A stretch of DNA of 40,000 bases from Cyanobacteria bacterium P01_G01_bin.39 (GTDB taxonomy: Bacteria > Cyanobacteriota > Cyanobacteriia > Cyanobacteriales > Xenococcaceae), in the NCBI GenBank assembly GCA_039180345.1, contig JBCDDK010000008.1, positions 4,643 through 44,642 on the forward strand, written 5' to 3'. The notes beneath the pieces were generated by a model. That model was not told the origin of the DNA. It worked only from the letters and a program-made list of their open reading frames with translations, and ran no database searches. Numbering within the stretch: the first letter of the stretch is position 1; every line of letters starts with the position of its first letter. Shown in pieces: positions 1 to 40,000 of the stretch. Both the position numbers and the translations under genes were made by a program.

Positions 1-96
1 GACTCAGTTCCTATTAAAATGCTGGTTTCGCAACTACTGTCAAGAATAAATCGAAAACTTAATTTTGCCAACAAAGCTAAATTTTCTAAGTCATAG
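1..96 (+). CDS. possible C-terminal fragment of an upstream gene cut by the window edge
   Basis: Frame 1 is open from base 1 to the TAG at 94-96 (DSVPIKMLVSQLLSRINRKLNFANKAKFSKS*). It is too short to assign a family and is called from the open frame only. Confidence 0.2.
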   Translation, partial: DSVPIKMLVSQLLSRINRKLNFANKAKFSKS

Positions 97-157
97 TTTA
101 TTCAGGTCAAGCTTGATCTATAAAAGCGATTTTTGTACAACAAATTTATTCTCCTAG

Positions 158-1303
158 ATGAAAAATATGAATAAAAAAGAAATATTAATCATCTTTCCCA
201 ACGAATGGTTAGCTTATACTCCAACAGTTCTTAACATAGTAGCCAAACTAAAAGATTCATTTGAAATTAAGGTTTTGGCAATAGATGATGGACTTTACAA
301 TAATAATAATTTAGTTGCTCAGGAATTTCAATTTATTAAAGTTAATAAAATTGTGCGCCAGCTTGTTAAGTTTATAGATTTGTTTTCATTCAAGCTGGGA
401 AAATTTACTGTAAGAGGAACAAAATTTTATCAATTTGTTAAGATTGCCTTAATTTATTATAATCTCAAGAAAATTTGCCGAGATAACGCAAATAGTGAAA
501 TTATTGCTGTAGATTCTATGGGCTTATTTATTGCCCAGAAGCTATTTAAGAAATGCCATTTTCTATCTTTAGAACCACACAAAGATTATTTATTTAGAAA
601 ATCCGATTTGAGTCGGATAGAATCGGCAATAGCTCATAGCGAAGAACGTTATGATTACCTATTTAAAGAGTCATCCATCAATGCTTTTATTATTCCAAAT
701 TCTCCAATATTTGAGAATGGCTTAGAACCTAAACAATATCCATCCTCACCTTGTCGCGGTATTTTCTTTGGCAATGCTACCCAGAGAAATGGCATTTACT
801 ATTGTCTAGACGCAATACGAAGCTCAGAAGACATTTCAATAACAGTCAAAGGGGCAATGTCTCCAGAAGTGCGAGAAAATATATTTCAAAATTATAGCGA
901 TTTAATTGATTCTGGTCAGCTCGAAATTGATAATACTTATCTTCAACAAGAAGAAATAATTGAATATCTTTCAAGGTTTTGGTTTGGATTTTGCTTTTAT
1001 AATTTTGGATACGTAGATGAAGTGACTCATTTTAACTTTACTTCTGTTCCTTCAGGTAAGATGTTCAATTACTATGCAGCAGGTGTTCCAGTTATTGGCT
1101 CAAATATTTTGGGTTTAAAAAGCGTGAGAGACTTTGATGCAGGAATTTTATTAGACAAACCATCCCCAGAGACAATTTTTCTAGCAATCAAGCAAATATT
1201 AATCGAGCATCAAAAGTATCGCCAGAATTGCTTGAAAGCAGCAGAACATTTTGATTTTGACAAGTCGGTAAACAAGTTTAAAGAGTATCTTCTTCTAAAA
1301 TAA
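158..1303 (+). CDS. putative glycosyltransferase (GT-B-like C-terminal half), family uncertain
   Basis: 381 aa ORF. The C-terminal segment PSGKMFNYYAAGVPVIGSNILGLKSV resembles the nucleotide-sugar-binding end of GT-B/GT4 enzymes. It is the first gene of a co-directional glycan locus. I recognised no canonical EX7E motif. Confidence 0.45.
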   Translation: MKNMNKKEILIIFPNEWLAYTPTVLNIVAKLKDSFEIKVLAIDDGLYNNNNLVAQEFQFIKVNKIVRQLVKFIDLFSFKLGKFTVRGTKFYQFVKIALIYYNLKKICRDNANSEIIAVDSMGLFIAQKLFKKCHFLSLEPHKDYLFRKSDLSRIESAIAHSEERYDYLFKESSINAFIIPNSPIFENGLEPKQYPSSPCRGIFFGNATQRNGIYYCLDAIRSSEDISITVKGAMSPEVRENIFQNYSDLIDSGQLEIDNTYLQQEEIIEYLSRFWFGFCFYNFGYVDEVTHFNFTSVPSGKMFNYYAAGVPVIGSNILGLKSVRDFDAGILLDKPSPETIFLAIKQILIEHQKYRQNCLKAAEHFDFDKSVNKFKEYLLLK

Positions 1304-1438
1304 TTTTACTGTTTTAGAATCAAGAAAAGTTTGTTGTCAAGTGCAGAAAAATCTGAGAAAAATAGCCGTTTTGGCGATAAGTACAATTATCTAATCAAAA
1401 AAGTGGGATATTCCCGTGATTGCTTAAAATAGTATGAC

Positions 1439-2599
1439 ATGAATAGAAATAAAAAAGTTTTGATATGTGGTTACTATGGTTATCATAATCTTGGTGACGA
1501 AGCAATGTTAAGTGGTATTCTCACATTGCTCAAAAAAGTACAACCAGATTTAGTTCCTACTGTCCTATCAAGTAATCCATCCAATACCAAAACGATACAT
1601 TCAATCAAAGCAATTAAACAAGGCGGTAATTTTCTCGACAAATTGCGGAGGCTTTTTCACTATGTGATGAGCGATTACTTCATTCTGGGAGGTGGCGATT
1701 TACTTCGTGATACAGCCAAAAGTTCAATTGCGAATTCCTGGCTTAGTTCGGTACAAAAAGCCATTAAGTTTAAATGTTGTACTATCGTTCTGGGTGTTAG
1801 TGTTGGTGAAATTTTCAAGGATGAAACCAAGAAGTTAATTCCCGAGGTACTTAATCAAGTTGATTATATTGGTGTTAGAGATTTTCAATCGAAGCTCAAG
1901 CTGGAAAATTTAGGAGTTGTGCAAAAAATACATATAGTTAAGGATTTAGCATTAGAAAATTCAGCTAAATATAATTTAAATTTTGACTATTCCCATGAAG
2001 AAAAAAAGCCAATAAATGTGGGAATGGCTGTTCGCAAACTTTCTAACAGAGGTCCGTCTGTTAATCCTCAAACTTATTCTAATGTTGCGATTGAGATAGC
2101 TGCATTCATTGATTTATTGGTAGAAAAGCATGATGTCAAAATTCATATGCTTCCTTTTCAAGCAAGTCAAGTCAGTAGTAGATTGGACAGTGATGATTAT
2201 GCTTGTTCATTGGAGATAGTAAATCTCAGCAATTGTCCAGATAGATTCGTAGTTCACCGCTGTTTTGAATCAGTTGAAGAATATATAGAGATGTCTAGGG
2301 AACTGGATGTTGTGGTTGGCATGCGTTTACATTCTCTAATTCTTGCAGCGGGCATAGGCATTCCAGCTATTGGAATAGAATACGATCCCAAAGTTCGCTA
2401 TTTCATGAATGAAGTTAATCAACTCGAAAATATGGTTCCATTAAATTGTTTAGATAGGCATTGTTTGCTGGCGATGGCTGAAAAAATACTTCAAGATCTA
2501 CCTAATGCTCAAGAAAAGCTAACATCGGGACTAATCACGTACCGCAAAAGTACAGATGAATCAATTAAAACTTTCAAAGAACTATTATCATGCAATTAA
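1439..2599 (+). CDS. polysaccharide pyruvyl transferase family protein (CsaB/WcaK-like)
   Basis: The N-terminus VLICGYYGYHNLGDEAMLSGIL is the typical start of the polysaccharide pyruvyl transferase family. RLHSLILAAGIGIPAIGIEYDPKV lies near the C-terminus. The gene sits among GT genes. Confidence 0.8.
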   Translation: MNRNKKVLICGYYGYHNLGDEAMLSGILTLLKKVQPDLVPTVLSSNPSNTKTIHSIKAIKQGGNFLDKLRRLFHYVMSDYFILGGGDLLRDTAKSSIANSWLSSVQKAIKFKCCTIVLGVSVGEIFKDETKKLIPEVLNQVDYIGVRDFQSKLKLENLGVVQKIHIVKDLALENSAKYNLNFDYSHEEKKPINVGMAVRKLSNRGPSVNPQTYSNVAIEIAAFIDLLVEKHDVKIHMLPFQASQVSSRLDSDDYACSLEIVNLSNCPDRFVVHRCFESVEEYIEMSRELDVVVGMRLHSLILAAGIGIPAIGIEYDPKVRYFMNEVNQLENMVPLNCLDRHCLLAMAEKILQDLPNAQEKLTSGLITYRKSTDESIKTFKELLSCN

Positions 2600-2670
2600 G
2601 AATAAAAAATATTCTTGATAAATAGGGTAAAAAAATTTGAGAACCAGGAATTTACTTAAATTAAATACTA

Positions 2671-3444
2671 ATGTTTAAGATAGCAGTAAAAGAAGCCAAA
2701 TCAGTATTTTATTCTTATCGAAATCAAATCAATATAGCTTTATCTCATTATCCTAAGCTACATTCTAGCGTTAGTGTTTATTTGTATGGATTTAGTAATT
2801 CTAAATTAGTAAATAATCAAACAGATTTAGTAATAGAAGGATTCCCTGGATCAGCTAATAGTTTTGCTGTAAAAGCCTTTCAAATGGCACAGAACAAAGA
2901 ATATAAAATAGCTCATCATTGTCATCATCCTGCTCAAGTAATTTCTGGAATTTATAGAGGTATTCCAACCATATTGTTGATTCGCAAACCTGATGATTGT
3001 ATATTATCTTATACGGTTAGTTCAAATGCCAATATTTTATCTAATGGTTTAAATGAGGGCATAATTATTGATTTGCTACAACAAAATTTAAATAAATATA
3101 TAAATTTTTATTCGACCCTGTATAAATATAAGGATTCATGTGTAATAGGTTTGTTTGACAGAGTAACTCAAAATTTTGGAGAAATAGTTAATTCAGTAAA
3201 TCATAAATACAATACTGATTATGATATTTTCATCCATAATGATGACAATACTAATGCTTGTTTTTCAGAACTAACCAAAAATTTTCGCAATATCTTTAAA
3301 AATAATAGTTTGGAGATGTCAGTCAGAAAACCTTCTTTAAAAAGAAAAGAACTAAAGCAACTAGTGGAGCCTTATCTTATGTCTACATCCTTACATGATT
3401 TGAGAGCTGAAGCTTATGAAATTTATCAAAGTTATAGAGCGTAA
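2671..3444 (+). CDS. sulfotransferase-like protein with degenerate PAPS-binding loop
   Basis: EGFPGSANSFAVKA sits where the 5'-PSB loop (PKSGTT-like) is expected. LLIRKPDDCILSY resembles the 3'-PB motif RxPxDxxxS. The loop lysine is replaced by Gly, so both function and donor are uncertain. Confidence 0.45.
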   Translation: MFKIAVKEAKSVFYSYRNQINIALSHYPKLHSSVSVYLYGFSNSKLVNNQTDLVIEGFPGSANSFAVKAFQMAQNKEYKIAHHCHHPAQVISGIYRGIPTILLIRKPDDCILSYTVSSNANILSNGLNEGIIIDLLQQNLNKYINFYSTLYKYKDSCVIGLFDRVTQNFGEIVNSVNHKYNTDYDIFIHNDDNTNACFSELTKNFRNIFKNNSLEMSVRKPSLKRKELKQLVEPYLMSTSLHDLRAEAYEIYQSYRA

Positions 3445-3554
3445 TTTATAGTCTTCAATAAGAAATATATGAAAAAATTTAAGAATCCCTTTGTTTGTCG
3501 GTTATTGAGTAAATAATCTTAAATTATTGAAATTCATCTTCATTCAGTAAACAT

Positions 3555-4826
3555 GTGATTAAACTAAAAACAGAACTCAAAAAAAGCTCTTTACCAGATG
3601 CTAACACTGTCGAAAAATTAATGGTTCTAGAGCTTTCTGTAGGAGGACATTATCCAGAATACATTGCTCATTTAATTGATCATTGGCAAAAACAGCAGAA
3701 ACCAAGACAGTTAGTGCTGGTGGTATCACCTCTATTTCTAAAGCAACATCGGGATGTAGTAGATTTAGCCAAAAAATATCAACCAGATCAAGTAATCGTA
3801 ATTACTATATCAGCAGCAGAATACGAAAAACTAAAACCATTTGATACAGGTATTAATCGTAATCTTAGAGCATGGCAAGAGTTTCAGCTTTTGCTCAAGT
3901 ATGCCCGAAAATTTCAAGCCAATCATGTATTTATTCCTTATTTTGACACATTACAAATAGCTCTTATTTTTAATAAATCACTTCCGTTCACATACTCAGG
4001 AATATATTTTCGTCCCTCATTTTATTACGACAATCTTGTGGGACACCATTCTTCTCGGCAAGACAAATTCCAGCATTGGCGAGAAAAGATAACTTTATCG
4101 CTAGTGCTAAAAAAACCTGAACTTAAAACGTTATTTTGTCTAGATTCTTGGGCAATTAAGTATATTAATCAGCTTTCTCGTGAATCAAAAGCAGTATATC
4201 TACCAGATCCAGTCCAAATCCATCCCAATTCAGTATCAAACATAGAACAGTTCAAATCAAACTTAGGAATTGAGGCTTCGCGGCAAGTACATCTTTTAGC
4301 TGGTGGTATTGGAAAACGCAAAGGATTGGATAAAATCTTAGATTCAATTTGTTTCCTAAATAGTGAGCTATGTCAAAGATTATGTTTTTTAGTCGTCGGA
4401 CCAATTGAGGAGAGTTACTATCAAGAATGTCTGGAGAAAGTTAGACAACTTACTAGTAAGTTACCTATACAAATAATCTTTAAAAATCAACACATTTTAG
4501 AAACAGAAATTCAAAAATACTTTCAGATTTGCGACGTAGTTTTAGCCCCTTATCAAAGGCATGTGGGAATGAGTGCCATTTTAACTCGTGCTGCGATCGC
4601 TCGAAAGCCAGTGCTAGCTCCAAATTATGGATTGATGGGAGAAATAACCCGCCGTTATCGGTTAGGAATTGCCATAAATTCAACTCAAATTCCAGAAATT
4701 GCTGAGGGGTTGACTAAGTTCTTAACGGAATCTCCAACTACTTATTGTGACTTTGACTTAATGCAGCAATACGCTGAACAAAATACCCCAGAAAAATTTA
4801 CCAGCATCATTTTTCAGCATATCTAA
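3555..4826 (+). CDS. glycosyltransferase-like protein, paralog A of a diverged pair (partner at 20738-22039)
   Basis: GTG start, 423 aa. It shares long blocks with the 20738 gene: ELSVGGHYPEYIAHL, RNLRAWQEF, KYARKxQAxHVF, SGIYFRP, GKRKGL, APYQRHVGMSxIL, ARKPVL and YGLMGEITRRY. The KRKGL...VVG layout resembles the C-terminal half of a GT-B enzyme. Confidence 0.6.
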   Translation: MIKLKTELKKSSLPDANTVEKLMVLELSVGGHYPEYIAHLIDHWQKQQKPRQLVLVVSPLFLKQHRDVVDLAKKYQPDQVIVITISAAEYEKLKPFDTGINRNLRAWQEFQLLLKYARKFQANHVFIPYFDTLQIALIFNKSLPFTYSGIYFRPSFYYDNLVGHHSSRQDKFQHWREKITLSLVLKKPELKTLFCLDSWAIKYINQLSRESKAVYLPDPVQIHPNSVSNIEQFKSNLGIEASRQVHLLAGGIGKRKGLDKILDSICFLNSELCQRLCFLVVGPIEESYYQECLEKVRQLTSKLPIQIIFKNQHILETEIQKYFQICDVVLAPYQRHVGMSAILTRAAIARKPVLAPNYGLMGEITRRYRLGIAINSTQIPEIAEGLTKFLTESPTTYCDFDLMQQYAEQNTPEKFTSIIFQHI

Positions 4827-4839
4827 CAATTAAAACATT

Positions 4840-5721
4840 ATGAGTTATCAGGCATACGATGTAGCCCGACTACACGGCAGGGATGCAGTTTTTCTAAGTC
4901 GCTATCTATTAGAAAAGGCTTTAGGAAAAATCAAGCATAAACGACTTGTTTTATGTAATTCATATCCCAAAAGTGGAACCCATTTACTTTATCAAATTCT
5001 TTATTCCATACCAGGATTAAATAAATGGGATGATATTGTCTCAATTCAAGCCCTTTGTGGTCTAATGAATACGGCTTCTCATGTTCATTGGAAATTAGGT
5101 TCTGCGCCAGATAACTCAATTGTTAGGTCTCATTTAATGCACTGCCAAGAAGTTATTCAAGCACTGCGAGAATTTGATAGTAAGGTAATCTTTATTTATC
5201 GCGATTTGAGAGATGTAGCAGTATCTCATGCTCGTTGGACTGCAAAAGAACCACGGACTTTCTTGTATGAATATTATTCACGGTTAAATGACTTTGATCG
5301 ACAACTTATGTCTTCGATTAAAGGTGTTCCGGTGGGAACTTTTTTTGGCTCTAATATCTCCCACCCCGATATTGGTCAAGATTTTTCTCGATGGCACAAA
5401 TGGATCTATGAACCCACTGCTTTAGCGATTAAGTTTGAAGATTTGGTTGGTCAAAGAGGCGGTGGATGTGAAGCTACTAGATTGCAAACAATTGAAAAAA
5501 TAGTCAATTATCTGGAAGTAGATTTGCCAGTAAAACAAATAGCTAGCACTTTTACTTCAGATGTCATGAATCCTGAAGAATCTCATACCTTTAGAAAAGG
5601 CGCAAAGGGAACAATTGGGGGATGGAAAGCAGTTTTTAAACCAGAACACAAACGGGCTTTTAAACAGGTGGCAGGTGATTTATTAATCAAATTGGGTTAC
5701 GAAAGCGATTTTAATTGGTAA
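4840..5721 (+). CDS. PAPS-dependent sulfotransferase
   Basis: Has the 5'-PSB motif SYPKSGTHLL and the 3'-PB motif IFIYRDLRDVAVSH. Size is 293 aa. The start lies 13 nt after the preceding stop. Confidence 0.85.
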   Translation: MSYQAYDVARLHGRDAVFLSRYLLEKALGKIKHKRLVLCNSYPKSGTHLLYQILYSIPGLNKWDDIVSIQALCGLMNTASHVHWKLGSAPDNSIVRSHLMHCQEVIQALREFDSKVIFIYRDLRDVAVSHARWTAKEPRTFLYEYYSRLNDFDRQLMSSIKGVPVGTFFGSNISHPDIGQDFSRWHKWIYEPTALAIKFEDLVGQRGGGCEATRLQTIEKIVNYLEVDLPVKQIASTFTSDVMNPEESHTFRKGAKGTIGGWKAVFKPEHKRAFKQVAGDLLIKLGYESDFNW

Positions 5722-5786
5722 TCAGCAGTTCATCTGTATCTGCCTTTGCCTTCTCCAAACAGTCAACATTAAAAAATTAAAAATAG

Positions 5787-6662
5787 GTGAAATCAAATAT
5801 TATGCCAGTAACAATTAATCAAGATAGACATCAAAGAAGTTATGCCGAAATCAAGAAGACTTACGAACTTGAAAAGAAATTAGCTCGAAAACTCAAACAA
5901 GCATCTAAGAATGAAAGAATCAATTTAAATTTATATACAAAAGTATATGATGAGTTTTTTGATCAACTCCCCGAACATCCTGTTCAAAACCTTAAAGACA
6001 ATCCTCAAGCTACTGCATCAGTAGTCGCTCAATGGATGCCAGTAATAGAGCATTTCTTGCATCCTGAAGCTAAATTTTTGGAAATTGGACCTGGTGACTG
6101 TAGTCTTTCTTTAGAAGTAGCTAAAAGGGTAAAAAAAGTCTACGCTGTCGATGTTTCTAATGAAGTGACAAAAAACATTACCATGCCTCCTAACTTTGAG
6201 CTAGTAATTTCTGATGGTTGCACGGTTCCTGTTGAAGAAAATAGCATCGATATTGCTTATAGTCATCAAATGATGGAACATTTACATCCTGACGATGCTT
6301 TTGAACAGCTTCAGAATATATACAAAGCTCTTGCTCCTGGTGGAGTCTATATTTGTATTACTCCTAATCGTCTTAGCGGACCTCACGATACTTCTAAATT
6401 TTTTGATGACATTGCAACTGGGTGGCATTTGAAAGAATATACTGTTAGTGAACTATACGATTTATTTTGTGAAGCTGGGTTTTCTAAAGTTCGTTACGAC
6501 AAAGTAAAACCTAATGCTCATATCAAATTACCGTTAAACTTAGCGACAGTTTCTGCCTTAAGAGTCTCTGAAATTATTGTAGAAAACTTGCCTGCTTTCT
6601 TAAAAAGAAAACTTTCATTGATGTTAAAGTTTCGAGGTATTACTCTGATTGGTCAGAAATAA
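5787..6662 (+). CDS. class I SAM-dependent methyltransferase
   Basis: Motif I is FLEIGPGDCSLSLEVA, followed by the acidic VYAVDVS and the post-I segment PGGVYICITPN. The ORF-track start is GTG 5787. ATG 5802, preceded by AGGTGA, is a plausible alternative start. Confidence 0.85.
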   Translation: MKSNIMPVTINQDRHQRSYAEIKKTYELEKKLARKLKQASKNERINLNLYTKVYDEFFDQLPEHPVQNLKDNPQATASVVAQWMPVIEHFLHPEAKFLEIGPGDCSLSLEVAKRVKKVYAVDVSNEVTKNITMPPNFELVISDGCTVPVEENSIDIAYSHQMMEHLHPDDAFEQLQNIYKALAPGGVYICITPNRLSGPHDTSKFFDDIATGWHLKEYTVSELYDLFCEAGFSKVRYDKVKPNAHIKLPLNLATVSALRVSEIIVENLPAFLKRKLSLMLKFRGITLIGQK

Positions 6663-6692
6663 AGATTTCTTGATTTGTTGTACTAAAAGCTA

Positions 6693-6727
6693 ATAAATAG
6701 ATTTGCTATTGTTGTTTATCTATTTAT
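6693..6727 (+). terminator. AT-rich hairpin (10 bp stem, 15 nt loop) about 30 nt after the methyltransferase stop
   Basis: ATAAATAGAT (6693-6702) is the exact reverse complement of ATCTATTTAT (6718-6727). No U-tract follows, so a terminator role is weak. Confidence 0.25.
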
Positions 6728-6758
6728 CAAGAATACCTACAAAATTCAACAATAAATT

Positions 6759-7907
6759 ATGACAACAAACAAAATATCAGATATGCAAATTGCCTGGCTT
6801 TTACCAAAAATTGGTTTTTTTTGGCAACCAATGTTGAGTGAATTTACCAAGCTTTTTCCCAAAACCAATGTTTTTACAGCTAAATTTCCTAGTTTTGTTA
6901 AAGGATTAGAGAATTCAATTGCAGTCGAAACTATTGGTTCTCCATATCAACTTGGCACAAAAACTCAAGCACCAGGCTATAGCTGTACCATGACTATGGT
7001 ATCGCCAAAAATTGTTTTTCCTTTGATACGCTTTAAACCCAAAGTTATTTTTTCTAATTCTTTTGGTATTTGGACGATCTTTGCTTTATTACTAAAACCC
7101 CTATATAGATGGCGTGTGATTATCGCCTATGAGGGTAGTTCACCAGGAGTAGATTTTGCTAATTCTCCTTTTCGTCTCTGGATGCGCAGGCTAATGATTA
7201 AAGTAGCAGATGCCTGTATTACTAATAGTAAAAGAGGTGAAGCTTATCTTACAAAAGTACTTGACGCTAAGCAAGATCGAGTTTTTGCTTATCCTTATGA
7301 AGTTCCTACTACTGAATCTTTGTCCCATAATTCGAGTCAAGCATTAATTAAATCTAAGCTACAAAGACCAGTATTTCTATTTGTAGGACGCGTGGTTCCT
7401 CGTAAAGGATTGGGTATCCTCCTGAAGGCTTGTAAATTGCTCAAAGATCGAGGCTATGACAACTATACGTTACTAGTGCTAGGAGATGGAGAGGAAAGAG
7501 AAGAGTTGGAAGCTTTTTGCCAAACTCACGAATTAGAAAATGTGGTTGAGTGGAAAGGTTGGATTAGCAATGATAGTTTAAACTCTTATTTTAAAAGTTC
7601 TGATGTATTTATCTTACCAACTTTAGAAGATACTTGGGGAGTTGTAATTCACGAAGCAATGTTATTTAGTAAAGCTATCATTTGCTCTGATGCAGCGGGT
7701 TCATCTGAGTTGGTTAAACATAATTGTAATGGCTATATTTTTCCCTCTCAACAAATAGAAAAGTTAGCTGAATTAATGAGTCAATTTATAGATAATCCCG
7801 ATCTGATTACCCAAATGGGCAAACAATCGCAGCTTCTAATCGCCAATTATACTCCCAAGTCAGCGGCTCAATTCCTGGCGGAAGTAACAGATTCCATCTT
7901 GTCCTAA
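6759..7907 (+). CDS. glycosyltransferase family 4 (GT-B, retaining type)
   Basis: FVGRVVPRKGLGILLKA plus the EX7E-type region EDTWGVVIHEAMLFSKAIICSDAAGSSELV. Confidence 0.85.
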   Translation: MTTNKISDMQIAWLLPKIGFFWQPMLSEFTKLFPKTNVFTAKFPSFVKGLENSIAVETIGSPYQLGTKTQAPGYSCTMTMVSPKIVFPLIRFKPKVIFSNSFGIWTIFALLLKPLYRWRVIIAYEGSSPGVDFANSPFRLWMRRLMIKVADACITNSKRGEAYLTKVLDAKQDRVFAYPYEVPTTESLSHNSSQALIKSKLQRPVFLFVGRVVPRKGLGILLKACKLLKDRGYDNYTLLVLGDGEEREELEAFCQTHELENVVEWKGWISNDSLNSYFKSSDVFILPTLEDTWGVVIHEAMLFSKAIICSDAAGSSELVKHNCNGYIFPSQQIEKLAELMSQFIDNPDLITQMGKQSQLLIANYTPKSAAQFLAEVTDSILS

Positions 7908-8017
7908 ATTTTTACAGATGAAGATGGATACAGAGCGACATTTATTAGTAGAAAGCAAGTCCTCCAATATTTTAGTCGAAGCTTTAGGATTTTCCATTCA
8001 AGAAACAATTTAATTAG

Positions 8018-9163
8018 ATGAATCAAACTTCTATTGCTATTTTCGTTTGGGGTTTAGAAGGAAAAGCAATTGCCAATAATGCAGCCGCAATGTCCCAAGG
8101 GTTCAAAGATTTAGGTATTGAGCAGGTATGGCTAGTATATCTATTTAAAGGTCCTGGTAAAAATGTGGCAGTTCCCCCTGGAGTAACGCTGGTTCCTTTA
8201 GGTATTAGGCGCTCATTTCTCGCTCCTTTATTTTTGGCACAGTTTTTGAGGAAAGAAAAACCAGATGTCCTAATATCTATGCCAACGGTTGTCAATATTC
8301 CTGCAATTATGGGCTGGCTCTTAGCCAGAAGCAGGTCGACTAAGCTTATTCTGAGCGAACACTCAACCATGAGTTATAAGGCTTACGTTGAGTATAAGCA
8401 AGACTTAAGAATGCGCTTGATGCCATGGTTGGCGAGAATTTTTTATCCCCTGGCTGATGGCTTGAGAGCCAATAGCCAACAGGTATTAGACGACTTGCTA
8501 AATAATATTAAAATTCCCATAAAATCAGATTCGGCAACTACTATTACTAATCCAGTCAATATCGAGGCTATTGCCAAATGTGGAGCAGTCAAACCAAGCC
8601 ATCCCTGGTTAGTCAACAAAGATAAGCCAGTTATCCTGAGTGTTGCCAGATTAGCGAAACAAAAAAACTTTCCTTTACTAATTCAGGCATTTGCTATTGT
8701 TCGACAAAAGATTGATGCTCGATTAATCATTGTCGGAGATGGTCCTGAACAAGAAAACTTAACTAATTTGGTGTCTCAACTGGATCTAGAAGAATCTGTT
8801 AGTCTTGCAGGCTTTTCTAACAACCCTTGGAGCTATATGGCAACGTCTGATGTCTTTGCTCTTGCTTCTGAGGAAGAACCTTTTGGTTTAGTTTTGGTAG
8901 AAGCGATGGCTTGTAATTTACCGATAGTAGCTACTGATGCCTTAAGTGGCGGACCTCGTACTATTTTGGAGAGTGGCAAACATGGATTATTAGTTGCCAA
9001 TCAAGATACAGAAGCATTAGCTGACAGCTTGATCCAGATTTTAACTGATGACAACTTACGCGATCGCCTAATTAAAGCGGGAAAAACCAGATGTCAAACT
9101 TATCAGCCAAAAATTATTGCTAAAGAATGGCTGTTGTTTATCAATAGTCTCGACAAAAATTAG
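8018..9163 (+). CDS. glycosyltransferase family 4
   Basis: SVARLAKQKNFPLLIQAF, IIVGDGPE and the EX7E region SEEEPFGLVLVEAMACNLPIVATD. Confidence 0.9.
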   Translation: MNQTSIAIFVWGLEGKAIANNAAAMSQGFKDLGIEQVWLVYLFKGPGKNVAVPPGVTLVPLGIRRSFLAPLFLAQFLRKEKPDVLISMPTVVNIPAIMGWLLARSRSTKLILSEHSTMSYKAYVEYKQDLRMRLMPWLARIFYPLADGLRANSQQVLDDLLNNIKIPIKSDSATTITNPVNIEAIAKCGAVKPSHPWLVNKDKPVILSVARLAKQKNFPLLIQAFAIVRQKIDARLIIVGDGPEQENLTNLVSQLDLEESVSLAGFSNNPWSYMATSDVFALASEEEPFGLVLVEAMACNLPIVATDALSGGPRTILESGKHGLLVANQDTEALADSLIQILTDDNLRDRLIKAGKTRCQTYQPKIIAKEWLLFINSLDKN

Positions 9164-9211
9164 AACGCAACCATAAAAGTATGCTATGGATAAATTATGA
9201 CGGGGTGAGAG

Positions 9212-9249
9212 GGAGACAAGGAGACAAGGAGACAAGGAGATAAGGAGAA
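9212..9249. repeat. tandem octamer array GGAGACAA (3 exact, 1 variant GGAGATAA, 1 partial copy)
   Basis: Read directly: ggagacaa ggagacaa ggagacaa ggagataa ggagaa. The array creates four AAGGAG (Shine-Dalgarno-like) motifs about 100 nt upstream of the 9347 start. Confidence 0.9.
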
Positions 9250-9346
9250 CCTTAAACATACAGGCAAGTCATTTGTTCACTTCAATAATTTGTAGCAAAC
9301 ATGATCGTATTTCATATTAGCGATCGCTGATAAAGCACCAAAAAAA

Positions 9347-10567
9347 ATGAAAATTCTTATATCCGCTTATGCTTGCGAACCGAATAGAGGTTCAGAACCA
9401 GGCGTTGGCTGGCATACTGTGTGGGAATTAGCTAAAGATCATCAAGTCTGGGTTCTCACTCGTCCTGATGATGGAAGACCTGCAATTGAAAAGTATCTGA
9501 GGGATAATCCCAATCCCAATCTCAATTTTGTCTACTTTAACCTACCTATATTGGGAAGTTTTTGGCAGTGGGGTTCAATAGCTTTTGTCTTGCACTATTA
9601 TTTATGGCAGATTCAAGCCTATTTTGTTGCTCGCCTTTTACATCAAAAAATAGACTTTGATGTTGCCCATCATGTTACTTTTGTCCGTTATTCTACCCCT
9701 AGTTTCATTGCACTACTACCTATTCCCTTTGTCTGGGGTCCCGTAGGAGGAGGCGAAACAGCACCCCAACCGTTTTGGCAAGATTTCAGCACGAAAGCAA
9801 AAATTTACGAACTTCTTCGTCTTGCCGCTCATCGAGTGGGAGAATTAGACCCTTTTGTTCACCTAACAGCTAAACGAAGCCGAGTTGTAAAAGCAACTAC
9901 CAAAGATACCGCCGCCAGAATTGCTTTATTAGGAGCAAATAAGATTGAGATCGCTTCTGAGTCCAGCTTATCCCGAGCCGAAATTACGCTGCTCGAACAA
10001 TTGCCTTTACCAGAATCTCAGGCAATCCGCTTCATTAGTATGGGTCGTCTCATTCATTGGAAAGGATTTCACTTAGCTTTAAAAGCCTTTGCTCAAGCAA
10101 AATTAGACTATGCCGAATATTGGCTTTTGGGAGAAGGAGTAGAAAGCCAAAAATTACAGCAGCTAGCGGCTGAATTAGGTATTGCTCATCAAGTCAAGTT
10201 TTTTGGTAGACTACCTCGTCAGGAAACCTTAGCGACTCTGGGACAAACACATATCCTGGTTCATCCTAGCTTACACGATTCTGGAGGCTGGGTCTGTTTG
10301 GAAGCAATGGCAGCAGGTCGCCCCGTGATTTGTTTAGATCTCGGTGGTCCAGGAGTCCAAGTTACGGCAGAAACTGGAATCAAAGTTCCAGCTCACTATC
10401 CAGAGCAGGTGGTAGAAGATTTGTCTGAGGCAATGAGGCGTTTAGCTAGTGATTCCACTCTACGTCTTAAACTCGGTCACAAAGGTCAAAAAACCGTAAA
10501 GGAAATTTATAACTGGCATGCCAAAGTGCAAAAAACAGAACAATTGTATGGACAAATAGCCCAATGA
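9347..10567 (+). CDS. glycosyltransferase family 4
   Basis: The N-terminus MKILISAYACEPNRGSEPGVGW is typical of a GT4 subfamily. SMGRLIHWKGFHLAL and HDSGGWVCLEAMAAGRPVICLDLGG are also present. Confidence 0.85.
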   Translation: MKILISAYACEPNRGSEPGVGWHTVWELAKDHQVWVLTRPDDGRPAIEKYLRDNPNPNLNFVYFNLPILGSFWQWGSIAFVLHYYLWQIQAYFVARLLHQKIDFDVAHHVTFVRYSTPSFIALLPIPFVWGPVGGGETAPQPFWQDFSTKAKIYELLRLAAHRVGELDPFVHLTAKRSRVVKATTKDTAARIALLGANKIEIASESSLSRAEITLLEQLPLPESQAIRFISMGRLIHWKGFHLALKAFAQAKLDYAEYWLLGEGVESQKLQQLAAELGIAHQVKFFGRLPRQETLATLGQTHILVHPSLHDSGGWVCLEAMAAGRPVICLDLGGPGVQVTAETGIKVPAHYPEQVVEDLSEAMRRLASDSTLRLKLGHKGQKTVKEIYNWHAKVQKTEQLYGQIAQ

Positions 10568-10650
10568 GAAACCGCAAACTAGATTTATTGAGAATCTAAA
10601 AATCTTACTAAACCTGAGTTCGAGTTAAGAACATTAGACTGTTAGGATAG

Positions 10651-10748
10651 CCATAAGCCATAAGCCATAAGCCATAAGCTATAAGCTATAAGCCATAAGC
10701 CATAAGCTATAAGCCATAAGCCATAAGCTATAAGCTATAAGCTATAAG
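10651..10748. repeat. tandem heptamer array, 14 copies of C[C/T]ATAAG (STRR-like)
   Basis: Read directly. The copy order of the CC and CT variants is CC x4, CT x2, CC x2, CT, CC x2, CT x3. It lies in the 343 nt gap between the GT4 gene and the methyltransferase gene. Confidence 0.95.
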
Positions 10749-10910
10749 ACTTTTAAGCGATCAAACTTCTTATTCACCTTAAGTAAGCAATATTATTTAT
10801 GCCTCTTCAGTACTGCTCATGAGAGGTAAATTAAGCGTGACTATTTTTTGATTATTGCTTCCATTATTTACTTTATATCCATCAACTATTATTTTTGACA
10901 ATTAATTTCA

Positions 10911-11828
10911 ATGATAAGTACCAAAAACAATGACTATCAACAGTTAAAGATATTTCTATCAGATCACAAAATCGTAAATTTTGAGGGAGAAATACCTACT
11001 TGTTCTTTCAAGCAGACTCCAGCAATCACCGCTAATCAATTCTATTTTAATTACATCCAATGGGTAAAAACCTATTTTGATAGTTGTCATAGAGATCCAG
11101 CTTTTCGCGAACGTTGGCTGGCCGTGACAGGTAGTTGGGACAACAAAATAGTAGTAGATATTGGATGTGGTCCTGGAAATCTTTACGCCACACTTCAAGG
11201 AAATCCTCAATTATTGATTGGTATCGACGTAGCCGAAGGCTCTCTAAAGATGGCTGAAAAAATAGGATATACTCCCTTTCTTGCTGATGCTCATGATTTG
11301 CCCCTGAGATCAGAATTCGCCGATATTGTAACTCTCAACGCAGCATTACATCACTGCGAGGATATGAATCGTGTTTTGACAGAGGCAGCACGCTTAGTTC
11401 GTCCTGGAGGAATGCTGGTTATTGATCACGACCCTCAGTTGTCGGCATGGGATTATCGGGGCATTGGTTTGTGGCTATACAAAATACGTTTATCAATAAT
11501 TTATCGCTGGTTTTTAAAAAGTCTAGATATTCCTAAAACTGAAAGACTGACGGCATTAGCAACCGAAATTCATCATAAACCAGGTGCTGGAGTAACTAAA
11601 GAACTGTTCTGGCAAACTTTAAAACCTTTGGGATTTCAAGTCGAAATTTATCCTCACAACAATGCTATAGGTGCTGCTGCGCTTCAAGGAAAATATGGTA
11701 ATCCTCCTCACTGGCGTTATCGAGTGGGTCAACTGTTGTCAGGCATAAATCCCTATTCAGAGTCTTCTGCTTTGTCTCTCATGTGTGTTGCCACACGTCC
11801 GCAGAAAATCAGTCCCAAACCCAGGTAA
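10911..11828 (+). CDS. class I SAM-dependent methyltransferase
   Basis: Motif I is VVDIGCGPGNL, with DIVTLNAALHH and RPGGMLVIDHDP downstream. Confidence 0.85.
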   Translation: MISTKNNDYQQLKIFLSDHKIVNFEGEIPTCSFKQTPAITANQFYFNYIQWVKTYFDSCHRDPAFRERWLAVTGSWDNKIVVDIGCGPGNLYATLQGNPQLLIGIDVAEGSLKMAEKIGYTPFLADAHDLPLRSEFADIVTLNAALHHCEDMNRVLTEAARLVRPGGMLVIDHDPQLSAWDYRGIGLWLYKIRLSIIYRWFLKSLDIPKTERLTALATEIHHKPGAGVTKELFWQTLKPLGFQVEIYPHNNAIGAAALQGKYGNPPHWRYRVGQLLSGINPYSESSALSLMCVATRPQKISPKPR

Positions 11829-11836
11829 ATAATAAT

Positions 11837-13018
11837 ATGAATATCTTGCTAGTCCATAACCAATATCAGCAGTTAGGAGGAGAAGACTCAATTCTGGCTA
11901 CAGAAGCAAAACTTTTAGAGTCTTACGGTCATCGAGTACATCGCTATCAGGTCACGAATCATCAATTAAAGGAGATGAATCCTTGGACTTTGACCAAAGC
12001 CACCCTCTGGAATAGTGAGGTTCATCAAGAAATTAGAACTTTAATCAAAAAATTTAAACCCCAAATTGCCCATTTCCACAACACCTTTCCCTTAATCTCT
12101 CCTGCTGCTTATTACGCGGCACAAGCGGAAGGAGTACCCGTAGTGCAGACAATCCATAACTTTCGGCTATTTTGCGCTAATGCTCTATTTTTTCGCGAAG
12201 GTAAAGTTTGCGAGGAATGTTTAATCCAAAAAAACCCTCTGCCAGGAATTATCCATTCTTGCTACCGCAATAGCAGAACCGCCAGTACCGCCGCGGCTTT
12301 GACCGTTAAATTACACTCATTGATTGGTACCTGGTCAAATGCGATAGATACCTTTATCGTTTACAGTCATTTTGCCCACAAAAAATTGGTTCAGGGTGGA
12401 CTACCTGCTGAGAAAATAGCTTTTAAAACCAATTTTCTTTATCCTGTTCCTCAAGTAGGAGATGGTGCAGGTAATTACGCCTTGTTTGTCGGCAGACTTG
12501 CCCCTGAAAAGGGTATCAATGTGATGCTTGAAGCGTGGCAACAGCTAGACAATAAAATACCTTTAAAAATAGTAGGGGATGGTCCATTATCTGCTGATGT
12601 AGTCAAAGCCACAAAAGAGATTCCTGGAGTGGAATGGCTTGGTAGCAAGCCTCTTGCTGATGTCTATGAATTAATGAAACAAGCCTCTTTTTTAGTAATA
12701 CCTTCCGAGTGGTATGAAACTTTTGGCAGAGTGGGGATCGAAGCATTGGCGACAGGGACTCCACTCTTGGTATCGGAAATTGGCGCACTGGCAGAATTAG
12801 TTACGCCCGAGAACGGACTCTTATTCAATCCTGGCGACTCTAGTGATTTAGCAGCTAAAGCAAAATCATTAGTTGCCCACCCCCAAAGGCTGATGCAAAT
12901 GCGCCATGGAGCAAGACAATCATTTGAAGCTAAATACTTGGCTACGGACAACTACCATCGGCTGATGGAAATTTACAACGCTCTAATCTATAAATCACAG
13001 ACAGCGATCGCTAATTAA
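11837..13018 (+). CDS. glycosyltransferase family 4
   Basis: I place the start at ATG 11837 (MNILLVHNQYQQLGGEDS). The ORF-track start at 11783 would overlap the preceding gene by 46 nt. FVGRLAPEKGI, IVGDGP and SEWYETFGRVGIEALATGTPLLVSEIG are present. Confidence 0.85.
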   Translation: MNILLVHNQYQQLGGEDSILATEAKLLESYGHRVHRYQVTNHQLKEMNPWTLTKATLWNSEVHQEIRTLIKKFKPQIAHFHNTFPLISPAAYYAAQAEGVPVVQTIHNFRLFCANALFFREGKVCEECLIQKNPLPGIIHSCYRNSRTASTAAALTVKLHSLIGTWSNAIDTFIVYSHFAHKKLVQGGLPAEKIAFKTNFLYPVPQVGDGAGNYALFVGRLAPEKGINVMLEAWQQLDNKIPLKIVGDGPLSADVVKATKEIPGVEWLGSKPLADVYELMKQASFLVIPSEWYETFGRVGIEALATGTPLLVSEIGALAELVTPENGLLFNPGDSSDLAAKAKSLVAHPQRLMQMRHGARQSFEAKYLATDNYHRLMEIYNALIYKSQTAIAN

Positions 13019-13172
13019 GGTTAAGCAGTGGCAAATAGGGCGTTGTTAATTAAAGGGATGACTTGCAACTTGTAGCTTTTGGCTATTAGCTGTGTGTGAT
13101 TAAAAAAAAGTTAACTATACAAATCATCCCCTAACTGGGCAACGCCACAAATAGTATTGAATCATAATAAAC

Positions 13173-15230
13173 ATGTTTTCTTTTGGATTTAGCTCTCAGA
13201 AAATTAAGTTAATTTGCTTTTTTTTAATGGGAGTCATTTTGGTATTTTTCTTGCCAACATTGCTCAGTAGCAGAGCAGAAGTATCCACAGCAGTCAATTT
13301 TAAGTTTCCCCCAGGAAGTGTCGTCGATCTGGTTTCAGAGTATGAGGTTATACCCAATGATGGATTAGACGATACTGCCAGAATCCAAAAAGCTTTAAAT
13401 GACTACGCCGATCAAAATCGCATTTTGTATTTAAAAAATGGAGTCTATGATATTTCAGATACTTTGACCTTTGCTGGAGAGCAACGGTTTAATACGCTCC
13501 AGGGACAAAGCGAAGCCAAGACCATTATTCGCTTGCGCGATCGCTCGCCTCTATTTGCCCCTCAAGTAGGGGAGAGAAAACCATTGCTCAACATACCCCA
13601 TAGAGGCAGTGCGGATCGCTTTCAAAATGGGATCTACGACCTTACTTTTGATGTGGGGTCAGATAATCCCATGGCGGATGGACTCTGGTTTATTAGTAAC
13701 AATCAAGGGGGTTTACGAAATGTCACCATCACCTCTGGTGACCAGGAAGGAGTAGGGTTATCTTTGGGCGCAGGTCTTAATGGTCCGATGTTAGCCAAAG
13801 CAATTACCATCGAAGGCTTTGACGTTGGTATTCGCACTGGCAATGCAGTCAATAGTCAAACTTTTGAGGATATTCATCTTAAAAATCAAGGGTCTGCTGG
13901 TATTTATAACGTTCAGCAGGTAATAAATATTAGAAAATTAGTCAGCGAACAACAGTTACCCATTCCCGCCCTAATCAACGGCGACGATCCAGCAAGTGCG
14001 CCCCATTGGTTCGGGTTAGCAACTATTATCGATTCTACCCTCAAGTATACAGGTGAAAATTTTGCTCCCTATGCGATCGCTGCTGTCGGGAATGCCTATG
14101 GCAGGAACGTAGCTATAAAAGGATATAATAATGCCGCATTTATGGATTATGCTAACTTCCGCCAAGGTCTAGTAGACCATGAATTACTTCCTTTGAGAGG
14201 AGTGGGCATTACTGAATGGACAAAATCATATCGGGAAGATTCTCGTACTGATTTGACAAATCGTTTGTTTGACAATGGAATAGACACATCACTTTCATTG
14301 CCAGCTCAAGATACTCCAGACGTACCTTGGGATAAACTTTCTAGGTGGCTCAATGTAGCTGATTTTGCGGTGGGAGATGGTCAGAGTGACGATACTGCCG
14401 CATTTCAAGCTGCAATCAATTCTATGCAGCCTGGAGGTAAAAATGAAGGTAAAACAACGTTATATATCCCAGGCGGCGTCAAATTTCGGCTCAAGGGAGT
14501 AGTAGAAATATCAGGTCCCGTTCGTCGCATCATTGGTCTTGCTGGTCGAGTGCAGGGAACTATTAATGGTGTAACTACAGGAGGATTTCGGATAGTAGAT
14601 TCTGGCAGCAAAGATGCGCCACTGGTTAGATTTGAGCGCATCTCTGGCTTTGGCTCAAATTTTCTGTTGGAGCATCAAAGTAAACGAAAGCTAGCGGTAG
14701 TTAATACTGCTGGCGTAAAAATTGATTCTAATGGCAGGGGTAACTTGTATTTAGAAGATGTGGTGGCTAGTTTTGCCAGTTTTAACAATGCCAAGCAAAG
14801 GATTTGGGCGCGGCAATTCAATACCGAAGGGCGGGGAACTAAAATAACCAACCAAGGAGCCAAGCTATGGATTTTTGGGCTAAAAACTGAAAGATTTGGG
14901 ACTGTTGTGGAAACTTCATCGGGTGGTTTTACCGAAGCAATCGGTGGGTTTATTTATCGCGTTGCCAAAACCGCTGAGGACAATGCTCCCATGTTTGCCA
15001 TTAATAATGCCCAGGCCACTTTTGCTGGTATTGCGGAAATGGATGCTACTCCAGCAGCAGACAGAAATTACTCAACAATTATGTCGGAAACTAGGAATAA
15101 AACCGTAAAAGTAGGAAAACGAGAGAATTTTCCCACTGGTCGCCATAATGGTTCTCGGGTTATTTATCTATATGTTGGAGCAACTCAAAAAGTGCCGACA
15201 AATTCTGATAAAGCTGTAGAGAAATTATAG
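13173..15230 (+). CDS. secreted tandem right-handed beta-helix protein (pectate-lyase-superfamily, GH55-like glycanase candidate)
   Basis: N-terminal signal peptide (LICFFLMGVILVFFLPTLLSSRA/EV). Two copies of the helix-start motif are present: NDGLDDTARIQKALN near aa 62 and GDGQSDDTAAFQAAINS near aa 402. Each is followed by YLKNG/YIPGG. Confidence 0.7.
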   Translation: MFSFGFSSQKIKLICFFLMGVILVFFLPTLLSSRAEVSTAVNFKFPPGSVVDLVSEYEVIPNDGLDDTARIQKALNDYADQNRILYLKNGVYDISDTLTFAGEQRFNTLQGQSEAKTIIRLRDRSPLFAPQVGERKPLLNIPHRGSADRFQNGIYDLTFDVGSDNPMADGLWFISNNQGGLRNVTITSGDQEGVGLSLGAGLNGPMLAKAITIEGFDVGIRTGNAVNSQTFEDIHLKNQGSAGIYNVQQVINIRKLVSEQQLPIPALINGDDPASAPHWFGLATIIDSTLKYTGENFAPYAIAAVGNAYGRNVAIKGYNNAAFMDYANFRQGLVDHELLPLRGVGITEWTKSYREDSRTDLTNRLFDNGIDTSLSLPAQDTPDVPWDKLSRWLNVADFAVGDGQSDDTAAFQAAINSMQPGGKNEGKTTLYIPGGVKFRLKGVVEISGPVRRIIGLAGRVQGTINGVTTGGFRIVDSGSKDAPLVRFERISGFGSNFLLEHQSKRKLAVVNTAGVKIDSNGRGNLYLEDVVASFASFNNAKQRIWARQFNTEGRGTKITNQGAKLWIFGLKTERFGTVVETSSGGFTEAIGGFIYRVAKTAEDNAPMFAINNAQATFAGIAEMDATPAADRNYSTIMSETRNKTVKVGKRENFPTGRHNGSRVIYLYVGATQKVPTNSDKAVEKL

Positions 15231-15277
15231 AAAATCAATGAGTTTACCAATAATCTATAAACTCTAGAGTGTAATTA

Positions 15278-16660
15278 ATGATTAGCAAAAGTAAATCTGG
15301 TCAAATTGCTGCCAATACCGAAATCAAACCAAGTCAGAAAAAAGGTACTATTGCCAACTCTAATCTAATATTATTTGCCTTTGCTACAGCCTTTTTTTCA
15401 CGGATAGTTGATACTTTTGGCGCACCAGCACTAGTTAACTTCACCCATTTTGCAACTGTTCCTCTCGCCTGCGCGATCACCTTACTGACTAGTCAAAATA
15501 GAAATAAAGAGTCTATTAAAACTACTGGCTTAATCATTCGCGGGCTATTTTTGCTATTGAGCATATCTATAGCCAGCGCTATAGTCAACGAAGCAGGGGT
15601 AATTAATGCACTGCTTAGTTTTATGTTATTGTCAGAGCCATTTATCTTTTTAGTAGCTATTATTTATATCCCCTTATCTTGGAACAAATTTATTAACCTA
15701 AAAAAATGGTTTTTTAGATTTTTTACAATTCATCTGTTATTAGTATTTGTTCAGAAATATATCTTAAAAACTGATACTTGGCACTGGATAGGAATGGAGG
15801 GTGCAGATAGAATTCAAGGAGTATTTTTTATCTCTGGTTCAGGTCATGTTGTTGGTTGTTCCGTATCACTAACATTTGCCATATACTACTTTGTACAAGC
15901 CAAAAAATCTCCATTATGGTTAAGAATTGCGTTAGTTCTGTGTGCGCTTAATAATATTATAATTGCTGATGGAAAACAAGTAATACTAACTTTTGCAGTA
16001 GCAATGATTTTGCTACTTTTAGCAAAATTAAATGACATTGTGGTTGCTGCTAAATATATAGTAATAGCAACAATATTAGGCTCCATATTTTGGTGGTGCA
16101 TTGTCAACTTGCCTGCTTTTGACGCTTTTAATACCTGGATCAGACCAGAAATCTATGGTGCCGAAGGTGATGCAACCCTGTTGAAAACAGCAGCTTTTAG
16201 AATTATTCCAACTCATTATGATTCAATTTTGAATTGGTTTTTTGGTTTGGGACCTGGTCATTCAGTCGGACGGTTAGGGGGATGGATGCTACGGCAATAT
16301 GCAGATTTATTAGCACCCTTGGGTTCAACAGTTCATCCTGCTAGCAGAGAAGTTTGGCGAGCAGTAGCCAATAGTTGGTTGGGAAGTCAGTCTAGTATGT
16401 TTTCTCCCCTGTTTGGTTGGGCCGGTATCTGGGGAGATTTAGGATTTTTAGGATTGGCTGCATATTTAAATCTAGGTTTGGTCGTCTGGCAGCGAGTTTG
16501 TGTCAACGATGTCTCCAAGTTTTTCTTGCTAACTGTAGTTGTCTTTGGTCTGATATTTTCCCAGCTAGAAGAACCTGGCTATATGTTGTCTATTGCCTGT
16601 ATTATCGGCATCCAGTATCAGGAATATCGGATTAAACGAAGCAAACATAAATTGCGATAA
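15278..16660 (+). CDS. polytopic membrane protein, O-antigen polymerase/ligase-like (Wzy candidate)
   Basis: 460 aa with about 10-12 hydrophobic spans. A long loop is followed by WFFGLGPGHSVGRLG, which resembles the GxGxG segment of the Wzy/O-antigen ligase family. It sits in a glycan locus. Confidence 0.55.
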   Translation: MISKSKSGQIAANTEIKPSQKKGTIANSNLILFAFATAFFSRIVDTFGAPALVNFTHFATVPLACAITLLTSQNRNKESIKTTGLIIRGLFLLLSISIASAIVNEAGVINALLSFMLLSEPFIFLVAIIYIPLSWNKFINLKKWFFRFFTIHLLLVFVQKYILKTDTWHWIGMEGADRIQGVFFISGSGHVVGCSVSLTFAIYYFVQAKKSPLWLRIALVLCALNNIIIADGKQVILTFAVAMILLLLAKLNDIVVAAKYIVIATILGSIFWWCIVNLPAFDAFNTWIRPEIYGAEGDATLLKTAAFRIIPTHYDSILNWFFGLGPGHSVGRLGGWMLRQYADLLAPLGSTVHPASREVWRAVANSWLGSQSSMFSPLFGWAGIWGDLGFLGLAAYLNLGLVVWQRVCVNDVSKFFLLTVVVFGLIFSQLEEPGYMLSIACIIGIQYQEYRIKRSKHKLR

Positions 16661-16736
16661 GGATCTTAATTCAGGCTTTGCTACGAAGGTTTCAAACCTA
16701 CAACACTGATAATAGGCGATCGCCGCTAACTTAAGT

Positions 16737-18167
16737 ATGCCTAATTTTCGTTCGACTTCAAATAGAACCTTAAATAACCTGGGACAAGTATGGTCTAAAG
16801 CCAGGCTTACTCTAGCTGAGTTGGACTCGGTACGCTTCCTGGCTAAATATTGGTCTTATTTTTTAGTAGTCAGCAATGTAGCAGTAATTCTAATCGTAAC
16901 CCTACATCCATATAGCTTTGTTCATCAAGACTATGCCGTTTTAATAATGCGGTTTAAGCGTTTCTTTAATTCCCCTGGTGATATCTATGATCTAATTTCT
17001 AATGTCCTGCTGTTTGTCTTATTAGGATTTGGTTTAGGAAGAATATTGCAGCGGCAATCTGATAGTAAGGTTTTAATCTTAATTATTAGTCTGCTTGTCA
17101 GTACCAACCTCTCTTTAATCGTAGAAATTCTCCAGATGTTTCTACCTAGAAGAACTTCTAGTCTTTGGGATTTACTGGCAAACACAATCGGTGGAGTGGG
17201 CGGCACCATGGCTTTTTTCTTCTGGCAGTCCACCTGGATCAGTCTAAATAGACGTCGGTTGAATCGAAGTAGACTGTCATTGACAGCAGTCAGCTATACC
17301 CTACTGGTATTGTGCTTGATGTTTGCACTCCAGCGCGCCCATAACTTTAGCAACTGGAACCCCAACTTCCCTCTATCGATTGGTAATGAGCCTACAGGCG
17401 ATCGCCCTTGGCAGGGAAGGATCGAGCAGGTTTACTTTGCGACTCATTCGTTGTCTAAAAAGGAAATAGCCCAGACATTCAGCACAGAACATAGCTTAAC
17501 TACGCCTTGGTTCACAGGTTATCAGTTGACGGGAAATGGTGATTATGCCGACCAAAACGGGCGATCGCCAAATTTATCCTGGCAAAAAGTTCCGCCAACC
17601 AAAGACACTCAAGGGATGATATCTCTGAGCCAACAACATTGGTTACTAACACCAGAACCAGCTATAAAGCTAAATCAAGCTCTTAAAAAAACATCTCAAT
17701 TTAGTCTATTGACTACAGTTGCCACCAAAGATACTCACCAAACTGGACCAGCGAGAATTATCTCTCTTTCAGATAGCCCCTTTCGACGCAATCTGACTAT
17801 TGGACAGCAGAATTCTGGAGTAGTAGTCCGTTTGCGAACACCTCTAAGCGGACTCGGACAAAGCAATACCAATCTGACTTTTCCTAATATCTTGGCAGAC
17901 ACCAAGCCCCATCAGTTGCTGTTTAACTTTGATGGTAAAACCTTACAGCTATTTGTTGATCACCCTAAGGAGGTACATACCTTGAACCTATCACCAGCAA
18001 TTCTCTTTTTCCATTTTTTACCAGCTATCGGTATTCGCGGCTTTCAAATTACCCCCACGAATAAATGGATGCTACAGCTAGCCTTTTATGGGCTAATGCT
18101 ATCTCCACCAGCAGCTTTAGTGGTGTTGTCCAAGTTTAACAACACCACGCCAGAAAATACTGCTTAA
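16737..18167 (+). CDS. VanZ-like membrane domain fused to a LamG (concanavalin-A-like) domain
   Basis: The N-terminal half has four or more TM spans and the VanZ-like segment IVEILQMFLPRRTSSLWDLLANTIGGVGG. The C-terminal half has LamG-like strings: GDRPWQGRIEQVYFATHSLSKKEIAQ, TGPARIISLSDSPFRRNLTIGQQ and HQLLFNFDGKTLQLFVD. Confidence 0.65.
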   Translation: MPNFRSTSNRTLNNLGQVWSKARLTLAELDSVRFLAKYWSYFLVVSNVAVILIVTLHPYSFVHQDYAVLIMRFKRFFNSPGDIYDLISNVLLFVLLGFGLGRILQRQSDSKVLILIISLLVSTNLSLIVEILQMFLPRRTSSLWDLLANTIGGVGGTMAFFFWQSTWISLNRRRLNRSRLSLTAVSYTLLVLCLMFALQRAHNFSNWNPNFPLSIGNEPTGDRPWQGRIEQVYFATHSLSKKEIAQTFSTEHSLTTPWFTGYQLTGNGDYADQNGRSPNLSWQKVPPTKDTQGMISLSQQHWLLTPEPAIKLNQALKKTSQFSLLTTVATKDTHQTGPARIISLSDSPFRRNLTIGQQNSGVVVRLRTPLSGLGQSNTNLTFPNILADTKPHQLLFNFDGKTLQLFVDHPKEVHTLNLSPAILFFHFLPAIGIRGFQITPTNKWMLQLAFYGLMLSPPAALVVLSKFNNTTPENTA

Positions 18168-18217
18168 AGTCAGACTTTCTGTTTAAACACTTTAAATTTA
18201 TTAAACATCAAAAACTC

Positions 18218-19177
18218 ATGAGTAACAACCAAAGCAAATCCCCCAAAGTTAGTATTGGTATTCCCGTATATAACGGAGAGAAATATCTCGAACTAGCTCT
18301 TGATTCATTAATTCAACAGTCCTTTACAGATTTTGAAATCATCATCTGTGATAATGCCTCAACAGATAGAACCGAATCAATTTGTCGTTCTTATCAATCT
18401 CAGGATGAGAGAATTTTCTATTACAGAAATAAGACTAATTTAGGTGCTGCGGGCAATTACAAAAAAGTTTTTCAACTAGCACAAGGAGAGTTTTTCAAAT
18501 GGATGGCTCACGATGATCGCTGTTCTCCCAACTATTTAGCAGAGTGTGTCCAGGCTCTAGAACAAGATCCTGAGATTGTCATGACCTTTCCGCGATTTGA
18601 ATTAATCGATGAAAGCGATCGCACCTATCCCATAGTTAGAAAGAATACCTACCTCACCCCAGAATTAACTATCACTACTAATCCCGAGCGGAATTTTATG
18701 TCCTCTAGTCCTAGTGAACGTTATGGGGAAGTTCTATTTAAAACCACCGAATGTTATGAATTCTTTGGGTTAGCTCCCAGAGAGATTATTGAGCGCACTT
18801 CCCAGCATGATGCTTACTATGGCTCCGACAAGGTACTGCTGTGTGAACTGGCAATGATGGGCAAAATCAAAGAAGTTGCTAACGCCACTGGCTATTTTAG
18901 AATTCATGGTGAGCAGTCTCAATCACTCAAAAGCCATAAGGAGCGCTCTCAATGGATTTCTCCTAATTTATCTTATGGCGTATTTCTATCTCGGGTTAAA
19001 TGCCTCCAGGGTTATTATCACAGTATCTTTGCCTATTCTGTTCCTTTATCAGAGCGCATCAAGTGTTTCTGGACTCTCACTAGTTGGACAATTGATTTAG
19101 GAAACTGGATGTTAATGCTCAACGAAATCTTGCACTTCAAACCCAAAGTTAAACAAGAGAGATTAGGTAGTTCTTAA
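18218..19177 (+). CDS. glycosyltransferase family 2
   Basis: VSIGIPVYNGEKYLELALDSLIQQSFTDFEIIICDNASTDRT plus a WMAHDD (DxD-type) motif. Confidence 0.9.
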   Translation: MSNNQSKSPKVSIGIPVYNGEKYLELALDSLIQQSFTDFEIIICDNASTDRTESICRSYQSQDERIFYYRNKTNLGAAGNYKKVFQLAQGEFFKWMAHDDRCSPNYLAECVQALEQDPEIVMTFPRFELIDESDRTYPIVRKNTYLTPELTITTNPERNFMSSSPSERYGEVLFKTTECYEFFGLAPREIIERTSQHDAYYGSDKVLLCELAMMGKIKEVANATGYFRIHGEQSQSLKSHKERSQWISPNLSYGVFLSRVKCLQGYYHSIFAYSVPLSERIKCFWTLTSWTIDLGNWMLMLNEILHFKPKVKQERLGSS

Positions 19178-19209
19178 AGGCGTTGCTGGTTAATGTAATG
19201 GTGTACAAA

Positions 19210-19244
19210 ATAATACTGTTTTTAAGAGCTAAAGACAGTATTAT
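19210..19244 (+). terminator. AT-rich hairpin (10 bp stem, 15 nt loop) 33 nt after the GT2 stop
   Basis: ATAATACTGT (19210-19219) is the exact reverse complement of ACAGTATTAT (19235-19244). There is no U-tract. Geometry matches the 6693-6727 hairpin. Confidence 0.25.
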
Positions 19245-19367
19245 CTTTAGATAAATAAGTGAGATAGTGCTTCATCATTACACATTCAGCAATTCCCTCT
19301 TAATTTAGGCGTTGGTAAATCAAGGTATGAAAATAAAATTCATTTGCTTGATACACATTTTTCTTAA

Positions 19368-19416
19368 GCTAAAGGCTAACAGCTAATGGCTAATGGCTAA
19401 TAGCTAATGGCTACGA
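19368..19416. repeat. tandem heptamer array, about 7 copies of GCTAATG and variants
   Basis: Read directly: gctaaag gctaaca gctaatg gctaatg gctaata gctaatg gctacga. It is bracketed by a perfect 10 bp inverted repeat, AGGCGTTGGT (19307-19316) and ACCAACGCCT (19449-19458). Confidence 0.9.
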
Positions 19417-19567
19417 ATAGAAACACTTTATACGTCATACATCAAATCACCAACGCCTTAATTTTTAATTTCAACTAGTTTCTACCTCTGCGCGCCTAAC
19501 TTAGACAACTTTCTGGGCGCCATATTTTATAGTACGCGCCAATGCTGACAACTTACCCAAAATAAAC

Positions 19568-20653
19568 ATGAATAGCAATACCGTTATCGTAACCTCTACA
19601 GATCGAGGTTTTTTACCCGCAGCATGTTGTCAACTCTACTCAGCATATACCCATCTTAAAGATAAGCATGATGCCGAATTGTATCTTGTCTGCTGCGATG
19701 TCGATGATACAGATTTAGCTCAAGCCAAAGCGATGTTTGCCGCACGGGACATGGAGGTAGAAATTATTCATACCCCAGAAATTGCCGCGAAGATCGAAAC
19801 TATTAAAGGTCGTCGTTGGCCACGGGCAGCTTACTTGCGACTTTATTTTGATCAAATCTTTGGCGCAGAAGTGGAACGACTGGTGTATCTTGATGCCGAC
19901 ACCAGAGTGATGACAGATTTGACTCCTCTGCTAACGGTAGATTTACATGGTTATCCAGTAGGTGCTGTTCACGATATCTTCTATTACGTTACCAATCAAA
20001 TTGGCGATCGCCGCTCAACTTTGTTTCTTGATCCTGATGGTCCCTATCTTCAGTCAGGAGTCATGGTATTTGACTGGAAAGAAACCCTAGAACAGAACAT
20101 CCTGGGCAAGGCTCGTGAGTTTATCGAGCAGTATCCTGAAAGATGTATCGAAGCCCCCGATCAAGACGCACTCAATGCGGTACTAAAAAATCAATGGCTG
20201 CCTCTTGATCCCCGTTGGAATCTTCATGAGTCTTATCTGATGTATGCCAACACCCATAAAGCTTTCATCGAGCATTATACTTCCTCTAAACCTTGGTCAC
20301 GTAAGCGAGCGCCAGCTTGGAAGGCAGCATCCCAATGGTATCGCCAACAATTAGCAGATACTGACTGGAATGAATTCGTCAATCAGCCTTCTGCGATCGA
20401 ATCAATCATTCTAGAAATCAAATTTCAGATCTTAAAATCAGTCGTAAGACTTAAATATTTCTTGTCAGACTACACACCATTCTTACTCAACTTATTTGGT
20501 ATAGCTACCTGCCGAGTAGATAGTCCACAGCATAGTATCCCTCGTAGCCGCCGACATGTTGAACTGATGCTCAATCGGGAAATTGACGAAGCTGCCCGCC
20601 GTTGTCCGCCGCTGCGTCCTCCCGAGTCGATCCTAGGTTTTTCCTCAAAATGA
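19568..20653 (+). CDS. glycosyltransferase family 8 (RfaJ/LgtC-like) with a C-terminal extension
   Basis: YLDADTRV (DxD), QSGVMVFD, APDQDALN and HYTSSKPW (the HxxGxxKPW-type motif) are present. The last roughly 90 aa have no motif I recognise. Confidence 0.85.
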   Translation: MNSNTVIVTSTDRGFLPAACCQLYSAYTHLKDKHDAELYLVCCDVDDTDLAQAKAMFAARDMEVEIIHTPEIAAKIETIKGRRWPRAAYLRLYFDQIFGAEVERLVYLDADTRVMTDLTPLLTVDLHGYPVGAVHDIFYYVTNQIGDRRSTLFLDPDGPYLQSGVMVFDWKETLEQNILGKAREFIEQYPERCIEAPDQDALNAVLKNQWLPLDPRWNLHESYLMYANTHKAFIEHYTSSKPWSRKRAPAWKAASQWYRQQLADTDWNEFVNQPSAIESIILEIKFQILKSVVRLKYFLSDYTPFLLNLFGIATCRVDSPQHSIPRSRRHVELMLNREIDEAARRCPPLRPPESILGFSSK

Positions 20654-20737
20654 ATAATAATCAAATTTCCTTAATCCTGCTTTAACCAAGGACACACTGT
20701 CTTTAATCGGTAGCACCTCACCATGTAAAATCTGAGT

Positions 20738-22039
20738 TTGAATACTAAAGGCATGACTTCATTACCCAATTTGCGAGAAGAGCAGCAACACAGTCCCGAT
20801 AGTCAGCGCATTTTGATTTTTGAGTTATCTGTTGGTGGTCATTATCCAGAATATATTGCTCATTTAGTGAGCTTCTGGTGTGAACATAAACTATCAGGTT
20901 GCTTAAATATTGTGGTCGTGCCTGAATTTTTTCAGCGACATCGAGATGTGGTGGCGATCGCTGAACTTAACCAAGCGGATAACGTTAAGTTTATGCCACT
21001 AACGCCAACAGAGCGTTCGGGTCTCAAATCCTATGGTTCAGCTATTAAACGTAATCTAAGAGCCTGGCAGGAATTTAACTTAATAAATAAGTATGCCAGA
21101 AAATTGCAGGCTAGCCATGTTTTTCTGCCTTACCTCGATACGAGGATGCTACCCTTGGCTTTAGGCAGAAGTCTACCCTGCCCCTTTTCTGGTATTTATT
21201 TTCGTCCTACTTTCCACTACCCCAGTTTTGACTCTGGTAATCTGTCTTGGAAAGAAAGGCTACAGCATATTAGAGAAAAAGTAATTTTATCGAGAGTTTT
21301 ACGACAAAAGCAGCTTAAGACTCTTTATAGTCTCGATCCTTTAGCGGTAGAGCAGATTAATCGCCTGGCTCAAGTCCCTAAAGCCAAACCTTCAGCCGAC
21401 CCAGTCCAAACATATCCTGACTCTGACGTAAATTTAGCGGCACTAAAGTCAAAGTTAGGAATTGACCCCTCGCGCCAGGTGCATCTTCTGTTTGGCAACT
21501 TGAATAAGCGTAAAGGTCTAGAACAGGTATTAACCGCGATCGCCTTGATGCGGACTAAAACCGTGCAAAAGCTCTGTCTACTTTTGGTTGGTTCGATGTC
21601 TGAAGAAAATTATCGCAAGTTTCAATTACAAAAAACACAGCTTACTAAATCGCAACCCGTTGAGATCATCGATCACAATCAATATGTTCCTGAACCCGAT
21701 ATTCAAAATTACTTTGCATTAGCTGACGTAATTCTGGCTCCCTACCAACGGCATGTAGGCATGAGTGGAATTTTAAACCGCGCAGCAGTAGCCAGAAAGC
21801 CTGTGTTATCTACTGATTACGGTTTGATGGGAGAAATTACTCGTCGCTATCAGCTCGGTTTGACAGTCGACTCGAGTAATCCTCAGCAGATTGCTCAAGG
21901 ATTAAGTAAATTTTTAGAGACATCTACCTCACAGGATTGCAGCCACCCCAAGATGGCTGCTTTTGCCAGTCAAAATTCAGTTACCAAGTTTACCACTACT
22001 ATTTTCCAAGACTTAGGATTTACCAGTTGGCAAAAATAG
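20738..22039 (+). CDS. glycosyltransferase-like protein, paralog B of the diverged pair (partner at 3555-4826)
   Basis: Shares the same blocks as the 3555 gene: ELSVGGHYPEYIAHL, RNLRAWQEF, SGIYFRP, NKRKGL, APYQRHVGMSGIL, ARKPVL and YGLMGEITRRYQLG. The ORF-track start is TTG 20738, with ATG 20753 as an alternative. Confidence 0.6.
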   Translation: MNTKGMTSLPNLREEQQHSPDSQRILIFELSVGGHYPEYIAHLVSFWCEHKLSGCLNIVVVPEFFQRHRDVVAIAELNQADNVKFMPLTPTERSGLKSYGSAIKRNLRAWQEFNLINKYARKLQASHVFLPYLDTRMLPLALGRSLPCPFSGIYFRPTFHYPSFDSGNLSWKERLQHIREKVILSRVLRQKQLKTLYSLDPLAVEQINRLAQVPKAKPSADPVQTYPDSDVNLAALKSKLGIDPSRQVHLLFGNLNKRKGLEQVLTAIALMRTKTVQKLCLLLVGSMSEENYRKFQLQKTQLTKSQPVEIIDHNQYVPEPDIQNYFALADVILAPYQRHVGMSGILNRAAVARKPVLSTDYGLMGEITRRYQLGLTVDSSNPQQIAQGLSKFLETSTSQDCSHPKMAAFASQNSVTKFTTTIFQDLGFTSWQK

Positions 22040-22085
22040 TGATTTTATATCTAACATACTGTGTTAAATCTTTTTAATTACACTT

Positions 22086-25073
22086 TTAATTGCGCTCATT
22101 AACTTGAGCTTTGTCTAAGCAAATTTTTAATTTTTCTGCCAGAATTGGTGATTTCATAATAGAGGTATGGTTTCCAGGAACTTCATAGATTTCCATTCCT
22201 CCTGCTGCCAAATCTCCCCAACCAAGTTTGGGATCATTGTAAAAACCAGGAGGGCGATCGCTAGCCCGAAATAAAATAACTCGATCAGAGTAGACTGATG
22301 GCATGTAATTTCGCTTCGCCATGATATTAGCTTCTACAACTTGTTGTAGTGCTTCTGGTATCTCACCTGTGTCATTAATGATATCAGTAGTACTTTGGTC
22401 ACTGCCAGACAAGCCCCATAAAAATACATTAGTGTAAAAACCGCTAGCAAAATGTTTTAAAAGAAAGATTGCTAGAGAGTTAATCCGCTTTTCTAGAGAA
22501 CTAAGATTGTGAGAGACACTCTTGTATTGAGCAAATCTGATTTGAAAGATACTTTGCATCTTATGTTGGTTAATTTCTCGGTCTTCGTCAAAAACCTTTT
22601 GAACAATGCCCAAGCTCTCTAAAATCTTAGTCGAAGTCTGTTTGAGTCCCAATTGTCTCAAATTAGAGACAAGTTTTTGGGATAAAAGGCTCGGTTTACG
22701 CAGAGAATTAAATATTACGTACTTGAGGACAGATAATAATCTCGGTAGGGGTGGCAATATTTTATAGTAGTTTGGACCACTGCTATCAAACAAAGCCAGC
22801 AAAGCTACTTTCTGTCCTCGAGTCTGGAGGAGTTGGGCTATTTCCCAGGCTGTGGCGCCTCCAGTGGATAAACCAGCTAAAAAATAAGGACCATTAGGCT
22901 GGAGGCTACGTATTTGGGCAAGATAATAATCTGCCATATCCTTAACATCATTAAAAGGGGCGTATTTCCCATCTAAACCTCTTGGTTGTAAACCATAAAC
23001 TGGTTGGTCTACACCCAGAGCAAATGCTAAATCACGATAAACAAGAAGGTTACCACCTCCTGCATGGATATAAAATAGCGGAGGTTTACTGCCATTTGGT
23101 TGAATCGGCACTAAACTTTCCCAAGGAGATAGCCATTTTTCAGAGCGGATAATTTGGGCTATTTCCGCCACAGTCCCTGACTGAAAGAGTGTAGCTAGAG
23201 GTAGGTTTTTACCAAACTGCTTTTCTATTTGAGCAAATAGAGATACAGCCTGTAGGGAGTTTCCCCCCAAGTCAAAGAAATTATCTTTGACTCCAATAGG
23301 TTGAATACCTAGAACTTCTGACCAAATTTCGGTTAAGTGCGATTCCAATTGATCTTGGGGAACAACATAAGTACTAGATGGTTCTTGCCTAGTGTTATCT
23401 GGAGCAGGAAGAGCGAGGCGGTTGACTTTTCCATTGGGCAACAAGGGTAGGGTGTCTAGGATCACAAAAGCAGCAGGCATCATGTAATCGGGAAGTCTCT
23501 GCTTAAGGAAGTGCCGTAATTGGGCAACTGTAAGGTTCGATTCTGGGTTGGCAACTACATAGGCTACTAAGCGCTTTTGTCCTGGTTTGTCTTCGCGAAT
23601 CAAAACTACTGCCCCTTGGACAAGGTTATGCTGTCGCAGTTGATTTTCTATATCTCCTAATTCGACTCGAATGCCTCTGATTTTCACCAAATCGTCTTTA
23701 CGACCTCTAAGTTGAAAATTCCCATCATTCAACAGTCGCGCTACGTCTCCTGTCTTGTAAATCAAATCATGGGGATCGTCACTAAACGGGTTGGAAACAA
23801 ACACCTCTTTCGTCAATTCGGGCTGATTGTAATATCCAAGAGTCTTATAGGGAGTCCTAATATAAAGCTCACCAAAAACTCCGCGAGGACATAGATTTCC
23901 ATACCGATCCAAAATTACCGCCCTTGCCCCTTTAATTGGCTTACCAATGGGAATAAAGCCTCGCTCTAGATCAGATTCTTTTACTTGATGATAAAACTTC
24001 ACCATCGTAGTTTCGGTGGCACCATACAGATTGACCAGTTTGATCCGATTACTGTAGACTTTCCAAAAGTTTTCAACATCAGATACAGGCAAGGTTTCGC
24101 CAGACATCAAAATATAGTTGAGAGAATTCAACTTTTCCCCGTCTAGCTCTCTGTTAGTAAAAGTCGCAAACAAAGATGGTACACAATGAATCAAATTAAT
24201 CTGATTACTATCAATCCAATCAATTAATAGTTTTGTCTCCATTCTTGCTGTCAGTTCAGGAGAAATACAAATGGTTCCTCCTGAACAAAGAGGTACAAAA
24301 ATATCTCTTAAAAAGGCATCAAATGTAGGGCTAGTAAACTGGCTAAAACGCCATCCAGCAGTAATATTAAAAGTTTCTATTTCCCATTTTATAAAGTGAG
24401 AAACGCCTTTGAGATTTCCGACAATTCCCTTTGGTTTCCCTGTAGAACCAGATGTATAATAAATGTACGAACTCTGCTCTAGATCAACTGAGACTGATGG
24501 CTTTTCGGAACTAAATTTTGAGAGAGATTTACTAATGGGAATTAGATTTGCTTCAAACTGATTTGATTGCCAAGTCTCTTCAATATTGATAATCTTACTA
24601 TTCTGTTGATGATCACGGTATATTTGAGCTATTAGACTGCTGAATTTAGATTGAGTAATAAAGCAGTCTGGAGAAACATCATCAACAATTTGACACAACC
24701 GTTCTTCAGGAAAACTAGCATCGAGAGGGACAAAGACGCAACCAGCTTTCCATATTGCGATCAGCGAAATTATCATTTCGCTTCTATCATCGAGAATTAC
24801 CGCAATTTTTGACCCCTTAGCTATTTGGTTGCCAATTAAGCAATTTGCTAATCTATTAGTTCTATCATTAAGCTGGCTGTAGGATATTTGTTGATTATTC
24901 CACTCAATTGCTGTTTGTTCTTTGAAAGAATAGCAGGTTTGATTCAATATGTTTAATATTCCATCATCGTTGATGGCAGATATGTCAATTTGCCTTTCAG
25001 TTTTTATTGCTGAATCTAAGGAAAATTGGCTTTGAATCAGGGAAGTATTATGTTGCGAACGTTCATTACTCAT
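22086..25073 (-). CDS. NRPS termination module: A-PCP-TE, with no C or E domain
   Basis: A domain, about nt 23409-24941: A1 SYSQLN, A2 WKAGCVFVPLD, A3 YIYYTSGSTGKPKG, A4 FDAF, A5 NLYGATETT, A7 YKTGD, A8 GRKDDLVKIRGIRVELGDIE, A10 NGKVNR. PCP, about nt 23139-23351: FFDLGGNSLQAV. TE, about nt 22119-23096: GLSTGG (Ser736), LFDSS (Asp763), PGNHTS (His969). Confidence 0.95.
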   Translation of the reverse strand: MSNERSQHNTSLIQSQFSLDSAIKTERQIDISAINDDGILNILNQTCYSFKEQTAIEWNNQQISYSQLNDRTNRLANCLIGNQIAKGSKIAVILDDRSEMIISLIAIWKAGCVFVPLDASFPEERLCQIVDDVSPDCFITQSKFSSLIAQIYRDHQQNSKIINIEETWQSNQFEANLIPISKSLSKFSSEKPSVSVDLEQSSYIYYTSGSTGKPKGIVGNLKGVSHFIKWEIETFNITAGWRFSQFTSPTFDAFLRDIFVPLCSGGTICISPELTARMETKLLIDWIDSNQINLIHCVPSLFATFTNRELDGEKLNSLNYILMSGETLPVSDVENFWKVYSNRIKLVNLYGATETTMVKFYHQVKESDLERGFIPIGKPIKGARAVILDRYGNLCPRGVFGELYIRTPYKTLGYYNQPELTKEVFVSNPFSDDPHDLIYKTGDVARLLNDGNFQLRGRKDDLVKIRGIRVELGDIENQLRQHNLVQGAVVLIREDKPGQKRLVAYVVANPESNLTVAQLRHFLKQRLPDYMMPAAFVILDTLPLLPNGKVNRLALPAPDNTRQEPSSTYVVPQDQLESHLTEIWSEVLGIQPIGVKDNFFDLGGNSLQAVSLFAQIEKQFGKNLPLATLFQSGTVAEIAQIIRSEKWLSPWESLVPIQPNGSKPPLFYIHAGGGNLLVYRDLAFALGVDQPVYGLQPRGLDGKYAPFNDVKDMADYYLAQIRSLQPNGPYFLAGLSTGGATAWEIAQLLQTRGQKVALLALFDSSGPNYYKILPPLPRLLSVLKYVIFNSLRKPSLLSQKLVSNLRQLGLKQTSTKILESLGIVQKVFDEDREINQHKMQSIFQIRFAQYKSVSHNLSSLEKRINSLAIFLLKHFASGFYTNVFLWGLSGSDQSTTDIINDTGEIPEALQQVVEANIMAKRNYMPSVYSDRVILFRASDRPPGFYNDPKLGWGDLAAGGMEIYEVPGNHTSIMKSPILAEKLKICLDKAQVNERN

Positions 25074-25776
25074 TAACCAACCTCTGAAAATCTCTTGCTA
25101 TTGTTAATAAAGGATCTATAAAGTTGTAATTTAGATTATTTTGTTCTGATTTAATTAAATACTTGGTTATTAAGTGAAATTCAGTACAGCCAGCGATCAT
25201 TCCCTCAACTTGGTATTTCTGAGTCAAGGTATCTAGCAACTTTAAATAATCGAGAGTAGAATTGTCAAAGTTTTTAATTTTTATTTGATAAATTAACTGA
25301 TGAATTAAATTCTGATCCTCTTCATCTGGTAGTTCTATATATTGACTGGCCAAACTCCATAACTGGTGATTTTGGAAGATTCCCCCTTGGCATGTTCCCT
25401 TGGTGCATAACAACAGATATCGTTTTTGATTAGTTAACACTTCTTTAAAGATTACATCTATTAAAGATATAACTTTTTTTCTTAAATGAATTGGTATTTT
25501 GGGCATAAAATAGTGTATCGTTATGCAAGAAATTGCTATTTTGCTAACGCCTAGCTGGACAAGATGAGATAAAGCTTTTATTAGATGCTCGAGCAAGATC
25601 TCATCATTACCGCTAGTGACTGCTTTTGTTCGGTCGGGAAATGTTGGATCGGAAAACAGAATACATGCTGGTAAATCTTGCTCAAGATCAGAAAAGTTAA
25701 ATTCGTAAATTGTTTGCAGGAACTCAGTGGATGCTAAAGGTCCCATTCCACCTAAAATACCTAATAATTTCGTCAT
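25066..25776 (-). CDS. aspartate/glutamate racemase family protein (McyF-like role inferred)
   Basis: LGILGGMGPLAST at the N-terminus. Two candidate catalytic cysteines lie in AISCITIH and IAGCTEF. Size is 236 aa. Its stop overlaps the NRPS start by 8 nt (ATGAGTAA). Confidence 0.8.
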   Translation of the reverse strand: MTKLLGILGGMGPLASTEFLQTIYEFNFSDLEQDLPACILFSDPTFPDRTKAVTSGNDEILLEHLIKALSHLVQLGVSKIAISCITIHYFMPKIPIHLRKKVISLIDVIFKEVLTNQKRYLLLCTKGTCQGGIFQNHQLWSLASQYIELPDEEDQNLIHQLIYQIKIKNFDNSTLDYLKLLDTLTQKYQVEGMIAGCTEFHLITKYLIKSEQNNLNYNFIDPLLTIARDFQRLVNE

Positions 25777-25821
25777 AAATTTATCTATTTTTTTAGTACT
25801 TAAAAATTAGATTTGGATCAT

Positions 25822-27444
25822 TTAGCAAACTTCATTTTTGGCAAAAGCTATTCCATCTAAGGGGTCATTAAAATTACCTATCAATTCTTCTTTATCACTG
25901 CTCGTTAAAAGAGACAAACGCGAGATACATTTTGCTGGATTAGCAACAATATCTGTGATCAAGGTCTGAAAATTTTTGAGCATTCGGGTAATAGTATCAG
26001 ATTCAAAAAGATCGATATTGTAGGTCATACTACCTTGGAGATATTTCCCATTATCTAAAAAGGTTAATATTAAATCGAAATCACCTCCTCGCCGTTCCAA
26101 TGCCATATAGTCAAGAACTATTTCTTTGCGGGCGTTTTCTAATGACTTGTTTTCACTTACGCGAGATTGATCCCAAACCAACATTGCCTGGAACAATGGC
26201 GGTCTGCTGGGGTCGCGTTCTAGTTGCAATTTTTCCACTAGTAAGGGAAATGGGAACTCTTGATGATCTAATGCTTCAAGTAAAGCTTGACGAACTTGAT
26301 GGAGTAATTCTTCAAATGTAGGATCACCTGCTAGATTCACCCTTAGAACAACTGGATTAACAAAATAACCGATGATGTTTTCTAATTTTGGATCTGTTCT
26401 TCCTGACATTGGACACCCAATCAACAGTTCCTCTTGAGAAGTATAACGTAGTAATAGAACTTGAAATGCCGCTAAAACAATGGCATAGGTTGTCGTCCCG
26501 GTTTTTTTCGCCAGCTCTCTGATTTCCCTAGAAACTTCCTGGCTTAAAATACAATGTTGCTTGTCACTGTTGTAAGTTTGCCTAGCTGGTCGAGGTTTAT
26601 CCGTTGGCAAATTTAGTACTGGCAATTCTCCAGATAATTTGTGTCGCCAGTAATCCCAATGCTGATTGATTTCTGTACCAGCAGCCAGCTTTTTTTGCTC
26701 TCGATGCACATAATCTCGATACTGAAAATTTAGTGTGGGTAGAGATATTGCACTGCTTTCTTTCATGCTTTTACAAAGCAGACAAAGCTCATCCATCAGA
26801 ATATCTATAGACCATAAATCCATTGCAATGTGATGACCCACTAGCAATAAAATTTTCTCTCTCTCTACTGAAAAGTCTGTCTCGGAATATCGATTTAATA
26901 GGTGTGCTCTGATAATTTCTCCTTCACCGAGGTTGAAAGGACGGTCTGCATTTTCTGCCAACCAATTATCTAAATAATCTTGAGAAGTATCATCAGTCTC
27001 TGTGACTATAAATTGGGCTTGCCAATCTTGGCAGGTTTGCTGAACGAATTGTCCGTTTTCAGTTTTATAAGCAGTGCGAAGGCTGGGATGGCGCTCAACC
27101 ATTTTATTAAATGCTTGTTCTAAGATTGAAACATCCAAGTCGGGATTAAGTCGCACTGCATACATCATGTTATAAACACTGCTTTCGGGTTCAAGTTGAT
27201 AAAAAAACCATAAAGCTTGTTGTCCTAATGACAAGGGATAAGGTTTGCTTGAGTTGGCATCTTGGCGTAATACATCCAAGATTTCTGATTTGTATTGCTT
27301 AATTTGGCTAAAGACTTGAGGAGTCAAAGTCTCTTTTGGACCCCGATAACGCAGCTTGTCTTCTTCCGCCCACAATTCTATTCCTTGGGTTCGAAGATCT
27401 TGAATAAAATCAACTATATTTGGGTCATTAAATGTATTAACCAT
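25822..27444 (-). CDS. stand-alone NRPS condensation domain with an N-terminal TubC-type docking domain
   Basis: aa 8-58, IVDFIQDLRTQGIELWAEEDKLRYRGPKETLTPQVFSQIKQYKSEILDVL, matches the TubC_N/beta-hairpin docking pattern. C1 is PLSLGQQALWF. C3 is HHIAMDLWS (aa 204-212, nt 26809-26835). There is no A or PCP domain in this protein. Confidence 0.9.
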   Translation of the reverse strand: MVNTFNDPNIVDFIQDLRTQGIELWAEEDKLRYRGPKETLTPQVFSQIKQYKSEILDVLRQDANSSKPYPLSLGQQALWFFYQLEPESSVYNMMYAVRLNPDLDVSILEQAFNKMVERHPSLRTAYKTENGQFVQQTCQDWQAQFIVTETDDTSQDYLDNWLAENADRPFNLGEGEIIRAHLLNRYSETDFSVEREKILLLVGHHIAMDLWSIDILMDELCLLCKSMKESSAISLPTLNFQYRDYVHREQKKLAAGTEINQHWDYWRHKLSGELPVLNLPTDKPRPARQTYNSDKQHCILSQEVSREIRELAKKTGTTTYAIVLAAFQVLLLRYTSQEELLIGCPMSGRTDPKLENIIGYFVNPVVLRVNLAGDPTFEELLHQVRQALLEALDHQEFPFPLLVEKLQLERDPSRPPLFQAMLVWDQSRVSENKSLENARKEIVLDYMALERRGGDFDLILTFLDNGKYLQGSMTYNIDLFESDTITRMLKNFQTLITDIVANPAKCISRLSLLTSSDKEELIGNFNDPLDGIAFAKNEVC

Positions 27445-27546
27445 TGATTAACATCTCTTGATTATTGGTTCGGATGAATTTATACATTCGATTGATTCTG
27501 GGAAAATTATCTGAGTCTAACTCTTATAATTACTAATTGTCTTCTA

Positions 27547-30500
27547 CTATAATTCTCCTTCCAACCAATTCTGATCATCTTGCAAAGATAAATTTGACTC
27601 AACTGTTGGTGAAACAGAATTCTCGGTCAGTTGTTCGCCACAAAGCTTTGCCAAACTAGCAACTGTAATCTCATTCATAAATTGACTCATTAGTAAATTG
27701 ACTCCTAAATCGGTTTTGAATAAGTTCCTCAACTGAACAGCCATTAAGGAGTCTAATCCCATGGTAGTCAAGGGCTGCTGGATATCCAGCTGTTTAGCAT
27801 TAATTCCCAGAGCTTGAGAAACCCTCTCCTGAACATAGATAACCAGGAGTGATTCACGCTCGCTTGAGTTAGCCTGTTTGATATCCTTAACTGATACTTG
27901 TTTATCTTGTATGGGTTGCTCCTGACCAATTAATTCTTCAAAAAATGGCGGAATATTACCTGATGAAAACTTCTGGCTAAACTTTGACCAGTCAATTGGG
28001 ACTACTCCTACTTGGGCAGAAACATTGAACAAGAGCCGCTCTAATGCTTGTAGTGCCAACTCGGGAACTATCGGTTCCATACCCTGAATTTTGATCTGAT
28101 TATCAGCTGCCATCCCGATGCTTGCCCACCCCCCCCAGTTGATAGTTAATCCAGGAAGTCCTTGAGTTTGACGGTAATGCGTCAAGGTATCGAGAAAAGT
28201 ATTGGCAGCGACATAATTGGTTTGACCTAGAGAACCTAGTAAAGATGCTGTCGAAGAGAACATTACAAAAAATTCTAATGATTTTTCTTTGGTCAAGCTA
28301 TGTAAATTCCAAGCTCCCTGCACTTTTGGAGCCATGACCCGAGCAAATCTTGACCAGTCAAGTTGTTGCAAAACCCCGTCATCTAAAATTCCCGCAGCGT
28401 GAATAATACCTCCCAAGGGTGAAACAGAGCTATCTACGTCCCTTATTACTTTAGCAATTTGTTCTTCTTGAGTAACATCTGCTTGAGCTACTACTACCTG
28501 CACCCCCGCATTTTCTAGCTCGGTTATTTTTTCCTTGGTGTTTTTACTAGGTTCACTACGCCCTAGTAAAACTAAATGCTTTGCTCCTCGCTGCGCCATC
28601 CAACCAGCGATGAATAAACCTAAACCTTTTAAACCACCAGTAATTAAATAGCTTTTTGATTCATGGAATAGATTTTTAGACTTAACCTTAGTTTTTTCTA
28701 GGTCTTTCCTAACTATTCTTGGCACATAACGAGTATTGTTACGAAAAGCGACTCGATCCTCTGAATCGTTTGACCAAATTTCTGCCAACAATACTGGGGC
28801 AAGATCATTCTTCAATTCTGGGTCTAGGTCTACCGTGACGCAATTTAGTTCAGGGTGTTCTAAAGAAATTACCTTTCCCATCCCCCATAAGGGAGCTTGG
28901 GATAAACCAGGAAGATTGCCTTCTCTGACTACTGCTTGGGCGCCTTTGGTCACTAAGCAGAGAGAACAAGAGTCGGATAATCCACTATTAACTAAATATT
29001 GAACGAGATTTAAAGTACTGCGACAACTTAATACGGAAGCATCTTTTAAATCTTCTACTGTCATGACTTGGGCATCTACAGTATCTAAACTCCACAGATG
29101 AACTATGCCGATAGAAGAAGTGTTGTCTAGATCCAAAGCTTTCCCTAGTTGCTCTAAATCCTCAGCAGAATTTGGCTCAATTGCAAACTCTGAATCGGAT
29201 ATCTGCTGGTATTGCTGACCTGAAAAAACCAACCGAGAATCTTTTCCCTCAGCTTTAAGCAAAGTCGCTAAATTGCATCCAATTCCTTTATTATCAGCTA
29301 AAATCAGCCAAGAATCGGGTTGGACTTGACTCCCTTGAGCTGACATGGGTTTGGCTGACCACTGAACTTCGTAAAACCAATCTTCAATACTGCTGGCTTT
29401 CTGGACTTCTAGTTCAGTTTTGCCTAAAGTTTCTAAGAGCTTAGGGAGTAACTGCAACTCTTGTGGGTCAAATTCTCCTGTTTTTGCTAATTTATCAACT
29501 AAGCTGCTTACCCCTCCTGGGGATAGTTGTAATAAATTATCTTTTGCCTCGACCCAGTAACGCTTTCTCTCAAAAGGATAGGTGGGTAGGGAAAGACGAT
29601 TTCGCTTTTCCTGTTGATAAAATGCCGACCAGTCTACTTCTACTCCTGCTTGCCATAACTGTCCTAAAGTATTGAGTATAAATGCTTGATCGGAAGTGTC
29701 TTCTTTGGGATGACGCAGGGAAGATAAAACAACTTGCTCATCTGCTTGCTTGAGTGCCAAGGACTTAAGCATCTTTCCTGGACCCACTTCTAAGAGAATA
29801 CAATCTTTTTGAGACAGTAGTTCTTTTGCTCCCGCAGCAAAACGAACCTCCGAGCGCAGATGTTTTGCCCAATAACTGGGATTGGTTGCTGACTCAGGAG
29901 TAACCCAAGTACCACTCACGTTGGAAATGTAGGGGATTTGAGGTGGATTTAGAGCAACTTGACTAACTCGTTCGGTAAAGGTTGCCAAAATCGGTTCCAT
30001 CATCGAGGAATGGAAGGCATGGGAAGTATGCAAGGGACGACAATCGATTTCTTTGTTAGTTAACTGTTGCTCAAATGTATCTATTGCTTCATGAGTTCCT
30101 GATACTACGCAACTACCTGGGGCGTTGAGTACTGCTAGATCTAGATTGTCATTGAGTAAGGTTTTAACTTCAGCTTCGGGTAAGAATACTGACAACATCG
30201 ACCCGCTAGGAAGTTTTTGCATCAACTGACCACGTTCAGCAACTAGCATCAAGGCATCTTCTAAGGAAAATACTCCAGCGATGCAGGCAGCTACATATTC
30301 ACCAATACTATGACCAATGGCTGCTTTTGGCTTAATGCCCCATGCCATCCAGAGACGAGCCGTGGCATATTCAATGATAAATAAAGCGGGTTGAGTAAAG
30401 CGAGTTTCGGTTAACTGTTGGGTTGCTGACTCGATCTTGTCCGTTTCTGGATAGAGTATGTCCCGCAAATCTAAGCCTAATCTGGGTTTTAGTAGTTCAC

Positions 30501-32187
30501 AACAGTAATCGACCTGTTCTCGGAAGATGGGTTCTTCCTGATATAATTCTTGGCCCATGTTGACATACTGCGCTCCCTGTCCAGAAAACATAAAGGCAAC
30601 TGTCCGTTTTTTAGATTCTGTCGGTTTGAGAAAGTCTGTATTTTGGAGAGCAGTAACAGCTTCAGCCCCATTTTGACAAACTACCACTTGCCGATATTTA
30701 AAGCCTCGACGACCTACTTGTAGAGTGTACGCTACGTCTCCTAAGTTTAAATCGACATGTTGTTCTAGGTGCTGTGCTAGATTTTGGGCAGCAGTTACTA
30801 AAGCAGATTCGCTTTTTGCCGAAAGCAGTAGTAATTGCCAAGGTCTAGAGGGGCTTGATGGTTCTCTAACGGGGGCTTCTTCTAAAATCACATGAGCATT
30901 AGTTCCCCCAATACCAAAGGAACTAACACCAGCCCTACGGGGTACGCCGTTAGTATGCCAAGGTTGCAGCTCAGTATTGACATAAAAGGGGCTGCTCGTA
31001 AAATTTATCTGGGGATTGGGTTGCTGGTAATTAATGCTGGGGGGAATTTCTTGATGTTTCAGAGCCAACACCGTCTTAATTAAGCTGATCGCACCAGAAG
31101 CACGGTTGAGATGACCCATGTTACCCTTGACCGAACCGATCGCACAATATCTTGTCTTGTCAGTACTGCTGCGGAAAACCTTAGTCAAAGCAGCAATTTC
31201 AATGGGATCTCCCATCGTCGTCCCTGTACCGTGGTTTTCGATATAGCTAATGGTCTCAGGGTCGATTTCGGCGATTTCTTGAGCTTCAGCGATCGCATCT
31301 GCCTGACCGTCTACACTGGGGGCGGTGTAGCCTACTTTTAAGGAACCATCATTGTTAATCGCCGAACCCTTAATTACTGCTAGAATTGGATCGCGATCGG
31401 CGATCGCATCTTCTAAGCGTTTCAGCACTACAATACCAACACCACTACCAAAAATTGTGCCTTTGGCATCTGCATCAAAGGGACGACAATGACCATCTGG
31501 AGATGCCACACTATCTTCTTGATGGAAATATCCTGCTGTTTGAGGCAGGGAAATCGTAGCGCCCCCCGCTAATGCCATGTCACATTCGCGATCAAGTAAT
31601 CCTTGACAAGCTATATGCACCGAAACTAAGGAAGTGGAACAGGCAGTGTTAATACATACGGAAGGGCCAGTTAAATTTAGCTTATAAGAAATCCGAGTCG
31701 GCACAAAGTCCTTATCATTGCCAATTTCAATTTGCAAATCCCCAGTTGATTTGATGAAATTGGGGTTGGTTAGGAGGTTTTGATGCAAATAAGTACTCAG
31801 ACTCGATCCTACATAGACTCCAATTCTGCCATCGTAGTTTTCTGAGTCCTGTCCCGCACTCTCTAATGCGCCCCAGGCACATTCTAATAACAAGCGATGT
31901 TGGGGATCTGTTGCTTGGGCTTCCCGAGGAGAGATGCCAAAAAAATCAGCATCAAATAAATCGACATCTGATAGTATCGCCCCTGCCTTAACATAATTGG
32001 GGTCTGCTACAGTTTCACTAGGTACGCCAGCCGCAATTAATTCTTCATCGCTAAAGAAGGTGATCGATTCTACGCCGTTGCGCAGATTGTGCCAAAATTC
32101 TGCAACATTATTAGCACCAGGGAAACGACCATCCATGCCGATAATCGCAATCCCTTCTTCATTTTGTGAATCTAGATAATCACTCAT
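27547..32187 (-). CDS. type I PKS module: KS-AT-KR-ACP
   Basis: KS, nt ~30880-32154: DGRFPGA, TACSTS (Cys183), HGTGT, GNMGH. AT, nt ~29653-30600: GHSIGE (Ser627) and HAFH, the malonyl-type motif. KR, nt ~28123-29370: TGGLKGLG, LDD at 1268-1270 (B-type), Tyr1325. ACP, nt ~27643-27855: GLDSL (Ser1480). There is no DH motif between AT and KR. The acidic C-terminal tail is DDQNWLEGEL. Confidence 0.95.
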   Translation of the reverse strand: MSDYLDSQNEEGIAIIGMDGRFPGANNVAEFWHNLRNGVESITFFSDEELIAAGVPSETVADPNYVKAGAILSDVDLFDADFFGISPREAQATDPQHRLLLECAWGALESAGQDSENYDGRIGVYVGSSLSTYLHQNLLTNPNFIKSTGDLQIEIGNDKDFVPTRISYKLNLTGPSVCINTACSTSLVSVHIACQGLLDRECDMALAGGATISLPQTAGYFHQEDSVASPDGHCRPFDADAKGTIFGSGVGIVVLKRLEDAIADRDPILAVIKGSAINNDGSLKVGYTAPSVDGQADAIAEAQEIAEIDPETISYIENHGTGTTMGDPIEIAALTKVFRSSTDKTRYCAIGSVKGNMGHLNRASGAISLIKTVLALKHQEIPPSINYQQPNPQINFTSSPFYVNTELQPWHTNGVPRRAGVSSFGIGGTNAHVILEEAPVREPSSPSRPWQLLLLSAKSESALVTAAQNLAQHLEQHVDLNLGDVAYTLQVGRRGFKYRQVVVCQNGAEAVTALQNTDFLKPTESKKRTVAFMFSGQGAQYVNMGQELYQEEPIFREQVDYCCELLKPRLGLDLRDILYPETDKIESATQQLTETRFTQPALFIIEYATARLWMAWGIKPKAAIGHSIGEYVAACIAGVFSLEDALMLVAERGQLMQKLPSGSMLSVFLPEAEVKTLLNDNLDLAVLNAPGSCVVSGTHEAIDTFEQQLTNKEIDCRPLHTSHAFHSSMMEPILATFTERVSQVALNPPQIPYISNVSGTWVTPESATNPSYWAKHLRSEVRFAAGAKELLSQKDCILLEVGPGKMLKSLALKQADEQVVLSSLRHPKEDTSDQAFILNTLGQLWQAGVEVDWSAFYQQEKRNRLSLPTYPFERKRYWVEAKDNLLQLSPGGVSSLVDKLAKTGEFDPQELQLLPKLLETLGKTELEVQKASSIEDWFYEVQWSAKPMSAQGSQVQPDSWLILADNKGIGCNLATLLKAEGKDSRLVFSGQQYQQISDSEFAIEPNSAEDLEQLGKALDLDNTSSIGIVHLWSLDTVDAQVMTVEDLKDASVLSCRSTLNLVQYLVNSGLSDSCSLCLVTKGAQAVVREGNLPGLSQAPLWGMGKVISLEHPELNCVTVDLDPELKNDLAPVLLAEIWSNDSEDRVAFRNNTRYVPRIVRKDLEKTKVKSKNLFHESKSYLITGGLKGLGLFIAGWMAQRGAKHLVLLGRSEPSKNTKEKITELENAGVQVVVAQADVTQEEQIAKVIRDVDSSVSPLGGIIHAAGILDDGVLQQLDWSRFARVMAPKVQGAWNLHSLTKEKSLEFFVMFSSTASLLGSLGQTNYVAANTFLDTLTHYRQTQGLPGLTINWGGWASIGMAADNQIKIQGMEPIVPELALQALERLLFNVSAQVGVVPIDWSKFSQKFSSGNIPPFFEELIGQEQPIQDKQVSVKDIKQANSSERESLLVIYVQERVSQALGINAKQLDIQQPLTTMGLDSLMAVQLRNLFKTDLGVNLLMSQFMNEITVASLAKLCGEQLTENSVSPTVESNLSLQDDQNWLEGEL

Positions 32188-35100
32188 TAGACTTTCCCTC
32201 CTCTGCGTTGTCGACGTTGTTTTCTAGCATCTTTTTTGCTGCGCACTCGGTCTGTAACATCTTGAAAACCTGGAGCTGATGATGATTTTTGCTCTCCCTG
32301 TGACTGAGTTAAATATTTTGCCAGAGCATCAATAGTAGGATATTGATATAAATCCACTAGGGAAATCTGAGGATAATTCTCTTGTAATTTGCTCAATATT
32401 TGAACCATTAATAAGGATGTACCCCCCAACTCGAAGAAGTTATCCTGGATACCTATTTGCTCTATGGTCAATACTTCCTTCCAGATTGTCACCAGTGATT
32501 CTTCTACCTGGTTCCCCGCAGCAACAAACTGAGATGCTAATTCCAGAGGACGAACTCGACGTTTATTAGACTCAATCAATTGTAGAATCTGCTTTGGCTC
32601 ATATAGCTCTGTAGCAATGCGAGTCATGGTTTGAATCTGTTTTTGACCTCGACTTACTGTTGCCGTTGGCTTTTGAACTCCTGGGGTAGAATCAACTGAC
32701 TTTGCAGTTTCTGGATTATAAGTAAGCTCGGCAGCTATTGCGCTAGGTAGTTTAAAGAGCCAAGATGATTCTATTTTTTCTTTAACGACACCAGCTAGAT
32801 TTTCTAGAAAATTTAGTGCGGGTTGATTTTTGGGTGTGGAAGCATATGCCAGATCTATGTACTCAAGCCCCCGATCTTGGGCTATGGTACCAAGGCTAGC
32901 TAACATCTGATGTTCGATGCCTTTACCTAAAGCGCGGCAGCTAAGGAGAAAAGTATCAACTTTTAGTACCTTGTCTGATACCCCGAATAACATTGCCCCT
33001 ACTAGACCATAATCACCAAAGCGATCGCTAACTTTAACAGTAAGACATTCTATTCCTGAATCGAGCAATTGTTGAATTTCAGTTTCACTCCGTCTAATGG
33101 TAGTAAAATTGAACTGGTTTGTCCGCTGGGTCAATTGTGCCACTCTAGCTAATTGCTGCACTGACATCGGGGCAATATTAACCTGTAGGTTTAAACCAGC
33201 CAAGAAATCGCTAAAGGTTATTGTCTCCTGACGGAAGCTTTCTCGTTTGACATTCTGCTGATAAAGAGCGGTTCTTTGTTTATCTTCTGCTGTATTTTGT
33301 AGGTGATCGAATGCCCAGATATGCTCTAGAAAGTTGGGAATTTTATCTATCTGTTCAGGAAGTTGTAAAGTTAGAACTTGAGGACAGTTGGCTTGCACTT
33401 CGGCACATTCGAGGGGATTATCATCAATAAAGATAAAGCTGTCTAACCCTAAGTTTAGTTCCTGTGCCAGAGATTTAATATTCTCTGATTTTGCTTGCCA
33501 GTTAATACGCCACTGAACTAGATGTCGTCGTTGTAGAGGCATTTGATGGTAGTCAAATACTTGCCAAACATCTGCCTCATTATTCTTACTACACAAACAT
33601 AAGAGCATTCCTGCCTCAGATTGTGCCACCATGAATTCCTGTAGCTTTTTATAAGCTGGATCTATGGTTACTCCCTCTGCGCCATCTTCCCCACAGATTC
33701 CGTTCCATAAAGTGCGATCGCAATCTAAGACAATCACTTTGTAAGGAAGGGTTTTAAGAACGTTTATTTTACGAGCGATCACTGTTCCCAAAGCGGTATA
33801 GTATTCTGGGGTATAGGGAACACTACCTGATTTATCTCCACGAGGATCGTAGTAATCTAGGACAGGATATTTGGTAGTTAATTCTGAAACTGGTAATAAA
33901 TGTATGCCGTTAACCTGATCTAGATAGGAACCTAAGAGATTTTCCATCTCTCCATAAAAACTGCTACGTTCTGGATCTGAATTTACCTCCGAGGAAGCAG
34001 GACACAGACAAACTAGATAGGGGGTTGCAGTAGATTCGGCAGAGGCGATTAATGCTTGCCCTAAATCTTTGATATTTTCTTTTAGGCTAGCTTTATTTTC
34101 CTTAGAGATTGACGACAATACTTGAGCTGAAGTGCCAGGACGGGTTGCATAAATGTTATAAAGACCCGAACCTTGAAGCAAAGTTTCTTCTTCTACAATC
34201 AGTTCAAACCCCTTGTCTTGCAACAGTTGTTTGACTTGTTTAATAATGCTTCCCTCTTGATCGTGAACTTCCACAACCATTTGTTGAATTATCGACCAGT
34301 GATGGTCTTTAATCCCCTGTAGGACTGGCAATTCACTTTTTTCCGCATCTAGCTTGAGTAAATCGATACGTTCAATGTTGTGTTCTTCTATTACGCTCGA
34401 AAGAGTCCGCAATTGAGCTTGGAAGCTTTCTACTTCTAACCTACCTGGCATAAACTCATCAGCAAGTCTTTCTAATTCTGCTCCTTCGCCAGCATTGACC
34501 TGCTGTAACATATTCAGGATTACGGCGCGGATAGCTTGCTCGTCGTCTTCTTTGTCGGCATGAAACCCAGAGAACACCGAAGAGTTAGGATAGAAAGTAA
34601 AGGTTTCTGATTTATCTGACCCTGATAGTCCGCAGTTAAATAAGTTAGCATTCTGACAATACAAGGCTGCATTGCTCTTTAACTTCTCAAAAGCATGGGG
34701 GGCAGGTTCAAAGGAGTAGATAGTTGCGTTAGGACACTGTTGCTGAATAAATAAGGTAAACAAGCCAATATTTGCCCCAATATCCACCACACAAGCATCG
34801 TCATTCAAGACTATATTATGTCTGGCGTAAACCCGATCAACGAATAATTCCTGATAAAGATATTCGGTTTCATATTGATTGAGGTGGGCTACCTCCAGAC
34901 CTTGAGGTAAATTATGAGTCGACAAGTTACCTAAAATTGCTTGCTTTTGTTCAGTGTCAACTATGGGTTTGAGTTGCTTCTTATCCTGTGACCAATCTTC
35001 TAGTCTGAGTAAAATTACATTAACCCCATCTCGATTCTGAGACATCGTACTACTAGGGTTGAGTAACTCTTGAAATATTTGATTATAAGGGGCAAATTCA

Positions 35101-36074
35101 ATTTCGCTCTTAAGATTTAGCTCCTCCATCCAGAAGCTTAAAGAATCCTCAATCGGTTCAGCCGTAAAAGATGCTGCGATCACAATTTTTTGTGTTATTT
35201 GCAGCGAATTTAGCAGTGCCTCTTGACTGGCACGCTCAATTGCTACTCCCTTCAACTCTACTAGGCAATTACCTGCCTCATCCAATAGGTATAAGTCAGC
35301 CAGTAAAATTTTACCTGCCAAATCTGACTCAGGGGAAATTTTGGCATAACTCCAGCAACTAGAGCTAATATCTGGATAGCGATGAACTATCAGCTTCTCT
35401 ATTCCCACTGGTAAATAGGTATCTTCCTTAGTAGCTTCGGGTAAAGCAGCCCACAAAACTTGAAGACAGCTATCTAACAATACTGGATGTAATAAATAGT
35501 TATCTGGTTCAACCAGCTTGCTCAAATCTAACCGAACCTCAGCTAAGGCAGATTTTTCTTGTTGATATAACTTTTCTAATACTTGAAAGCGATCGCCATA
35601 TTGTATATTTCGCTCTCGACAGGTTTGATAAAAATCTGCTATCGATCTGGTTTTAGATTTGGTTAACTCAGCTACTGGATTTACTTGAAAAAACTTTTGC
35701 TGAGATTTGTTAATTATAACTTTTCCTGATGCATATAATGCCTTAGCTGAAGTCTTTCCTTTGTCTTTTCTTAAGCTATAGATATCCCAATCAAATAAAT
35801 TATCTCCCCTTTCCTGAAACTCAATCTGAATAATTTTTACCCCATCTTCTGGCAAAACCAAAGCTTGATGGACAACAAAATCCTCTATACTCAAGTTTTC
35901 CATTTGGAGTAGGGTTTTTCCCTCAGCCAAAACCATTTCTAGATAAGCAGTTGCTGGTATTAAAGCTTGGTTACATACGCGGTGATCAGATAAAAAACCT
36001 GGCGTATCTACTTTAACTTTTATCTGAGATTTAAAAGACATTTCAGCAGAAGAAGACTCTAGTTGTTCAATCAT
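32187..36074 (-). CDS. PKS loading protein: DH - FkbM-family methyltransferase - FkbH-like (HAD-IIIC + acyltransfer) - ACP
   Basis: DH, nt ~35220-36032: H31 in HRVCNQALIP, YGDRF, DSCLQ. MT, nt ~34140-34892: VVDIGANIGLFTL, YSFEPAP, DLLKLDAEKSE. HAD core, nt ~33360-33743: VIVLDCDRTLWNG, FIFIDDNP. Acyltransfer part, nt ~32745-33197: DRFGDYGLVG, LLSCRALGKGIE. ACP, nt ~32310-32522: ELGGTSLL (Ser1220). Its stop shares one base with the next start (TAATG at 32187). Confidence 0.9.
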   Translation of the reverse strand: MIEQLESSSAEMSFKSQIKVKVDTPGFLSDHRVCNQALIPATAYLEMVLAEGKTLLQMENLSIEDFVVHQALVLPEDGVKIIQIEFQERGDNLFDWDIYSLRKDKGKTSAKALYASGKVIINKSQQKFFQVNPVAELTKSKTRSIADFYQTCRERNIQYGDRFQVLEKLYQQEKSALAEVRLDLSKLVEPDNYLLHPVLLDSCLQVLWAALPEATKEDTYLPVGIEKLIVHRYPDISSSCWSYAKISPESDLAGKILLADLYLLDEAGNCLVELKGVAIERASQEALLNSLQITQKIVIAASFTAEPIEDSLSFWMEELNLKSEIEFAPYNQIFQELLNPSSTMSQNRDGVNVILLRLEDWSQDKKQLKPIVDTEQKQAILGNLSTHNLPQGLEVAHLNQYETEYLYQELFVDRVYARHNIVLNDDACVVDIGANIGLFTLFIQQQCPNATIYSFEPAPHAFEKLKSNAALYCQNANLFNCGLSGSDKSETFTFYPNSSVFSGFHADKEDDEQAIRAVILNMLQQVNAGEGAELERLADEFMPGRLEVESFQAQLRTLSSVIEEHNIERIDLLKLDAEKSELPVLQGIKDHHWSIIQQMVVEVHDQEGSIIKQVKQLLQDKGFELIVEEETLLQGSGLYNIYATRPGTSAQVLSSISKENKASLKENIKDLGQALIASAESTATPYLVCLCPASSEVNSDPERSSFYGEMENLLGSYLDQVNGIHLLPVSELTTKYPVLDYYDPRGDKSGSVPYTPEYYTALGTVIARKINVLKTLPYKVIVLDCDRTLWNGICGEDGAEGVTIDPAYKKLQEFMVAQSEAGMLLCLCSKNNEADVWQVFDYHQMPLQRRHLVQWRINWQAKSENIKSLAQELNLGLDSFIFIDDNPLECAEVQANCPQVLTLQLPEQIDKIPNFLEHIWAFDHLQNTAEDKQRTALYQQNVKRESFRQETITFSDFLAGLNLQVNIAPMSVQQLARVAQLTQRTNQFNFTTIRRSETEIQQLLDSGIECLTVKVSDRFGDYGLVGAMLFGVSDKVLKVDTFLLSCRALGKGIEHQMLASLGTIAQDRGLEYIDLAYASTPKNQPALNFLENLAGVVKEKIESSWLFKLPSAIAAELTYNPETAKSVDSTPGVQKPTATVSRGQKQIQTMTRIATELYEPKQILQLIESNKRRVRPLELASQFVAAGNQVEESLVTIWKEVLTIEQIGIQDNFFELGGTSLLMVQILSKLQENYPQISLVDLYQYPTIDALAKYLTQSQGEQKSSSAPGFQDVTDRVRSKKDARKQRRQRRGGKV

Positions 36075-37634
36075 AAATGTTAAGAACTCAAGATTTTTAT
36101 TTCATTCTCTACACCTTATGAAATAAACATACAATAAATAAACTACATGCGTAAAGTATTTTTGTAAATTAATTCCTTCACTCAAAACAGTATTGTCAAT
36201 CTGGCGTTAAGTTTAAGATACGTTTAAAAGTGTGTTGTATTCAACTGTAAGTCTGGCTAGATCTATCCTATGAGCATCTATAATAATCGTAAAACCACGA
36301 AATGTTGATTAATTTACCATTTAGGTGTATTGGTGCAAAAATTAGTTCCTTTAATTGAACGATCTTTCTCATTCCAGACTTCTCTATCTAGTTTGCCTGC
36401 ATGAGGAATGTTGGACGAAACAATAAAATTACCTAAAAATCCCAAGTTTCCGAGTAGTTCCACTTTATTAAATATGAAATAGTTGAGGTGGGGGTTGAGG
36501 ATTCACAAAGGAACTTTTTGGTTTCCCATATATTGAGGAAATACATTTTTCAAGTAGCTATATTTGTTTTGCGTTTTTTTAAGTGGGATACTGATTAATT
36601 TACAGCTGTTATCTATATATATCTATATGTAAATAGCAAATCTATGAATGTTACTAATAGAAATATTTAGAACACTTAAGTCAACCCATTAGTACTGTTT
36701 TGTCAAACTTTTGTTGCGGTATAAATATTGCTTTGAAGATTCTGGAATTATCAGCTAGTGAAAAGCAAAATAAAATTTCCGATGAAGAGGAAGAATATTC
36801 ATTGAAAAATAACATAAATCCTTAGTGTTAAGTAAAACTTGGTCAGAAAAATTTTAAGAATAACGAAGAATAACCTTGACTCTAGATAGCAAAATTATTT
36901 CAAGTATTAAACCTCCTTCAGGAAGCAATATTAAATGTTTCAAAAACAATGCGAATTTGAGTTTGATTATTCCTCCTAACAAATATGTAAATAGATCACA
37001 ATGTCTAATCTATCTATTAATGATGTCTGGGACAACTACATCATACTTCTTTTATAGAGATATAAAACGTTTTGAGGATCTTGGCTTTTTCTTATTTGTT
37101 TATGCTCTTCTATGAGCTGGATATTTTGGCTATTAAATTGTTTATCCTTCAATTCTAAAAATTAAGATTGTTATTCGGCGAGATAAATTTGTAATTTATC
37201 ATGACTATAAATTTTTTCATAGAAAAGAAAATAGTTATACTCAAAATATCAGTAGAGTGACTATAGACCAAAAAATAAGTCACAAAAACAAACAAGTCAC
37301 AGAAGAATATTGTTCTATTGAATCAGGTGTAAAAAGATATAAGTTTGGCGAGCATTTATCCTTACCAGAGAAAAGATGGCTAGTTCAAGAGATCCACAAT
37401 TTCGTCAGAGAAATAGATCCATACAAAACACTGAAGTAACTTTTGTGCAGCATTTACAATAATCATAATTCGAGAAACAATATGAAATCAAAAAACCATA
37501 TTTTAAAGTTTCCATAATTTAGAAGCCTATAAATATTGAAACTAAGAGGGTAATTGACTTTAGGTTTCTAAAGCTTGACTTTTGACTTCGATATGAGGGA
37601 GTGTTGCAATAGGATTCTCTAGTAAACCATAGTC

Positions 37635-39071
37635 ATGACTTTAACTATCTACAATACCCTCACCCGTTGTAAATCAGCGTTTAAAACCATTGAAGAAAAT
37701 AAGGTGCGGATGTATTGCTGTGGCATTACTGTCTATGATTATTGCCATCTGGGTCATGCCAGAACTTGCTTAGTTTGGGATGTGGTGCGCCGCTACTTGC
37801 AGTGGAGTGGTTATGAGGTAAATTACATTCAAAACTTTACCGATATTGATGATAAGATTCTCAACCGCGCTAGACAAGAAGGGACATCAATGGAGGAGGT
37901 TTCCGAGAAATATATTGCTGCTTATTTTGAAGACATGGAACGTTTGGGAGTTGGTCAAGCAGATGCCTATCCCCGCGCTACTCATACCCTTGATGGCATC
38001 AAAAGGTTAGTTTACGAACTTGAACAAAAAGGCTTTGCCTATCCTGCCCAAGGAGATGTTTACTATGCAGTGCAGAAGTTCCCTGAGTATGGCAAGTTAT
38101 CAGGTAGAAAGCTAGAAGAGATGCAGGCTGGTGCTAGTGGTCGAGTTGACTCGGAAGATCCAGAAGCCAATAAGAAACAATATCCTTTTGATTTTGCTCT
38201 CTGGAAAGCGGCAAAAGAAGGTGAACCTGCTTGGGATTCTCCCTGGGGTAACGGTCGTCCTGGCTGGCATATTGAGTGTTCGGCGATGGTGCGGGAAAGA
38301 CTAGGAGAGACAATTGATATTCATGTGGGGGGAGGAGATTTGACTTTTCCTCATCATGAAAATGAGATTGCTCAGTCGGAGGCGGTGACGGGTAAACCAC
38401 TAGCTAATTATTGGCTTCACAATGGCATGATTATTGTGGAAGGAAAAAAGATGTCTAAGTCTTTAGGCAACTTTATTACAATCCGTGAATTGCTAGATAA
38501 ATATGAACCGATGGCAGTACGATTATTTATCTTACAAACTCAGTACCGCAAGCCTGTGGACTTTACTGAGGAAGCCTTGGCTACTGCCACTAATAGCTGG
38601 TCAACTCTCAATGAGGGTTTATTATTTGGTCATCACCATGGAGCAAAATTAGGTTTTTCTGACACCGAATTAATAGATGAATCTTTAGTCAGCAGATTTA
38701 AAACTGCCGTAGATGACGACTTTAATTTTGCAGGTGGTTTAGTAGTACTATTTGAAATTGCCAAAAATTTAACTAAGGCAGGTCATATACTAATACACGA
38801 AGGTAAGATCGCAACTGATGTTCAAGAATTGGAACGGCAATGGCATACTTTAACTAAGTTAGCAGCTATCTTAGGTTTTGAAGCTCAAGCCACAGATTCC
38901 GATACAGATGGTCTAACCGACTCCGAAATTGAAGCTTTGGTGCAGCAGCGTAATCAAGCACGAACTAATAAAGATTATGCCACAAGCGATCGCATAAGAG
39001 ATGAATTACAGGCTCAAGGCGTTACTTTAATTGACAAACCAGGAGGAATTACGATCTGGAATCGTAGTTAG
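37635..39071 (+). CDS. cysS: cysteine--tRNA ligase
   Basis: CGITVYDYCHLGHAR carries the HIGH-type HLGH motif. GWHIECSAM and KMSKSLGN are present. Both the 478 aa length and the C-terminal DALR-like tail are typical of CysRS. Confidence 0.95.
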   Translation: MTLTIYNTLTRCKSAFKTIEENKVRMYCCGITVYDYCHLGHARTCLVWDVVRRYLQWSGYEVNYIQNFTDIDDKILNRARQEGTSMEEVSEKYIAAYFEDMERLGVGQADAYPRATHTLDGIKRLVYELEQKGFAYPAQGDVYYAVQKFPEYGKLSGRKLEEMQAGASGRVDSEDPEANKKQYPFDFALWKAAKEGEPAWDSPWGNGRPGWHIECSAMVRERLGETIDIHVGGGDLTFPHHENEIAQSEAVTGKPLANYWLHNGMIIVEGKKMSKSLGNFITIRELLDKYEPMAVRLFILQTQYRKPVDFTEEALATATNSWSTLNEGLLFGHHHGAKLGFSDTELIDESLVSRFKTAVDDDFNFAGGLVVLFEIAKNLTKAGHILIHEGKIATDVQELERQWHTLTKLAAILGFEAQATDSDTDGLTDSEIEALVQQRNQARTNKDYATSDRIRDELQAQGVTLIDKPGGITIWNRS

Positions 39072-39093
39072 TTTTTGATTATTGATCTGTTTT

Positions 39094-39756
39094 TTAACTA
39101 CCATCAACCTGGCGGTTAACAATCACAATTTTCCATTTTCCTAGTTGACTAGCTTGAAAAGCCACCTGACTTCCATCACCATTGATCGTCGGTGCTTTGA
39201 CCGAACCTCTGACATTTACGGTTAATAACTCTGATTTTTGTCGCTGGCGATCATACACAAATATATCTGTTTTACCTCGTTCAGCAGAAACATAGGCGAT
39301 GTAGCGTCCATCGGCACTTAATGCAGGCTGATCTTGAGTAGAATCACGGCGATTAAGGTTGGGTAAGGAAACTAAGCGTTTTGCTTGCAAATCATACAGA
39401 AAGATATCTCGCTGATTACGACGGTCTGAGGCAAAAGCGAGATAATTTCCATCTGAACTGTATGTCGGATACTCTTCGATCGAGTTACTGTTGATACCTC
39501 CAGGAATAATTTCAGGCTGGGTTAACAAATTACCGCTACAGCCGCTAACAATAAACAGCAGTATAGTCCAACTTAAGATACTGTTGAGGGACAAAAAATT
39601 AAGTTGAAAGATTGAGGTGATCAAATGGATGGGTTGAGCGCACTCATTATACTTATCCTTAGCGTTATTTGAGATGGTGAGGTATATAAGGTATTGGGTT
39701 AGCTGAGTCTTATCTCCTCCATCTCTACCTTCTTCGCTACTTGTGCCTTTAACCAT
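39094..39756 (-). CDS. TolB-like PD40/WD40 beta-propeller repeat lipoprotein (start uncertain)
   Basis: PD40-type repeats YPTYSSDGNYLAFASDRRNQRDIFLYD, PALSADGRYIAYVSAERGKTDIFVYD and APTINGDGSQVAF. A lipobox-like IVSGC places Cys at aa 73 of the ORF-track protein. The first roughly 44 aa look non-native, so the true start may be an alternative codon such as TTG at 39622-39624. Confidence 0.7.
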   Translation of the reverse strand: MVKGTSSEEGRDGGDKTQLTQYLIYLTISNNAKDKYNECAQPIHLITSIFQLNFLSLNSILSWTILLFIVSGCSGNLLTQPEIIPGGINSNSIEEYPTYSSDGNYLAFASDRRNQRDIFLYDLQAKRLVSLPNLNRRDSTQDQPALSADGRYIAYVSAERGKTDIFVYDRQRQKSELLTVNVRGSVKAPTINGDGSQVAFQASQLGKWKIVIVNRQVDGS

Positions 39757-40000
39757 CCTTAGAATTTATTACAACATATTCTAACTTAAAGTAATCAAAG
39801 TGTTAGCTTTTGCCAAGCTACCAATCGTATTTTACAGGCTACTTTAAGACTCGGATTTACAACAAACATTACCTTAATACCAAAAGTCGACGTCAAAATC
39901 TATTGTTTTAGAGTTATTATCTGTGGCTGCATAGTATAAAAATTGTAGTCAAATTAAATGTTTTATTAGTCAATCTTTAGATTTGCAATAAGTCTTGATC

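Follow-up and report, generated by a model that had tools for sequence, protein, structure and literature searches.

A cyanobacterial gene cluster predicted to make a sulfated surface or secreted polysaccharide that is probably also pyruvylated and methylated

The xss (synechan) cluster on pSYSM of Synechocystis sp. PCC 6803 is likewise cyanobacterial and, as described in PMC8205485, places several sulfotransferases among about 8–10 glycosyltransferases. EPS clusters of the Wzx/Wzy or ABC type that contain sulfotransferases have already been the subject of a survey (Maeda et al. 2021, PMC8205485). The predicted ‘ABC-type’ sulfotransferase-containing cyanobacterial EPS clusters in that survey (Maeda et al. 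2021, Fig. 4 supplement 1; PMC13125312) fall in the same general class as the present locus, EPS machinery together with sulfotransferases predicted from genomes; the likeness is at class level, as those clusters may be KpsMT/Wzm-Wzt-like or fused PglK-like. By its predicted gene content, the present locus belongs to the already predicted “cyanobacterial sulfated polysaccharide unit”, as a variant with a putative ABC flippase. Other bacteria provide partial parallels; the Helicobacter pylori O-antigen route pairs Wzk with WaaL and proceeds en bloc, and the Gram-positive CsaB and TagA system furnishes pyruvylated ManNAc on a lipid-linked disaccharide.

The window, a 40,000 nucleotide stretch of contig JBCDDK010000008.1, carries 17 co-directional ORFs between positions 158 and 22039, all on the + strand, with intergenic gaps of 13–390 bp and one overlap of 46 nt. 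Their lengths agree with those of homologs in related loci, hence we regard all 17 as intact. While the initial annotation described this gene run correctly, its limits were too narrow: positions 1–96 are the end of another sulfotransferase gene, and the locus extends beyond the window on its upstream side for 3.9 kb or more, as shown by L001, a contig identical to the window across the 9.2 kb common to both. L001 adds three genes, encoding a GT26 transferase, a fused ABC half-transporter, and an Stf0-type sulfotransferase. The operon is at least 20 genes and ~26 kb long, and the window covers most of it. A cyanobacterial origin for this glycan-assembly locus follows from 20 occurrences of the HIP1 octamer GCGATCGC, against 0.09 expected, and from cyanobacterial MAGs being its nearest relatives. 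The gene cluster probably directs synthesis of a sulfated sugar polymer, on the cell surface or secreted, that is likely to be pyruvylated and methylated as well. Its features in the window are:

1–96, + strand: Stf0-type sulfotransferase, last 31 codons (translation equals the C-terminus of L001:3186-4034, the remainder lying upstream; PF09037, 3.7e-15)
158–1303, + strand: o01, possible GT-B-type glycosyltransferase, weakly supported (Glycos_transf_1, E 4e-4, 20.3 bits vs cut-off 26.4; GC 31.7%)
1439–2599, + strand: o02, polysaccharide pyruvyl transferase, CsaB-like (PF04230, 8.2e-37; motif GYYGYHNLGDEAM)
2671–3444, + strand: o03, divergent sulfotransferase-fold protein of uncertain activity (GC 28%; accessory block)
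3555–4826, + strand: o04, GT4 glycosyltransferase (PF00534, 1.3e-9)
4840–5721, + strand: o05, PAPS-dependent sulfotransferase, conserved core gene (PF00685, 1.3e-11)
5787–6662, + strand: o06, class I SAM methyltransferase, only in this locus version (Methyltransf_11, 3.9e-13; GC 34.6%)
6759–7907, + strand: o07, GT4 glycosyltransferase, position variable (PF00534, 1.6e-37)
8018–9163, + strand: o08, GT4 glycosyltransferase (PF00534, 1.4e-46)
9347–10567, + strand: o09, GT4 glycosyltransferase, conserved core gene (PF00534, 2.1e-28)
10911–11828, + strand: o10, class I SAM methyltransferase, common to close relatives (Methyltransf_11, 2.2e-19; 68–73% orthologs in L002–L004)
11783–13018, + strand: o11, GT4 glycosyltransferase (PF00534, 2.8e-28; 76–80% orthologs in L002–L004)
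13173–15230, + strand: o12, exported right-handed beta-helix protein, candidate glycanase, lyase or epimerase (PF12708, 1.5e-16, two stretches)
15278–16660, + strand: o13, polytopic WaaL/Wzy-fold membrane protein, core gene, candidate polymerase or ligase (WaaL fold match)
16737–18167, + strand: o14, VanZ-like membrane domain fused to a LamG/concanavalin-like domain (PF04892, 1.2e-12; PF13385, 2.7e-8)
18218–19177, + strand: o15, GT2 glycosyltransferase (PF00535, 1e-31; same position in L086)
19568–20653, + strand: o16, GT8 glycosyltransferase (PF01501, 1.9e-34; same position in L086)
20738–22039, + strand: o17, GT4 glycosyltransferase, last of the run (PF00534, 1.2e-15)

We give an even chance to a model, drawn at every step from gene content and comparison, in which the operon's enzymes assemble a sulfated, lipid-carried heteroglycan on the cytoplasmic side of the inner membrane, the glycan is ABC-flipped and polymerised by o13, and an extracellular or capsular polysaccharide results. 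The GT26 (WecG/TagA-type) enzyme would act early on a lipid-linked primer, and its c-di-GMP-binding MshEN-type tail suggests c-di-GMP control; the unit would be lengthened by another eight or nine glycosyltransferases of families GT4, GT2, and GT8. Up to three sulfotransferase-fold proteins, the pyruvyl transferase, and two methyltransferases would then decorate it, necessarily before export since their donors PAPS, PEP, and SAM are cytoplasmic. The PglK-type ABC half-transporter would replace Wzx in flipping the lipid-linked glycan, o13 would polymerise it at the outer face, a role that we prefer over ligation, and trimming or modification of the polymer may fall to the exported beta-helix enzyme. 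Sulfation as an on-pathway step is consistent with Synechocystis, in which loss of the XssA sulfotransferase abolishes all synechan production according to the accounts in PMC8205485 and PMC13125312. The priming transferase and outer-membrane export proteins would be encoded elsewhere; as the initial annotation had it, the window contains no priming transferase, Wzx, Wza, or Wzc. With no priming enzyme, OPX, or PCP in the window, the product may be a released EPS, a capsule, an O-antigen, or a protein glycan.

The flippase assignment rests on the upstream ABC protein, for which PglK is the best NCBIfam match (2.6e-89), ahead of MsbA and HepA, and PglK 5c73 the best half-transporter in the PDB (E 6e-72, residues 5–563, full length). 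With this exporter in the operon, the earlier reading of a classical Wzx/Wzy locus with its flippase elsewhere is not supported. All matches to named equivalog models stay below their curated cut-offs (PglK, 300 of 1000 bits; CsaB, 160 of 213), and the substrate of PglK-like half-transporters cannot be assigned by sequence alone. The locus resembles the Campylobacter PglK and Helicobacter Wzk flippase pathways in this fused TMD-NBD half-transporter best matching PglK, in GT4s that resemble PglJ and PglH, and in a periplasmic-face WaaL-fold enzyme. It differs from them in the exporter's distance from the PglK equivalog, in having no PglB-type oligosaccharyltransferase, and in its sulfotransferases, pyruvyl transferase, and putative c-di-GMP-binding GT26, which have no counterpart there. 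The MshEN-type domain fused to the GT26 WecG/TagA transferase scores 61 bits against an NCBIfam cut-off of 38, and the C-terminus is also weakly similar to that of NfrB. A C-terminal MshE-related domain on a glycosyltransferase, above the NCBIfam cut-off, is the likeness to NfrB-type c-di-GMP-activated enzymes; those possess a GT2 catalytic domain, whereas the present protein, encoded just outside the window, is a GT26 with predicted c-di-GMP binding.

The capacity for sulfation claimed in the initial annotation is real. In o05, the clear sulfotransferase, all three PAPS-binding motifs are intact (YPKSGTHLL, IYRDLRDVAVSH, FRKGAKGTIGGWK), and some 50 cyanobacterial loci hold orthologs of it with 60–92% identity. 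Fold evidence bears out the second, degenerate sulfotransferase: o03 has no Pfam match, and its AlphaFold model (pLDDT 82.6) retrieves PAPS sulfotransferases for all of the top 50 PDB fold matches (best E 5.5e-4, TM 0.44–0.50). The o03 family profile gives a weak match to SULT chains in the PDB (E 0.005); 10 homologs in all were found, and its motifs read TDLVIEGFPxSANSF and LLIRxPxDAxxSY. With the Stf0-type protein added to the canonical o05 and to o03, whose activity is uncertain, the predicted sulfotransferase-fold proteins of the locus number up to three.

Most of the about 50 loci with an o05 ortholog combine the core sulfotransferase, a GT4, and the WaaL/Wzy-fold protein. Among the 33 loci with enough flank, o09 orthologs (57–63%) lie downstream of the sulfotransferase in 27, and o13 does so in 29. 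Of the 32 related loci whose upstream flank spans 8 kb or more, 18 have the ABC exporter in the same upstream position and the other 14 have none within 10 kb. The Acaryochloris and Altericista operons are compact, with the ABC exporter first and o13 last. As judged from these orthologs, the conserved core is the ABC exporter, o05, o09, and o13, and the gene content between and around this core varies by strain, like a serotype locus.

The locus and xss share GT4s, GT2s, and a GT26 enzyme of the WecG/TagA family, 31% identical to XssN in the present case; neither cluster contains the outer-membrane exporter, and sulfation is presumably on the lipid-linked unit in both. The present locus lacks the Wzx (XssH), XssF-type Wzy, XssK PCP, and XssP primer of xss and, unlike xss, has a PglK-like ABC half-transporter. 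Further genes without an xss equivalent encode a pyruvyl transferase, two methyltransferases, the beta-helix enzyme, and the VanZ-LamG protein. The stretches examined showed no XssQRS regulators; the GT26 has a predicted c-di-GMP-binding domain instead. XssA, XssE, XssF (Wzy), and XssH (Wzx) have no orthologs among the proteins of the window. It is quite unlikely that the locus is nonetheless a classical Wzx/Wzy sulfated-EPS locus of the xss/synechan type, with Wzx, primer, and Wza/Wzc elsewhere and an ABC exporter unrelated to flipping. That reading draws on the GT26, GT4, GT2, and two-sulfotransferase content of xss, the fold of o13, common to Wzy and WaaL, a Wzc-like gene flanking L002 (one also adjoins L036 and L043), and the frequent scattering of cyanobacterial EPS genes over the genome (PMC13125312). 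Related loci L053 and L025, which carry a Wzx (Polysacc_synt_3, 1e-95) in the flippase slot, also speak for it; these two, however, have no ABC exporter in the available flank, which counts against this reading, as do the exporter's place within the operon, its synteny in the 18 loci, and the absence of Wzx from the window and the 3.9 kb upstream. Moreover, BLAST comparison of o05, o03, the Stf0-type sulfotransferase, and o13 with XssA, XssE, and XssF gives no match, and tblastn of o05 against pSYSM finds nothing.

The Wzy-like membrane protein reported earlier stands at the level of fold, but polymerase and ligase are not distinguishable. No Pfam or NCBIfam family covers o13, and the Pfam Wzy_C/O-antigen ligase models give no match even at E 5. 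Its AF2 model (pLDDT 80.8, pTM 0.83) has a single significant PDB fold match, WaaL 7tpg_B (E 7e-5, TM 0.54/0.60), which may not discriminate, as the PDB copy searched may or may not contain Wzy polymerase structures. Identity across orders is 50–78%, unusually high for a Wzy. These data bear on an en-bloc route, which we deem rather unlikely, in which the whole sulfated glycan would be made in the cytoplasm, ABC-flipped, and ligated by o13, unpolymerised, to lipid A-core or some other conserved acceptor, giving an O-antigen-like or anchored surface glycan. A constant acceptor would suit an o13 much better conserved than the adjacent glycosyltransferases, more so than would a serotype-specific polymerase; WaaL as the sole structural match, the PglK/Wzk-like exporter, about ten glycosyltransferases that could make a long non-repeating chain, and a hypervariable locus middle like that of O-antigen loci point the same way. 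However, the missing ligase-family match argues against ligation, and putative c-di-GMP-binding control, Wzc-like neighbours, and an exported beta-helix enzyme are typical of EPS, not LPS.

PglL-type transferases also have the WaaL/Wzy_C fold, and o13 as a PglL/PilO-like oligosaccharyltransferase would transfer a sulfated oligosaccharide onto pilins or S-layer proteins. Despite the PglK-like exporter and the sub-threshold matches of o08 to PglJ (its best in NCBIfam, 2.8e-47) and PglH (2e-27), we consider protein O-glycosylation very improbable: the Pgl model matches reflect generic GT4 and ABC similarity far under equivalog cut-offs, the locus has no target protein or pilin gene, and the beta-helix enzyme and Wzc-like neighbours indicate a polymer.

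Eight of the nine glycosyltransferase-like proteins counted initially exceed the Pfam curated cut-offs (six GT4, one GT2, one GT8); the ninth, o01, is sub-threshold, with no NCBIfam match and no relative in a GTDB genome scan. The o04 gene ends 13 bp upstream of o05 and has 57–60% orthologs at the same position in L002–L004. In the closest MAG (L005), o07 is 48% identical, its neighbours 91–97%. The true start of o11 is probably later than the listed GTG, which overlaps o10 by 46 nt. The least certain locus member is o17, not present in L086, where housekeeping genes come after o16. A convergent NRPS gene begins 47 bp downstream of o17, and convergent NRPS/PKS genes adjoin the locus in the window (22086–36074). 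L002 also has such genes, on its downstream side, and in L003 they directly precede the ABC gene; cyanobacterial NRPS clusters often include fused ABC exporters. That a lipopeptide or polyketide of this NRPS/PKS is what the glycosyltransferases and sulfotransferases decorate, with the ABC protein exporting the natural product, is nevertheless hardly credible: NRPS/PKS position and orientation are different every time, L086, a close relative, has housekeeping genes at that site, about 40 other same-core loci have no NRPS/PKS within 10 kb, and the WaaL/Wzy-fold protein and GT26 point to polyprenol-linked chemistry.

Regarding decoration of the proposed polysaccharide, the pyruvyl transferase and two class I methyltransferases named earlier were all recovered (o02, o06, o10). 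The unusually rich decoration set is likewise real, but the pyruvyl transferase, the divergent sulfotransferase, and one methyltransferase lie in a compositionally foreign accessory block outside the conserved system. This low-GC block includes o01, o02, and o03; its pyruvylation gene and methyltransferase are missing from the syntenic relatives examined, o06 being absent from L002–L004. Like the CsaB and TagA secondary cell wall polymer system, the operon pairs a PF04230 pyruvyl transferase, best matching CsaB in NCBIfam, with a TagA/WecG-family transferase; o02, however, scores under the TIGR03609 CsaB cut-off and sits in the accessory block, and the locus showed neither an LCP ligase gene nor an SLH-domain gene.

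The secreted beta-helix glycanase candidate corresponds to o12, whose N-terminus bears a hydrophobic signal-like segment (...LICFFLMGVILVFFLPTLLSSRA/EV), with lyase or epimerase activity also a candidate; homologs occur in L002, L003, and L086. Each locus examined encodes two polytopic membrane proteins, a flippase candidate and o13, to which the window and L086 add the VanZ-LamG protein, o14 following o13 at the same position in L086. One distant relative of o13 carries a fused GT4 domain.

Window positions 158-22039 carry 17 co-directional open reading frames (ORFs) on the + strand, separated by intergenic gaps of 13-390 bp and interrupted by a single 46-nt overlap. Family assignment of all 24 window ORFs by Pfam and NCBIfam gave the following content for this run, its genes being numbered o01 to o17 in order.

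Genes of the co-directional run in the window
158-1303, +, o01, weak GT-B-like protein, score under the curated cut-off
1439-2599, +, o02, pyruvyl transferase, PF04230 (E 8e-37), motif GYYGYHNLGDEAM
2671-3444, +, o03, protein without any family
3555-4826, +, o04, GT4 glycosyltransferase
4840-5721, +, o05, sulfotransferase, PF00685
5787-6662, +, o06, Methyltransf_11 protein
6759-7907, +, o07, GT4 glycosyltransferase
8018-9163, +, o08, GT4 glycosyltransferase
9347-10567, +, o09, GT4 glycosyltransferase
10911-11828, +, o10, Methyltransf_11 protein
11783-13018, +, o11, GT4 glycosyltransferase
13173-15230, +, o12, beta-helix protein, PF12708, hydrophobic signal-like N-terminus
15278-16660, +, o13, membrane protein without any family
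16737-18167, +, o14, VanZ-LamG membrane protein
18218-19177, +, o15, GT2 glycosyltransferase
19568-20653, +, o16, GT8 glycosyltransferase
20738-22039, +, o17, GT4 glycosyltransferase

ORF lengths match those of orthologs in other loci, and the genes of the run are thus taken to be intact. The co-directional layout agrees with the initial annotation, as do the pyruvyl transferase, the two class I methyltransferases and the beta-helix protein with its signal-like N-terminus. That annotation had also counted nine glycosyltransferase-like proteins, eight of which are solid (six GT4, one GT2 and one GT8); the ninth, o01, falls below the cut-off, and as a query in a scan of GTDB genomes it found no relative. 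The o02 protein passes the PF04230 cut-off (128 bits versus 25) and lies below that of the narrower CsaB equivalog TIGR03609 (160 bits versus 213). The annotated GTG start of o11 places its first 46 nt (11783-11828) inside the methyltransferase gene o10; since orthologs are ~9 residues shorter, translation probably begins at a later codon. Promoter and terminator scans of the window stayed at or below chance, with no terminator-like sites between genes, and an Rfam search of the window returned zero matches. With 20 copies of the HIP1 octamer GCGATCGC in the window (0.09 expected) and the closest o05 relatives in cyanobacterial MAGs at 92% and 85% identity, the sequence marks the host as a cyanobacterium.

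A 13.2 kb public contig (L001) matches the window at 100% across their common 9.2 kb and adds three co-directional genes directly upstream of the window.

Genes upstream of the window, co-directional with the run
L001 2-1237, GT26 WecB/TagA/CpsF transferase, complete, 411 residues, TIGR00696 170.6 bits (cut-off 69)
L001, upstream of the window, fused ABC_membrane and ABC_tran half-transporter, 577 residues
L001, upstream of the window, with its last 31 codons at window 1-96, Stf0-type sulfotransferase, PF09037 (E 3.7e-15)

Because these three genes continue the run, the operon spans ~26 kb and comprises at least 20 genes; three of its products have a sulfotransferase fold, and nine are solid glycosyltransferases, with a tenth that is weak. 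The top NCBIfam model for the ABC protein is PglK (2.6e-89, 300 bits; curated cut-off 1000), with MsbA (273 bits) and HepA (258 bits) just behind and all three under their equivalog cut-offs; the best PDB half-transporter is likewise PglK (5c73, E 6e-72, residues 5-563 aligned), making the exporter a PglK-like flippase candidate. The C-terminus of the GT26 protein is an MshE-related domain predicted to bind c-di-GMP (NF053729, 61.2 bits versus a cut-off of 38), such that both halves of the fusion gene pass their cut-offs. Its tail holds four KLGxILV...L...L..Q-type repeats that are kept in the L002 ortholog (L002 1305-2576). The fusion implies second-messenger control, by c-di-GMP, of what is predicted to be the first committed transferase.

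The clear sulfotransferase of the initial annotation, o05, scores 44.8 bits against PF00685 (cut-off 22). Judged by the 5'-PSB (PKxGT), 3'-PB (RDxRDxxVS) and C-terminal RKGxxGxWK motifs of PAPS sulfotransferases, it is intact: YPKSGTHLL, IYRDLRDVAVSH and FRKGAKGTIGGWK are all present and invariant across the family. Orthologs at 60-92% identity occur in Nostocales, Leptolyngbyaceae, Acaryochloris, Pleurocapsales and many MAGs, and the protein is unusually well conserved. Farther relatives (28-53%) are found in other phyla, many of them close to glycosyltransferase homologs. The second, degenerate sulfotransferase of the initial annotation, o03 (2671-3444), holds up as a fold. Just ten homologs of o03 were found among 5.8 billion proteins; they have in common TDLVIEGFPxSANSF and LLIRxPxDAxxSY, which resemble the sulfotransferase 5'-PSB and 3'-PB motifs. 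The family profile matches SULT chains weakly (E 0.005; sulfotransferases make up 10 of the 14 matches), and the best 50 PDB matches of the AlphaFold model (pLDDT 82.6) are all PAPS sulfotransferases, the best at E 5.5e-4 (TM 0.44-0.50). A PAPS sulfotransferase fold is supported by this model; o03 matched no Pfam family, and an hhalign comparison of the o03 and o05 families was not significant (probability 1.6%). Since the usual 5'-PSB lysine is glycine in o03 (FPGSANSF; Arg, Gly or Ser in homologs), sulfotransferase activity is putative and the assignment is one of fold.

ORFs of 50 cyanobacterial loci with an o05 ortholog were assigned to window proteins. Among the 33 loci with 6 kb of flank or more, the GT4 gene o09 lies downstream in 27 and o13 in 29; the o09 orthologs are 57-63% identical in most loci, rising to 96% in the nearest relatives. 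Of the 32 loci whose flank reaches 8 kb or more, 18 have an ABC exporter upstream on the same strand. In Altericista sp. CCNU0014 and Acaryochloris marina, whose genomes are complete, a compact operon opens with the ABC exporter and closes with o13, enclosing three or four sulfotransferases together with GT2 and GT4 genes. Loci of this family are present in at least ~50 cyanobacterial species-level genomes, and cultured carriers include, besides these two, Nodosilinea nodulosa PCC 7104, Leptolyngbya sp. PCC 7375 and Hyella patelloides. In Altericista and A. marina, the compact cassette is preceded on the same strand by the gene of a giant protein (1592-2281 residues; L084 1-1285, L085 1-1675), which contains CBM6/CBM35, malectin and TIG domains and may be a glycan-binding or -processing partner.

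Two related loci, L053 (a Nostocales MAG) and L025, carry a Wzx protein (Polysacc_synt_3, 1e-95) in the flippase slot and no ABC exporter within the available flank; among related cyanobacterial loci, these two alone were matched by XssH, the Wzx of the Synechocystis xss (synechan) cluster. A crude hydropathy scan found two polytopic proteins per locus, the flippase candidate and o13, to which the window and L086 add the VanZ-LamG protein. Mainly because ABC exporter and Wzx alternate, we assign the flippase role to the ABC exporter and place the action of o13 after flipping. No XssP-type primer was found in any related cyanobacterial locus, XssP-like genes being confined to the non-cyanobacterial loci L046, L051 and L052, and Wzc-like genes adjoin only L002, L036 and L043.

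The o13 family is well conserved, mostly cyanobacterial and annotated as 'hypothetical'; its representatives at E <= 1e-3 number 433 among 1.84 billion, and one distant relative carries a fused GT4 domain. No Pfam model matched o13, its sequence did not match XssF, and a profile of its family retrieved no chain from the PDB at thresholds up to E 10. The AlphaFold model (pLDDT 80.8, pTM 0.83) has a single significant PDB match, the WaaL O-antigen ligase 7tpg (E 7e-5, probability 1.0, TM 0.54/0.60), the next being at E 0.2 and TM 0.12. Pfam detected no membrane-protein family in ten distant relatives of o13, and it is thus the predicted fold that links o13 to WaaL. The model supports a WaaL/Wzy-superfamily fold and makes o13 a candidate polymerase or ligase, roles that it does not separate; the Wzy-like membrane protein of the initial annotation is upheld in its fold, and not by any XssF or Pfam match. 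That the sole fold match is a ligase, and that o13 is conserved to a degree unusual for a polymerase, speak for a sulfated O-antigen-like glycan as product, a serious rival to an extracellular or capsular polysaccharide. Four features make us favour the extracellular or capsular polysaccharide: the c-di-GMP domain, the Wzc-like genes beside related loci, the beta-helix enzyme, and the co-occurrence of o13 and Wzx in L053.

Comparison with xss had been proposed as a check, and by BLAST of the pSYSM xss region against all locus proteins, the locus does not resemble xss in its proteins. The likeness consists of generic GT4 and GT2 similarity and of the upstream GT26 protein, 31% identical to XssN; no locus protein matches XssA, XssE, XssF (Wzy), XssH, XssK or XssP. 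Related loci contain extra sulfotransferases that share 24-29% identity with XssA or XssE. A tblastn search with o05 against all PLSDB plasmids did not find pSYSM. As the initial annotation had stated, the window lacks a priming phosphoglycosyl transferase (Bac_transf or WecA type), Wza (OPX) and Wzc (PCP), all likewise not found in L001, and no Wzx of the MOP superfamily (Polysacc_synt families) was matched by Pfam in the 24 window ORFs and the three upstream genes; the priming enzyme may lie elsewhere in the source genome. The Wzm/Wzt and KpsM/KpsT pathways use a separate ABC-2 permease and NBD and no polymerase of WaaL/Wzy fold, whereas this locus has a fused half-transporter and, as a core gene, the WaaL/Wzy-fold o13. 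Of the Wzy-dependent sulfated-EPS locus first proposed, the sulfated-glycan part stands; with an ABC exporter in the operon, the classical Wzx/Wzy part does not. The initial observation is thereby confirmed and its interpretation partly supported: this is a sulfated-glycan locus, but neither a classical Wzx/Wzy nor an xss-like one by its proteins.

Taken together, the observed gene content, fold assignments, synteny and ABC/Wzx alternation are consistent with the following scheme. The glycan would be assembled on a polyprenyl-diphosphate carrier, with GT26 acting early under c-di-GMP control. Sulfation, pyruvylation and methylation would take place in the cytoplasm, since PAPS, PEP and SAM are found there. 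The ABC half-transporter would flip the product, which o13 would then polymerise or, less likely, ligate, and the exported beta-helix protein may process the polymer. More tentatively, and with more doubt than belief, we propose that PglK-type exporter, o05, o09 and the Pfam-less o13 constitute a widespread, uncharacterised cyanobacterial route to sulfated surface glycans, in which an ABC half-transporter can take the place of Wzx alongside a Wzy-like enzyme, o13 recognises a conserved sulfated element that o05 and o09 produce, and GT26-MshEN imposes c-di-GMP gating in some lineages.

Sulfated polysaccharides are of industrial interest and, according to Maeda et al. 2021 (PMC8205485), mostly limited to cyanobacteria among bacteria. 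The xss/synechan system, the only one defined genetically, is called the first elucidated system in a 2026 paper from the same line of work, other systems being predicted only (PMC8205485, PMC13125312). Wzx/Wzy- and ABC-type EPS clusters with sulfotransferases were already predicted from genomes (PMC8205485); such loci will not surprise a specialist, and nothing is overturned. Our literature search turned up no published characterisation of the cassette. The locus is a variant of the predicted cyanobacterial sulfated-polysaccharide unit, with a conserved core that includes an uncharacterised WaaL/Wzy-fold family and with a flippase slot taken by either an ABC exporter or Wzx. We read the locus as a member of a second, differently built sulfated-glycan family, and as a useful, testable second model for sulfated glycan synthesis. 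If this is true, the compact cassette of ABC exporter, sulfotransferases, glycosyltransferases and o13 would be transferable between hosts, a dark membrane-protein family would acquire a function, and nature would provide a test of ABC and Wzx flippase interchangeability.

Around this core the locus is mosaic. Gene content between the ABC exporter and o05 varies even between close relatives: in L006 (o05 85% identical) the interval holds GT61, unknown proteins, another sulfotransferase and a flavoprotein, and in the nearest MAG, L005, o05, o08 and o09 are 91-97% identical whereas o07 is only 48%. The accessory genes o01, o02, o03 and o06 have 28-35% GC, compared with ~40-45% for much of the remaining window, and are missing from the syntenic relatives L002-L004; the unusually rich decoration set noted initially is therefore real, yet partly a lineage-specific add-on. 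Only 2 of the 20 HIP1 sites fall in the first 9.1 kb. Together with the low GC of these four genes, this marks a compositional break between window 1-9100 and 9100-22039, which suggests that part of the 5' region was acquired recently. In L086 the order o11-o16 is kept, and o16 is followed there by housekeeping genes rather than o17 or NRPS/PKS genes.

Three short tandem repeats, AGCCATA x14.3 (10649-10748), AGCTAAT x6.7 (19367-19413) and GGAGACAA x4.6 (9212-9248), occupy the largest intergenic gaps of the locus and are like cyanobacterial STRR heptamer repeats; they might mark transcription-unit boundaries or be length-variable. Relatives of o05 at 30-36% identity, often in two or three copies beside GT2 genes, occur in Bacillus-group genomes (L063, L067, L068, L070, L073-L075) and on Priestia megaterium plasmids (H1-H6), which hints at sulfated glycans beyond cyanobacteria.

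A convergent hybrid PKS/NRPS cluster on the minus strand (22086-36074) starts 47 bp past o17.

Genes downstream of the run
32187-36074, -, DH-FkbM methyltransferase-ACP
27547-32187, -, KS-AT-KR-ACP
25822-27444, -, TubC_N docking-C
25066-25776, -, Asp/Glu racemase
22086-25073, -, A-PCP-TE
37635-39071, +, cysteinyl-tRNA synthetase
39094-39756, -, PD40 (WD40-like beta-propeller) repeat protein

NRPS/PKS genes also adjoin L002 and L003, and functional coupling to the glycan locus was rejected since this neighbourhood is not a conserved one. Assignment of the ABC exporter to the NRPS cluster was rejected as well, the exporter being syntenic with the glycan core in NRPS-free loci. The first PKS/NRPS protein begins with a DH domain, and a loading or first KS module may therefore be elsewhere. 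The last two genes listed are ordinary flanking genes.

Follow-up and report, generated by a model that had tools for sequence, protein, structure and literature searches.

A FkbH-primed PKS/NRPS operon with an exchanged C, racemase and A core in a marine cyanobacterium, and its predicted small, polar N-acyl D-amino acid product

Does a compact FkbH-primed operon of an uncultured marine cyanobacterium encode an intact assembly line, and what would such a line release? The locus lies in a 40-kb stretch of DNA (hereafter the window) from the MAG Cyanobacteria bacterium P01_G01_bin.39. The first-pass annotation had described five co-directional genes on its minus strand with the domain string DH-MT-FkbH-ACP / KS-AT-KR-ACP / dock-C / racemase / A-PCP-TE. 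The ORF list bore out the five genes and their positions, and Pfam and NCBIfam returned the same domain string:

32187..36074, minus strand: gene 1, DH-FkbM_MT-FkbH-ACP loading protein, 1295 aa (ORF, Pfam, NCBIfam; exact look-up, NCBI MEM8718417.1)
27547..32187, minus strand: gene 2, KS-AT-KR-ACP PKS module, 1546 aa (ORF, Pfam, NCBIfam, motifs)
25822..27444, minus strand: gene 3, stand-alone TubC_N docking domain and condensation domain, 540 aa (ORF, Pfam)
25066..25776, minus strand: gene 4, cofactor-independent amino-acid racemase of McyF-like type, 236 aa (Pfam, NCBIfam, McyF alignment)
22086..25073, minus strand: gene 5, A-PCP-TE, 995 aa (ORF, Pfam, motifs)

All five ORFs were uninterrupted, and their lengths as well as the Pfam E-values (1e-17 to 1e-100) lie well outside what chance would produce. 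The junctions were found in the sequence as they had been described: genes 1 and 2 have one base in common between stop and start (TAATG), an 8-nt overlap (ATGAGTAA) joins the racemase stop to the start of gene 5, and the remaining intergenic gaps measure 102 and 45 nt. Every catalytic residue named earlier for the KS, AT, KR, carrier, C and TE domains was present, and the motif checks on KS, AT, ACP, C, A, PCP and TE identified the operon as a hybrid modular type I PKS/NRPS. These results showed directly that the operon is a genuine assembly line of five genes, with every gene, domain and catalytic residue intact. It is a cluster of an ordinary kind, each part having a clear relative; no characterised counterpart of the whole cluster was found in the literature searched or in the source annotations.

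The loading protein encoded by gene 1 was analyzed for the origin of the acyl chain. Pfam and NCBIfam identified PS-DH and PKS_DH_N, FkbM methyltransferase, FkbH and PP-binding domains, positioned as follows:

35211..36050, minus strand: DH domain, gene 1 aa 9-288 (Pfam; H31, D201, Q205)
34200..34790, minus strand: FkbM-type O-methyltransferase domain, gene 1 aa 429-625, lying as an insertion within the N-terminal portion of the FkbH region
32790..33743, minus strand: FkbH (HAD-IIIC) glyceryl-loading domain, gene 1 aa 778-1095 (TIGR01686, motifs)
32310..32498, minus strand: ACP1, gene 1 aa 1193-1255, Ser1220 (Pfam, motif)

The DH residues H31, D201, and Q205 were invariant in an alignment of 21 homologues of gene 1, and the best solved relatives of this domain are the DH domains of CurK, CurF and CurJ. 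The methyltransferase is 69-70% identical to those of DH-less MT-FkbH-carrier loading modules from Nostoc. The FkbH domain, which adjoins the carrier domain, scored 300.5 bits on TIGR01686 (cutoff 146.65) and carries the DxDxT motif as LDCDRT; D784, D786, T788 and Cys1046 were invariant in the homologue alignment. At the domain level gene 1 is an FkbH-type glyceryl-carrier loading protein with glyceryl loading as its predicted activity, which is consistent with the glycerate-derived C3 starter that had been proposed for the operon. Since gene 2 begins with an active-type KS (C183), gene 1 alone can serve as the loader.

A methoxymalonyl-ACP extender as the product of gene 1 was considered and rejected. 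In the FkbGHIJK pathway, glyceryl is likewise loaded on a carrier by FkbH and then O-methylated, but a tblastn search with homologues from locus L021 found neither an FkbK-like nor an FkbI-like gene in the 40-kb window, so the unit must be a starter and not an extender. Both kinds of gene are present with the 'type II' relatives of gene 1 (Acidobacteria, Verrucomicrobia and others).

Homologues of the gene 1 tetradomain occur in several hundred species of many phyla. In a scan of the genome collection that used aligned homologues of gene 1, DH-FkbM-FkbH-ACP followed by a KS (Pfam) was also found at the start of the trans-AT PKS from Leptolyngbya PCC 7375, with 37% identity to gene 1 across residues 20-1122. 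This PKS has been identified as the phormidolide-type lept PKS (PMC7930024), and phormidolide bears a terminal bromomethoxydiene, i.e. a (bromo)methoxy-vinyl C3 end (PMC8880653). The phormidolide-type PKS family is the sole product-linked precedent that was found for the tetradomain. Because the tetradomain opens this type of PKS and phormidolide ends in a methoxy-vinyl unit, the starter is, by analogy, most likely 2-methoxyacrylyl and not plain glyceryl. The two systems are alike in having DH-FkbM-FkbH-ACP directly before a KS. However, the phormidolide/leptolyngbyalide system of Leptolyngbya is trans-AT with two discrete AT genes (L029) and makes a long brominated macrolide, whereas the operon belongs to the cis-AT kind, extends its chain only once, ends in an NRPS part and lacks a halogenase; the AT integrated in gene 2 excludes the operon from the phormidolide-type trans-AT class.

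The Mgs module of suomilide/dysinosin-type aeruginosins shows the same FkbM-in-FkbH arrangement on a carrier protein, and DH-less FkbM-FkbH-carrier-sulfotransferase homologues match gene 1 along 74% of its length with 56% identity. In contrast to the operon, Mgs has neither DH nor PKS extension, contains a sulfotransferase and feeds a C domain directly; the suomilide loading module has been proposed to make 2-O-methylglycerate sulfate, glycerate being loaded and then methylated (PMC8609519). For the operon, a pathway of six steps was derived from domain homology. In the first step, FkbH would take and dephosphorylate phosphoglycerate and load glyceryl on ACP1. In the second, FkbM would methylate the 2-oxygen and the N-terminal DH would eliminate the 3-hydroxyl from its position beta to the thioester, yielding 2-methoxyacrylyl-ACP1, the methyl enol ether of pyruvoyl. 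The loading region of bryostatin BryA (DH-KR-FkbH-ACP) also has a DH N-terminal to FkbH, which is proposed to dehydrate the glyceryl starter; there, however, a KR then reduces to lactyl, no O-methyltransferase traps the enol, and the system is trans-AT. The DH and MT domains had been left without a role in the first-pass annotation; a role in starter formation is now proposed for both.

Gene 2 contains KS, AT, KR and PP-binding domains (Pfam, NCBIfam). The KS residues C183, H319, and H359 as well as the carrier Ser1480 were present, the AT is of malonyl type (GHSIGE at 625, HAFH at 723), and the KR (TGGLKGLG, LDD at 1268, Y1325) is B-type according to its LDD motif. The AT and KR motifs agree with the single malonate extension and B-type reduction that had been predicted. 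In the third step the module would add one malonate and set a D-3-hydroxyl, giving 3-hydroxy-4-methoxypent-4-enoyl-ACP2. This KS-AT-KR-ACP module itself lacks a DH, and in every examined locus with downstream sequence a DH-bearing gene 1 is followed by a DH-less KS-AT-KR. Given this co-occurrence, the DH could act after the KR instead, in trans on the gene 2 product, and a 2-O-methylglyceryl starter would end up as (E)-5-hydroxy-4-methoxypent-2-enoyl, an isomer of the same mass. We consider this rather unlikely, because the DH is covalently joined to ACP1 and not to ACP2, 2-O-methylglyceryl-ACP1 is already a beta-hydroxyacyl thioester, and the tetradomain opens a phormidolide-type PKS whose product terminus is methoxy-vinyl (PMC7930024, PMC8880653).

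With the 2-methoxyacrylyl starter and one extension, the acyl chain would meet an NRPS module that is split over three proteins. Gene 3 encodes a TubC_N domain (aa 10-61) and a condensation domain (aa 67-521; HHIAMD at 204) and terminates inside the C-A linker motif (...LIGNFNDPL...). In the fourth step, the C-terminal tail of gene 2 (aa about 1520-1546), which is missing in a fused protein of a sister genome described below, would dock on the TubC_N domain of this free-standing C protein. Gene 4 was recognized as an Asp/Glu racemase (TIGR00035, 120 bits, cutoff 93). Its best solved relative is, by a wide margin, McyF (1.4e-45), and the motifs of both catalytic cysteines, Cys84 (ISC84) and Cys197 (AGC197TE), align with McyF; the identity is 59% to the racemase of locus L084 and 43% to the Microcystis McyF in locus L101. 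Fold, the two cysteines and McyF as the closest solved relative assign gene 4 to the McyF-type Asp/Glu racemases, with a substrate that is predicted from sequence. Gene 5, to which P0121 is 100% identical, consists of A (AMP-binding, aa 45-549), PCP (PP-binding, Ser606) and TE (Thioesterase, S736/D763/H969) domains, and the motifs A3, A7, A8 and A10 were present in the A domain.

The specificity code of this A domain, DARSLSLMVK, had no match that could be named among the codes of known specificity. Its Arg239 is shared with the D-Glu-activating A domain of McyE, whose code in the same register (from L101) is DPRSSGVVVK; overall the two A domains are only 34% identical. PDB 8hlk (McyB) was rejected as a reference for the MeAsp code, being the Leu-activating module 1, and the McyE code of L101 was used instead. 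The McyF-like racemase and Arg239 point to an acidic D-amino acid, as had been suggested for this operon, D-Asp being most likely and the D-Glu analogue possible. That the residue is D-Glu or another acidic amino acid (D-cysteate, beta-methyl-Asp) and not D-Asp appears unlikely, although an appreciable probability attaches to it: Arg239 is common to the McyE D-Glu domain, DPR variants are present within the gene 5 A family, and the racemase scored 116 bits with the cysteate racemase model (CuyB) and 120 bits with the general one for Asp racemases. The CuyB score is, however, below the cutoff of that model (190), McyF is the closest solved relative by far, and mcyF has been termed an aspartate racemase (PMC6562525). 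D-Asp is retained as the preferred residue. In the fifth step the racemase would supply the acidic D-amino acid, most likely D-Asp, and the A domain would activate it directly, hold its second carboxylate by Arg239 and load it on the PCP. This resembles microcystin biosynthesis, where McyF, a free-standing cofactor-independent racemase, supplies D-acidic amino acids to the D-Glu/D-MeAsp modules of McyE and McyB2 and an A domain with Arg239 activates them directly, no E domain being involved. Unlike in the microcystin system, the racemase gene of the operon is located inside the split module between the C and A genes, with translational coupling to the latter.

Gene 5-type A domains were found to recur beside McyF-like racemases in split C/racemase/A modules with unrelated upstream chemistry. 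Such a unit is termed here a cassette (coined in this work, not a published family) and is defined as a C domain that ends its protein in the C-A linker, followed by a McyF-like racemase gene and by an A-PCP gene with the code D[AP]R.L[AS]LM[VI]K that either overlaps the stop of the racemase gene or directly adjoins it. The window and six further loci (L084, L085, L091, L092, L094, L097) carry this cassette; the L091 contig begins at the racemase, with the C end outside the contig, and the contig of L093 ends inside the A domain, leaving its code unreadable. Five independent loci have their racemase gene placed between C and A, and in each of them the A code was D[AP]R[STF]L[AS]LM[VI]K. L084 and L085 have C / Rac / A-PCP-TE behind a chorismatase and aryl-ligase system, L094 has the cassette behind three NRPS modules, and the racemase/A overlap was also found in other cassette loci. 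Many gene 5-type A domains have no adjacent racemase (L086, L087). L101 was rejected as a further locus of this kind, as it represents mcyE-mcyF-mcyG, and was kept only as a positive control. Scanning the genome collection with the C protein alone returned no relatives. This comparison showed directly that the C, racemase and A core of the window belong to a portable C/racemase/A cassette.

A sister MAG, J06642_3, carries a two-gene fused version of the cluster at the same position (L171), in which the flanks are 95.6% and 91.5% identical to the DNA of the window. Between these flanks, one segment has no counterpart:

23495..27628, minus strand: swapped segment comprising the gene 2 docking tail, dock-C, racemase and A core to about aa 526; no nucleotide similarity to L171

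One breakpoint falls just past the ACP of the PKS module, the other close to A-domain motif A9. Nothing but a clean replacement of the C, racemase and A core separates the two near-identical genomes at this locus. Flanks of 92-96% identity together with the absence of similarity across C, racemase and A core indicate a natural module swap. The cluster was thereby shown directly to be a chimera that shares its starter, PKS and PCP-TE parts with the sister genome. It is not unique, and related MAGs have two-gene (L171) and three-gene (L089) versions with other amino-acid modules. In a recent recombinant, non-cognate C/A and C/PCP contacts could impair the assembly line, and the operon might be silent or non-productive. 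Such a reading could draw on the dissimilar segment between closely matching flanks, on the GC content of the racemase gene (0.33 vs 0.39-0.43 in the neighbouring genes) and on the absence of a PPTase, an MbtH-like gene and an exporter nearby. We give it little weight, because the five ORFs are uninterrupted, every catalytic motif is intact, translational coupling is kept at two junctions, and the overlap of racemase and A genes recurs in other cassettes.

The surroundings of the operon were inspected for further functions. No transporter, regulator, PPTase or MbtH-like ORF was found within it, as had been noted earlier, or beside it. Upstream of gene 1 lies a presumed promoter region:

36075..37634, no strand: AT-rich 1.56-kb non-coding stretch (no Rfam family, no MbtH-like ORF)

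Promoter and terminator scans remained at chance level, and Rfam and tRNA scans gave no matches. A convergent 22-kb polysaccharide cluster ends just 46 nt from the gene 5 stop codon, and the same GT1 gene is also a neighbour of the sister cluster. Given this proximity, the acyl-amino acid might decorate the exopolysaccharide of the adjacent cluster without free release. We find this scarcely credible, because related FkbH clusters occupy unrelated neighbourhoods (L001, L002, L089) and the two clusters are convergent, are not co-transcribed and have no acyltransferase linking them.

For a product that is released freely, the C domain would form the amide in the sixth step and the TE would hydrolyze the thioester, yielding N-(3-hydroxy-4-methoxypent-4-enoyl)-D-Asp (C10H15NO7, 261.085 Da). 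The C and TE motifs are compatible with the amide link, TE release and small polar N-acyl amino acid that had been predicted at the outset. SwrW of serrawettin W1 (C-A-T-TE), a single-module lipo-amino-acid synthetase, is comparable in that a 3-hydroxyacyl group is passed from a carrier thioester to the nitrogen of one amino acid by a lone NRPS module, and the product is released by a TE; its acyl group comes from fatty-acid synthesis, whereas that of the operon would come from the dedicated FkbH/PKS pair, and the module of the operon is split into three proteins. For the release mode of the TE, hydrolysis is the best prediction. Since the predicted product has a free beta-hydroxyl, the TE could use this 3-hydroxyl to form a cyclic ester or a head-to-tail cyclodimer, in the way that the single-module C-A-T-TE synthetase of serrawettin W1/serratamolide cyclises 3-hydroxyacyl-Ser; the stretch from Asp763 to His969, about 100 residues longer than in typical type I TEs, would fit such a role. 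Cyclisation nevertheless seems improbable, as no sequence feature marks the TE as cyclising and a 46% identical TE ends the aryl-fed cassette of L084, for which an acyl group other than a 3-hydroxyacyl chain is predicted. On balance we favor, with moderate confidence, a functional cis-AT PKS/NRPS line with a 2-methoxyacrylyl starter, one malonate, an acidic D-amino acid and hydrolytic release. Its product is most likely a small, polar metabolite in which a methoxy-vinyl hydroxy acid of six carbons is predicted to be linked to an acidic D-amino acid.

If this is true, the operon would make a very small, very polar acyl-D-amino acid bearing an acid-labile enol ether. The lipophilic extraction that is standard for cyanobacteria would miss such a product, and the cluster thus points to overlooked chemistry. 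The tetradomain is distributed over several hundred species of many phyla, against one product-linked precedent family (phormidolide-type). A more speculative idea, to which we assign a low probability, is that the C6 beta-hydroxy methyl-enol-ether head, a conserved product of the DH-MT-FkbH-ACP and KS-AT-KR-ACP pair, is a widespread undescribed pharmacophore which marine cyanobacteria place on interchangeable amino acids by C-A swapping, and that the D-Asp conjugate is one member of a natural combinatorial series with a specific signalling or antimetabolite role. Enolpyruvyl mimicry is one possibility for the proposed pharmacophore. Finally, the loci of the window and of the sister genome form a natural model on which NRPS module swaps could be engineered, among them swaps that bring in a D-amino acid without an E domain.

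ORF calling recovered the five minus-strand ORFs of the operon, uninterrupted and at exactly the coordinates of the first-pass annotation, and exact copies of all five proteins were present in the NCBI records of the P01_G01_bin.39 MAG on a 92-kb contig. The operon and its flanks are arranged as follows:

158-22039, plus strand: large exopolysaccharide gene cluster (left flank), converging on the PKS/NRPS operon
22086-25073, minus strand: gene 5, A-PCP-TE
25066-25776, minus strand: gene 4, racemase
25822-27444, minus strand: gene 3, docking domain and C domain
27547-32187, minus strand: gene 2, PKS module (carrier ACP2)
32187-36074, minus strand: gene 1, loading protein (carrier ACP1)
36075-37634: AT-rich non-coding stretch preceding gene 1, unusually long at 1.56 kb

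The TAATG junction of genes 1 and 2, the 8-nt ATGAGTAA overlap of genes 4 and 5 and the two other intergenic gaps of 102 and 45 nt were as previously described. Pfam and NCBIfam bore out the domain string DH-FkbM_MT-FkbH-ACP, KS-AT-KR-ACP, TubC_N dock-C, Asp/Glu racemase and A-PCP-TE for genes 1 to 5. All catalytic and carrier residues named earlier are in place, and the DH His/Asp/Gln, the FkbH DxDxT and Cys, the A-domain core motifs and both racemase cysteines are also intact. No transporter, regulator, PPTase or MbtH-like gene was found in the operon, as claimed, or beside it. The polysaccharide cluster ends 46 nt from the convergent gene 5 and contains a pyruvyl transferase, a sulfotransferase, two SAM methyltransferases, six GT1/GT4-type genes, GT2 and GT8 genes, a pectate-lyase-like protein and a VanZ/lectin-domain protein. 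On the right flank the AT-rich stretch, in which no Rfam match, notable repeats or convincing small ORF were found, is followed by cysS.

The relatives of gene 1 are widespread. Full-length DH-FkbM-FkbH-ACP proteins were abundant in the protein search (at least 120 matches, all of those listed with at least 995 bits), and the genome scan revealed at least 536 relatives in species-representative genomes, many of them comprising only the FkbH-carrier part. Eighty kept loci, from cyanobacteria, Chloroflexota, Bacteroidota, Nitrospirota, Acidobacteriota, Verrucomicrobiota, Betaproteobacteria and Ignavibacteriota, were mapped with the window's own domains as queries. The DH-bearing loci among them fall into two cluster types. 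In type I (the window, L001, L002, L003/L078, L004, L009, L034, L089 and L090) gene 1 is directly followed by KS-AT-KR-ACP and then by C-A-PCP modules. In type II, according to Pfam, gene 1 is separated from the KS gene by two dehydrogenases, one an FkbK-like 3-hydroxyacyl-CoA dehydrogenase and the other an FkbI-like acyl-CoA dehydrogenase, in most cases with an AMP-ligase as well. Such enzymes make up the methoxymalonyl-ACP pathway, and this type looks like a methoxymalonyl-ACP route joined to the conserved DH. Type II loci (L010-L014, L016-L019, L021-L024, L026, L028, L030, L061, L063 and L080) occur in Acidobacteria, Verrucomicrobia, Betaproteobacteria and Ignavibacteriota.

Both features that define the neighbouring biosynthetic classes were tested. 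Neither the FkbK-like nor the FkbI-like dehydrogenase was found anywhere in the 40-kb window, and the AT is integrated in gene 2; the methoxymalonyl pathway and a trans-AT PKS were therefore ruled out. Because gene 2 opens with an active KS, the ACP1-bound unit must be the starter, in agreement with the first-pass reading of the FkbH-loaded unit. Genes 1 and 2 constitute a conserved starter cassette.

The chemistry of this starter can be proposed from related modules. Homologues of the FkbM-FkbH-carrier type that lack the DH and continue into sulfotransferase and C domains (56% identity over 74% of gene 1) match the architecture of the suomilide/dysinosin loading module, the proposed maker of 2-O-methylglycerate sulfate (PMC8609519). 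Because of this likeness to DH-less modules, including those of Nostoc, whose MTs are 69-70% identical to the MT of gene 1, we infer that the MT performs 2-O-methylation. The DH catalytic residues are invariant in 21 of 21 aligned homologues, which argues for an active domain; the resulting 2-O-methylglyceryl-ACP, a beta-hydroxyacyl thioester, would then be dehydrated to 2-methoxyacrylyl-ACP. A product-linked precedent is found in Leptolyngbya sp. PCC 7375 (L029), where two discrete AT genes precede a megasynthase opening with DH-FkbM-(FkbH)-ACP-KS and carrying ECH-ECH further on. The trans-AT PKS of this strain is the phormidolide-type lept PKS (PMC7930024), and phormidolide terminates in a bromomethoxydiene (PMC8880653), suggesting that the DH-FkbM-FkbH-ACP tetradomain delivers a 2-methoxy-vinyl C3 starter. 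Alternatively, the substrate of the DH could be not the starter but the product of the KS-AT-KR module, which has no DH of its own and would be served in trans; the strict co-occurrence of DH and this module is consistent with this possibility.

In all homologues the FkbM methyltransferase is flanked by two conserved stretches (aa about 295-400 and 650-770 of gene 1, 32187-36074), with AIAATFTAEP...FWM... before and ...YYDPxGD...PYTP after it. FkbM thus seems to have been inserted within the N-terminal portion of the FkbH region rather than to stand as a tandem domain of its own.

For gene 2, the earlier assignment of malonate extension and a B-type KR is consistent with the malonyl-type AT motifs GHSIGE and HAFH and with the B-type marks TGGLKGLG, LDD and Tyr1325. 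One extension and one reduction would yield a D-3-hydroxy C5 chain with a methoxy group.

The best solved relative of the gene 4 racemase is McyF (1.4e-45), followed by an archaeal Asp racemase (1e-20), and both catalytic Cys motifs are retained in the McyF alignment. Motif anchoring gave the specificity code DARSLSLMVK for the gene 5 A domain. The Microcystis mcyE-mcyF-mcyG region (L101), whose racemase is 43% identical to gene 4, served as positive control; in the same register the code of its McyE D-Glu A domain is DPRSSGVVVK. The McyE domain is known to accept an acidic D-amino acid that a free-standing racemase provides, and since it has Arg at position 239 in common with gene 5, we conclude from these sequences that the activated substrate is probably an acidic D-amino acid, as earlier proposed. 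D-Asp is the most likely, with D-Glu or another acid as alternatives.

The metagenome scan revealed racemases 45-58% identical to gene 4 between a protein-ending C domain and an A-PCP gene in L091, L092, L093, L094 and L097; L084 and L085, found via the A-PCP-TE protein, have the same layout (racemase 59% identical). In these loci the upstream C proteins all end inside the C-A linker motif, and the racemase gene runs into the A gene or directly up to its start. All five loci with a readable code have D[AP]R[STF]L[AS]LM[VI]K, and their A domains share 48-59% identity with gene 5 (unrelated A domains, 31-37%). The context varies: three NRPS modules precede it in L094, the module is internal (A-PCP-C) in L092 and L097, and an FkbO/Hyg5-type chorismatase, an aryl-acid ligase, a luciferase-like oxygenase and a free ACP lie upstream in L084 and L085. 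The NRPS part of the window is a portable "C, racemase, A" cassette.

The C, racemase, A-PCP-TE cassette of L084 (2972-12802, GCA_964405435.1) and L085 is accompanied by a PPTase gene beside the chorismatase/ligase set, and a hydroxybenzoyl-type D-amino acid conjugate is predicted as their product. In L086 (Iningainema tapete) a 117-aa ORF without Pfam match (9655-10008) takes the place of the racemase, preceded by a C-terminal C domain and followed by an A-PCP-TE with 60% identity to gene 5. As in the window, this ORF shares 8 nt with the beginning of the A gene, and it could be a degraded or replaced racemase. Among proteins P0130-P0190, the A codes DGRSLALMAK, DARSLALMVK and DGKSVTILSK recur very often in C-A-PCP-containing proteins about 1700 aa long, whose hosts include Acidobacteria.

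Searching related genomes for synteny, as first proposed, did find related clusters, but with other amino-acid modules. In the sister MAG J06642_3 (L171) gene 1 is 98% identical, and the gene 2 homologue is a 2943-aa fusion, KS-AT-KR-ACP-C-A-PCP-TE; this two-gene version occupies the same locus, being followed by the same convergent GT1 gene (protein 100% identical). At the nucleotide level the two loci are 95.6% identical over window 32380-27628 and 91.5% identical over 23495-21068, but no DNA similarity was detectable in between (window 23495-27628 versus L171 4818-7684), where C, racemase and A core lie. At protein level the sister C is 34% identical to gene 3 and its A core (code DAITVGAFHK) 20-45% identical to gene 5; for PCP and TE, 50-residue windows show 74-98% identity. 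One breakpoint falls directly behind ACP2 and the other close to motif A9 in the A domain. Gene 3 has its nearest relatives among the docked C domains that other cyanobacterial type I clusters carry (57-69% in L001, L089 and L090), and racemase and A core most resemble those of the cassette loci (57-59%). By these alignments the window cluster is a recombinant, a clean natural module swap relative to the sister locus. The three-gene L089 (gene 1, KS-AT-KR-ACP, dock-C-A-PCP-TE) has yet another A code. The sister contig opens with 82 nt (L171 1-82) that match the window in inverted orientation, probably a contig-end assembly artefact.

Within the literature and source annotations covered, no characterised whole-cluster match was found, in line with the earlier claim of no named counterpart, and the cluster is an orphan hybrid PKS/NRPS cluster. 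The enzymology follows canonical lines, and the characterised pieces nearest to it are the phormidolide-type loading module, the aeruginosin/suomilide Mgs loader, McyF with its partner A domains and single-module lipo-amino-acid synthetases. The product of this orphan cluster is predictable unusually well: N-(3-hydroxy-4-methoxypent-4-enoyl)-D-Asp, C10H15NO7, with a predicted monoisotopic mass of 261.085. The comparisons with the sister locus and L089 indicate that the predicted head group is retained and the amino acid exchanged among related marine cyanobacteria, an instructive natural module swap.

Follow-up and report, generated by a model that had tools for sequence, protein, structure and literature searches.

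The A domain for aminoadipate in ACV synthetase and the VinN-like A domains for β-amino acids activate the distal carboxyl group of their substrates, with a basic residue holding the α-carboxylate. The A domain described here, which differs from those domains in code and clade, would likewise activate a dicarboxylic amino acid at its distal carboxyl. The microcystin and nodularin systems (racemases McyF and NdaG; A domains McyB-A2 and NdaA-A2 for iso-linked D-MeAsp/D-Asp, McyE and NdaF for D-iso-Glu) combine a stand-alone two-cysteine racemase with synthetases that lack an E domain, and our locus has a racemase of the same family and likewise no E domain. PMC8142540 lists McyF among the aspartate racemases and gives kinetics measured on L-Asp, and PMC2174460 gives the McyE/NdaF residue as D-iso-Glu. 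Zmn16-A1 of zeamine biosynthesis in Serratia plymuthica has the specificity code DPRHLALLAK (PMC3547906); by NMR, the zeamine-pathway product begins with a side-chain-linked aspartate, which is predicted to be L (PMC5811116). The speirobactin cluster of Photorhabdus encodes an aspartate racemase, and both L-Asp and D-Asp epimers of the product have been reported (PMC12406682). For orphan NRPS/PKS clusters of cyanobacteria, the sole comment on racemase genes found in the literature searched is that their effect is unpredictable (PMC4558948).

We analysed a stretch of 40,000 nucleotides from Cyanobacteria bacterium P01_G01_bin.39 (the window), which contains a small PKS-NRPS line on the minus strand (22086-36074). 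Our reading, which we rate somewhat above an even chance, is that a racemase supplies D-Asp to this line, and that the D-Asp is adenylated at its β-carboxyl, N-acylated by a polyketide and released by a thioesterase. The module adds a new case to the already known logic of a racemase-fed D-acid, and an orphan cyanobacterial PKS-NRPS gains a concrete, testable substrate call: D-Asp, activated through its side chain.

Organisation of the locus

FkbH-type loading modules, such as the bryostatin (BryA) and phormidolide loaders, provide glycerate-derived starters. The first protein of the window line (1295 aa; 32187-36074, minus strand) has the architecture DH - FkbM-type methyltransferase - FkbH - ACP (Pfam PS-DH, Methyltransf_21 and PP-binding; TIGR01686 FkbH, 300 bits). 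It contains the DH motifs HxxxNxxxxP and DxxxQ as well as the FkbH DCDRT motif and cysteine, and is predicted to make a glycerate-derived starter. As in the known loaders, FkbH-ACP is combined with DH and O-methyltransferase domains that would reshape the glyceryl starter (PMC7600079 backs part of this comparison), but here the order is DH-FkbM-FkbH-ACP, all on one protein, and the recipient is a single cis-AT module. The PKS module is KS-AT-KR-ACP, type I (1546 aa; 27547-32187, minus strand; Pfam/NCBIfam and motifs), with the KS cysteine in TACSTS, a malonyl-type AT (GHSIG/HAFH) and a B-type KR (LDD). A stand-alone condensation protein of 540 aa (25822-27444, minus strand), which has a TubC-type docking domain at its N terminus and the active-site motif HHIAMD, is the C half of a split terminal module.

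The two remaining ORFs of this line, on the minus strand and of 236 aa (25066-25776) and 995 aa (22086-25073), are present where a sequence-only reading of this DNA had placed them. The longer one encodes the terminal NRPS protein, A-PCP-TE (Pfam and TIGR01733), which has no C domain and, in agreement with the same reading, no E domain: Pfam finds only AMP-binding (aa 45-415), AMP-binding_C (475-549), PP-binding (580-641) and Thioesterase (665-767). The adenylation domain (aa 45-555; 23409-24941, minus strand; Pfam, TIGR01733 and alignment to 1AMU) scores 361 bits against a TIGR01733 cut-off of 317 (317.4) and contains the core motifs A3, A5, A7, A8 and A10 (YTSGSTGKPKG, NLYGATE, YKTGD, GRKDDLVKIRG and NGKVNR); by score and motifs it is an NRPS amino-acid adenylation domain. 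The peptidyl carrier domain (aa 580-641; 23151-23336, minus strand) has its phosphopantetheine serine in LGGNS, and the thioesterase domain (aa 665-995; 22089-23081, minus strand) has a GLSTG serine and a GNH histidine, both domains being assigned from Pfam and motifs. The domains C, A, PCP, TE, KS, AT, KR and FkbH all have intact catalytic motifs.

The racemase gene lies directly upstream of the NRPS gene and overlaps it by 8 nt, as had been noticed from the letters. In the shared sequence ATGAGTAA (25066-25073, minus strand), the stop codon of the racemase gene meets the start codon of the NRPS gene, and the overlap is likely to mean translational coupling. This 8-nt overlap is conserved between the called genes of L004 and of L001.

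This layout is not that of a microcystin or nodularin cluster. Pfam and NCBIfam searches of the window cluster revealed no KS-AT-ACP-CM-AMT-C-A-C hybrid, no Adda PKS genes and no multi-module NRPS; an aminotransferase and a macrocycle-forming heptapeptide or pentapeptide line are likewise missing. The acidic residue is the last one, on the A-PCP-TE protein, and the racemase gene is located between the C and A halves, whereas theirs comes after the synthetase gene. The cluster content supports the suggestion that the D-acid logic is reused in a small, unrelated pathway.

The racemase

The 236-aa protein (25066-25776, minus strand) is a predicted PLP-independent two-cysteine racemase of the McyF type. 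It passes the Pfam model Asp_Glu_race (PF01177; 65.3 bits, cut-off 31) and the NCBIfam model asp_race (TIGR00035; 120.1 bits, cut-off 93.1). Its closest relative in the PDB is McyF (5wxx; E 1.4e-45, 41% identical), followed by Pyrococcus AspR (1e-20). Cys84 (25525-25527) and Cys197 (25186-25188), which the protein has in addition to a PDR motif, are invariant among 25 homologues and align with the two positions changed from Cys to Ser in the depositors' McyF entries 5xnk and 5wxy. The profiles and the McyF alignment thus agree with the original assignment to the Asp/Glu racemase family, with both candidate catalytic cysteines.

The most similar racemase with a usable genomic context (L087/L088, 72% identical) adjoins a conventional Asp-type A domain with the code DLTKIGHVGK, not one with the R/H pocket. 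The nearest racemases from cyanobacterial genomes (L008, L009 and L070) are found in polysaccharide clusters without an NRPS, which implies that the enzyme family serves other consumers too.

Specificity pocket of the A domain

The ten specificity residues are contained in the segment 23427-24320 (minus strand). MAFFT alignment to GrsA, after verification of the GrsA reference sequence against PDB 1AMU, gives D252, A253, R256, H296, L322, S324, L349, M357, V358 and K549, or DARHLSLMVK. These are the residues and numbers of the earlier hand alignment, and an alignment of 335 sequences returns the same code. The pocket expected of A domains that activate acidic amino acids at the side-chain carboxyl (McyE/NdaF, McyB-A2 or Zmn16-A1 type), namely Asp235, Arg (or Lys) 239, His278 and Lys517 (GrsA numbering), is present as D252, R256, H296 and K549, with Arg256 and His296 replacing GrsA Trp239 and Thr278.

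The same four pocket residues, and a racemase gene adjoining the NRPS gene, are features of the microcystin and nodularin systems. For McyB-A2, the sequence-only reading quotes the code DARHVGIFVK. The McyE code DPRHSGVVGK, also quoted there, was confirmed on four ORFs of the McyE/NdaF type with the architecture KS-AT-ACP-CM-AMT-C-A-C. The likeness to McyE appears to lie in the pocket and not in close ancestry, because the query is ~33% identical to the McyE/NdaF-type domains over the whole domain, below its identity to ordinary Asp or Glu domains. In our one neighbour-joining tree, which has no bootstrap support, a long basal branch carries the McyE/NdaF-type domains.

The common residues D235, R239, H278 and K517 would suit a module that takes D-glutamate and tethers its γ-carboxyl as in McyE and NdaF, and in mcy/nda-type loci the racemase gene comes directly after the Glu-domain gene. 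We consider D-Glu quite unlikely nonetheless. Besides the low whole-domain identity, the codes agree at only 4/10 positions, and the residues at the five positions 299-331 are bulkier (L,S,L,M,V in the query, S,G,V,V,G in McyE/NdaF), as would suit a shorter substrate. McyF has been characterised as an aspartate racemase, and the window racemase passes the asp_race model.

The Arg239/His278 pair had been taken as the mark of a D-acidic substrate tethered through its side chain. On the pocket comparison, the pair probably marks acidic amino acids that are activated at the side-chain carboxyl; it does not mark the D-configuration as such, because two clade members, L002 and L089, have no racemase within 10 kb, and so the pocket type alone does not imply a D substrate. 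This suggests a division of signals: the pocket would tell which carboxyl is used, and a neighbouring racemase the configuration.

The adenylated carboxyl cannot be read directly from a sequence, and after hydrolysis the C-terminal residue would be the same whether D-Asp had been activated at the side chain or, conventionally, at the α-carboxyl, with Arg256 and His296 binding the side-chain carboxylate. We give conventional activation little credence: the α-Asp A domains in racemase loci carry quite different codes (DLTKVGHVGK and similar), and in both pocket relatives with known products it is the side-chain carboxyl that is used (McyE/NdaF, PMC2174460; the Zmn16-A1 code, PMC5811116).

The side-chain reading draws on the relationship with Zmn16-A1. 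In our neighbour-joining tree (one tree, no bootstrap support), 161 R/K239-H278 domains fall within a single clade of 168; in this small sample they come from cyanobacteria, Acidobacteriota, Bacteroidota, Myxococcota and Gammaproteobacteria. The query belongs to a 141-member sub-clade together with P0028, in which an A domain at the N terminus carries the code DPRHLALLAK and is 51% identical to the query over the core. Kinship with Zmn16-A1 is drawn through P0028, which shares the ten-residue code and N-terminal position of Zmn16-A1, and not through the Zmn16 sequence. The code of Zmn16-A1, and of the matching fabclavine module, equals DARHLSLMVK at 6/10 positions, with conservative changes elsewhere. 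The zeamine domain opens a peptide, whereas the window domain, with its coupled racemase, stands at the end of a chain; the surroundings of P0028 yielded no racemase. β-Aminoacyl-ACP synthetases are only weak PDB matches to the query (E about 1e-45).

NRPSpredictor labelled the sibling code DPRHLALLAK 2-aminoadipate (PMC3547906; see also PMC12283262), and the racemase matches the cysteate racemase model CuyB (NF052483) with an E value of 2e-33. α-Aminoadipate, 3-methyl-aspartate or cysteate as the substrate is very improbable in our view, given that prezeamine has Asp, not aminoadipate, at that position (PMC5811116) and that the CuyB score, 116 bits, is well under the equivalog cut-off of 190. 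The window ORFs scanned with Pfam gave no match to glutamate mutase or to methyl-aspartate-forming or cysteate-forming enzymes. The call of side-chain-activated Asp in the D form would extend to this large clade, with its 161 R/K239-H278 domains sampled here, and aid its annotation.

Pairing of racemase and A domain

Our sample comprised 80 reference-genome loci with McyF-like racemases. The A domain adjoining the racemase has a D-x-R/K-H code in 47 of the 54 loci that have an adjacent A domain. Of the 61 A domains that lie no more than 2.2 kb from a McyF-like racemase, 47 have R/K239 together with H278, compared to 2/90 of those farther off in these loci (Fisher p = 6e-24). Across phyla, this racemase family and the R/K-H pocket go together in a strongly non-random way, and the racemase and A-domain pair recurs in many unrelated clusters from several bacterial phyla.

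The commonest gene order is C / racemase / A, an insertion seen in dozens of loci. The cassette C / racemase / A(DARHL[AS]L[ML]VK)-PCP-TE occurs behind unrelated upstream chemistry, namely a chorismatase-like protein and an acyl ligase (L004), an NRPS-PKS (L005) or A-MT-PCP-C (L006); in L001 a 117-aa racemase remnant occupies the slot between C and A. Judging from these gene orders, the trio appears to behave as a portable unit that installs D-Asp without an epimerase domain. It helps genome-based structure prediction and might find use in NRPS engineering.

In the speirobactin system, too, the proposed source of free D-Asp is an Asp/Glu-family racemase, the A domain having no E domain (PMC12406682), but the codes are DYWQIGFIDK and DIWYVGACSK, without the Arg/His pocket, and several genes separate the racemase gene from the NRPS gene. 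The occurrence of both epimers there (PMC12406682) is one of several points that would fit an A domain that takes L-Asp or is not stereoselective, its racemase being only loosely linked to the NRPS or serving another consumer such as the neighbouring polysaccharide cluster. The others are the racemase-less clade members L002 and L089, the L assignment predicted for the zeamine Asp (PMC5811116), the close racemase homologues in EPS clusters without an NRPS (L008) and the convergence of the window NRPS gene on a glycosyltransferase-rich cluster 46 bp away. We regard this as unlikely. The window racemase gene is part of the NRPS operon and overlaps the start codon of A-PCP-TE by 8 nt, and insertion of the racemase between C and A recurs in several phyla, which would be hard to explain without a functional link to the NRPS.

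Proposed pathway

The racemase/pocket pairing and the clade shared with the Zmn16-A1 code make side-chain-adenylated D-Asp the most likely substrate. Asp is favoured over Glu because the characterised family member is an aspartate racemase (PMC8142540) and because the A domain groups with the Zmn16-A1-code domain. The proposal of a racemase-supplied D-acidic amino acid in an Arg239/His278 pocket is thus supported by McyF kinship and locus pairing; where D-Asp or D-Glu had been offered, Asp is now favoured and D-Glu less likely.

From the domain content, pocket code, racemase family, gene overlap and statistical coupling of both genes, we infer the following route. The last module would be split over three genes, for C (25822-27444), the racemase (25066-25776) and A-PCP-TE (22086-25073). 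The racemase would convert cellular L-aspartate to D-aspartate; the Arg256/His296 pocket would hold the free α-carboxylate while the side-chain (β) carboxyl is adenylated, and the residue, most likely D-Asp, would be loaded onto the PCP. The polyketide is predicted to consist of a glycerate-derived starter, O-methylated and dehydrated, plus one malonate unit, with reduction giving a 3-hydroxy acyl chain. The stand-alone C protein may dock onto the PKS through its TubC-type domain and couple this chain to the amino group of PCP-tethered Asp. Release by the TE would give a predicted N-acyl-D-aspartate. If release is hydrolytic, the β-tether would be cryptic, since N-acyl-Asp is identical whichever carboxyl was thioesterified.

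The NRPS cluster adjoins the glycosyltransferase-rich cluster at 158-22039 of the window. Conceivably, N-acyl-D-Asp is not hydrolysed but passed via its C4 carboxyl to an amine or hydroxyl of a sugar made by that cluster, in which case the tether would not be cryptic and a glycan or glycolipid would end up decorated with an N-acyl-D-aspart-4-yl group; we rate this as a long shot. PMC10609480 cites a chemical precedent for the linkage, 4-(N-acetyl-D-aspart-4-yl)amino-4,6-dideoxyglucose in the Providencia stuartii O33 antigen. No enzymology for the D-aspart-4-yl linkage was found in the literature searched.

Two observations on polysaccharide clusters hint in this direction. NRPSs with the R/H pocket are located in or beside such clusters in three cases (the window, L005 and L089). 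The nearest racemases from cyanobacterial genomes are inside Wzx/Wzy clusters, beside a conserved 353-aa protein with no assigned family.

Gene cluster and racemase

Five genes lie head to tail on the minus strand, from 36074 down to 22086. The first (32187-36074) encodes a loading protein of 1295 aa, for which Pfam and NCBIfam give a DH domain, an FkbM-type methyltransferase, FkbH and an ACP. This domain order is uncommon, and the DH has HxxxNxxxxP in place of HxxxGxxxxP, with DxxxQ present. The ORF ends at 32187, which is also the first base of the ORF for a polyketide module of 1546 aa (KS-AT-KR-ACP, from the same two databases). Then follow a stand-alone condensation protein of 540 aa with an N-terminal TubC-type docking domain (25822-27444), an Asp/Glu-family racemase of 236 aa (25066-25776) and an A-PCP-TE protein of 995 aa (22086-25073). 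The catalytic motifs of C, PCP, TE, KS, AT, KR and FkbH are all intact; the AT motif is HAFH and the KR is of the B-type with an LDD motif. Some 1.5 kb upstream of the loading gene, in divergent orientation, is a cysteinyl-tRNA synthetase gene (37635-39071, plus strand), and the 1.5-kb spacer (36075-37634) presumably holds the cluster promoter.

The stop codon of the racemase gene and the start codon of the synthetase gene share the eight bases ATGAGTAA (25066-25073), the overlap noted in the sequence-only reading. The racemase scores above the cut-off of the curated asp_race model, and its best solved relative is McyF (E 1.4e-45); the archaeal aspartate racemases rank well behind. McyF itself appears in the literature as an aspartate racemase whose kinetics were measured on L-Asp (PMC8142540). 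The two cysteines proposed as catalytic, Cys84 and Cys197, align with both cysteines that crystal entries of McyF have changed to serine, and neither varies among 25 aligned relatives. A reading as CuyB cysteate racemase was rejected, as the score fell under the cut-off.

Specificity code of the adenylation domain

Our copy of the GrsA sequence was confirmed against PDB 1AMU and then aligned with the A domain using MAFFT. The ten Stachelhaus positions are D252, A253, R256, H296, L322, S324, L349, M357, V358 and K549, so that the earlier hand-derived code, DARHLSLMVK, is reproduced exactly; an alignment of 335 sequences gives the same code. A Pfam scan of the 995-aa protein found neither an epimerisation nor a condensation domain, in agreement with the claim that the synthetase has no E domain. 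For the compared A domains, codes from a multiple alignment with GrsA replaced those from single-query phmmer alignments, which were off at position 278 or 331 in 57 domains and read T, I or S for H at 278 (for example, DPRISGVVGK for DPRHSGVVGK and DARTFSLMVK for DARHFSLMVK).

The sequence-only reading had compared this code with those of microcystin synthetases. A racemase-alignment scan of the reference genomes returned four McyE/NdaF-type loci, one each from Aliinostoc and Iningainema and two from Nostoc. In all four, the ORF preceding the racemase is 3300 aa long and built like McyE/NdaF (KS-AT-ACP-CM-AMT-C-A-C). Multiple alignment gives its A domain the code DPRHSGVVGK in every case, and thus the code given for McyE was right. 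Neither DARHVGIFVK, the code given for McyB-A2, nor DPRHSGVVGK was matched in the literature searched, also in spaced form, and the solved McyB fragment, 8HLK, is module 1, not module 2. The locus resembles the aspartate part of the microcystin and nodularin systems in having a free-standing McyF-type racemase that would supply the residue, no E domain and an A-domain pocket of the Arg/His type (Asp235, Arg/Lys239 and His278 in GrsA numbering). It lacks the Adda and McyE machinery that defines those clusters, and is therefore not one of them.

Pairing of racemase and pocket type across genomes

A genome scan yielded 80 loci with McyF-like racemases. We took all A domains lying up to 10 kb to either side, read their codes from a multiple alignment and counted a domain as adjacent if it lay within 2.2 kb of the racemase, and as distant if it lay farther away in the same loci. 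At least one complete A domain is present in 63 of the 80 loci, and in 54 it is adjacent. Asp235, Arg/Lys239 and His278 occur together in the adjacent domain of 47 of these 54 loci. Counted by domain, the Arg/Lys239-His278 type accounts for 47 of 61 adjacent A domains, but only 2 of 90 distant ones (odds ratio approximately 148, Fisher p = 6e-24). The loci span cyanobacteria, Acidobacteriota, Bacteroidota, Myxococcota, Gammaproteobacteria and others. In the commonest layout, a C domain is followed by the racemase gene and then by a protein starting with an A domain, so that the racemase gene separates the C half from the A half of the module that would consume its product. We also tested whether the C domains ahead of the racemases form a group of their own, as a sign of co-evolution with the acceptor; none formed, and the window C domain is most like C domains with ordinary acceptors.

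The pairing is not universal. Among the racemases with known context, the one most like that of the window (72% identical) belongs to loci L087 and L088 (8013-13870), where it comes after a conventional Asp-type A domain (DLTKIGHVGK) and before a C-A protein with the code DVQFVAQVVK. These loci are an exception to the Arg/His pairing; about 8 kb upstream there is an Arg/His-type domain, DPRHFGFQAK. Within cyanobacterial reference genomes, the racemases closest to that of the window are those of L008, L009 and L070 (54-57% identical), and no NRPS was found within 10 kb of them. In L008 (10001-11855) the racemase gene is part of a Wzx/Wzy-type polysaccharide cluster that also encodes a sugar transferase, a Wzc-like protein, a flippase, Wzy and glycosyltransferases. 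It overlaps the gene of a conserved protein of 353 aa that matches no Pfam family and occurs in L008, L009 and L070 alone; this protein might be another user of the D-amino acid.

Two further arrangements recur among the cyanobacterial loci. In one, a C-A protein (DARHFSLMVK) is followed, after a gap of about 400-500 bp, by the racemase (L019, L020, L024, L034, L053, L054 and L058; hosts are Plectonema, Tolypothrix, Brasilonema, Scytonema, Calothrix and Phormidesmis). Where these loci continue (L053, L054 and L058), C domains come after the racemase. The other is a recurrent NRPS (L015-L018, L021-L023, L026, L029, L051 and L052) from Nostoc, Anabaena, Calothrix, Rivularia, Roholtiella, Mastigocoleus, Trichodesmium and Crocosphaera. 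Most of its loci have an Asp-type A domain (DLTKVGHVGK or DLTKIGHVGK; DLYDFSLVWK instead in L018), then C, racemase and A(DARHLSLMTK)-C-A(DASTIAAVCK)-TE, with DAKHVALLTK in place of DARHLSLMTK in L022. Its identification as the cyanochelin cluster was dropped, as the cyanochelin papers mention no racemase.

A terminal cassette

The A-PCP-TE relatives of the window protein are 870-1020 aa long and 47-62% identical to it, with the codes DARHLSLMVK, DARHLALMVK, DARHLALLVK or DARHLALMTK. The trio of C, racemase and A-PCP-TE genes stands behind unlike upstream chemistry in three contexts: a chorismatase-like protein, acyl ligase and carrier protein in L004, a multi-module NRPS-PKS in L005, and an A-MT-PCP-C protein in L006. 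In Iningainema tapete (L001), a truncated racemase, a 117-aa ORF (9655-10008), remains between C and A-PCP-TE and shares 8 nt with the start of A-PCP-TE, the same length of overlap as in the window; elsewhere in that genome an intact NdaG-type racemase follows an NdaF-type gene on another contig (L079). Near a further relative, L002, no racemase was found within 10 kb. Earlier work had already pointed out racemase genes in orphan cyanobacterial NRPS/PKS clusters and called their effect on the product unpredictable (PMC4558948). The present comparison adds evidence that the racemase and the Arg/His-type A domain form a widespread, portable pair.

Substrate of the adenylation domain

A neighbour-joining tree built from 335 A-domain cores groups 161 Arg/Lys239-His278 domains in one clade of 168. 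The window domain belongs to a 24-member group of A-PCP-TE type within a sub-clade of 141, which also contains many N-terminal A domains of proteins of about 1700 aa. Among them is P0028, with the code DPRHLALLAK and 51% core identity to the window domain. The same code has been published for Zmn16-A1 of the zeamine pathway, where a predictor called 2-aminoadipate (PMC3547906). The later NMR structure of prezeamine showed the residue to be an aspartate joined through its side-chain carboxyl, termed "gamma-aspartate" by the authors (PMC5811116). The names of proteins clustered with P0028, and of related proteins, gave no organism or product tie to zeamine. No racemase was found near P0028, which is embedded among glycosyltransferases. 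The McyE/NdaF-type domains join the clade only at its base, on a long branch, and are approximately 33% identical to the window domain; ordinary Asp or Glu domains are more identical to it than they are. A PDB search with the pocket segment alone, aimed at PvdL-A2 (gamma-Glu), returned unrelated top matches. The best-matching stretch of a PvdL-based NCBIfam model was the second A domain of the model, and this match was not counted as evidence.

Taken together, the clade with the P0028 code, the prezeamine structure, the distance from McyE and the McyF kinetics point to aspartate rather than glutamate as the probable substrate of the window domain, with activation of the side-chain carboxyl. 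From such sequence comparisons, the pocket type as a whole should probably be read as side-chain-activated Asp. The D configuration we infer from the closely coupled racemase, not from the pocket. Points against this reading are the context of the L087/L088 racemase, the nearest cyanobacterial racemases without NRPS neighbours, P0028 without a racemase nearby, and the C domains ahead of racemases, which form no group. With these refinements, the racemase-pocket pairing and the clade support the sequence-only reading of a racemase-supplied D-acidic residue and an Arg/His pocket. The zeamine/fabclavine starter domain is closest to the window domain in pocket and clade, but the latter sits in the last module and is coupled to a racemase.

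Proposed product and neighbouring glycan genes

In the proposed pathway, FkbH would load a glyceryl unit, which the attached DH and methyltransferase would reshape, by analogy with other FkbH loaders, into a methoxy-acrylyl starter. The PKS would extend this by one malonate, and its B-type KR would leave a 3-hydroxyl. The C protein would then dock to the PKS and acylate the amino group of the PCP-held Asp, and the TE would release the product, an N-acyl-D-aspartate if by hydrolysis. The acyl group expected from these steps would be 3-hydroxy-4-methoxy-pentenoyl. Hydrolysis would leave no mark in the product of which carboxyl bore the thioester, and the iso-linkage also suggested at the outset would matter only if release goes to another nucleophile.

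Such a nucleophile could be a sugar. An 18-gene, glycosyltransferase-rich cluster (158-22039, plus strand, by Pfam) runs convergently towards the A-PCP-TE gene and stops 46 bp short of its 3' end. It encodes seven GT4-type (Glycos_transf_1) proteins, one GT2, one GT8, a polysaccharide pyruvyl transferase, a sulfotransferase, two methyltransferases, a pectate-lyase-like protein and a VanZ-like protein. Transfer of a beta-tethered N-acyl-D-Asp to a sugar of this glycan seems to us an unlikely outcome. Providencia stuartii O33 offers a chemical precedent with its N-acetyl-D-aspart-4-yl amino sugar (cited in PMC10609480). NRPSs with the same pocket type also lie beside or within polysaccharide clusters in L005 and L089.

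Follow-up and report, generated by a model that had tools for sequence, protein, structure and literature searches.

A loading module with an O-methyltransferase nested inside its FkbH domain and a predicted 2-methoxyacryloyl starter in a cis-AT polyketide-peptide pathway

Described loaders with FkbH domains or nested methyltransferases

The glyceryl donor in studied FkbH enzymes is 1,3-bisphosphoglycerate. BryA of the bryostatin pathway is a lactate-type loader of this kind, with the order DH-KR-FkbH-ACP, in a trans-AT PKS. Phormidolide of Leptolyngbya, whose loading protein is PhmE, is also made by a trans-AT PKS (the pathway described here is cis-AT) and starts with a bromo-methoxy-diene, as a 2-methoxyacryloyl starter would give. 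A review reports that the phm megasynthase has dehydratases and an O-methyltransferase besides an FkbH-like domain (PMC7600079).

A second group consists of the OMT-FkbH-PCP-ST loaders of the aeruginosin family, DysB (dysinosin), SuoB (suomilide) and AerB (varlaxin), which give 2-O-methyl-3-sulfoglyceric acid (PMC6520454, PMC8609519, PMC10143770, PMC13122637). The available passages of these accounts draw a linear OMT-FkbH and do not mention nesting. The closest biochemically characterised relatives of the type of methyltransferase (MT) discussed below come from interrupted A domains such as KtzH: type II M domains, whose target is the beta (3-) hydroxyl of Ser (PMC8341866).

Domain organization of the loading protein

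The ORF at 32187..36074 (minus strand) of the window, the 40,000-nucleotide stretch of DNA that was analysed, is a single reading frame of 1295 amino acids. Its product is the loading module, encoded by the first gene of a small cis-AT polyketide-peptide (PKS/NRPS) pathway (Table 1). Across the whole protein, profile searches found no KR or SDR match and a Pfam search found no sulfotransferase.

Table 1. Domains of the loading protein and genes of the pathway, in window coordinates
Feature	Coordinates	Strand	Details
PS-DH dehydratase	35211..36050	-	aa 9-288, extreme N-terminus; PF21089 (3.7e-17), PF14765 (2.1e-32)
FkbH N-subdomain, part a	34983..35195	-	aa 294-364; strand-helix-strand-helix-strand, C-terminal NVILLRLEDW; aligns to start of MT-less long FkbH
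FkbM-type SAM O-methyltransferase with linkers	34095..34982	-	about aa 365-660, Pfam core aa 429-625; PF05050, TIGR01444
FkbH N-subdomain, part b	33744..34094	-	aa 661-777; long helix, two strands, helices; inside 3SLR alignment
FkbH core: HAD-IIIC phosphatase and GNAT-like C-terminal acyl-transfer part	32790..33743	-	aa 778-1095; Cys1046; TIGR01686, TIGR01681
Carrier protein, ACP/PCP-like	32310..32498	-	aa 1193-1255; PF00550 (1.3e-14); GGTS1220
Extension module KS-AT-KR-ACP	27547..32187	-	1546 aa; Pfam; start codon overlaps stop of loading gene
Stand-alone condensation domain with TubC-type N-terminal docking domain	25822..27444	-	PF00668 (2.3e-100), PF18563; HHIAMD
Asp/Glu-type amino-acid racemase	25066..25776	-	PF01177; TIGR00035 120 bits (cut-off 93)
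A-PCP-TE terminating protein	22086..25073	-	995 aa; Pfam AMP-binding, PP-binding, Thioesterase

The dehydratase (DH) contains its catalytic motifs (H31 in DHRVCNQALIP, P40, Y159-GDRF and LLD201SCLQ205), and H31, P40, Y159-G160 and D201xxxQ205 are at least 95% conserved among 120 homologues of 39-89% identity, in keeping with an initial sequence-only reading that had called the domain motif-complete. Its best PDB matches are the CurK, CurF and CurJ DH domains (E 4.5e-36). D201 aligns with the catalytic Asp of CurK, the residue mutated in 5tz7. The Gly of HxxxGxxxxP is replaced by Asn, which by sequence comparison is not an anomaly, because the CurK DH (PDB 3kg9) carries the same change (Asn35, HxxxNxxxxP).

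The FkbH core scores 300.5 bits against TIGR01686 (cut-off 146.65) and 61.7 against TIGR01681 (cut-off 35.75). The HAD motifs VLDCDRTLWNG (782-792, with D784xD786xT), SKN and DDNP are conserved across homologues, and Foldseek matches the core to MDP-1 HAD and GNAT folds. The acyl-transfer motif LLSC1046RALGKG, of which LLSC1046R is invariant in the homologue alignment, has a carrier protein downstream of it. HAD motifs, Cys and carrier protein are thus all present as the sequence-only reading had them.

The methyltransferase scores 94.3 bits against TIGR01444 (cut-off 37.7) and 67.9 against PF05050 (1.5e-18, cut-off 22.7); with the PS-DH, every family named for a profile check was matched, FkbM and FkbH above their cut-offs. 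Its motif VVDIGANIGLFTL lies at aa 429-441. The SAM-binding motif DIGANIG, whose presence had been singled out for checking, is conserved, as is DLLKLDAEKSE. The Foldseek match of the inserted domain is 2py6, an FkbM protein.

A methyltransferase within the FkbH N-subdomain

In the loader, the N-subdomain of a long FkbH precedes the HAD core, but not as one contiguous piece. Once the MT is excised, a tblastn query (aa 289-375 joined to aa 661-1100) aligns without a break to FkbH/HAD-IIIC proteins that lack an MT, with 98-99% query coverage, 43-49% identity and E-values down to 3e-163. In MAFFT alignments, homologues from Aquisphaera, Ralstonia, Streptomyces and Burkholderia have the two FkbH halves joined directly; here they are split by a clean insertion of ~295 aa, absent from the MT-less proteins, in place of a loop of ~11 residues. 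In an AF2 model (pLDDT 90), part a has strands at aa 295-301, 323-327 and 351-356. Foldseek matches the model best to the N-terminal part of BF1531, an uncharacterised Bacteroides fragilis protein that also matches the HAD core in sequence (PDB 3SLR; E 2.3e-16, TM 0.64 on the target). The 640 alignment columns against a target of 376 residues mean that the alignment spans the MT insertion. 3SLR is the only solved structure covering the FkbH N-subdomain and HAD core; unlike the loader it has neither the MT insertion nor the C-terminal acyl-transfer part.

Alignments and model together confirm that an FkbM-type MT is spliced into the FkbH N-subdomain, as had been suspected from the letters alone; the flanks are two halves of this subdomain rather than plain linkers. 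All motifs quoted in that reading are there, and the residue numbers it gave for the two halves needed shifting by one or more (to 297-361 and 685-769). The MT would sit in a surface loop of the N-subdomain, adjoining the loading site.

Occurrence of the nested design

At least 120 database homologues carry an MT at the same nested site, as do 26 of 80 species-representative loci, in both cases from many phyla, and among the individual proteins with the insertion are P0025, P0026, P0027, P0030, P0090 and P0112. The architecture had been expected to be unusual; since it recurs at this frequency, also in loaders of OMT-FkbH-PCP-ST layout, that expectation is withdrawn, and by sequence the nested MT-FkbH is a widespread, already-used design that is not rare. 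Its nesting has probably gone unnoticed so far. A DH is present in 15-16 of the 26 nested loci and a sulfotransferase (ST) in 5, while none has both. Because they never occur together in these loci, DH and ST look like alternative fates of one 3-hydroxyl.

Comparison with the described systems

Like the loader, proteins of the layout published for the aeruginosin family (also BslA) have an FkbM-type MT in this loop of the N-subdomain, with HAD core, Cys-containing part and carrier after it, the likeness being drawn through proteins of that architecture rather than the DysB and SuoB sequences. Two such proteins, P0025 and P0026, are 56% identical to the loader over aa 296-1260 and 69-72% over the MT alone. 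The same 69-72% holds for the MT of six loci (L010-L014 and L084) with the order Na-MT-Nb-HAD-ACP-ST-C-A-PCP. The aeruginosin-family loaders have no DH, carry an ST after the carrier and feed an NRPS C-A module, whereas the loader here has a DH and no ST and feeds a KS, the KS-AT-KR-ACP gene being next. The 3-hydroxyl is sulfated in the former and predicted to be eliminated in the latter.

A Burkholderia sp. FERM BP-3421 protein, which we take to be the FR901464 loader (Fr9), shares with the loader a long-N-subdomain FkbH, a carrier protein and a dehydratase in one protein, and also a glycerate-derived C3 starter that would be reshaped before the first condensation. In contrast to the CurK-like PS-DH, absent KR, MT inside FkbH and cis-AT setting found here, the Fr9 type has a MaoC-like DH and a short-chain dehydrogenase in a trans-AT setting. 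In the FERM BP-3421 protein, the only KR-type loader domain-scanned, the MaoC-like DH and adh_short lie upstream of an uninterrupted FkbH, and two more SDR-annotated matches likewise have a contiguous FkbH. These arrangements do not bear out the proposal that the MT occupies the position of a KR. The loader has no KR between DH and FkbH, and its DH is of a different family from that of FERM BP-3421, the protein used here for comparison in place of BryA.

The interrupted A domains (KtzH A8-MII-A9, ColG) follow the same design, in which a loop of a carrier-loading enzyme hosts an inserted O-MT. Their hosts are adenylation domains and their targets the beta-hydroxyl of Ser/Thr, whereas here the host is FkbH and the predicted target the alpha-hydroxyl of glycerate. 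MTs ~41-51% identical to that of the loader interrupt A domains at 52 places among the fetched loci. The KtzH-type M domains share the unusual SAM motif D-x-G-x-N-x-G, seen in the loader as DIGANIG (PMC8341866).

Predicted formation of the starter unit

We infer each chemical step below, set beside an observed domain order, nesting, gene context and intact, conserved motifs. The reading we favour, with moderate confidence, is that glyceryl-ACP is first 2-O-methylated and its 3-hydroxyl then eliminated by the DH, giving a 2-methoxyacryloyl-ACP starter. The FkbH core would, judging by its family, take glyceryl from a phosphoglycerate donor, dephosphorylate it and pass it via Cys1046 to the carrier protein. 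The nested MT would then methylate the 2-hydroxyl of glyceryl-S-ACP, because its 69-72% identical relatives occupy the same nested position in loaders of the published 2-O-methyl-3-sulfoglycerate architecture; this 2-O assignment derives from the Mgs structure and the layout match to published loaders, not from the DysB or SuoB sequences. Finally, the CurK-like PS-DH would remove the free 3-hydroxyl by ordinary alpha-H/beta-OH elimination, leaving 2-methoxyacryloyl-S-ACP, which is the methyl enol ether of pyruvate. The literature yielded no biochemically studied DH-containing nested loader. The DH would act on the C3 unit itself, by analogy with DH-MT-FkbH-ACP-TE proteins (P0013-15, P0024), which keep an intact DH; the one such locus inspected (L008, that of P0015) has no KS nearby.

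The alternative that survives best, although we regard it as unlikely, is a plain 2-O-methylglycerate starter, or 3-O-methylglycerate if the MT resembles the Ser/Thr type II M domains, with the DH structural or acting elsewhere. Aeruginosin-type pathways use a DH-less MT-FkbH-ACP as a complete, functional loader, and the KtzH-type domains with the same SAM motif methylate a beta-hydroxyl, a regiochemistry that would block dehydration and so counts against the favoured mechanism. However, the loader's MT is far closer to those of the ST-type loaders than to the A-domain-nested MTs (only ~45% identical). The mutual exclusion of DH and ST argues against an O-methylglycerate starter, and the conservation of the catalytic His, Asp, Tyr-Gly and Pro argues against an idle DH, as does its retention in DH-MT-FkbH-ACP-TE proteins, where the inspected locus has no PKS partner nearby.

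That the DH acts first, converting glyceryl-ACP to enolpyruvoyl-ACP whose enol is trapped by the MT (or, if trapping fails, leaves a pyruvoyl-ACP starter), seems to us improbable. This order yields the same end product, and FR901464/bryostatin-type DH-KR-FkbH loaders are proposed to dehydrate unmethylated glyceryl-ACP. The enol would, however, tautomerise fast to the ketone, homologous nested MTs appear to act on a glyceryl-carrier protein without any DH, and the analogy is weakened by the MaoC-like DH of the Fr9-type loader, which is unrelated to PS-DH. Methylation before beta-elimination is more likely than dehydration before enol trapping, since the close MT relatives sit in DH-less loaders of the published 2-O-methylglycerate architecture. 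Of the sequence-only proposal, dehydration followed by O-methylation, the 2-methoxyacryloyl starter thus stays as the most likely product, while the order is better turned around.

Because the next module has a B-type KR, its LDD motif usual for KR/DH pairs, and no DH either in the window or in any relative with that module's domains mapped, the N-terminal DH might instead convert the 3-hydroxy intermediate of KS-AT-KR-ACP to a 2-enoyl chain and leave the starter as O-methylglycerate; we think this very doubtful, because cis-AT PKSs are not known to carry such a DH N-terminally on the protein before the module it serves, and DH-MT-FkbH-ACP-TE proteins retain an intact DH, with no KS near the one locus inspected (L008).

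Downstream genes of the pathway

Under the favoured methylation-first reading, the extension module, with its AT motif HAFH (presumably malonyl type) and B-type KR, would extend the starter to 3-hydroxy-4-methoxypent-4-enoyl-ACP. No natural product with this group was identified. The docking C domain would then join the acyl chain to an amino acid on A-PCP-TE, which may be an acidic D-residue that the racemase provides, and the TE would release an N-acyl amino acid. The racemase also scores 116 bits against the cysteate racemase model, under that model's cut-off, and the 10-residue code of the A domain reads approximately DARHLSLMVK. Being acid-labile, the enol ether may not persist unchanged in the end product. 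In relatives the KS-AT-KR-ACP gene likewise comes after the loading gene, and the cassette of loader, KS-AT-KR-ACP and C-A-PCP(-TE) recurs.

A methyltransferase nested in the FkbH N-subdomain

The FkbM-type methyltransferase (MT) of the loading protein lies within the N-terminal subdomain (N-subdomain) of FkbH, between its first half (part a, aa 294-364) and its second half (part b, aa 661-777). Four concordant lines of evidence bear on this. The sequence-only reading had placed the MT inside FkbH, and this placement is borne out, well above chance, by tblastn with the MT excised, a MAFFT alignment, an AlphaFold2 model and Foldseek. For tblastn against plasmid records, aa 376-660 were removed and aa 289-375 were joined to aa 661-1100, giving a query of 527 aa. 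Long FkbH/HAD-IIIC proteins without an MT match this query in a single piece, with 98-99% coverage and 43-49% identity. Matches are found in Aquisphaera giovannonii (E 3e-163), Ralstonia solanacearum, Streptomyces and Burkholderia sp. FERM BP-3421. When the intact query is aligned with three MT-less homologues, the MT appears as a clean insertion, with ~295 extra residues replacing a loop of ~11 residues. The homologues pass from ...NVxLLRxEDW through this loop into a helix that matches the query helix from ~aa 661 (SLKENIKDLG...).

The AlphaFold2 model of aa 289-1100 (68 sequences) has a mean pLDDT of 90.1. The modelled order is strand-helix-strand-helix-strand, the MT excursion, a long helix, two strands and further helices, and then the HAD core. 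The top Foldseek match in the PDB is 3SLR (E 2.3e-16, TM 0.64 on target), the N-terminal part of BF1531, with an FkbH N-subdomain and a phosphatase. The alignment has 640 columns and the target 376 residues, and it therefore bridges the MT; model and alignment agree on the excursion that structure prediction had been proposed to reveal. The remaining parts of the model match 2py6 (FkbM), MDP-1-type HAD phosphatases and GNAT folds. The Foldseek alignment and the homologues also argue that the two halves of the N-subdomain would pack together. In a phmmer search of the PDB with the MT-excised sequence, the alignment of part a to 3SLR is insignificant. A literature search returned no structural paper on FkbH.

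Standard FkbH profiles are limited to the HAD and Cys parts; annotation of biosynthetic gene clusters therefore misses the nested loader and shows it as a linear 'oMT-FkbH'. The nesting provides correct domain boundaries for engineering, and a cut between 'MT' and 'FkbH' would break a folded subdomain.

Profile HMMs match all three of the domains that had been put forward for such a check, namely the dehydratase (DH), FkbM and FkbH/HAD-IIIC. The motifs quoted in the sequence-only reading are all present in the protein, and the residue numbers it gave are wrong by one or more. The curacin DHs match the DH from end to end (CurK 3kg9, E 4.5e-36). Since CurK has the same HxxxNxxxxP, the change from Gly to Asn in this motif is a CurK-like trait and no defect. 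D201 is aligned to the catalytic Asp mutated in 5tz7. Among 120 homologues, His31, Pro40, Tyr159-Gly160 and Asp201xxxGln205 of the DH each reach a conservation of 95% or more. MT motif I and DLLKxDAEKSE are likewise present and conserved, as are HAD DxDxT, SKN and DDNP and the SCR cysteine.

Features of the loading protein, its operon and the neighbouring exopolysaccharide locus (aa, residues of the loading protein; other positions, nucleotides of the window)
Feature	Position	Strand	Evidence or remark
Loading gene	32187-36074	-	one ORF, 1295 aa
Polyketide-synthase dehydratase	aa 9-288	-	PF21089, PF14765 (Pfam/NCBIfam profiles)
FkbM-family methyltransferase	aa 429-625	-	PF05050; TIGR01444 94.3 bits (cut-off 37.7)
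FkbH	aa 778-1095	-	TIGR01686 300.5 bits (cut-off 146.65); HAD-IIIC 61.7 bits
Phosphopantetheine-binding domain	aa 1193-1255	-	Pfam/NCBIfam profiles
KS-AT-KR-ACP	27547-32187	-	
Stand-alone C domain + TubC docking domain	25822-27444	-	
Asp/Glu-type racemase	25066-25776	-	
A-PCP-TE	22086-25073	-	
Polysaccharide pyruvyl transferase	1439-2599	+	
Sulfotransferase (exopolysaccharide locus)	4840-5721	+	
Methyltransferase (exopolysaccharide locus)	5787-6662	+	
Pectate-lyase-like protein	13173-15230	+	

Distribution of the nested design

A search of 5.8 billion proteins gives 393 matches. The 120 that are listed include at least 100 full-length DH-MT-FkbH-ACP proteins (39-89% identity), which originate from cyanobacteria, Ignavibacteriota, Bacteroidota and many metagenomes. 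A protein identical to that of the window is present only on a Logan contig of 6.3 kb (SRR22824324), and the closest named relative among the matches listed is a partial protein (98%) from "Cyanobacteria bacterium J06642_3". In the search of genome contigs (GTDB, one genome per species), the best match is 63% identical. The nested arrangement is present in 26 of the 80 best loci, with hosts among Nostoc, Symploca, Zarconia, Thermodesulfovibrionia, Chloroflexota, Betaproteobacteria, Acidobacteriota, Verrucomicrobiota, Desulfobacteraceae and Acidimicrobiales. Variants without a DH begin with the first half of the N-subdomain (KQKIVIAATFTSEP...) and carry the MT at the identical site. The nesting had been expected to be architecturally unusual; it is instead a widespread design, used also in loaders of published layout, and no oddity of the window.

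Several relatives show other contexts. The closest full-length orthologue among the matches listed (P0001, 89% identical) feeds a longer NRPS line. On its contig (L004), a KS fragment of 130 aa sits between NRPS genes, and two DDE transposase genes are found immediately upstream, suggesting a recent rearrangement of the cassette. Another protein (P0090) reads FAAL-ACP-C-(MT-in-FkbH)-ACP, a methylated version of the FAAL-ACP-C-HAD-T start of vioprolide and corramycin. On a Ralstonia solanacearum megaplasmid (L003 4576-8115), a C-FkbH-PCP protein without an MT adjoins acyl-CoA dehydrogenase and ACP genes.

Comparison with known loaders and interrupted A domains

One variant class has the order Na-MT-Nb-HAD-PCP-sulfotransferase-C-A-PCP(-E), where Na and Nb are the two halves of the N-subdomain. 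The same eight-domain layout has been described for DysB (dysinosin), SuoB (suomilide), AerB (varlaxin) and BslA, with 2-O-methyl-3-sulfoglyceric acid as the loader product and a linear 'OMT-FkbH' drawing (PMC6520454, PMC8609519, PMC10143770, PMC13122637); a limited survey of this literature gave no mention of an MT inside FkbH. The window MT is 69-72% identical to the MTs of these sulfotransferase (ST)-type loaders. The nested topology is already in use in loaders of the published layout. New are its explicit recognition and the DH-bearing cis-AT version, with the chemistry predicted for it.

The FR901464 producer, Burkholderia sp. FERM BP-3421, has a loader that differs from that of the window. 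Its FkbH is complete and uninterrupted, starts at ~aa 512 and is preceded by both a MaoC-like dehydratase (aa 10-98) and a short-chain dehydrogenase (aa 280-467); the dehydratase is of another family than the PS-DH of the window loader. The MT had been thought to occupy the position of the KR in BryA-type DH-KR-FkbH-ACP modules. However, in this KR-type loader, the one examined, the reductase precedes an intact FkbH, and the two positions therefore do not correspond. For phormidolide, the bromo-methoxy-diene start has reportedly been explained by methylation and dehydration of a glycerate starter, as proposed here. A review lists FkbH, O-MT and DH domains for the phormidolide synthase (PMC7600079).

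MTs 41-51% identical to that of the window also interrupt NRPS adenylation (A) domains, at 52 places in the fetched loci, in the order A core, MT, last ~40 residues of A, PCP. The SAM motif of the window MT, DIGANIG, has the form DxGx(N/H)xG. Interrupted A domains whose type II M domains O-methylate are reported to have this form, and among them KtzH has been shown to O-methylate Ser (PMC8341866). The interrupted A domain, being a carrier-loading enzyme with a tailoring domain in a loop, is the closest design analogue, and the nesting links it with the FkbH loaders as hosts of one O-MT cassette. Independent splicing into two unrelated carrier-loading enzymes, if true, would suggest a general rule for the construction of 'load-and-modify' domains. 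The A-nested MTs (L033-L089, e.g. L039 8642-11263) come from many Nostoc, Calothrix, Scytonema and Acidobacteriota loci, at times as a tandem pair or repeated across several modules of a single protein.

Proposed chemistry

We infer that a glyceryl unit would be loaded to give glyceryl-ACP, that the nested MT would methylate it at O-2, and that the DH would then eliminate the 3-OH to yield 2-methoxyacryloyl-ACP. Methylation at O-2 is favoured by the close identity to the MTs of ST-type loaders and by their layout, which matches that of modules with an O-2-methylated product. DH and ST occur together in none of the 26 nested loci, as expected if both use the 3-OH, and this suggests that elimination and sulfation are alternative fates of that group. 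Proteins of the order DH-MT-FkbH-ACP-TE also exist, and the locus examined for one of them (L008) has no KS nearby, leaving the C3 unit as the sole substrate for the DH. Literature searches found neither a characterised DH-containing MT-in-FkbH loader nor a paper combining FkbH with methoxyacrylate or an enol ether.

The 2-methoxyacryloyl product had been proposed in the sequence-only reading, with dehydration ahead of methylation. The product is kept here. The earlier order, in which the enol would be trapped after dehydration, leads to the same product and is less likely, because elimination after methylation would act on an ordinary beta-hydroxy thioester with an alpha proton, a substrate suited to a PS-DH. 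A starter that stays as O-methylglycerate with an idle DH is disfavoured, as the DH residues are conserved. Service of the DH to the next module is also disfavoured, since the TE-fused enzyme of L008 has no PKS gene in its vicinity. Methylation at O-3 has the analogy of KtzH in its favour, but is disfavoured because loaders with the layout published for 2-O-methyl-3-sulfoglycerate contain far closer MTs. For the nested MT, C-methylation of the corramycin kind is rejected, as corramycin methylation is assigned to a radical-SAM enzyme.

A joint reading, to which we would give somewhat less than an even chance, is that DH-(MT-in-FkbH)-ACP is a self-contained 2-methoxyacrylate synthase making a masked pyruvoyl (enol-ether) starter. 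Its starter would go into an uncharacterised family of small N-acyl amino acids and longer hybrids, spread over cyanobacteria and at least eight more phyla, and its TE-fused form would feed polysaccharide loci; one portable O-MT cassette would have entered the FkbH N-subdomain and NRPS A domains in separate events. If the mechanism is true, three activities suffice for an alpha-methoxy-acryloyl (pyruvate enol ether) starter.

In a set of loci from Ignavibacteriota, Acidobacteriota, Verrucomicrobiota and Betaproteobacteria (L007 14154-18151, L018-L027), ~3 kb and an AMP-binding gene lie between the DH-MT-FkbH-ACP gene and KS-AT-KR. The products of the intervening genes, identified in L007 only, are a 3-hydroxyacyl-CoA-dehydrogenase-like protein, a small ACP and an acyl-CoA-dehydrogenase-like protein, the FkbK/FkbJ/FkbI set of methoxymalonyl-ACP pathways. 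The nested MT in loci of this type might play the role of FkbG.

Downstream operon and predicted product

The loading gene overlaps the start of the KS-AT-KR-ACP gene, which has the active-site Cys and two His, AT HAFH and KR LDD, and no DH. In two relatives (L090, 68% identity; L092, 56%), the loader and KS-AT-KR-ACP are followed by a fused C-A-PCP-TE (18737-22906 and 19012-23295, respectively), and neither has a racemase gene in that position. The window therefore carries the conserved three-module cassette in split form, its terminating module being divided among the C, racemase and A-PCP-TE genes. In further relatives, the loader and KS-AT-KR-ACP are followed by longer NRPS lines. The specificity code of the A domain is approximately DARHLSLMVK, as aligned to a GrsA fragment. 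Code and racemase together give a weak hint of an acidic D-amino acid. The operon is predicted to yield an N-(3-hydroxy-4-methoxypent-4-enoyl) amino acid or the 4-oxo form that arises from it by hydrolysis. The cluster consists of five genes in 14 kb, and expression should be easy.

Surroundings of the operon and stand-alone FkbH loci

An AT-rich stretch of 1.5 kb (36075-37634, ~32% GC) separates the loading gene from cysS and contains no ORF longer than 79 aa. A promoter and terminator scan that included this stretch performed no better than on shuffled sequence, and Rfam and tRNA scans of the window gave no matches. A large exopolysaccharide-type locus occupies 158-22039 on the plus strand, with several GT1, GT2 and GT8 glycosyltransferases and a VanZ/lectin-like protein in addition to the genes in the table. 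GC content is lower (31-36%) in the first 8 kb. A functional link between this locus and the PKS operon was rejected, as the two are convergent and the locus is missing in relatives.

FkbH proteins also occur away from PKS assembly lines. The DH-MT-FkbH-ACP-TE protein of L008 (P0015, 9148-13764) is one such case. A 1594-aa DH-MT-FkbH-ACP protein (P0077, L091 10001-14785) lies within a polysaccharide locus, and the MT-less FkbH-ACP-TE of Aquisphaera (L001 5950-8961) is found among glycosyltransferases. A separate role of stand-alone FkbH proteins in the decoration of glycans with C3 acids is possible.
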